Source: Promethearchaeota archaeon
Lineage (GTDB): Archaea > Asgardarchaeota > Lokiarchaeia > Sigyniarchaeales > SOKP01
Direction of reading: 5' to 3'
DNA: 28,333 nucleotides
Assembly: GCA_048938025.1 (NCBI GenBank)
Contig: JBHLMP010000049.1
Location: forward strand, 1-28,333
In this document: one piece after another, positions 1 through 28,333 of the stretch
How the letters are laid out: every line of letters begins with the position of its first letter
Position numbering within the stretch: the first letter of the stretch is position 1
Made by a program: the position numbers and the translations under genes
The notes under the pieces: generated by a model
Told to the model about the DNA's origin: nothing
Seen by the model: the letters and a program-made list of their open reading frames with translations, nothing else
The model's database searches: none

Positions 1-38
1 ATAATTAACTTTTTTATTATTAGATTTTTTGTTGAAAT

Positions 39-1118
39 ATGATGAAATTTTCAGATTTGAGTAAATATATAATATGGTTAATCCTATCACTTATTTTGAT
101 TGGTACGTTCTTTATTGGATTTTTTGTATCTTCAATTCCTTCTGAGTTAATAAAAATAGTGTTGATAATTATTGGAATTATTGTATTTATATTACAGTAT
201 TTAATTATCATTAAATCTTCGATTGGTGCTCTAATTTTACGTAAGAAGTTAGGAGCAGCAATTATGCACAGTTTTAATTTATTATTTTCCTTTATCATAG
301 GATTTACAATTCCTTTAATGGAATCTATAAGTAGAAATAATTTTGCATTAGTAATGTTACCCTTGTTAATCATTTTAAGTTTAATAATTACTGATAAATT
401 CTTTAAGGATTTTGAAAATAGCAAGTATGGAAATTCAAAAATCGATCTTGATCGAAAATTTAATCGCCCAGTTATAGAATTTGAAGGAAAAAAGTATGTT
501 TTTTCAAGTCGATCTTTGATAGCATTAGCAGTTGGCGCTCCACTATTAGCTATATTAATTTATTATTTCTTTGATTGGAAAGTTAATTATTGGTTGCATG
601 AGATAGTGGTTAAACAAACTGTATATTTTCTTAATTTATTCTTTAATATGGGATCAGCAGCTAGCTATTTTCCTTATGGAAACTATTATTGGAGTTTTAT
701 AGTTCCGGGACAGCACAATATTTATTTTGAAACCTTCTGTACGGGAATCCAAGCTATATGTGTATTTGCTGGAATTATTATTTTTATCCCACACTCACTA
801 GATAAAGAAACAAGTAAAGATATAATTTGGAGAAAGGCTAAATCTCTGGTAATATCCTCGTTTATATTTTATGTAGTAAATATTATTCGAATGCTTATTC
901 AAATTGAACTATATTACCTTGGATACCCTTGGGAATCGATTCATGTATCTATAAGTGCGGCGTCATCATTTATTGCCGCAATTATAATTTTATTAATGCA
1001 CAAATGGATTCCAGAGTTTATTATTAGTATAATTTATATTGGAACTTTAATTAAAAAAAAGATTGGAAAAATTGGTAAAACTAAAGAGAGAAATCATAAT
1101 CAACTATTCAAAAATTAA
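39..1118 (+). CDS. Archaeosortase/exosortase-family membrane transpeptidase with an extra N-terminal multi-TM region
   Basis: Many TM segments. The family Cys-Arg-His triad is visible: FETFC234TGIQ, NIIR284M, ESIH302. The first ~125 aa form about 4 additional hydrophobic helices. Start is 39 or 42. Confidence 0.85.
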   Translation: MMKFSDLSKYIIWLILSLILIGTFFIGFFVSSIPSELIKIVLIIIGIIVFILQYLIIIKSSIGALILRKKLGAAIMHSFNLLFSFIIGFTIPLMESISRNNFALVMLPLLIILSLIITDKFFKDFENSKYGNSKIDLDRKFNRPVIEFEGKKYVFSSRSLIALAVGAPLLAILIYYFFDWKVNYWLHEIVVKQTVYFLNLFFNMGSAASYFPYGNYYWSFIVPGQHNIYFETFCTGIQAICVFAGIIIFIPHSLDKETSKDIIWRKAKSLVISSFIFYVVNIIRMLIQIELYYLGYPWESIHVSISAASSFIAAIIILLMHKWIPEFIISIIYIGTLIKKKIGKIGKTKERNHNQLFKN

Positions 1119-1138
1119 ATTAAAGAAAGGAAAAAAAA

Positions 1139-2041
1139 GTGTTAAATTACGAGCAAGAACAAAAAATTGTAGAAATTGGTAATGTAAAGATTGGAGGCCA
1201 ACCAGGAGAAAACTCAACAGTAATGATTGGCACAGTTTTTTATGCTAGGCATCCTGCTTTATTAGATGAAAAGACTGGAAAAATAGACAAGGACCTTGTT
1301 GAGAAGGAGTTAAATGAATTTTCTGAAATAATTGAAGATACAGGAATGCAAGGAATTATTGATGTAGTAGGAGCTTATTCAAAGGCTCTTATAAAAGAAT
1401 GTGAGTTTGTTTCAGAAATTGTTGAATATCCTTTTCTGGTTGATGGATTAAATGATGATTCCCGCATTCCAGCCATGGAAGGCTTGAAAGAGATTGGGTT
1501 ATTAGATAGAGCAATATTAAACAGCATAGATGAAAATACAACTGACGTGAGTTTAAATAAATTAAAGGAGATTGGAGTCAAAAATGCCGTACTATTAACT
1601 TTTGGCTCAAAATATATTTTTCCAAAACAAAAAATTGAATTTTTAAGGAATAAACTTATTCCTAAAGCAGAAAAAGCTGAAATAGTAAATCTTTTAGTAG
1701 ATACTGCTGTTTTAGATTTACCCTCTATTGGTATTAACGTTGAAACTACACGACTAATAAAGACTAAACTTGGGTTACCAACTGGATTTGCACCTGCAAA
1801 TGCAATTTATGGATGGAAATATGGTAAAAAGTTTGGAGAAACATCTAGATGCGGAGCAATTGCCTCCATAATGTCTTATTGTGTTAATGGTGGGAGCGAT
1901 TTTGTTTTGTTCGGGCCTATTAAATTTGCCAAATGTGTTGTACCAGCAATTTCATTAATTTCAGGAATTAATTCCTATTATAGAAAAAGAATTTTAAGAA
2001 AGTCAATATCTGAACATACACCTTTAAATAAAATCTTTTAG
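1139..2041 (+). CDS. mtrH: Tetrahydromethanopterin S-methyltransferase subunit H-like (MtrH/MtgA-type pterin:corrinoid methyltransferase)
   Basis: The N-terminus EQKIVEIGNVKIGGQPGENxTVMIGTVFYxRH and the motifs RAILNSI, LVDTAVLD and GSDFVLFGPI are typical of MtrH. GTG start, 20 nt after the upstream stop. Confidence 0.85.
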   Translation: MLNYEQEQKIVEIGNVKIGGQPGENSTVMIGTVFYARHPALLDEKTGKIDKDLVEKELNEFSEIIEDTGMQGIIDVVGAYSKALIKECEFVSEIVEYPFLVDGLNDDSRIPAMEGLKEIGLLDRAILNSIDENTTDVSLNKLKEIGVKNAVLLTFGSKYIFPKQKIEFLRNKLIPKAEKAEIVNLLVDTAVLDLPSIGINVETTRLIKTKLGLPTGFAPANAIYGWKYGKKFGETSRCGAIASIMSYCVNGGSDFVLFGPIKFAKCVVPAISLISGINSYYRKRILRKSISEHTPLNKIF

Positions 2042-3537
2042 GCAATATATCTTATTAATAAATCCTTTGTACGATTTAGGAAATTTGGTAAACTACTATT
2101 AATTTTTTCTTTTTTATTTTCATCATCTAAAAGAAATAAGAGATACATTTCATACATATAGATATTTATTTTTTTAAAAAGAATGGTGGATTCTGCTACT
2201 TTAAATATAGCTTCATCTTCTTTTATTGCTTTATATTTAGAAAAGATCTTAAATAACATAGCAAATTGTGGTGCTGTGATTTCAAATACGTTTAACAATT
2301 CCTCTGTTTTAGGTATATTTGTTAAAGATACAGCCTCAGGAGTATAATAATCTGCTAGTACTAAACCATCATTGCTTAACATTAGTGTTAAATAGGTCCC
2401 AGTTTCTCTTGAAAAATTCTCTAAATTATGCCCGATTAATTCCTTATTAGGACTTAGTTTTGATATTCCGGAGGAGAAAGCCCTTAAAATTGAAAAGAGA
2501 CGAAATATACTGGTTATATAAATTTCTGGTTTATCATCTGAATCTATATTAATTAATTTATCCTTAATTGTTTTTAAATTATCATTTAGTTCCTTAGATT
2601 CAAGAATATCAGGGTCTCCCTTCGATAAAATATACACAATTGGAGTATTTTGCCTAAAATTTTTTAAAATATTAGTTATTTTTTGAAGATATTCAAAGCT
2701 CTCGTCAAATCTATATCTATTTCTTATATCAATAAAGTAAAAAATTAAATCTGCTTCGTATAAATAAATCTGAGCTCTATTGAGATATTTCTCTCTAAGG
2801 CTTAATTGGCCCCCCAAATCCCATAAAAAAATTGTTGTACCAAGTGTTTCAATAGAACTCACTTCGGCTCCAAATGTTGGTTTTAATCCCATTAACTTAG
2901 AAAACTTTCTATCTATGGATAATAGAAATGAGGTTTTACCTGAATCATCTAAGCCAGCAAATATAATTTTCATTCTTCTTTGGGTTGTAATAGGTGTTGT
3001 AGGTGTTTCCTCAATCTTACGAACTTTTTCTAAGAAAATTTTAAAGTAGTGCTCAATATCCTCCTGCGATTTGAATTCATTAACAATTTCATTATCAAAA
3101 ACTTGAAATAAATCCAAAATAATGTTTTTAAGCCTACTAATGTTATTGTACAAAAAGCTTCTTTTATTCTCATCCACAAATAGAGAAAAAGATGTTGCTA
3201 AAGGTTCTTGGTTAAATTTTACATTTATAAAATGAAAAAATGTTAGTGAAGTTAAATTGAAATCTGGAAATGGGATTATACCAAAATACTGAAATTTTGC
3301 AACATCCACTCTATTAAAAATAGAACTATCACCAATTAAGAGACTCAAATTTTTTATTGAAATTTGAGTATAGTCTCTTAAATTTAAATCGAGAATTGCA
3401 TCGTGCGTAGATTCTTTTGCTTCAAATATATTTTGCTCACTAGGTTTTGGAAACATGTATATTGGTTGAGGCCCTAGTACATCATAGGCGCTGAATAGAA
3501 TTCCTCTAACTATTGATGATTTAAGTAGTTCTTCCAT
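2038..3537 (-). CDS. Rag/Arf-like small GTPase with N-terminal uDENN/longin-like domain and C-terminal roadblock-like domain (GTPase A)
   Basis: G1 GLDDSGKTS, G2 KPTFG, G3 WDLGGQ, variant G4 SKGD, G5 TSI. The N-terminal region is ILFSAYDVLGPQP. The C-terminal region includes LMLSNDGLVLADY. Clear paralog of 10781..12199. Confidence 0.85.
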   Translation of the reverse strand: MEELLKSSIVRGILFSAYDVLGPQPIYMFPKPSEQNIFEAKESTHDAILDLNLRDYTQISIKNLSLLIGDSSIFNRVDVAKFQYFGIIPFPDFNLTSLTFFHFINVKFNQEPLATSFSLFVDENKRSFLYNNISRLKNIILDLFQVFDNEIVNEFKSQEDIEHYFKIFLEKVRKIEETPTTPITTQRRMKIIFAGLDDSGKTSFLLSIDRKFSKLMGLKPTFGAEVSSIETLGTTIFLWDLGGQLSLREKYLNRAQIYLYEADLIFYFIDIRNRYRFDESFEYLQKITNILKNFRQNTPIVYILSKGDPDILESKELNDNLKTIKDKLINIDSDDKPEIYITSIFRLFSILRAFSSGISKLSPNKELIGHNLENFSRETGTYLTLMLSNDGLVLADYYTPEAVSLTNIPKTEELLNVFEITAPQFAMLFKIFSKYKAIKEDEAIFKVAESTILFKKINIYMYEMYLLFLLDDENKKEKINSSLPNFLNRTKDLLIRYIA

Positions 3538-3621
3538 TACCTGAAGCTTTTGATTTAATTAGAATAAAAACACTTATATTATTTTTTAGGATAATTAATT
3601 ATTTATATATTAGATTTGTAT

Positions 3622-4578
3622 ATGCTAAAAAGAATTGCAGATAGTATTCGAAATAATGAAAATATACTTGAGAAAAAAGAAATTAATCCAATAGTCCAAT
3701 TTATTAATAAAAATTCCTTTAAAAGTAAAAATGTTTTTTCTGATATTGGAGAGGATTCAGCTGCAATAAAAGACAATAAAAGTTATATTTTAGTAACAAC
3801 CGACCGAATCAAAACAGAATTCATAGAAAACTTTCCGTTTGGAGCAGGTTTCAGTTCGATTTTAGTTGGCGTTGATGATATCTATTGTTGTGGGGGAAAA
3901 CCAATAGCTGTAAGTATAATTCTTTCATATAAGGATTCTGATATAGGAAAAAAAATTATTGAGGGAATTTGTGAAGGCTCGCAAAAATTTCAATTACCAA
4001 TAATAAGAGGTCATACAAAACCAGATAGTAATCACTATGAACTTAGTTCCACTCTTATTGGAAAAATTAAAAAAGAAAACTATATATCTGCAATAAATGC
4101 TAAAGAGAACGATGATATAATTTTAGCAGTAGATTTTGATGGAAAAGTAGGCAAAGCCAGTGAATATTACTGGGATACAGTTACATTTAAAAGTAGTACT
4201 GAAATATTACAAAAAAGAGAGTCAATGAATCTTATTGCTGAAAAACATTTGGCTAATTCATCAAAAGATATCTCTAATGGCGGGATTTTTGGAACTTTAT
4301 TACAATTAATAAAATATTCAAAGGTGGGCGCAAATGTGAATATCAATAACATCTATATTCCTGAATTTTTACTTAATCAAAATTATACTTTAAATAAATA
4401 TATACAAATGTATTTAACAACCTCATATATTCTAACCACATCAAAATACAATTCACCGAAAATTTTAAATATATTTTCAAAATTTGGTTTACATGCTAAT
4501 ATTATTGGGAAAATCATAAAAGGAAACCAATTAAAAATCAATAATGGCAAAGAATCATTACAAGTTATGAGCTATTAA
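3622..4578 (+). CDS. AIR synthase-related (PurM/ThiL/SelD superfamily) protein, similar to the methanogenesis marker 2/sll0787 type
   Basis: Motifs IGEDSAAI, GVDDIYCCGGKP, IIRGHT and KDISNGGIFGTL. ATG at 3622 is preferred over TTG at 3616. Confidence 0.75.
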   Translation: MLKRIADSIRNNENILEKKEINPIVQFINKNSFKSKNVFSDIGEDSAAIKDNKSYILVTTDRIKTEFIENFPFGAGFSSILVGVDDIYCCGGKPIAVSIILSYKDSDIGKKIIEGICEGSQKFQLPIIRGHTKPDSNHYELSSTLIGKIKKENYISAINAKENDDIILAVDFDGKVGKASEYYWDTVTFKSSTEILQKRESMNLIAEKHLANSSKDISNGGIFGTLLQLIKYSKVGANVNINNIYIPEFLLNQNYTLNKYIQMYLTTSYILTTSKYNSPKILNIFSKFGLHANIIGKIIKGNQLKINNGKESLQVMSY

Positions 4579-4598
4579 AGGATTGAGGATTAGAAATC

Positions 4599-5156
4599 AT
4601 GAATTTTAACTATAGAGAAAATATTAAGGGTATTGTTTCAATAATAGGTGCAAGTGAAGTGGATAATAAGACAGAAAAACTAACTTTTGAGTTGGGAAAA
4701 TTATTAGCACAAAATAAATATGCCGTAGCTTGCGGAGGCTTATCTGGTGTAATGGAGGCAATATGTAAAGGTGTTAAAGAAGAAAACGGATTAACAATAG
4801 GAATCATTCCCTTTATTGAGAAATCAGCTGCAAATAAATATGTTGATATTGTTATTCCGGTCCCTTTTTCTCAAGCTAGAAATATTGTAGTGGTTTTAAC
4901 AGGGGATATTTGTATTGCGATTGGTGGAAAAGCAGGCACCTTATCTGAGATTTGTTTTGCATGGATATATCAAAAACCAATAATTGCTCTATCTAATATA
5001 TCAGGTTGGTCATCTAAAATTTCAAATCAAAAAATTGATGATAGAAGGTCTGATAAAATACATGGAGTTGAAACTCCTCAAGAGGCAATTAAAAAAATTG
5101 ATGAATTGCTGAACTTAAATAGTAAAATAAGCAGAAATGTTAAAGATAAATTTTAA
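4599..5156 (+). CDS. LOG/SLOG-family Rossmann-fold nucleotide-binding protein (TIGR00725-like)
   Basis: Motifs CGGLSGVMEAICKG, GLTIGIIP, ARNIVVV and GGKAGTLSE. Confidence 0.88.
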   Translation: MNFNYRENIKGIVSIIGASEVDNKTEKLTFELGKLLAQNKYAVACGGLSGVMEAICKGVKEENGLTIGIIPFIEKSAANKYVDIVIPVPFSQARNIVVVLTGDICIAIGGKAGTLSEICFAWIYQKPIIALSNISGWSSKISNQKIDDRRSDKIHGVETPQEAIKKIDELLNLNSKISRNVKDKF

Positions 5157-5207
5157 ATATATTTTATAAATGAAAATAATATTACCTATCAAAATCTTGA
5201 GAATAGT

Positions 5208-5459
5208 ATGGTAAAAATTACTGGAGGAAGTGGAAGTTCCTTAGATGATGCTATAATCATTTCTGATTGTTCTCACTTTGAAGGCATTGACCAAGAATAT
5301 GTTATATTAAAGAAAAGATTTGGTAATTATAAACTCATAAAACAGAGTCTGATTGAAGAAAGCGGAAAAATATTTGATCTTTTAGAAATACAATTAGATG
5401 ATGGGAGTAAGACTGAAGTATATTTTGAAGTAACAGATTTTTTTGGAATCGGGTTTTAG
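5208..5459 (+). CDS. Small conserved hypothetical protein
   Basis: 83-aa ORF with ATG start and a protein-like pattern (GGSGSSLDDAIII...QSL...FDLLEI...VYFEVTDFFG). Co-oriented with the upstream genes. Confidence 0.7.
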   Translation: MVKITGGSGSSLDDAIIISDCSHFEGIDQEYVILKKRFGNYKLIKQSLIEESGKIFDLLEIQLDDGSKTEVYFEVTDFFGIGF

Positions 5460-5640
5460 AATTATGTTTTCAATAAATTACCTTGCAAATAAAATCGATT
5501 TTAAAAATATTATTTTACGTAAACGTGAAGATTATTGAGATTTTAAAAATTTTATACGAAAGAATTTTATACAATAAGATAATCTATTTTTTATAAAAGA
5601 ATATATTTATATTTTGTTTTAATTATCAAAACCTTAGAAA

Positions 5641-5645
5641 GGTGA
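5641..5645 (+). promoter_or_regulatory. Shine-Dalgarno-like GGTGA before the TTG start at 5652
   Basis: AAAGGTGA ends 6 nt upstream of the TTG. Confidence 0.5.
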
Positions 5646-5651
5646 ATTTAT

Positions 5652-6614
5652 TTGTCAATCCAATATTTAACAAAGAAAAAAGATGAAAGACCTGCTGAAC
5701 CTTCTAAGATTTTATTCACAGGACTTGACGCAGCAGGTAAAACCACAATCATTTTAGGGTTACAGCGTGAATTTTCTAAGATAGCTTTGCTTAAACCAAC
5801 TCGTGGTGCGCAAAGAAGAATATTTGAATTTTTAGGGAGAGATATAGCAGAATGGGATTTGGGAGGTCAAGTTTCTTATCGAATTGCCTATTTAAAAAAT
5901 CCAGGAAAATATTTTGATGGCACTGAGATTGCTATATATGTGATAGATATACAAAATAAGGCTAGAATCCCAGAAGCAATAAGTTATTTTAAAGATGTTG
6001 TTGAACAGTTTAAGAAACTTGAAATCTCACCTCCTATCTATGTCTTCCTACATAAGTATGATCCCGCACTAATCCGTAATGCTTTAAATGAACTAAAAAC
6101 ATTAGAAATTGAACTAAAAGAAAGAATTAAAAATGTTGTTGATTATAGGGAAATATACTTTTATAATACATCTATTTATGATTTACCATCAATAATTAAA
6201 GCAATGTCTGAGATTTTGTTGAACTTATATCCAAAAGCAGATTTAATAGAGAAAACAATAAATCAATTTGCCGAAAAAGTTAACTCTGAGGGAGTAGTTA
6301 TTCTTGATGATAATTCCCTTATATTAGGAGCATATTATAAAAATGATGAAGCACGAAATCTCTTGTCAGCATCCACACCTTATTTCTTAGCGCTGAATGA
6401 CAATCTTCAATTTACACAAGTTTTACCTGGAAAAGAATATGATGAAAGCAAAATGGTAGTACAAAGATTTGGTAGAAATTTTATTTTTAAACAATTATCG
6501 CTAAAAGAAGGAACTACTCCTTACTATTTAATTATGCTTAAGCAAGATCCAAATGTACTTAAGGAAGATTTTGACTGTTTTTCTAATTTATTAAGTGAAA
6601 TCCTCTATAAATAA
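5652..6614 (+). CDS. Rag-like small GTPase with C-terminal roadblock-like domain (GTPase B)
   Basis: G1 GLDAAGKTT, G2 KPTRG, G3 WDLGGQ, Rag-type G4 HKYD, G5 TSIYD. These are followed by AMSEILLNLYP...INQFAEKVNSEGVVILDDNSLILG, which resembles the Rag linker and roadblock domain. Confidence 0.85.
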   Translation: MSIQYLTKKKDERPAEPSKILFTGLDAAGKTTIILGLQREFSKIALLKPTRGAQRRIFEFLGRDIAEWDLGGQVSYRIAYLKNPGKYFDGTEIAIYVIDIQNKARIPEAISYFKDVVEQFKKLEISPPIYVFLHKYDPALIRNALNELKTLEIELKERIKNVVDYREIYFYNTSIYDLPSIIKAMSEILLNLYPKADLIEKTINQFAEKVNSEGVVILDDNSLILGAYYKNDEARNLLSASTPYFLALNDNLQFTQVLPGKEYDESKMVVQRFGRNFIFKQLSLKEGTTPYYLIMLKQDPNVLKEDFDCFSNLLSEILYK

Positions 6615-6827
6615 GTTAAAATAATTAAAAAGACTTTCTTTCATAATAAATTACCTTCTTTTTCTTAAAATTTAGATTTAAATTTATTTAATAAATAAGA
6701 TTTATAATTTATTGATATATTAATTCATTTTTAGAAAAATTCAGAATTTCTTCGATAAATAAACATTAATAAAATTTGATTATCATTATTATAATACAAA
6801 ACTTACTTTATGTTTTAAATTTAAAAA

Positions 6828-7784
6828 ATGATAATATGCTCTAATTGTGGAACAACTAATTCTTCAGAAGAACGTATTTGTAGAACATGTGGAGCTCTTC
6901 TCCCTGTCTCGAATAAATCACCACGAACTAAAATTGTATCTAACAAAAAGAAAACCAAATCAAAAAAAAAAGCAATTCAAGAAAATGTCATTGAAAAACC
7001 TTCATTATTGGAGCTACAAGAAATACCAAAGGAATTCGATGAACCGCATTTAAAAGTAAATGATTCACCTGAATATAAAGATATCACTCAAAAATCAGTT
7101 GAGGATAGAAATATAAATGACGAAGAAGAACAGGAAATATTAAAAGAAATAACTCCTAAACCATTTAGAGGATCAATCTTATCTTCTAAAGTAGTATTCG
7201 GAACCCCTCCTGTTAAGGCGACTAAAAAAATCTCTAAACAAACTTTGGAAGGTCAAGAATCTACTTTATTAAAGCAAAAACAACTGGAAGAAGATATGAC
7301 AAAAGTTCTTAAATTTCTTTCAAAAAAAATCACAGTTGAAGAATTACCCTCTGAGAAAACTATAGGAAAAAAAAAAGAAAAAGAAAAGGCTATATCTCCA
7401 TCAAGTATGAATGAAATTTTGAAAGATTTATTAAAACTTGACCTCCATATCGAAGCTTCAGCAATCATCAAAAAGGATGGCACTATTCTCGCCTCAGCCA
7501 TCTCTTCTCGTATGTCTGATTCCTTATTTGCTACGATCGGTCAAAGTTTATCCTTAATCGGAATGGATATAATTGAAAGTTTAAGTGCTGGTAAACTACT
7601 AAATATCTCATTGCGTGGCACTAATGGAGTTCTGGATCTAGCACCCATTGACATTAAAACAACTCAAGGGAGTGATATGATATTAATTATTCTTTCGCAT
7701 CCACGAGTTAAGAGCGGAATAATTCATTTTGCGGCAAATATTGTTAAAAAACAAGTTAAAGAATATTTAGGTCTATCAAAATAA
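6828..7784 (+). CDS. Zinc-ribbon protein with a long charged linker and a C-terminal Roadblock/LC7 (MglB/LAMTOR-like) domain
   Basis: N-terminal CSNC...CRTC, then a Lys/Glu-rich low-complexity linker. The C-terminus IEASAIIKKDGTILASAI...ISLRGTNGVLDL...LIILSHPRVKSGII is typical of roadblock domains. Confidence 0.8.
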   Translation: MIICSNCGTTNSSEERICRTCGALLPVSNKSPRTKIVSNKKKTKSKKKAIQENVIEKPSLLELQEIPKEFDEPHLKVNDSPEYKDITQKSVEDRNINDEEEQEILKEITPKPFRGSILSSKVVFGTPPVKATKKISKQTLEGQESTLLKQKQLEEDMTKVLKFLSKKITVEELPSEKTIGKKKEKEKAISPSSMNEILKDLLKLDLHIEASAIIKKDGTILASAISSRMSDSLFATIGQSLSLIGMDIIESLSAGKLLNISLRGTNGVLDLAPIDIKTTQGSDMILIILSHPRVKSGIIHFAANIVKKQVKEYLGLSK

Positions 7785-7791
7785 GTTACCC

Positions 7792-8589
7792 TTAAAAAAT
7801 TTGTTGTTGAAGAGATATTTTGCTAATTTTTAGAGTTCTAAAATATGATAAATTTTTTTTAATTTCCTGTAGAAAAGAATTAAGTCTATAAATCGAAACT
7901 AAAGGTACAAAATTTTCACTAATTTTAATCCAATTTTCTTCTAATGTTACCATTAAGGGAATGATTATTATTGGCATTTTTATTTTCCAATTACTTCTCT
8001 GGCCTATTAGGGATTGCATGAGACTTGATAAAATTTCAGGATTTTTTTGAAGAACTAGCGCTCTTTGATATTGTAAATTCGCTGCTTTATTAATCATACT
8101 ATAAATGTCTCTCTTTTTCCATTGTTTTGCATCAATAACTAAAAGATAATTATGATCTAAACCTATAATGTCAATTTCATATTTTTTTTGATTAGTTTTC
8201 TTCCTAAAATATGATCTATCTGAAAATCGATAGTTCTTTACTGTTCTATAACCATTCTTTGTAAGAATTTCTTGGATTAAATATTCAAAACCATTATAAT
8301 CTAATAAATTGGATAATTTCTTAATATCTAACTTTAAAATATTAATAGCTTCAATAATGAATAGGATTTTATTAATTGCAAAGTAGTTATTATAGGGACC
8401 TTTTTTAATTGAAATAAATTCAAAATTATTTACAAACTCATGTAATTTCAAATCATTAAATTTTTTTAAAAATCTAATATCATACATTTCACACCAGATC
8501 TCAATCGTATCCTTAGCTGAATCAATTAAAATATGGTAAATTTCATTAAAAAATTGTTTTATACCCAACTCGGAAAGTTGATAAGGCAT
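7792..8589 (-). CDS. PD-(D/E)xK restriction-endonuclease-like (Mrr/NERD-type) protein
   Basis: FEYLIQEILTKNGY...EIDIIG...LVIDAKQW gives the E...D...(D/E)xK catalytic pattern. Confidence 0.75.
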   Translation of the reverse strand: MPYQLSELGIKQFFNEIYHILIDSAKDTIEIWCEMYDIRFLKKFNDLKLHEFVNNFEFISIKKGPYNNYFAINKILFIIEAINILKLDIKKLSNLLDYNGFEYLIQEILTKNGYRTVKNYRFSDRSYFRKKTNQKKYEIDIIGLDHNYLLVIDAKQWKKRDIYSMINKAANLQYQRALVLQKNPEILSSLMQSLIGQRSNWKIKMPIIIIPLMVTLEENWIKISENFVPLVSIYRLNSFLQEIKKNLSYFRTLKISKISLQQQIF

Positions 8590-8756
8590 ATTAATAATAT
8601 TTTTATACGTAAAAATAAACCAAGGGGACTTTAAGAATAATGATTTTAGATTTAAGTAGATATTTTTATATCATAATTTAATTAAATTATAATGAATTCA
8701 TAGTGTTAGCATTGTAAATTTAATTTATTAACATTTTGAATAATTTGGAATTAAGA

Positions 8757-10613
8757 ATGCCCCAAGATAATAGATCTTATTTAAAACAATTAATGCCAAA
8801 AGTATTTAGAACTGAAGGAGATGTTGTTAATTTTGAACCTATTAAAATTGAGCAAAGCTTAATAAAAGAAACAGGATTAGGGAAAGAAATCGCAGGAAAG
8901 ATTACAGAATTAGTAGTTCGGAGGATTATATCTTCAGGGATTAAATTTCTTTCTGGGCCACATATTAGAGAAATAGTGTGTTCTATTCTATCAGAACAGC
9001 ATTTTGAAGAAGAGCGCAAGCTATACACCAGAATTGGTATGCCGTTAATGGATTATGAAGAATTACTTGAGAAAAGTATTATTAAGGAGAAATATAAAAT
9101 ATTAAATCCAGAAAAAATACATCATAAAGCGGCAAATCAACTAGCTGAAGAATATGCATTGTTAAGAATTTTAAATGACGAGGAATCACATTCCCATTTA
9201 TATGGAGATATTTATATTCACCAACTAAAATATTTTGATTTAAGGCCTTATAGCCAATTATGGGATCCAAGAATAATTTTAAATTTTGGCCTTCCGCCAT
9301 TGAAGAATTGGAATATTTCTAGTAAAACACAGCCTCCAAAAAGTCTAACTGATGCTTGTATTCAACTTGCTAATTGGTTGGGAATCATTCAATCTGAATT
9401 CTCTGGAGATCAAGGCTATGATTTTTTTACGATTTTTTTAGCTCCATATGCTGCTAATTTATCATACCAAAAAATTAAAACCGAATTAAGAAGATTCATT
9501 AACGAGATTAACCATTTTTCTTTGATTTCTGGTAAAAGTCTTTTAAAATCTTCTATTACTTGTTTTCCAACAATTATTAAAGACTTTATGAACCTTGATT
9601 ATATTGATTCACAGGGTAACAAAAAAGGAGTTTATGGAGATTTTAAGAAAGAGTGTTTAAAAATATTTAACGCTATTATCGATATTTATATTGAGGGGGA
9701 TTATAACAAAAGTCCATTTCTTATACCGAAACATTTAGTATATTATGATTTGAATTACTTATATGAAGTTAAAGATTCCTATATTAAACTTTTTGAAGAA
9801 ATCAAAAAAACTTATAATCCCTATCTTATAAATTTATCAAGTAAATGGGTTAAAGATGGAATTATTAGAAACATCTCGGATTCATATTTTAATCATGGAA
9901 TTCTTCAAAAAATATCGTTAAATCTTCCTAGGTATGCTTACTTAAGTAAAGATGAAGATATTTTCTTAGAAACATTAAAACGTTATATAAATTTATCTAT
10001 AAAAATTTTGAATAAAAAATATGATATTATTCAGAAACGATTGGCGACAAATTATTTGCCAATGTGTAGTGGAAGCATTAAAGGGAATCCTTTATATGAT
10101 CTTAGTAGACAAGATTTATGTTTAGGATTTATTGGATTAAATGAGGCAGTTCAGTTTTTAACCAATTATGAACTTCATGAGAATGATGAAGCTTTTTCCC
10201 TTGGTAAAAAAATATTAATAGAACTTAATAAATTATGTATTGAGAAATCTAATCAATTTAATAGAAAATATTCATTAATTGAGAGCACTTCAGACGGTTT
10301 AATGCTTAGATTCGCTAGATTAGACTATAAACATTTTCCTATGAAAATTCATCCCAAAATTGAAATACGATACAAGAATGGAGAAAGATTATATTATAAT
10401 AATTCTGCTCACTTCAACAAGCATTCTGACTTAAACTTAAAAGAAAAAATAGCTAAACAGGGGGAATTTCAAAATTTAATCCAAAATGGAGTTATTGAAC
10501 AAATTTCTCTTAATAAAAACAAAAGTGAATTTCAAGACACTCAATCCTTCCAAAATTTTCTAAAATATACAATTGAAAAAACTCACATTGGACGTCTTAA
10601 ATTTATTCCATAA
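8757..10613 (+). CDS. Class III ribonucleotide reductase (NrdD)-like protein with ATP-cone, lacking the glycyl-radical domain and catalytic cysteines (probable pseudo-enzyme)
   Basis: ATP-cone (VFRTEG..FEPIKIEQSLIKET...IREIV), YTRIGMP, HLYGDIYIHQLKYF, FSGDQGYD, SLNLPRYAY, GFIGLNEAVQ and YYNNSAH. There is no C-terminal CxxC..CxxC or RxxGY. ATG at 8757 is preferred over TTG at 8736. Confidence 0.8.
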   Translation: MPQDNRSYLKQLMPKVFRTEGDVVNFEPIKIEQSLIKETGLGKEIAGKITELVVRRIISSGIKFLSGPHIREIVCSILSEQHFEEERKLYTRIGMPLMDYEELLEKSIIKEKYKILNPEKIHHKAANQLAEEYALLRILNDEESHSHLYGDIYIHQLKYFDLRPYSQLWDPRIILNFGLPPLKNWNISSKTQPPKSLTDACIQLANWLGIIQSEFSGDQGYDFFTIFLAPYAANLSYQKIKTELRRFINEINHFSLISGKSLLKSSITCFPTIIKDFMNLDYIDSQGNKKGVYGDFKKECLKIFNAIIDIYIEGDYNKSPFLIPKHLVYYDLNYLYEVKDSYIKLFEEIKKTYNPYLINLSSKWVKDGIIRNISDSYFNHGILQKISLNLPRYAYLSKDEDIFLETLKRYINLSIKILNKKYDIIQKRLATNYLPMCSGSIKGNPLYDLSRQDLCLGFIGLNEAVQFLTNYELHENDEAFSLGKKILIELNKLCIEKSNQFNRKYSLIESTSDGLMLRFARLDYKHFPMKIHPKIEIRYKNGERLYYNNSAHFNKHSDLNLKEKIAKQGEFQNLIQNGVIEQISLNKNKSEFQDTQSFQNFLKYTIEKTHIGRLKFIP

Positions 10614-10780
10614 TTCCTTATAATTTTACTCCTTACTTTTTGCATTAGAACTAAAATAAAAAATTAAATAATAGAACTATTTTTGATATATTAACATATT
10701 ATAAACATTTGAATAAAAAAATAAAATATAACGGTATTTCTCTTTTTCATTAATTAAAATCTAACAATCCCCATTAAATT

Positions 10781-12199
10781 ATGAGTAGTATAGAAAGACG
10801 GATCATAAAATCAGTAATTTTAAGTTTATTTGATGAGGAAGGACCTACACCTAAAATTTATTGGCCCCAAGATATAGAAGAATCTGCTCGTTTAGTCATT
10901 GCAATGAAAACAATCAGCCTTTTAATGGGAGATGCAATATATCAAAATGGAACTGATATTGATGGCGTTAATTATTTTGGTATATTACCTTTTCCTGATT
11001 TAAAAATGAATGGATTAACCTATTTTTTTTTAATATCTGATCCAAAAGCGCGCGGTCATGCAACAGCAGCAACTATTACAGTTTTAATTGATGAGAATAA
11101 CAGGGTTTTTTTTTATGAAAATATGAAATATTTAAGAATAATTATAGATAAAGCAGCTTCAAGAGTTCAAACTTCAAAAAGTTTCGATGAGAGCAAGCAA
11201 ATTATGGAAGATCTAAGACTAGAATTATTTGAATTTACTAAAGAATTAAAAGATCCTTTATCAATAAAACGACAAATAAAAATACTTTTTGTTGGACTGG
11301 ATAGAGCTGGTAAAACAAGCTTTTTACATGGCGTTAAAAAACGGTATTCTGAAATTATAAAAGTTCTTCCTACTAAGGGTGTTGTTAGAACAGAAGAAAA
11401 ATTATTTGAAGAGCAAAACTCTCAGATATCAATCTGGGATTTAGGTGGACAGCAAAAATATCGAGAAAAATTTCTTGAACAGGGAAAAATTTATCTGTAT
11501 AATGTAGATCTATTATTTTATTTTATTGATATACAAGACGCAAAAAGAATTAAAGAAGCTATTGATTTATTTAAAAAAATCTTAAATTCATTAAAGGAAT
11601 TAGATGAATCTCCGCCAATAGTGATATGTGTAAATAAATTTGACCCAGATTTGAAAAAATCAAAAGAGATTAGGAAAATTTTAAAAATTACTGAAGAAGA
11701 AATAATAAAGAGTTCAAGCGATTTCTTTTTTAAAATATTTCATACTTCTGTTTTTGATCATTGGTCGTTAATTTCTGCTTACTCTTATGGGCTCGCACAG
11801 CTTAGCCCTAATCGTGAATTATTTGAAAATCAATTAAAATTCTTAGCAAATAAGACTAATTCAGATGCGTTATTATTACTAAATGACAATGGAATTATTT
11901 TATCTAACTACTCAAACGAAAAATCAGAGATCTCTGAAAAGGTTTTTGAAATATCCGCACCTCACTTCCAAACGCTTTATAAAACATTTAAGGAATTTAA
12001 ATTGTTAAAACAAGATTTCATTGTTTCATCTGGAATAACTGATGAAGAGAGAAAGATAATTTTTAAAAAAATTTTGATAAATAAACATAATTTATATATA
12101 CTTCTTTTTATGGAGAAATTTGAAGGAATTGAAAAGATAGAAAAACAACTTCCAAAATTTACCAAGAATGTAAAAGAATTAATCCAAACGTATATCTAA
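10781..12199 (+). CDS. Rag/Arf-like small GTPase with N-terminal uDENN/longin-like domain (DxxARG motif) and C-terminal roadblock-like domain (GTPase C)
   Basis: G1 GLDRAGKTS, G2 LPTKG, G3 WDLGGQ, G4 NKFD, G5 TSVFD. N-terminal VILSLFDEEGPTP and ISDPKARGH. C-terminal LLLNDNGIILSNY. Paralog of 2038..3537. Confidence 0.88.
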   Translation: MSSIERRIIKSVILSLFDEEGPTPKIYWPQDIEESARLVIAMKTISLLMGDAIYQNGTDIDGVNYFGILPFPDLKMNGLTYFFLISDPKARGHATAATITVLIDENNRVFFYENMKYLRIIIDKAASRVQTSKSFDESKQIMEDLRLELFEFTKELKDPLSIKRQIKILFVGLDRAGKTSFLHGVKKRYSEIIKVLPTKGVVRTEEKLFEEQNSQISIWDLGGQQKYREKFLEQGKIYLYNVDLLFYFIDIQDAKRIKEAIDLFKKILNSLKELDESPPIVICVNKFDPDLKKSKEIRKILKITEEEIIKSSSDFFFKIFHTSVFDHWSLISAYSYGLAQLSPNRELFENQLKFLANKTNSDALLLLNDNGIILSNYSNEKSEISEKVFEISAPHFQTLYKTFKEFKLLKQDFIVSSGITDEERKIIFKKILINKHNLYILLFMEKFEGIEKIEKQLPKFTKNVKELIQTYI

Positions 12200-12330
12200 A
12201 GTTTAAGAATTATACACCTCTCACTTTTTATTATTAAATACTTAAGATTATTATAAAAAAGGAAAGTAAAGATTCTTAAGAAGATAATTTTATTATTTTT
12301 GTAATAAAACTAAATTACTTTCCATAGACT

Positions 12331-12972
12331 TTGATATATAAAATCTATCTAATTGATGGGGATAATGGGATTTCCATATTAGAAACAACTTTTAGAGAAT
12401 TCCAGAAAGGAAAAATTGGAGACAATGTGATACCTGGCTTTTTCAAAGAGTTAAATCAAATTATTGATAATATTCAAGAAGCGATGGCGAAAGGTAAGAG
12501 AAGTGAAGAAATGATAAGAATACTAGAATCTGAAGATTCCACAATAGTAATTTATTATCATCCTGCCTCCCGAATTCTTTTTTGTTCCATTTCTGATGCT
12601 GATGATAACACGGATAAATTAACAGAAGTTATTCAAAAGATCGCAAACAGATTTTGGAAAAAACATCAATCAGATATTAAAACATTTCGAACAACAACTA
12701 ATAAAAGTAGATTTCAAACTATTCAGACGGACATTGAGAATTTAACCCATGGAGGAAAAATTGCAGAAACTTTCCCAAACTTATTAATTGTTAAAAATGT
12801 TTTGGAAAAAATTCTGTCTATGGGGATGATTAATGAATTTGACTTCAAAATAGCTCTAAAATGCACTGGGAATAGTTCCCCTCTAAAAATTGCTAGATTT
12901 TTTAATAAAACAAGAACTGAAATTAATGAAGTCTTAAAAAAATTAGAAGAATTAGACATTATTAAAATGTAG
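12331..12972 (+). CDS. Longin-like domain plus C-terminal winged-helix protein
   Basis: IYKIYLIDGDNGISIL...IPGFFKEL...ILFCSISD...IQKIANRFWKKH follows a longin pattern. CTGNSSPLKIARFFNKTRTEINEVLKKLEELDII follows a wHTH pattern. TTG start. Confidence 0.65.
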   Translation: MIYKIYLIDGDNGISILETTFREFQKGKIGDNVIPGFFKELNQIIDNIQEAMAKGKRSEEMIRILESEDSTIVIYYHPASRILFCSISDADDNTDKLTEVIQKIANRFWKKHQSDIKTFRTTTNKSRFQTIQTDIENLTHGGKIAETFPNLLIVKNVLEKILSMGMINEFDFKIALKCTGNSSPLKIARFFNKTRTEINEVLKKLEELDIIKM

Positions 12973-13099
12973 GGTTTATTTCAACTATTTCATATAACTC
13001 ATCATAAATATTACAATTTTTACGGTAAATAGAAAAAAATAAAAACTTTCAATATTTATTCTAAATACAATAAATACAGCTAAATTAAGTGTTTGAATT

Positions 13100-13711
13100 A
13101 TGGAAACGGAAACTAACGAAAAAATTTACCCAACAATTAAATCACCATCTAGAGAACATCATATAAGGAAAGGAAAAGGGTTCTCATTAACAGAAATTAA
13201 AGAGGCTGGAAAAACAATACAACTATTACATAAGTTAAATATTCCAGTTGATTATTTTAGGAAATCTACTTATAAGGATAATGTAGAAAAGTTAAAAAAG
13301 TTAAAAATAGAAAAAAAGAAGGGTGAGAAAAAGAAACCTTATGTTTATAAAGAAAAGGAGCGTACACCCTTTAAACCGAAAAAAGAAAAAGTAATTAAAA
13401 AACCAATTAAAAAAGAATTAGTTGTTAAAAAACCAACACCTAAGAAGAAACCAAAACCCATTAAGAAAGAAAAAATAAAAATAGAACCTACAAAAGTTAA
13501 AAAAGAAAAAATTGAGTTAAAAGGTATACCATTAACTTCGTTAAGTGGGCTAGGACCAGCGACAGAAACAAAATTTCACGAATTAGGGGTTGTTACAGTT
13601 GAGGATTTAACAAAAGAAGATCCTAAAGAACTTGCAGCATTGATTAAGGGAGCCTCAGAAGAGAGGATCCTAAAGTGGATTGAAGAAGGAAAAGAACTAA
13701 TTAAACAATAA
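13100..13711 (+). CDS. rpl13e: Ribosomal protein eL13 (L13e) fused via a Lys/Pro-rich linker to a helix-hairpin-helix domain
   Basis: RKGKGFSLTEIKEAG...IPVDYFRKS...NVEKLK matches the L13e signature RxGRGFSLxEL..AG...VD.RR. The C-terminal LTSLSGLGPATETKFHELGVVTVEDL is an HhH motif. Confidence 0.78.
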   Translation: METETNEKIYPTIKSPSREHHIRKGKGFSLTEIKEAGKTIQLLHKLNIPVDYFRKSTYKDNVEKLKKLKIEKKKGEKKKPYVYKEKERTPFKPKKEKVIKKPIKKELVVKKPTPKKKPKPIKKEKIKIEPTKVKKEKIELKGIPLTSLSGLGPATETKFHELGVVTVEDLTKEDPKELAALIKGASEERILKWIEEGKELIKQ

Positions 13712-13828
13712 AGCTATCAGACTCTTAAATTAATTTATTCAATTTATTTTAAATAACTTCTTTAATCATAATTTTCATTTTTATAAAGATTTTTAAAGTT
13801 TTAATATATTAAAAAAGTAAGTTTTTTC

Positions 13829-14347
13829 TTGATTATACAAAACTTAGTGTTAAGCGTGGAATACAATTATTATGTTTATGATAAACCTGAATGTAAATTG
13901 ACTATAAACAAGATGCCCATTTGGTTCAGAGAAATTAAGTTTGAAGGGGATTACAATGAAGGAATTATCGTACTTCATTCTCAAAATGACTATGATGAAA
14001 TTTGGGGTGCTGATGCCAAAATGGAGATTTTTTGGGAAAAAAAAGATCGCGCAAGTTTGTATTATGCAAAAGAAATTCAAAAATCTATTGATGTATATAA
14101 TGCGATTGGATTAGTTATTATGTCAAAAGAGAATACATATGTAATGAGTCATGATTTTACTTTTTGGTATGGACGGCGCTCAAAAATGATTAGAAAAAGA
14201 TATTATAATGAAAAAAGCATTCATGGTATATTGTATTGTGATAATTCTGAACGGTTGATTAATATTCATACTACTATTGTTGACAAATTATATGAAAACT
14301 TTAAACCATTCATTCTTAAATGTTATAATAACATTTTATGCCATTAA
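13829..14347 (+). CDS. Conserved hypothetical protein with a C-terminal Cys-His
   Basis: Open frame with protein-like composition that fills the gap between neighbours. The start is uncertain (TTG 13829 or GTG 13856). Confidence 0.65.
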   Translation: MIIQNLVLSVEYNYYVYDKPECKLTINKMPIWFREIKFEGDYNEGIIVLHSQNDYDEIWGADAKMEIFWEKKDRASLYYAKEIQKSIDVYNAIGLVIMSKENTYVMSHDFTFWYGRRSKMIRKRYYNEKSIHGILYCDNSERLINIHTTIVDKLYENFKPFILKCYNNILCH

Positions 14348-15108
14348 TTATTCAAATTTATTTTTCTTTTTTGAGCTAAAATAAAAAAGTTGTCTTTCTT
14401 ATTTGGTCCTCCAAATTTCCTAAACTCTCTGATTTTAAATCTTTTTATAATCTTTTTAGCTTCATTTTTAGAGAAAAAATGATAAAATCTATAATAAGTT
14501 TTGTTATCTTTTGATATTTTCCAAGAAACGAGTTTATCACCGAAGTAATTTAATCCTTTTTCCTTTTGCTTAATTCTATATTTATATGAAAAAACCCGTT
14601 TAATTAAATCTCCAATGAAATAAAATCTATATTTTTTTTGGAATTTTCTCCATAATGTAATACAACAATAACCACCTGGCTTTAAAATATTATAAATTTG
14701 AGAGAAGATTTTATTTCGTTCTAAATTAGTGTGAACATGGTGGATGGTTGCTATTGAAAAAACATTATGAAATGATTTTGGTCTTATTGGTAAATAACAA
14801 ATATCACTTAAAATTAATTGAGGGGTGCTCTTTAATATATTAAAGGTTGACTCTAAATTTTTTAACTGCGAAATCGCTATCTTTAAAAATTCATTAGAGT
14901 TATCAATTCCGATCAATTTTTCCGAAAAGGTGGAAAGAATTTTGAAATGTCTTCCATTAGCGCACCCCAAATCAATAGAAGTTCCAAAAAATTTATACTG
15001 TTTGTTTTTTAGATATAAAATAAAATTCTCAAGATCTTTCCACGGCTTTTTTCTCTTCAAATGATAATCTTTTGCAATTAAATTATATGCAGAATTTTTT
15101 AGAGCCAT
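14344..15108 (-). CDS. Class I SAM-dependent methyltransferase, Trm9/ALKBH8-like (putative tRNA wobble-uridine methyltransferase)
   Basis: Motif I DLGCANGR, GIDNS, SIATIHH, ILKPGG and RFYHFF, plus an N-terminal YNLIAKDYHLKRKKPW, all resemble Trm9. Confidence 0.75.
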   Translation of the reverse strand: MALKNSAYNLIAKDYHLKRKKPWKDLENFILYLKNKQYKFFGTSIDLGCANGRHFKILSTFSEKLIGIDNSNEFLKIAISQLKNLESTFNILKSTPQLILSDICYLPIRPKSFHNVFSIATIHHVHTNLERNKIFSQIYNILKPGGYCCITLWRKFQKKYRFYFIGDLIKRVFSYKYRIKQKEKGLNYFGDKLVSWKISKDNKTYYRFYHFFSKNEAKKIIKRFKIREFRKFGGPNKKDNFFILAQKRKINLNN

Positions 15109-15223
15109 TTATTAAAATTATTAAACATTTTTCATATTTTATGATTAAGAAAATAAATAAAGTCTATAAAATTTTAATTCATTAGCAGATATTAGATTTG
15201 ATTTCATTATTTTTAGGAGCAAA

Positions 15224-16846
15224 ATGGAAAATATAAGTAATATATTAACAGAATTAGCAAAAAAGCTTAAATCAGAGATATTAGATCATTATAATAAATG
15301 TTACACTTACATAAAAGACTTATACTCATATAAAAATATAGATATTAGTAAAGAATTGTCTGATTTACCTGATAATTTAGTTGAGCAAAACATTCGTGCT
15401 CTAATTTCTGCTACCAATTCAGCTTTAAATACAATTGGAATTCCGTTTCAAGAATTAAATACTGAGGCTGAAATTTTTGATGGGATGTTTAAAGTACAAA
15501 GAGAAATTTATTCAGATTATAATAGTTTCTTTGAATTAAGTTTAAAGCCATATATTAATCAGTACGTTTTTAAAAGCATTCTTGAGTATCTAATTGGGCT
15601 TGATGATAAAAAAGTAAAAAATTTAGATTTGTTTGATTTATTTCCAAAAAATTTTCTAAAGAAAATGAATAAAATAAAAAAACAAAACGAAAATTTAGCA
15701 GACAAAGAATACCTAAAAAAAATCATTGAAAAACTTAATAAGTTTTATGATGCAACCAATTTTTTAATTAATCAAGAAAATTTAGAGGAAATAAATCAAA
15801 AAATACAAGTAGATTCTGGTGATGGCATATTAAAACAACTCGAAGAAGCAAAAAAAGAAAATATTGAAGTACTTGGGAAATCACCCTTATCAGACATGAT
15901 AAGAAATAATCATATTCAAATTGACGATAAAAGCGAAGTTATTCATTTTTATACTAGTTTCCTTGATTATTTTGGAAATTTTCCTCAATTAGATCAAGAA
16001 TTAATTGCTAAATTAAATATTAATATTAAGGATTTTATCAATTCTGCATTAAATTTTTACTCTTTTCTCGATTTAGAAAATCTCTTTTATTTCTTAAGTA
16101 TATTAAGAATATTAGGGCAACAAATACCTTTTACTCAAGATGAAATATTAAACGTTTTAAATTATTTTAGTAGTAGAAAAGTATTTAGTACAGGTAAGTA
16201 TCATAAACCAAATCCAATAAGTAACTTTTTTGGTCTATCTATTTTGTCTGAATTGGGGTCAATAAATCAAACGGAAGTAATAGATCCTTTAGATATTGAA
16301 ATGTTTTTAGAAAATGAATTAAAAAATTTTTTGCCAGAAAAAACATCTTTAAATTTTTTTACTTTATTATCTTTAAAAATTTTGGAAAGAAACGGTGGAA
16401 TTATTGTAGATAAAAGTAATTTAATTAAGCCATCAATACAATTTAATCTAATTAACTTAGAACGCAAAAATTTCCCTGCGGATATGTTATACCATATTGG
16501 GCTTTTGAAAATGATAGATAAAGATATAAATTTAAATGCTTTTAAAAATCCTTATAATACTGAGATCAAAAAGTTGATTTCTCCAACAGGGCTTATAAAT
16601 AATAATTTAACAGATACTGCTAAGGCTTTATTGATATATGATTTATTAGAATTAAGAACTGATGAATTTGCAACTATTAATACCTTACTTAATAATGTAA
16701 TTAGTTGTTTTAACTTCTTTGAAAAAGCAGATTTTAAAGAAGATTTTAATTGGATGAATAATAAGCTTGCTTTTAAAGTAGAACTTCGTATGCTTTTTTG
16801 GACTTTATTAGCTTTTTTACAATTTTCAGATTATTTAGTAGGATGA
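15224..16846 (+). CDS. Hypothetical helical protein; C-terminal half possibly a degenerate prenyltransferase/terpene-cyclase-type alpha/alpha barrel
   Basis: 540-aa ORF with AGGAG upstream. It has repeated hydrophobic helices (LFYFLSILRILG, NFFGLSILSELG, NFFTLLSLKIL, TAKALLIYDLL). The fold call is tentative. Confidence 0.6.
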   Translation: MENISNILTELAKKLKSEILDHYNKCYTYIKDLYSYKNIDISKELSDLPDNLVEQNIRALISATNSALNTIGIPFQELNTEAEIFDGMFKVQREIYSDYNSFFELSLKPYINQYVFKSILEYLIGLDDKKVKNLDLFDLFPKNFLKKMNKIKKQNENLADKEYLKKIIEKLNKFYDATNFLINQENLEEINQKIQVDSGDGILKQLEEAKKENIEVLGKSPLSDMIRNNHIQIDDKSEVIHFYTSFLDYFGNFPQLDQELIAKLNINIKDFINSALNFYSFLDLENLFYFLSILRILGQQIPFTQDEILNVLNYFSSRKVFSTGKYHKPNPISNFFGLSILSELGSINQTEVIDPLDIEMFLENELKNFLPEKTSLNFFTLLSLKILERNGGIIVDKSNLIKPSIQFNLINLERKNFPADMLYHIGLLKMIDKDINLNAFKNPYNTEIKKLISPTGLINNNLTDTAKALLIYDLLELRTDEFATINTLLNNVISCFNFFEKADFKEDFNWMNNKLAFKVELRMLFWTLLAFLQFSDYLVG

Positions 16847-17463
16847 ATTTTATTTAAAATAAAATTTAAGAAATTTTTCACTGAAGGCTTTATTTTGTTT
16901 TCATTAACTAGTGTATTATACTTGTTAATGATTTCTTCATTCAAATCTATATCTATTAAGGCTTTATTTCCTAATTTCATGTATTTCTCAATATCAATAA
17001 GAGGAGAATCTTTCCCTATTCCGGGACAATATTCAATTCCTTTATTACTATAGAATATGTCAATTCCGTATTGATTTTTATCCTCATTTTTATTTATTCT
17101 CTTAAAGGAAAAAGGAAAAGTACGGCAAAACATCGGACGTAGATTATAAATTTTACATATTTTATTTTTAATATCATAAAAATAACATTCTCCCGTCTTT
17201 TTCTTGAATAAACCTACAAAAGCAAATCCTTTTTGTGTTTTTACAGGAGATATAACCATTTTTTTACGATTTTCTTCATTCAACTCCGTATTAAAAACAT
17301 AAAATGCTAAAATGTAAATTAATTCATTAAAAGTTAGAGTTAATCCTTTTTTAATCCTTAATATGTCACTATAAGTAATATTTACTATAGTATTACTATC
17401 TGTGCAACAATTACCACATTTAATACATTCAAATCTAAATTCATGTGATTTTTCCATGTTCAA
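16831..17463 (-). CDS. YkgJ-family cysteine-cluster (CxxCxxCC; Zn/Fe-chelating) protein
   Basis: FECIKCGNCC...CYFYD...CKIYNLRPMFCRTFPF...CPG. Confidence 0.88.
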   Translation of the reverse strand: MNMEKSHEFRFECIKCGNCCTDSNTIVNITYSDILRIKKGLTLTFNELIYILAFYVFNTELNEENRKKMVISPVKTQKGFAFVGLFKKKTGECYFYDIKNKICKIYNLRPMFCRTFPFSFKRINKNEDKNQYGIDIFYSNKGIEYCPGIGKDSPLIDIEKYMKLGNKALIDIDLNEEIINKYNTLVNENKIKPSVKNFLNFILNKIHPTK

Positions 17464-17492
17464 AATATAAAAATAAAAAGTAAATAATTAAA

Positions 17493-20400
17493 TTAATTGG
17501 TTTTAGGAATGATGATTTTCTTTTGAATTAAAGATTCCAGGGCATCAATGATTTTATTTTTATTATGTTCATGAACAGATTCAACAACGTAATCTAAAAG
17601 AAATTCACTCTTATTTTTGGCAATCGAATAAATTACATTAAGAACCCTAGTTTCCATGGTGCTTAACTCACTTTCTTTTCTCAGCTTCGCAACTGGTATT
17701 GGTTTATTAATTACAAATGGCTCTTTATAATATAGTTCAATGTAATCTTTTATAATAGGTGGCACTAAATATTCAAATTGATCTAAAGAACCATCCCAGT
17801 TTTCGATATGTTCACTCAATTGTAAAGTTAATCCAAGGGAAAGATGCATTATCTGTTCTTTTAATCTCTCAGATGCTTTTTCCTTAAGAACAAATACAAT
17901 CCGAATATCTTCCTTATCAAATACTAGGCAGTAGAAATATCTGAAATCTAATTCTAAAATTCTTTCTTTCGGCTGCATTTTAGATTCAGATTCTCCAACT
18001 TCAGAATTTAAATCTTTCCCTACAATTTCTTCTCCAATTGTTGTTATTGCTTGAATAAAACCAGAGAATAATTCCTTTTTATGTTTTTCAAGAATTGAAT
18101 AACTCTGTGAGAAAAGGGGAATTCCACTAATTTTATTAATTACAACAATAGTTTGGATATTAGAAAGATCTTTAAATCTTTGAGTTCTTGCTAGTAATTT
18201 AGATTCTTTTTTTCGTTTTCTTGGTACAATAACATATGACCTAAGACTCAAAGCTCCTAATATTCCTATAATAGCAATAGCAGCAAATAGAATTATCAAA
18301 AGTAATATGTTTGGTCCATTATTTTCTGAAGGAGGGTAAATTATATTAAATTGATAAAGTTCTCTTTGTTCTTCATATCCTGGAGCAGAAAAATCAAATT
18401 CCAGCATATAGGTTCCCGGTGTATCGATAAAAGCTGTATTAAATTCAATTTCATAATAACCATCTGAAAGATCGTGAACAGTATAATAACTTGGATTTGA
18501 TATATTAACAGTTACATATGCCCCAGGAATTCCTTCTTCATCAAAATCTGCATAATAATAAAATTTAATGGTGCTATTTGCATTGAGTATAATATGAGAT
18601 TCTGAATCTAATCTTTGTAAGATAGTGTCTTCCCCTAAATTGATACTTAATGTTATGTTACTAATCGTATACCCTGTTTTATTCATTTTAATAACAATAG
18701 AATATAACCCAAGGGTTCCTAAATCTCCTGTGTCAAGAACAGCCTCATAAATTCCAAGTGCAGCTTGAGTCATATATCTAGTTCCCGAACTCCAGTTAAA
18801 TGATACAACTACATCAGATAGTGTTATATTATTTTCAAAATCCCTAACAAAAACTCGTAAAGGGATTATATCTCCAACCGATCCTCCTGTTATTAAATCT
18901 TCTTTTGCATCATCTGGTTTAAGAAGTGTAATATAACTCTCATGGATAACTATGAAATAGGATTTTAATCCACCTAATGAAGTTCCATTATTCCAAAATA
19001 GTGTAAAATTGTAAATACCGCCTGTAGTGTTTACTGATGAAATACTAAATTGAGAAAATATCACAGTTCCATTAGATTCCGGCGCTTTAGTTTCTTCATA
19101 CCAAATATCTCCTTGGGGGTTATATATAGTCAGATTTGCGATAGTTTGATCCAGTCCTGCCGGTATATCATTAGAATAATTTATCTGTGTTTTTATCTTA
19201 CCAAAATCTCCAGAATTAAAATCTATGATATCCCATTGTCCATTTTTAGAAACATAGGTATTTTTATCCAAAATATAGTTTGGCAAGATTGCTCTAACTT
19301 TCCACCAACCGGGATATTTGGCATGTGATTTATTTACTTTAATATAATCATCTCCATAATTACCTCCTTCAAAGGACGTCAATAAGAAAGTTGGATCTAG
19401 AATAGAAATAATTTTCCAATTCGAAGGCTTATCGACAATGAACTCAAACTCGGAATAGAATGATGGCATATAGAAATTGTGATAAAATTCACAAAAAATC
19501 GTTCCATTATTTAAGATAGTATATGAAATCCCTTCTTCATTTTGTTGATTAATTTTTGAAGTTACTTCATGGAATCCATATAAGGTGGTATCTAATTCAA
19601 ACTTTAAGCTAGGTGAGGTTGTATTTACTGTAAGAATTACGGGATTTGTTTCCCAATTTCCATTAAATATAGTGCTAGCTATTCCCCATTCATTTCCTTC
19701 AGTTAAATTTTGTCCATTCAATTCTAGATTAATCCCATTTTGACTTGAGTTTGCTAAAGTTGTAAGCACTAATGAAACATTGTCAAACCAGAAAATTTGT
19801 TGGAACAAATCGTCAAATCCGGAATATGTAACTGAAGCTCCACTCATTATCCCTATAGAGATATTAAAATTTTGATTATTCTGGATGTTTTCAAAAATAT
19901 TTGAAGTATTAATCCATAAATCTAGATATATCTTTCCTGAATGATGCCATGTTTGCCTTCCAGCCTCTACTATATCCCCTAATCCCTTTGAATATATTTT
20001 CTTGTTGTTTATTTCACAATATAGAAAATTTTCATTAGAGTCCATAGCAGATTCTGCATAGTAATCGAAACTTACATAACCATCAATAACACTTCCTCTA
20101 GGTATTGTTATATTTTGGTATATCTCAGAAAAATCATCTTCATAGTAAGTAGCACTCATTGGATAACCCACATCTCTATATGGTTCTCCTAGTAGTGTTA
20201 CATACATAGCTGTATTATTAGCAATCTGTCCAGGTCCGAAATTTTTAGAGCTCGTCCCGTTATTATATCCCCATGAATTTTTATAATCATAATAATTAGT
20301 AGTTTCATTATAAAATTCATAAAAATCGATATCATAACCGTACCATTGTATTGAACCATCTGAATTAATTGTAATTTTTAAAGTATCTGTTGTAATCCAA

Positions 20401-21056
20401 GGTGTGTAATAGTCAGTAGTGCTACCAGTAAAAGCAAATTGGAGATTATTACTCCCATCATAGATGCATAGTAAATCCCAATCGATTTCAATTTCTATTC
20501 TTGAGAAATGTAGGCGGATCGCACTGGCTCCACTTTCGGTTATAGTACTATGAATATTGAAGGGGTTTGTTGGATCGTGATCTAAATTATAACTATAATT
20601 ATGTGGTGGATTTCCAGGTGGATCAATATTTTGAAATGATTGATATTTTCTATATGGTGAATCAAGCTCATAAAAGTCTTTTTCAGCCACCCAATCCCTT
20701 GTATCTTGAATATTGCTCACATTTGCAATAATTTCTGATACTTTCCAACCATGATTATCATCTAAATAATAATTTAAATTGATCTCTTCTTGATTAGTTA
20801 ATGAAACGCTTTGACTATTATTATATAAATTTCCGTAATCTGTGATATTTAAAGGATCTAATTTTCCTTCAATCAAGTTTAAATTATCATCTGAAAGTTT
20901 AAAGACTTGATTAAAAACATTTAAATTATCATTATTATGCTTCTTTATGTTAGGGTTAATTGATAAAAGTAATCCCAGTGTTATTAAAGCTAATAATGAA
21001 ATTTTACCAAGAAATCTGCATTGATTAAAATTTTTTTTCTTTAATTGCCTATACAT
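17493..21056 (-). CDS. Large single-pass membrane protein: signal/anchor, extracellular CUB and beta-sandwich domains, TM helix, cytoplasmic longin-like and winged-helix domains
   Basis: N-terminal basic plus hydrophobic segment. CUB pattern AIRLHFSRIEIE..WDLLCIYDG...FTG...LKITINSDGSIQWYGY (~20310-20610). Many NxS/T sequons. TM ILLLIILFAAIAIIGILGALSL followed by PRKRKK (~18243-18308). Cytoplasmic IVVINKISGIPLF...LFSGFIQAI longin pattern. Terminal IIDALESLIQKKII wHTH. Confidence 0.8.
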   Translation of the reverse strand: MYRQLKKKNFNQCRFLGKISLLALITLGLLLSINPNIKKHNNDNLNVFNQVFKLSDDNLNLIEGKLDPLNITDYGNLYNNSQSVSLTNQEEINLNYYLDDNHGWKVSEIIANVSNIQDTRDWVAEKDFYELDSPYRKYQSFQNIDPPGNPPHNYSYNLDHDPTNPFNIHSTITESGASAIRLHFSRIEIEIDWDLLCIYDGSNNLQFAFTGSTTDYYTPWITTDTLKITINSDGSIQWYGYDIDFYEFYNETTNYYDYKNSWGYNNGTSSKNFGPGQIANNTAMYVTLLGEPYRDVGYPMSATYYEDDFSEIYQNITIPRGSVIDGYVSFDYYAESAMDSNENFLYCEINNKKIYSKGLGDIVEAGRQTWHHSGKIYLDLWINTSNIFENIQNNQNFNISIGIMSGASVTYSGFDDLFQQIFWFDNVSLVLTTLANSSQNGINLELNGQNLTEGNEWGIASTIFNGNWETNPVILTVNTTSPSLKFELDTTLYGFHEVTSKINQQNEEGISYTILNNGTIFCEFYHNFYMPSFYSEFEFIVDKPSNWKIISILDPTFLLTSFEGGNYGDDYIKVNKSHAKYPGWWKVRAILPNYILDKNTYVSKNGQWDIIDFNSGDFGKIKTQINYSNDIPAGLDQTIANLTIYNPQGDIWYEETKAPESNGTVIFSQFSISSVNTTGGIYNFTLFWNNGTSLGGLKSYFIVIHESYITLLKPDDAKEDLITGGSVGDIIPLRVFVRDFENNITLSDVVVSFNWSSGTRYMTQAALGIYEAVLDTGDLGTLGLYSIVIKMNKTGYTISNITLSINLGEDTILQRLDSESHIILNANSTIKFYYYADFDEEGIPGAYVTVNISNPSYYTVHDLSDGYYEIEFNTAFIDTPGTYMLEFDFSAPGYEEQRELYQFNIIYPPSENNGPNILLLIILFAAIAIIGILGALSLRSYVIVPRKRKKESKLLARTQRFKDLSNIQTIVVINKISGIPLFSQSYSILEKHKKELFSGFIQAITTIGEEIVGKDLNSEVGESESKMQPKERILELDFRYFYCLVFDKEDIRIVFVLKEKASERLKEQIMHLSLGLTLQLSEHIENWDGSLDQFEYLVPPIIKDYIELYYKEPFVINKPIPVAKLRKESELSTMETRVLNVIYSIAKNKSEFLLDYVVESVHEHNKNKIIDALESLIQKKIIIPKTN

Positions 21057-21195
21057 AATAAACCCCTGTTATTTAAAGCAGATAAATATAAAAAATACAT
21101 GAAAGAATTTTTTAATAAATTTATGTTTATAGATATTGTATAAACAGATTCAATTTACTGATATATCACTTCTCTTGAAGGGTAAAATTCATTCA

Positions 21196-21513
21196 TTAAT
21201 TAGGGATTTCATCCATAAACTCAGACTTAAGTACTGATAAATAAGATTTTTTATCCTTCTTACTAATGAAATTTGCATTTATACCTCTATTGTTATACAA
21301 ATCTGGAGGTAATTGCTCAAATAAAGATATAATAAGGATTATAGCATTTTGAACAAGTTTCTTATTTTTTGTTCTTTCTAACACTTTCATTAACTCAATA
21401 AAAGATTTGTTTTTCCAAATTTCAATAGAATCCTTGTTGGAGGGTTGGCTCTTAAAGAAATTGATAATTTTTGTATAATATTCTAATTCGAGTTCGTCGT
21501 TAGCAGAAGTCAT
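21196..21513 (-). CDS. Hypothetical protein
   Basis: 105-aa ATG-initiated ORF occupying the gap. No motif recognised. Confidence 0.65.
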   Translation of the reverse strand: MTSANDELELEYYTKIINFFKSQPSNKDSIEIWKNKSFIELMKVLERTKNKKLVQNAIILIISLFEQLPPDLYNNRGINANFISKKDKKSYLSVLKSEFMDEIPN

Positions 21514-21579
21514 CTTTTCTTCTTTAAATCCTTATTTCTAATGATATTAACTTAGTGCTTTGTGCTTATATTTCGAACT

Positions 21580-21621
21580 TTGACTTTTTTTACATATTTT
21601 TTATAATATGATAAAAGTCAA
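21580..21621. repeat. Nested inverted repeat in a divergent intergenic region
   Basis: TTGACTTTT (21580-21588) pairs with AAAAGTCAA (21613-21621). Inside it, CATATT (21593-21598) pairs with AATATG (21605-21610). Confidence 0.45.
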
Positions 21622-21757
21622 GTAATGGATTTTTTGATTTATTTAATTATCCAATATAATATTTAGATATTATATCCCGAGAAAAAGAGATAAGATGTTT
21701 ACTTATCAATATAAAGAGTTGCTATTTTAAAGAAGCTATTACAATAATAATATATTC

Positions 21758-22384
21758 ATGAATGATCTAATAGCCTCAATTGAAGCACTTAAGAGTTCTG
21801 AAATTTCAGAGATAATTAATTCAAGAATCAATGAATTTTCAAATATTAAAAATATGAGTGAAAATTTTATTTTTAGAGAATTGTGTTTCTGTATTATGAC
21901 TGCTAATTGTGGTGCTGAGAAATGTATTGAAATTCATGAAAGAATTGGAGCTAAGTTTAATACTTTAACTGAACTGAAATTAACAGAGAGGTTTAAGGAA
22001 TATGGGTATCGATTCCCTAATATTAGATCAAAATTTATTATAGAAGCTAGGAAATCTAAGGATGAATTAAAAAACAAGATTCAGTTTGAATTAAATAAGA
22101 AAAATTTAAGAGAATGGATTGTAGGTAATATTAAAGGGATTGGCTACAAAGAAGCAAGCCATTTCTTAAGAAATATTGGTTTTACTAATTATGCAATAAT
22201 AGACTTTCATATTATTGATTTATTAGTAGCACATGGATTAATTGAAAAACCAAAAACACTTACTAGAAAAAAATATTTGGAAATTGAAAATATCTTAAAA
22301 AATCTAGCTGATAAACTCAGTCTTAATTTGGCGGAATTAGATCTCTATTTATGGTTTTTAGAAACAGGGAAGATATTAAAGTAG
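21758..22384 (+). CDS. ogg: 8-oxoguanine DNA glycosylase/AP lyase (archaeal OGG2 type)
   Basis: ELCFCIMTAN, GYRFPNIR, HhH IKGIGYKEASHFLRNIG with catalytic Lys, AIIDFHI with catalytic Asp, and LDLYLW..TGKILK ending in Lys. Confidence 0.92.
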   Translation: MNDLIASIEALKSSEISEIINSRINEFSNIKNMSENFIFRELCFCIMTANCGAEKCIEIHERIGAKFNTLTELKLTERFKEYGYRFPNIRSKFIIEARKSKDELKNKIQFELNKKNLREWIVGNIKGIGYKEASHFLRNIGFTNYAIIDFHIIDLLVAHGLIEKPKTLTRKKYLEIENILKNLADKLSLNLAELDLYLWFLETGKILK

Positions 22385-22417
22385 ATCAATACAAAAAGTA
22401 AAACTTTAAAATGTTTG

Positions 22418-22693
22418 TTATAATTTAAATAAATTCTGAAGTGGTAGATCTAAGTCTATTTCTGAACTCTTAATTTTTTTCATAAATTCTTTTGTACCAA
22501 GTTCATTAACCATAAGCTCAATAAAATTTTGATACAATGCTTCAATATTATCTTGCCCCATCTGTAAATAGATATTATTATTAGGTAGAATAATTTTGAA
22601 TAACTCATATAATCCTCGAATGCATTCTTTTATATTTTCAAAATTAACTAATGCCTTTTTTGTTGATTCCAAAATAATGTCCTTACTTTGCAT
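22418..22693 (-). CDS. Small helical hypothetical protein
   Basis: 91-aa ORF with an SD-like GAGGTG on the minus strand (22704-22709). Confidence 0.7.
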   Translation of the reverse strand: MQSKDIILESTKKALVNFENIKECIRGLYELFKIILPNNNIYLQMGQDNIEALYQNFIELMVNELGTKEFMKKIKSSEIDLDLPLQNLFKL

Positions 22694-22906
22694 ATTAAAT
22701 TACCACCTCAAACACCTTAATTAGATGAAAAAGTGTAGATATAAAAATTTCAACATAAATTATAAAGTATGTGATCACAGAACTCTCATACTGTTTATAA
22801 AAAAATAATATATATTCTTATAGTCATTAGTAGGTTTATTTTGCTGAAAAAAGTTATCGTAATTATTTTAATACAGAAAGTCTAGGATATTTTACTAAGA
22901 ATTTAT

Positions 22907-23215
22907 TTAATCTAAACCTAAAAACACTTTAAAAGTCAAATCTTCTTTACCATCATCTACAGCTGTAATTTTATAGTCTATTCCATAGTTATCTCTGATT
23001 TTAGGGGCAGATTGAGTCGCCATAAACTTTTTTCTCACTCCCGCATGACGTCCATGCCAGAGCCAAATTTGTTTATTACTTGGGTCAAGGAATAAAAATA
23101 TAGAATCAGGTCTTAGGACCTTATATAATGGCCCTTCATCTACTTCTAATTTTTGAAAATCTTCTAATTCATCATTAATTTCAAAAACTTGAAAGTGTTT
23201 TTCTAATTCACTCAT
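22907..23215 (-). CDS. Single-domain gelsolin-like protein
   Basis: LRPDSIFLFLDPSNKQIWLWHGRHAGVRKKFMA...ITAVDDGKEDLTF matches the gelsolin repeat pattern L...D.FLLD...IyvW.G......k..A.......v.qG.E...F. Confidence 0.72.
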   Translation of the reverse strand: MSELEKHFQVFEINDELEDFQKLEVDEGPLYKVLRPDSIFLFLDPSNKQIWLWHGRHAGVRKKFMATQSAPKIRDNYGIDYKITAVDDGKEDLTFKVFLGLD

Positions 23216-23392
23216 TCCTTTTTACCAGGGATTTTTTATTTTCTAGTTTAATTCTAGAAAACAAGTAAGAAATTTACTTTTATAAGTTTTACATTTTAAA
23301 ATGATTTTTGTCTAAATCTTTTAATATTTTAAAAAAAGAAATAATAATTGCAATAAAAATTAAATAAAAATCTTAATGAATAGTGAAAATTG

Positions 23393-25528
23393 ATGTCAAA
23401 AACAAAAAACCTTATTGCTATGGCTTTTGATACTGGAGGTACAATGAGTGACTCATTTATAATTGATGATAAAGGTATTTTTGTAGTTGGAAAGGCACAA
23501 ACAACTCCAGAAAATGAATCTGAAGGAATTCTGAACTCTATTCGTGACGCTTTAGATCAATGGAACACCAGAATCGAAGAATCTGGACATTCTGTTGAAG
23601 CTTTAGTCTATTCGGGGACAGCTATGTTAAATCGCCTACTTGAACGCCAAGGAAATAGTAATATTGGTGTTATTACTAATGCTGGTTTTGAAGATTTACA
23701 TAGATTGGGAAGAGCTCTTCAGTGTTGGATATGGCTTGATTATGGTGGACGTTTACATGCTCGAGAACATGAACACCCTGAACCACTTATACCGAAGAAG
23801 CAAATTAAAGGCGTTAGAGGAAGAATTAATTTTTGGGGTGAAGAATTAATACCACTATATAAAGACGATGCTACTAAAGCTGTTGAGGAACTAATCGATA
23901 TGGGTGTCGATAGCATATGTGTATGTTTATTATGTTCTTATATGAATCCTCGTCATGAAAAAATAGTTGCTAGAGTAGCTAAAAAAATTATGAAACAAAA
24001 AGGAAGGGAAATCCCCATCATTTTATCATGTGAACATAATCCAGTTCGAGGCGAAACTCCAAGGCTCAATGCTCTAATTATAGAACAATATGCCGCAGAA
24101 CCTTCAAGGATTCAAATGATTAATATTGCTGAGCGCCTTAAGGAAAATGGAGTATTAGCACCATTAAGAGTATTAACATCCTATGGAGGAACTATTTCTC
24201 CATATCATAAAACACTTATACCCACGATGGTATCAGGACCAATAGGTGGATTAATTGGAACTGAATTTATTGCTAGAAAATATGGGATTAAAAATTTAGT
24301 TTCCTCTGATGTTGGAGGTACAAGTTTTGATGTTGGATTGGTAATGGAAAGATATGTACCTACTAAATGGGAATCTAGTTTAGGTAGATTTATTCTAAAT
24401 ATACCCATGATTGCTTTAGATTCTATAGGAGCCGGAACTGGTATGTATGTTAGATATAATGAGGTTTCAGGGAGACTAGAATTTGGCCCGGAAAGTGCAG
24501 GTTATCTAATTGGAGTATGTAATGAAGAATCTGGAGTCGAGAATGTGACAATGACAGATTGTAGTTTAATATTAGGTTATTTGAATCCAGACTACTTTCT
24601 TGGAGGAAAAGTTCCACTAAATAAAGATCGTGCTTATAAATATATAGAAAAACAATTAGCAGAACCATTCAATGCAGATCCTTATAGTACAGCTAGAGGT
24701 GCTTTAGATTTAATCGAAATCAATATGAAAAACCATCTTAACGGAATGATTCAAGGACTTGGATTTAGACCCGAAAATTATACCCTAATTTCATTTGGTG
24801 GTGGTGGACCTTTACATGTTGCTGGCTATGCTAGAGAATTGAAATTTCAAGATGTTTTAATCCCAGAATGGGCCCCTGCTTTCTCTGCTTTCGGATGTGC
24901 ATGTGCTGATCATGCATACAGACATGAAAAGTCTGTTGATTTGGTTATTCTGCCAGATGGAAGCTTAGATGAAGCAGTTACAATGATGCTTAATGCAACA
25001 TGGGGAGAATTAAAGAAAAATGTTAGTAAAGAATTTGAAAAGGAAGGAAGAAATCCAAATGAAATGAGATTTAAACCCTCTCTCCGGATACAATATTTTG
25101 GAATGTTAGATGATCTAGAAGTGGAACCACCATCAGAAAATATTAAATCCGATGAATTGAAAATCATTTCTAAAAGCTATGATGATTTGTTTGAAAAGAT
25201 ATTTAAAAGAGGCACTAAAAGTCCAGAACTTGGTTATCATATTACCAAGGCTATAGCTACAGGTATAGTTCCTGTTCCAAAACCTCAATTACCTCTTGAA
25301 GAAGTGGGAGATAAAAAGCCACAAGAAACTGCTTTAAAAGGTAATAGAGACATTTTTTGGGACAGTGGATGGCATGAAGCCTCACTTTGGGAGATGAGTT
25401 TATTGAAAGCAGGAAATATTTTAGATGGTCCAGCAGTAATAGAAGCTCCTGCCACAACTTTAGTAGTTCCTCCTAATTTTCGAGTTAAACTTGATAAGCA
25501 TAGAATCTTTCATATGGAGGTGAAATAG
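23393..25528 (+). CDS. acxA: Acetone carboxylase beta subunit (hydantoinase/oxoprolinase A family)
   Basis: DTGGTMSD, VGKAQTTPENES, YSGTAMLNRL, SGPIGG, DVGGTSFDV, FGGGGPLH and FSAFGCACAD. First gene of the beta-alpha-gamma triad. ATG at 23393. Confidence 0.85.
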   Translation: MSKTKNLIAMAFDTGGTMSDSFIIDDKGIFVVGKAQTTPENESEGILNSIRDALDQWNTRIEESGHSVEALVYSGTAMLNRLLERQGNSNIGVITNAGFEDLHRLGRALQCWIWLDYGGRLHAREHEHPEPLIPKKQIKGVRGRINFWGEELIPLYKDDATKAVEELIDMGVDSICVCLLCSYMNPRHEKIVARVAKKIMKQKGREIPIILSCEHNPVRGETPRLNALIIEQYAAEPSRIQMINIAERLKENGVLAPLRVLTSYGGTISPYHKTLIPTMVSGPIGGLIGTEFIARKYGIKNLVSSDVGGTSFDVGLVMERYVPTKWESSLGRFILNIPMIALDSIGAGTGMYVRYNEVSGRLEFGPESAGYLIGVCNEESGVENVTMTDCSLILGYLNPDYFLGGKVPLNKDRAYKYIEKQLAEPFNADPYSTARGALDLIEINMKNHLNGMIQGLGFRPENYTLISFGGGGPLHVAGYARELKFQDVLIPEWAPAFSAFGCACADHAYRHEKSVDLVILPDGSLDEAVTMMLNATWGELKKNVSKEFEKEGRNPNEMRFKPSLRIQYFGMLDDLEVEPPSENIKSDELKIISKSYDDLFEKIFKRGTKSPELGYHITKAIATGIVPVPKPQLPLEEVGDKKPQETALKGNRDIFWDSGWHEASLWEMSLLKAGNILDGPAVIEAPATTLVVPPNFRVKLDKHRIFHMEVK
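25516..25523 (+). promoter_or_regulatory. Shine-Dalgarno GGAGGTGA for acxB, inside the 3' end of acxA
   Basis: Strong SD consensus ending 7 nt upstream of GTG 25531. Confidence 0.75.
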
Positions 25529-25530
25529 AA

Positions 25531-27744
25531 GTGGAACAATCACTTGGATGGAATGAAAAAACATTAAAAGAAATGTTAGAAGAAAGTGAGAGATTATTTC
25601 AAGAAACAGGGAGGTATTACGGTCTTGATGAATTAACATTAAAAAAAGAAGACCCTTTTCGTTTTGAACGTAATTATGCTTCTTTAAGAGGAGCACTTGT
25701 ATCCGCCAGAGAAACAGCATTACGTGTTGCTGCTTCCCCAATTGTAAAAGAGATTGGTGAATTATGTTTTGCGTTATACACTCCCGAGGGAGATTCTTTA
25801 GTTGTATCAACTGGAATTTTGGTCCATGTTCACACTATGAGTGAAGCAGTTAAATTTATTGTTCGTGAAGAATATGAAGAGGATCCTGGCATTAATCCTG
25901 GTGACATATTTCTTAATAATGATCCTGATTGTGGTAATGTTCATACTACAGATGTTCAAACTTTGATACCAATATTTTGGAAAGATGAACTAATAGGTTG
26001 GGCTGGCGGTGTAACCCATCAAATTGATACTGGAGGAATTACACCTGGTCATGATCTAACAGCTGCTATTCAACGTTTTGATGATGGGGTGTACTATACC
26101 TGTCGAAAAATTGGATCAAATGATAAAATATGGAAAGATCATATGATAAATGCTAGAAGATCAGTTAGGACTCCTATGTACTGGGAACTTGATGAAAAAT
26201 GTAGACTAGCAGGTGATCTAATGATTCGAGATGCAGTTTTAGAATTTATTGAAAAGGAAGGAATTGATTACTATAAGCGATTTATTCGTGAAGCAATTGA
26301 AGAAGGTAGAAGAGTTTTCCAAGAACGTGTGAGAGAAAGGTTAATACCCGGAAGGTATAGAGCTGCATCTTTTATCGATGCTGCATTTAAAGAAGAAGCT
26401 TGGCAACCAAAAGCCCAAGTAGATGCAATCAGTAATCAACCTTTAGAAATTATAGTTAAAGAAGATGGAATACTTTCCTTATCTTTTGATGGCGCTAGTG
26501 CATATAAGCATTTTTCATTTAACTGCGGAAAAGGAGCGATGGAGGGTGGTCAATGGGTATTATTGACACAAATCTTAATATATGGAGATAAAGTGAATGA
26601 TGGCGCTTATTTTGCTGTAGAAAAGAATTATCCTTTAGGAACATGGTCTAATCCTGGGGACCCATATTTATCGTACCAACTCCCGTGGGGTAATCTAATC
26701 CCAGCTTACACTGGAATGATGAAATGTATTTCTTACGGATTATTCTCACGCGGATATCGAGAAGAAGTTGTTCCAGGATATGGTCTCACTGGAGATGGTA
26801 TCCAAGGAGGCGGAATTTATGTCACCGGACCACTTAAAGGACAAAGATGGGCGCTTTCAACATTCGAAATAAGTGGACAAGGTTTAGGTGCAAGTGCAGT
26901 AAGAGATGGATTAAACTACGGCTATGCAATGTGGAATCCTGAAGCGGATCTTGGTGATGTAGAAACCTGGGAGCTTTTTCAAGGTGGTGTACCTTATTTA
27001 GCTAGAAAGACTAAACCCAATACAGCAGGTTTTGGTAAATATCGAGGAGGAACAGCTTTTGCTGGCATTGGTATCGTGGCTTTTTCGAAGGAAGTTGATT
27101 TTTTTGGAGCTCGAGAGGGCTTATGCTTTCATGGAACTGGTGGCATGCACGGTGGTTATCCAAATGCTACAGGATATCGGTTATATGCGAAAAATGCTAA
27201 CATGGAAGAGATAATTAAAAATCAAGGTGATTACCCATTAGGAGACCCTGATCCTTCAAATGGTGAATTTGAAAAATTCTTAAAAGGGGATATTGTAAGA
27301 AAACCTTACTGTACAATTTATCCAGTGAATCTCGAAAATTATGATCTTTTTTATCACACTCAAAGTGGTGGTCCAGGTTACGGTGATCCATTAGAGAGAA
27401 AAATTGAATTAGTAAAGAAAGATTTAGACGATGAAATTTATAGTAAAGATACTGTTTATAGGGTATATGGTGTAGTAGCAGAATATGATGATAATAAAGG
27501 AGAATGGGTAATAAATGAGGAGGCGACTCAGACACATCGTGAAGAATTATTAAATGAAAGAAAGGAAAAGTCAATGTCTTTTGAAGATTTTTGGGAGCTT
27601 GAAAGGCAAAAAATTACAGAAAATAAGTTAAATGATCCTGTAAAGTCAATGCTTTCAGAAAGCTTGGAACTCTCTAATAAATGGGCAAAAGAATTTCGAA
27701 AATTTTGGAAATTTCCTGAAAATTTTAAATTGGAGGTGAAATAA
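25531..27744 (+). CDS. acxB: Acetone carboxylase alpha subunit (hydantoinase B family)
   Basis: LRGALVSARETA...ASPIVKEIGELCFALY, STGILVHVHTM, putative metal ligands GNVHTTD and GVTHQIDTG, RTPMYWELDEKCR, MWNPEADLGD and GGPGYGDPLER. Confidence 0.87.
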   Translation: MEQSLGWNEKTLKEMLEESERLFQETGRYYGLDELTLKKEDPFRFERNYASLRGALVSARETALRVAASPIVKEIGELCFALYTPEGDSLVVSTGILVHVHTMSEAVKFIVREEYEEDPGINPGDIFLNNDPDCGNVHTTDVQTLIPIFWKDELIGWAGGVTHQIDTGGITPGHDLTAAIQRFDDGVYYTCRKIGSNDKIWKDHMINARRSVRTPMYWELDEKCRLAGDLMIRDAVLEFIEKEGIDYYKRFIREAIEEGRRVFQERVRERLIPGRYRAASFIDAAFKEEAWQPKAQVDAISNQPLEIIVKEDGILSLSFDGASAYKHFSFNCGKGAMEGGQWVLLTQILIYGDKVNDGAYFAVEKNYPLGTWSNPGDPYLSYQLPWGNLIPAYTGMMKCISYGLFSRGYREEVVPGYGLTGDGIQGGGIYVTGPLKGQRWALSTFEISGQGLGASAVRDGLNYGYAMWNPEADLGDVETWELFQGGVPYLARKTKPNTAGFGKYRGGTAFAGIGIVAFSKEVDFFGAREGLCFHGTGGMHGGYPNATGYRLYAKNANMEEIIKNQGDYPLGDPDPSNGEFEKFLKGDIVRKPYCTIYPVNLENYDLFYHTQSGGPGYGDPLERKIELVKKDLDDEIYSKDTVYRVYGVVAEYDDNKGEWVINEEATQTHREELLNERKEKSMSFEDFWELERQKITENKLNDPVKSMLSESLELSNKWAKEFRKFWKFPENFKLEVK
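27732..27739 (+). promoter_or_regulatory. Shine-Dalgarno GGAGGTGA for acxC, inside the 3' end of acxB
   Basis: Strong SD consensus ending 5 nt upstream of ATG 27745. Confidence 0.75.
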
Positions 27745-28239
27745 ATGGTAAAATACGATAAAAAAACATTAGAGAGATTAATTGATGGAGATTTAACTTG
27801 GATTGAATTAAAGCCAATAATTAGTGGAAGAAAAGATCCCACTCGATTTGACATGATTTTAGAGATTCTTCAAGAAAAAGTACCATGGAAAGAAAAAATA
27901 ATTTTACCTTTACACGAGCATCTTTATATTGTAGCTAAGAGTAATCAAAGAATTGTTAAATGCGATTGTGGGCATGAATTTGGAGATTACAGAACAAATT
28001 GGAAAACTAAATGCCGTGTGCGAGTAAGAGACACCACTGAAGAGATTGATGAGCTCTATCCTAAATATATGGGCTCTGATCCTGAATGGGAAGAATTAAG
28101 AGAGTATTATTGTCCTGGTTGTTATACACTTTTAGATGTTGAAGCTGTCCCACCCGGGTATCCAACAATATTCAATTTCTTACCTGAAATCGATATTTTT
28201 TATGAGAAATGGTTAGGTAGAAAAGCACCAGATAAATAA
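27745..28239 (+). CDS. acxC: Acetone carboxylase gamma subunit
   Basis: LIDGDLTW, KDPTRF, VPWKEKIILPL, Zn ligands KCDCGH and YCPGC, and VEAVPPGYP. Confidence 0.9.
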   Translation: MVKYDKKTLERLIDGDLTWIELKPIISGRKDPTRFDMILEILQEKVPWKEKIILPLHEHLYIVAKSNQRIVKCDCGHEFGDYRTNWKTKCRVRVRDTTEEIDELYPKYMGSDPEWEELREYYCPGCYTLLDVEAVPPGYPTIFNFLPEIDIFYEKWLGRKAPDK

Positions 28240-28246
28240 TATAAAC

Positions 28247-28256
28247 TTTTTTTTTT
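28247..28256 (+). terminator. Oligo-T (T10) archaeal-type terminator after acxC
   Basis: A run of 10 T begins 8 nt after the acxC stop. Confidence 0.55.
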
Positions 28257-28272
28257 CTTATTTAACTAAGAG

Positions 28273-28333
28273 TTAATAATATGTATCAGGAAGAGATGGT
28301 TTTTTTGGAAATAGAATTTTAATCAATTCTTCT
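28273..28333 (-). CDS. Possible 3' end of a convergent gene running off the window (…EELIKILFPKKPSLPDTYY*)
   Basis: Open minus-strand frame from the window edge to TAA at 28273-28275. It is too short to be sure. Confidence 0.35.
   Translation of the reverse strand, partial: EELIKILFPKKPSLPDTYY

What the first reader, a model, noticed from the sequence alone, without database searches (positions are those of the whole stretch)
2038..21056. Candidate archaeal proto-Rag/Ragulator/FLCN-GATOR-like signalling system spread over the window
Seen within about 19 kb: three GTPase-roadblock proteins (2038, 5652, 10781), a free Zn-ribbon-roadblock protein (6828), a longin-wHTH protein (12331) and a TM protein with a cytoplasmic longin-wHTH (17493). 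The post-G5 segments (TSIYD..KAMSEILLNLYP; TSVFD..SAYSYGLAQLSPN; TSIF..RAFSSGISKLSPN) resemble the RagA segment [22 protein letters not shown] as I recall it. Known: eukaryotic Rags heterodimerise via roadblock domains, dock on roadblock LAMTORs and are regulated by longin-dimer GAPs (FLCN-FNIP, NPRL2-NPRL3). Inference: this is a membrane-anchored sensing circuit built from the same parts. Caveat: the genes are not one operon, and Lokiarchaeia encode many such domains, so the proximity could be chance.
Basis: partly seen in the sequence, partly recalled or inferred. Interest (0 to 1): 0.8.

Follow-up and report, generated by a model that had tools for sequence, protein, structure and literature searches.

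The report
Asgard Rag-like GTPase gene neighbourhood
This stretch of an Asgard archaeal genome holds three Rag-like molecular switch genes beside roadblock and longin partner genes, the building blocks eukaryotes use for nutrient signalling, but such parts are already known from these archaea and it is not shown that these six work together.

Summary
All six genes are at the stated coordinates, and each domain call was checked. Three genes are Rag/Gtr-like GTPases with a Rag-type C-terminal domain. One is a Zn-ribbon-roadblock protein, one a soluble longin-winged-helix protein, and one a single-pass membrane protein with a cytoplasmic longin module.

This domain has the "GP" motif that a 2025 paper ties to FLCN/NPRL2/SMCR8-type GAP longins. 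The two free longins lack it.

The cluster is the densest of its kind in the assembly: 6 features per 19 kb, against 3 at the next best place. Most of it is collinear in two families of the order. In one genome RagRB, ZnRB and LRR2 sit head to tail.

Against a single system:
- There is no operon.
- Unrelated genes are interspersed and equally conserved.
- Control regions hold synteny blocks of similar size.
- The longin-wH gene is unlinked in a third family.
- The membrane protein was found linked only in the two genera of one family that were examined.

No interaction evidence was obtained. These architectures and the proto-Rag/FLCN/GATOR idea are already published for Asgard archaea. I rate this a new member of a known kind, of moderate interest. 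The contig also appears to be co-binned from another genus.

The parts
2038..3537 (-). LRR1: longin - Rag-like GTPase - roadblock-type CTD, 499 aa. Longin is about nt 3088-3537, the Pfam G domain nt 2368-2970, the CTD nt 2041-2454. G4 reads SKGD. The GP motif is present. There is no RG at the position of LRR2 R91.
   Evidence: Pfam Gtr1_RagA 65.5 bits, Arf 64.9. Full-length paralogue of LRR2, 34% identity, E 1e-86. Alignment A3. N- and C-terminal profiles.
5652..6614 (+). RagRB: Rag-like GTPase plus C-terminal roadblock-type domain, 320 aa, the same two-domain layout as eukaryotic Rags. G domain nt 5706-6350, CTD about nt 6228-6611. G4 reads HKYD.
   Evidence: Pfam Gtr1_RagA 91.2 bits. Full-length match to solved 8yl2_A, E 7e-92. 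The G5-CTD segment finds RagA/RagC/Gtr1/Gtr2.
6828..7784 (+). ZnRB: N-terminal Zn ribbon (nt 6828-6902), a low-complexity Lys/Glu-rich linker, and a C-terminal Roadblock/LC7 domain (nt 7392-7781).
   Evidence: Zinc-ribbon Pfam hits below cut-off. Profile A6 hits Robl_LC7 chains 7f8m (E 7e-7), 7yh1 and 9jue. Pfam Robl_LC7 in 5 of 7 orthologues; the window's own copy gives E 0.021.
10781..12199 (+). LRR2: longin - Rag-like GTPase - roadblock-type CTD, 472 aa. Longin nt 10781-11176 with GP (G21 P22) and a conserved ARG (R91). G domain nt 11279-11950, G4 NKFD (HKMD or HKFD in the four family-f2 orthologues). CTD nt 11804-12196.
   Evidence: Pfam Gtr1_RagA 90.0 bits, Arf 83.3; Folliculin E 0.005, below cut-off. 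PDB hits: 8yl2 E 1.4e-35, and RagA E 9e-12 covering 165-402. A3, A4, A5 and A8.
12331..12972 (+). LgWH: soluble longin domain (aa 1-145, nt 12331-12765) plus a C-terminal four-helix winged-helix-like end (aa 155-213). No GP motif.
   Evidence: AF2 pLDDT 87.9. VIA Z 14.4 Sec22b and 13.5 synbindin. Foldseek also lists NPRL2/3 rows over about 250-280 columns at TM 0.29-0.36. 428 homologues, all hypothetical proteins of Asgard MAGs among the 120 listed.
17493..21056 (-). TM-Lg: signal/anchor, an ectodomain of about 880 aa with no Pfam match (about nt 18312-20939), one TM helix, then a cytoplasmic longin (nt 17724-18161) and a winged-helix-like end (nt 17505-17693).
   Evidence: No Pfam family. AF2 of the last 269 aa, pLDDT 78.3. 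VIA Z 13.5 Sec22b longin over segment residues 48-192. 224 homologues of 652-2078 aa share this tail. 11 matches in the assembly.
7792..8589 (-). NERD-domain gene. It is not a GTPase-system domain, but it was the neighbour of LRR2 seen in the most genera examined.
   Evidence: Pfam NERD 22.6 bits. It lies next to the LRR2 orthologue in genera g2, g8, g9 and g23 of family f2, and one gene away in f1.
16831..17463 (-). CxxCxxCC (putative Zn/Fe-chelating) gene 29 bp downstream of TM-Lg on the same strand. The two are possibly co-transcribed.
   Evidence: Pfam PF03692 47.7 bits. Coordinates. It stays in the block in f1 and f2.

Best explanation
The window is a conserved Lokiarchaeia-type (Promethearchaeota) neighbourhood. 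It carries three ancient paralogous Rag/Gtr-like GTPase genes. RagRB is GTPase-roadblock. LRR1 and LRR2 are longin-GTPase-roadblock. With them are a Zn-ribbon-roadblock gene, a soluble longin-winged-helix gene and a receptor-like membrane gene with the same cytoplasmic longin-winged-helix layout.

Shown: the domain identities, the Rag-type junction between G5 and the C-terminal domain, the local enrichment, and collinearity across two families.

Inferred:
- The GTPases act as nucleotide switches that pair through their roadblock-type C-terminal domains, as Rags do.
- The fused N-terminal GP-motif longin of LRR1 and LRR2 is a built-in regulator of the FLCN/NPRL2/SMCR8 class. LRR2 keeps a conserved Arg next to it and LRR1 does not.
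- The functional core is RagRB-ZnRB-LRR2, perhaps with LRR1. This was probably once an operon and is now a loosely linked set with separate promoters.
- LgWH and TM-Lg are plausible platforms or inputs, but their tie to the core is weak.

Nothing links the locus to TOR-type nutrient signalling.
For: Domain identities.

LRR N-terminus:
- G21 and P22 are invariant in 14 of 14 LRR1/LRR2 orthologues.
- The G is invariant in 27 of 27 wider relatives.
- ARG is present in 9 of 9 LRR2 orthologues and absent at that column in 5 of 5 LRR1 orthologues.
- Pfam Folliculin is the only recurrent family, matching 7 of 14 members, all below cut-off.
- PMC12290439 (sections 2.4 and 2.6 read) states that the GP motif marks GAP-type longins and Asgard look-alikes, and asks whether Rag/Gtr GTPases are their partners.

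Core trio and linkage:
- In G030 (family f2) RagRB, ZnRB and LRR2 lie on one strand with gaps of 120 and 54 bp.
- In the three g9 genomes the examined stretches keep LRR2 beside LgWH and NERD, and G038 and G036 also keep RagRB and LRR1. In G055 (g8) RagRB lies 11 kb from LRR2.
- RagRB and LRR1 orthologues of f1 and f2 each form supported clades (100/100 and 97/94). The paralogues therefore predate the family split and have stayed together since.

Density: 6 features per 19 kb against at most 3 elsewhere. The locus has the same layout in the genus-g14 genomes G058 and G050.
Against: - There is no operon in the window: gaps are 117-213 bp and both strands are used.
- Interspersed unrelated genes are conserved equally.
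- In 400 kb of control sequence from the same genome pair, blocks of 11, 9 and 7 genes occur, and 10.8% of genes lie in blocks of 8 or more. The locus, at 8 + 4, is in the upper tail but not unique.
- No ZnRB homologue was found beside RagRB in the g9 genomes.
- LgWH is unlinked from LRR2 in f4. In g2 and g8 an Arf-like small GTPase occupies the place beside LRR2.
- TM-Lg was found linked only in g1 and g14.
- The LRR N-terminus has no structural model here, so the position of GP before strand 2 and the equivalence of R91 to an arginine finger rest on alignment to the solved Asgard longin 8yqg and on topology reasoning.
- No eukaryotic FLCN, SMCR8 or NPRL2 chain was hit by the profiles.
- The density test uses HMMs built from the locus itself.
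Confidence: 0.5

Rival explanations
1. The proximity has no function. These are independent members of very large Asgard GTPase, roadblock and longin families. They sit together because of ancient local duplication and slow genome rearrangement, and each works elsewhere with other partners.
For: - The families are abundant: 34 PF04670 matches, 21 Robl_LC7 matches and 11 TM-Lg-tail matches in 3.5 Mb.
- Unrelated housekeeping-type genes inside the block are conserved just as well.
- Control synteny blocks reach 11 genes.
- Linkage of LgWH and TM-Lg decays with phylogenetic distance.
- Tran et al. 2024 (passages read) state that MK-D1 GTPase genes generally are not in operons with roadblock or longin genes.
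Against: - The locus has twice the feature density of any other place in the assembly.
- The three GTPase paralogues have stayed neighbours since before the f1/f2 split.
- RagRB, ZnRB and LRR2 are head to tail with 54-120 bp gaps in G030.
Confidence: 0.35
2. All six proteins form one membrane-anchored sensing circuit: TM-Lg is the receptor, the Rag-like dimers dock on ZnRB as on Ragulator, and LgWH and TM-Lg longins act as FLCN/GATOR-like GAPs.
For: All six part types are present and verified. TM-Lg has a large variable ectodomain on a conserved cytoplasmic longin tail, which is receptor-like. LgWH gives Foldseek rows to NPRL2/3 over about 250-280 columns.
Against: - LgWH and TM-Lg lack the GP motif that marks GAP longins (criterion from PMC12290439).
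- TM-Lg was found linked only in two genera (g1, g14) of family f1, and LgWH is unlinked in f4.
- The NPRL rows have TM 0.29-0.36 and rmsd 14-16 A.
- No LAMTOR1-like anchor was seen.
- There is no operon.
Confidence: 0.12
3. The cluster is an assembly or binning artefact, a chimeric contig that joins unrelated genes.
For: The contig is foreign to its bin. Its LRR2 is 94% identical to genus-g14 genome G058 and 99-100% to G050 pieces, against about 72% to the bin's own genus. A native collinear copy lies on contig C13.
Against: The same gene order from 39 to about 22.7 kb recurs on C13 and in G024 and G012 (G002 lacks the MtrH-LRR1 end in the stretch fetched), and G058 and G050 show the same GTPase layout and spacing. 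The gene order is therefore real. Only the bin assignment is wrong.
Confidence: 0.02

Closest known systems
Asgard Rag-like GTPases of 'Ca. Prometheoarchaeum syntrophicum' MK-D1 (Tran et al. 2024, PMC10933270; passages read) and the solved chains 8yl2, 8zla/9m28 and 8yqg
   Same: The architectures are the same: GTPase-roadblock, and GTPase fused between a longin and a roadblock domain. RagRB matches 8yl2_A full length (E 7e-92). The LRR N-terminus matches the solved Lokiarchaeota longin 8yqg (E 3.8e-10 with profile A8).
   Different: That paper reports only one Rag-like pair in an operon, and otherwise no operons with roadblock or longin genes. Here three Rag-like genes, a roadblock gene and two longin genes are neighbours across two families. 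I could not see its supplements (Figs S4-S8, Table 3), so I cannot say whether these orthologues are shown there. No paper was found for 8YL2, 8ZLA or 9M28.
Eukaryotic Rag/Gtr GTPases (RagA-D, Gtr1/2)
   Same: They pass the Pfam Gtr1_RagA cut-off. They have a G domain followed directly by a C-terminal domain, and the junction aligns to RagA, RagC, Gtr1 and Gtr2. G4 reads HKxD in RagRB and in the four f2 LRR2 orthologues; that HKxD is typical of Rags is recalled, not tested.
   Different: Arf scores are nearly as high, and are tied for LRR1. Two of the three carry an N-terminal longin that no eukaryotic Rag has. Heterodimerisation, Ragulator docking and any TOR link are untested. No phylogeny with eukaryotic sequences was made.
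Longin GAP complexes FLCN-FNIP, GATOR1 NPRL2-NPRL3 and C9orf72-SMCR8, and Asgard 'FLCN/SMCR8-type' longins (PMC12290439; abstract, sections 2.4 and 2.6, and passages read)
   Same: The LRR1/LRR2 N-terminal longin has the GP motif at the strand1-strand2 junction. LRR2 also has a conserved Arg in the next hairpin loop. Sub-threshold Folliculin Pfam hits recur. One paralogue has the Arg and one lacks it, which recalls catalytic/non-catalytic pairs.
   Different: No DENN domain follows; a GTPase does. No eukaryotic GAP longin was hit by sequence profiles. GAP activity and the structural place of the Arg are untested.
Ragulator (LAMTOR2-5) and bacterial MglA-MglB
   Same: A free Roadblock/LC7 domain protein (ZnRB) is encoded next to a small GTPase gene.
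   Different: ZnRB has a Zn ribbon and a long charged linker. There is no LAMTOR1-like lipidated anchor. No ZnRB homologue was found beside RagRB in the genus-g9 genomes. Binding was not established.
Asgard modules described by Liu et al. (bioRxiv 10.1101/2020.10.19.343400; passages read): a LAMTOR1-like roadblock + Rab-like GTPase + DENN operon; an NPRL2-like longin + C-terminal domain family; Rag GTPases with a fused longin
   Same: The same idea, proto-FLCN/GATOR/Ragulator parts in Asgard archaea, and the same domain families.
   Different: Their conserved operon uses a Rab-like rather than a Rag-like GTPase and a DENN protein. This locus has Rag-like GTPases and no DENN. Whether LgWH belongs to their NPRL2-like family could not be checked because the supplementary tables are closed.

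Membership tests
Rag/Gtr GTPase family (Pfam PF04670) | G domain scoring above the curated Gtr1_RagA cut-off | tested here: met
   65.5, 91.2 and 90.0 bits against a cut-off of 22. Arf is second at 64.9, 64.6 and 83.3.
Rag/Gtr GTPase family (Pfam PF04670) | A C-terminal roadblock-type domain directly after G5, with the Rag-type junction | tested here: met
   Sequence level only. RagA aligns to LRR2 165-402. The 86-aa G5-CTD segment finds RagA/RagC/Gtr1/Gtr2 in 18 of 21 rows other than 8yl2. The CTD profile hits 8yl2 220-339. No fold model of the CTD was made.
Rag/Gtr GTPase family (Pfam PF04670) | Obligate dimer through the C-terminal domains | not testable with these tools
It needs biochemistry or a full all-against-all multimer screen.
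Rag/Gtr GTPase family (Pfam PF04670) | Phylogenetic placement with eukaryotic Rags rather than Arf/SR-beta | not tested
   No eukaryotic sequences could be obtained. The tree holds archaeal paralogues only.
Roadblock/LC7 (Pfam PF03259), for ZnRB | Sequence match to the Robl_LC7 domain over its whole length | tested here: met
   Profile A6 hits 7f8m (E 7e-7; 6-118 against 8-112), 7yh1 and 9jue. Pfam matches 5 of 7 orthologues, best E 3.8e-5. The window's own copy scores only 15 bits, E 0.021, below the cut-off of 23.
Longin fold, for LgWH and the TM-Lg tail | beta-beta-alpha-beta-beta-beta-alpha-alpha topology and a strong structural match to solved longins | tested here: met
   LgWH: Z 14.4, rmsd 3.3 A, 127 aligned to Sec22b. 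TM-Lg: Z 13.5, rmsd 2.8 A, 125 aligned. hhalign between the two families gives only 39% probability.
Longin fold, for the LRR1/LRR2 N-terminus | Homology to a solved longin domain | tested here: met
   Profile A8 hits 8yqg_A, the 'Longin domain' of a Lokiarchaeota Roadblock-Longin protein, at E 3.8e-10 over 13-139 against 11-131. The narrower profile A4 gave E 0.034. No fold model was made.
FLCN/NPRL2/SMCR8-type GAP longin | GP motif at the start of strand 2 (criterion from PMC12290439) | tested here: met
   For LRR1 and LRR2, G21 and P22 are invariant in 14 of 14. For LgWH (GDNG) and TM-Lg (SGIP) the feature is not met. Placement relative to strand 2 is inferred from alignment, not from a model.
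FLCN/NPRL2/SMCR8-type GAP longin | Catalytic arginine finger beside the GP motif | tested here: inconclusive
   ARG is conserved in 9 of 9 LRR2 orthologues, absent in 5 of 5 LRR1 orthologues, and RG is present in 13 of 27 wider relatives. Structural equivalence to FLCN R164, NPRL2 R78 or SMCR8 R147 is not established.
FLCN/NPRL2/SMCR8-type GAP longin | Sequence membership (Pfam Folliculin) and a following DENN or NPRL C-terminal module | tested here: not met
   Folliculin hits occur in 7 of 14 members, but all are below the 23.3-bit cut-off, best E 0.0012. 2 of 10 wider relatives also hit below cut-off. A GTPase follows the longin, not a DENN domain. The domain may work like such a longin but is not filed as a family member.
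GATOR1 NPRL2/NPRL3-like (longin + C-terminal winged helix), for LgWH | A whole-length structural match to NPRL2/3 | tested here: inconclusive
   Foldseek rows for 9o5d_D, 9o5a_H, 8adl_S and others cover 247-278 columns, but at TM 0.29-0.36 and rmsd 14-16 A. VIA gives 9o5d_C Z 9.6 with 175 aligned at rmsd 13.7 A.
Ragulator-like scaffold | Roadblock dimers held at a membrane by a LAMTOR1-like anchor and bound to Rag C-terminal domains | not testable with these tools
   Only one free roadblock gene is in the locus, and no LAMTOR1-like gene was recognised among the neighbours scanned.

The most novel reading that the evidence does not exclude
LRR1 and LRR2 may be a self-contained proto Rag-FLCN unit: two Rag-like GTPases that pair through roadblock domains, each carrying its own GP-motif longin. 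Only LRR2 supplies the arginine, so that it acts as an in-built asymmetric GAP like FLCN-FNIP or NPRL2-NPRL3. The fusion would be Rosetta-stone evidence that the partnership between Rags and GAP longins predates eukaryotes. RagRB-ZnRB would be the Ragulator-like docking pair, and the TM-Lg family the membrane receptors that feed the switch.
Probability: 0.15. Interest if true: 0.8.

Novelty: new member of a known kind. Interest (0 to 1): 0.45.

Why it matters
The Rag-Ragulator-FLCN/GATOR machinery sits at the centre of eukaryotic nutrient signalling, and its origin is an open question. PMC12290439 asks directly which Asgard GTPases partner the GP-motif longins.

This locus offers a concrete test set. 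GP-motif longins are fused in the same polypeptide to Rag-like GTPase-roadblock proteins. There are two paralogues that differ at the candidate arginine. A plain Rag-like protein is encoded next to a free roadblock protein. A close homologue of RagRB has already been crystallised (8yl2).

If the fused longin accelerates GTP hydrolysis, the Rag/GAP-longin partnership would be placed before eukaryogenesis. If the proteins do not interact, the locus is one more example of abundant Asgard signature proteins lying near each other.

Tried and rejected
- Complex prediction. LRR2 + RagRB + the ZnRB roadblock domain, three chains with own alignments. No verdict: score 0.00, mark 0.32, controls not run. 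This is no evidence either way.
- Expression. No RNA holder was listed among 20 runs. No reads were laid.
- BLASTP of LgWH against the TM-Lg tail gave nothing. hhalign gave 39% probability.
- Local hhalign of the LRR N- and C-terminal profiles against LgWH, TM-Lg and each other gave nothing. hhalign of the LRR CTD against the ZnRB roadblock gave 0.3% probability.
- The LgWH profile against PDB sequences gave nothing below E 0.07.
- Pfam found nothing on 9 TM-Lg tails.
- ESM Atlas gave leads only: scores 0.82-0.88 for the TM-Lg tail, and 0.86-0.88 to eukaryotic Gtr1_RagA fragment clusters for the LRR2 CTD. No structure search was possible.
- The 206-218 aa ORFs beside LRR2 in g2 and g8 were tested as divergent LgWH copies. 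They are Arf-like GTPases.
- The 321-aa ORF beside RagRB in G038 is not ZnRB-like.
- Recent tandem duplication as the origin of the cluster is rejected. Orthologues of RagRB and LRR1 exist in both families, and the deep nodes of the tree are unresolved, with 6 of 14 inner branches open.
- A 'second cluster' on contig C13 is rejected. It is the same locus in the bin's native genome.
- Papers for the PDB codes 8YL2, 8ZLA and 9M28 were not found: 7 unrelated matches.

Full report
NAMES. I call the six genes:
- LRR1: 2038-3537, minus strand.
- RagRB: 5652-6614.
- ZnRB: 6828-7784.
- LRR2: 10781-12199.
- LgWH: 12331-12972.
- TM-Lg: 17493-21056, minus strand.

The window is the whole of contig C63 of a 3.52-Mb, 88-contig assembly (G000) with about 27-29% G+C.

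All six ORFs are at the stated places.

The three GTPases pass Pfam Gtr1_RagA at 65.5, 91.2 and 90.0 bits (cut-off 22). Arf is close behind at 64.9, 64.6 and 83.3.

To test the recalled likeness to RagA, I searched an 86-aa piece of RagBR running from G5 into the C-terminal domain against all PDB sequences on its own. After 8yl2, 18 of the other 21 rows are RagA, RagC, Gtr1 or Gtr2 (best E 0.015). The printed RagA alignment reads [22 protein letters not shown] and continues into the first helix and strands of the C-terminal domain. Each E-value is marginal, but the family is consistent.

RagRB aligns over its full length to the solved chain 8yl2_A ('GTP-binding protein', 342 aa; E 7e-92). LRR2 hits 8yl2 (E 1.4e-35), and RagA over residues 165-402, which reaches into the RagA C-terminal domain. 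The C-terminal profile of the LRR family hits 8yl2 residues 220-339 (E 2.5e-5).

ZnRB starts with CxxC...CxxC; its Pfam zinc-ribbon hits are below cut-off. Its last 130 residues, as a profile of 7 orthologues, hit solved Robl_LC7 proteins: 7f8m at E 7e-7, then 7yh1 and 9jue. The top rows of that search are designer repeat proteins matched by one short stretch, and I discount them. Pfam Robl_LC7 matches 5 of 7 orthologues; the window's own copy gives only E 0.021.

LgWH was modelled from an 18-row alignment (pLDDT 87.9). It has longin topology over residues 1-145, followed by four helices and a short strand. VIA-align gives Z 14.4 to the Sec22b longin (rmsd 3.3 A, 127 aligned) and 13.5 to synbindin.

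The last 269 residues of TM-Lg (pLDDT 78.3) form a long TM/juxtamembrane helix, a longin domain (Z 13.5 to Sec22b, rmsd 2.8 A, 125 aligned) and a similar helical end.

The winged-helix ends were not tested as separate folds. Support for them is weak: MarR-type regulator rows at E 0.7-1 and HTH families in Atlas neighbours.

LRR1 and LRR2 are full-length paralogues (34% identity, E 1e-86), and both carry an N-terminal domain of about 130-150 aa.

A profile of this domain hits only one PDB sequence, 8yqg_A. That chain is the longin domain of a Lokiarchaeota Roadblock-Longin protein. The hit is at E 0.034 with 14 sequences and at E 3.8e-10 with a 27-row profile.

The library of 1.84 billion representatives holds 170 proteins with this domain at E up to 0.001. 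They fall into length classes of about 470-510 aa, about 340-360 aa, about 280-290 aa with the domain in the second half, and 110-200 aa.

Pfam Folliculin is the only recurrent family: 7 of 14 members and 2 of 10 wider relatives. It is always below the cut-off.

The domain has an invariant Gly-Pro (G21 P22 of LRR2) between the first two predicted strands in 14 of 14 LRR orthologues. The Gly is invariant in 27 of 27 wider relatives.

PMC12290439 (abstract, sections 2.4 and 2.6, and passages read) reports exactly such a 'GP motif' at the start of strand 2. It finds the motif in FLCN, NPRL2, SMCR8 and C9orf72 and in Asgard look-alike longins, but not in other longins. It places the motif next to the arginine finger, and it asks whether Asgard Rag/Gtr or Arf-related GTPases are the partners.

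In LRR2 orthologues an ARG (R91) is conserved in 9 of 9 in the loop before the fifth strand. In LRR1 orthologues it is absent in 5 of 5. In the wider set RG is present in 13 of 27. From longin topology this loop should lie beside the strand1-strand2 loop. That R91 is an arginine finger is my inference and was not tested.

LgWH (GDNG) and TM-Lg (SGIP) have no GP.

3. THE CONTIG IS FOREIGN TO ITS BIN

C63:1-22.7 kb is collinear gene for gene with C13:28.9-53.2 kb of the same assembly. 17 of 21 ORFs of at least 150 aa have their best full-length relative there, at 42-74% identity, and these include MtrH, NrdD, L13e and Ogg.

Of 24 other genomes of the bin's genus, 18 have one LgWH homologue, 3 have two and 3 have none.

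The window's LRR2 is 94% identical to G058 and 99-100% identical to pieces of G050, both of another genus (g14). It is about 72% identical to the bin's genus g1.

C63 is therefore most likely a co-binned contig, and C13 is the bin's own copy of the same locus. It follows that C13 is not an independent second cluster. It also means G000 is only an approximate background for the window. G058 and G050 show the same three-GTPase layout.

4. IS THE LINKAGE MORE THAN CHANCE?

Density. I built HMMs from the six domain alignments and added the PF04670 and PF03259 matches. This gave 98 feature ORFs in G000. The locus has 6 per 19 kb, on C63 and again on C13, while the next best places have 3. When 92 features were placed at random among genes, the maximum reached 6 in 10 of 2000 trials and 5 or more in 106 of 2000. 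The caveat is that four of the HMMs come from the locus itself.

Synteny.
- In genus g1 (G024, G012, G002) almost the whole block is collinear.
- In family f2, G038 and G036 (g9) keep CxxC - methyltransferase - hyp172 - (L13e) - LgWH - transglutaminase-like - LRR2 - NERD - RagRB - ... - LOG - AIRS - LRR1 - hyp359.
- In G030 (g5), RagRB, ZnRB and LRR2 lie on one strand with gaps of 120 and 54 bp, followed by LgWH.
- G032 and G025 (g2), G055 (g8) and G051 (g23) keep NERD next to LRR2. In G055 RagRB is 11 kb away. In g2 and g8 an Arf-like small GTPase lies beside LRR2, and no LgWH was detected.
- In family f4 LgWH homologues exist in 4 of 4 genomes, but on other contigs than LRR2. In the complete genome G033 they are about 2.27 Mb apart.
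- TM-Lg was found in the block only in g1 and in the window's lineage.

Control. In 400 kb of G038 taken away from the locus, 186 genes with a homologue in G000 fall into 106 collinear blocks. The largest hold 11, 9, 7 and 6 genes, and 10.8% of genes lie in blocks of 8 or more. The locus gives blocks of 8 and 4. The conservation is therefore in the upper tail but not exceptional, and the interspersed unrelated genes share it.

Age. RagRB orthologues and LRR1 orthologues of both families each form supported clades (100/100 and 97/94). Deeper nodes are open: 6 of 14 inner branches. The paralogues are old, not a recent tandem array.

5. GENE LAYOUT IN THE WINDOW

- LRR1 is convergent with MtrH and divergent from AIRS-LOG.
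- RagRB and ZnRB are on one strand, 213 bp apart.
- NERD is on the other strand.
- NrdD, LRR2, LgWH, L13e and hyp172 follow on one strand with gaps of 117-167 bp.
- TM-Lg is followed after 29 bp by the CxxCxxCC gene.

This is not one operon.

6. WHAT IS KNOWN

Tran et al. [quoted passage not shown] They report one Rag-like pair in an operon with a predicted heterodimer through the roadblock domains. They state that GTPase genes generally are not in operons with roadblock, longin or TRAPPC3 genes.

Liu et al. (bioRxiv 10.1101/2020.10.19.343400; passages read) describe Rag GTPases with a fused longin, an NPRL2-like longin plus C-terminal domain family, and a conserved LAMTOR1-like + Rab-like + DENN operon. 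They discuss FLCN/GATOR/Ragulator analogies.

Searches for 'Rag-like' + Asgard + GTPase gave 2 papers, and searches for the PDB codes gave nothing relevant. In the passages I read I did not see the fused longin classed as GP-type, nor this particular neighbourhood. The supplements of these papers were closed and may hold both.

7. VERDICT

The parts list is right and the clustering is real and old. A single six-part membrane-anchored circuit is not supported. The best-supported core is RagRB-ZnRB-LRR2, with LRR1 nearby.

My mechanism is an inference: roadblock-mediated pairing of Rag-like switches, with a built-in GP-longin regulator. I rate it at about 0.5, against 0.35 for functionless proximity.

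Novelty: a new member of a known kind. Interest: 0.45. The value lies mainly in the testable link between GP-motif longins and Rag-like GTPases.

Noticed in passing
window 1-22700 against G000:C13:28869-53183: The whole contig up to about 22.7 kb is collinear with another contig of the same assembly at 42-74% protein identity. Its LRR2 is 94-100% identical to genomes of another genus (G058, G050). The contig is most likely co-binned from a different organism (bin contamination 5.14%). Two smaller contig pairs (C17/C54, C64/C71) show the same pattern.
   Followed up: partly
window 23390-28239: Hydantoinase A, hydantoinase B and an acetone-carboxylase-gamma-like gene lie in a stretch with higher G+C (0.35-0.36 against about 0.27). 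Collinearity with C13 ends just before it. This may be an acquired island or a lineage-specific insertion.
   Followed up: no
window 12200-12330; L043:13780-15057, L035:15767-17053: In every other genome examined that carries both LRR2 and LgWH, a 400-430 aa gene lies between them on the opposite strand; the two copies scanned are transglutaminase-like (Pfam Transglut_core, 81-84 bits). It is missing in the window, where only 131 bp separate the two genes.
   Followed up: partly
window 7792-8589 and relatives (L058, L060, L065, L066, L035, L041, L040): The NERD-domain gene was the neighbour of LRR2 seen in the most genera examined. It is adjacent and on the opposite strand in four genera of family f2. 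In family f1 the anaerobic ribonucleotide reductase gene nrdD sits between them.
   Followed up: partly
L058:18900-19520, L060:16169-16825, L066:13836-14456: In genera g2 and g8 a 206-218 aa Arf/Ras-like small GTPase lies directly beside the LRR2 orthologue, and no LgWH homologue was detected in those genomes with this query.
   Followed up: partly
G000:C13:6103-21981: Upstream of the native copy of the locus lie two ORFs of 377 and 349 aa that carry the LRR-type longin and also match LRR2 by BLAST over about 300 aa. Two further ORFs match the TM-Lg tail profile. That makes 10 feature genes in about 45 kb. The window starts too late to show whether its own lineage has them. G058:C95:6659 has a weak GTPase match at the corresponding place.
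   Followed up: no
window 17493-18302 and G000 contigs C70, C45, C86, C72, C66, C5: The cytoplasmic longin plus helical tail of TM-Lg is shared by a family of 11 matches in the assembly. The public protein collection holds 224 proteins with it among those of 652-2078 aa searched, with very different ectodomains. This looks like a receptor-like family with no Pfam model.
   Followed up: partly
L031:12297-13658 (G030 LRR2 orthologue): This orthologue has lost the DxxGQ motif (it reads WDYKPKEKY) while keeping the P-loop, and it sits on a long branch in the tree. It may be a pseudo-GTPase.
   Followed up: no
window 39-1118, 5208-5459, 13829-14347, 15224-16846, 21196-21513: Five ORFs have no Pfam family. 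Four of them (hyp359, hyp172, hyp540, hyp105) are conserved in position in relatives, and hyp359 and hyp172 also in family f2.
   Followed up: no
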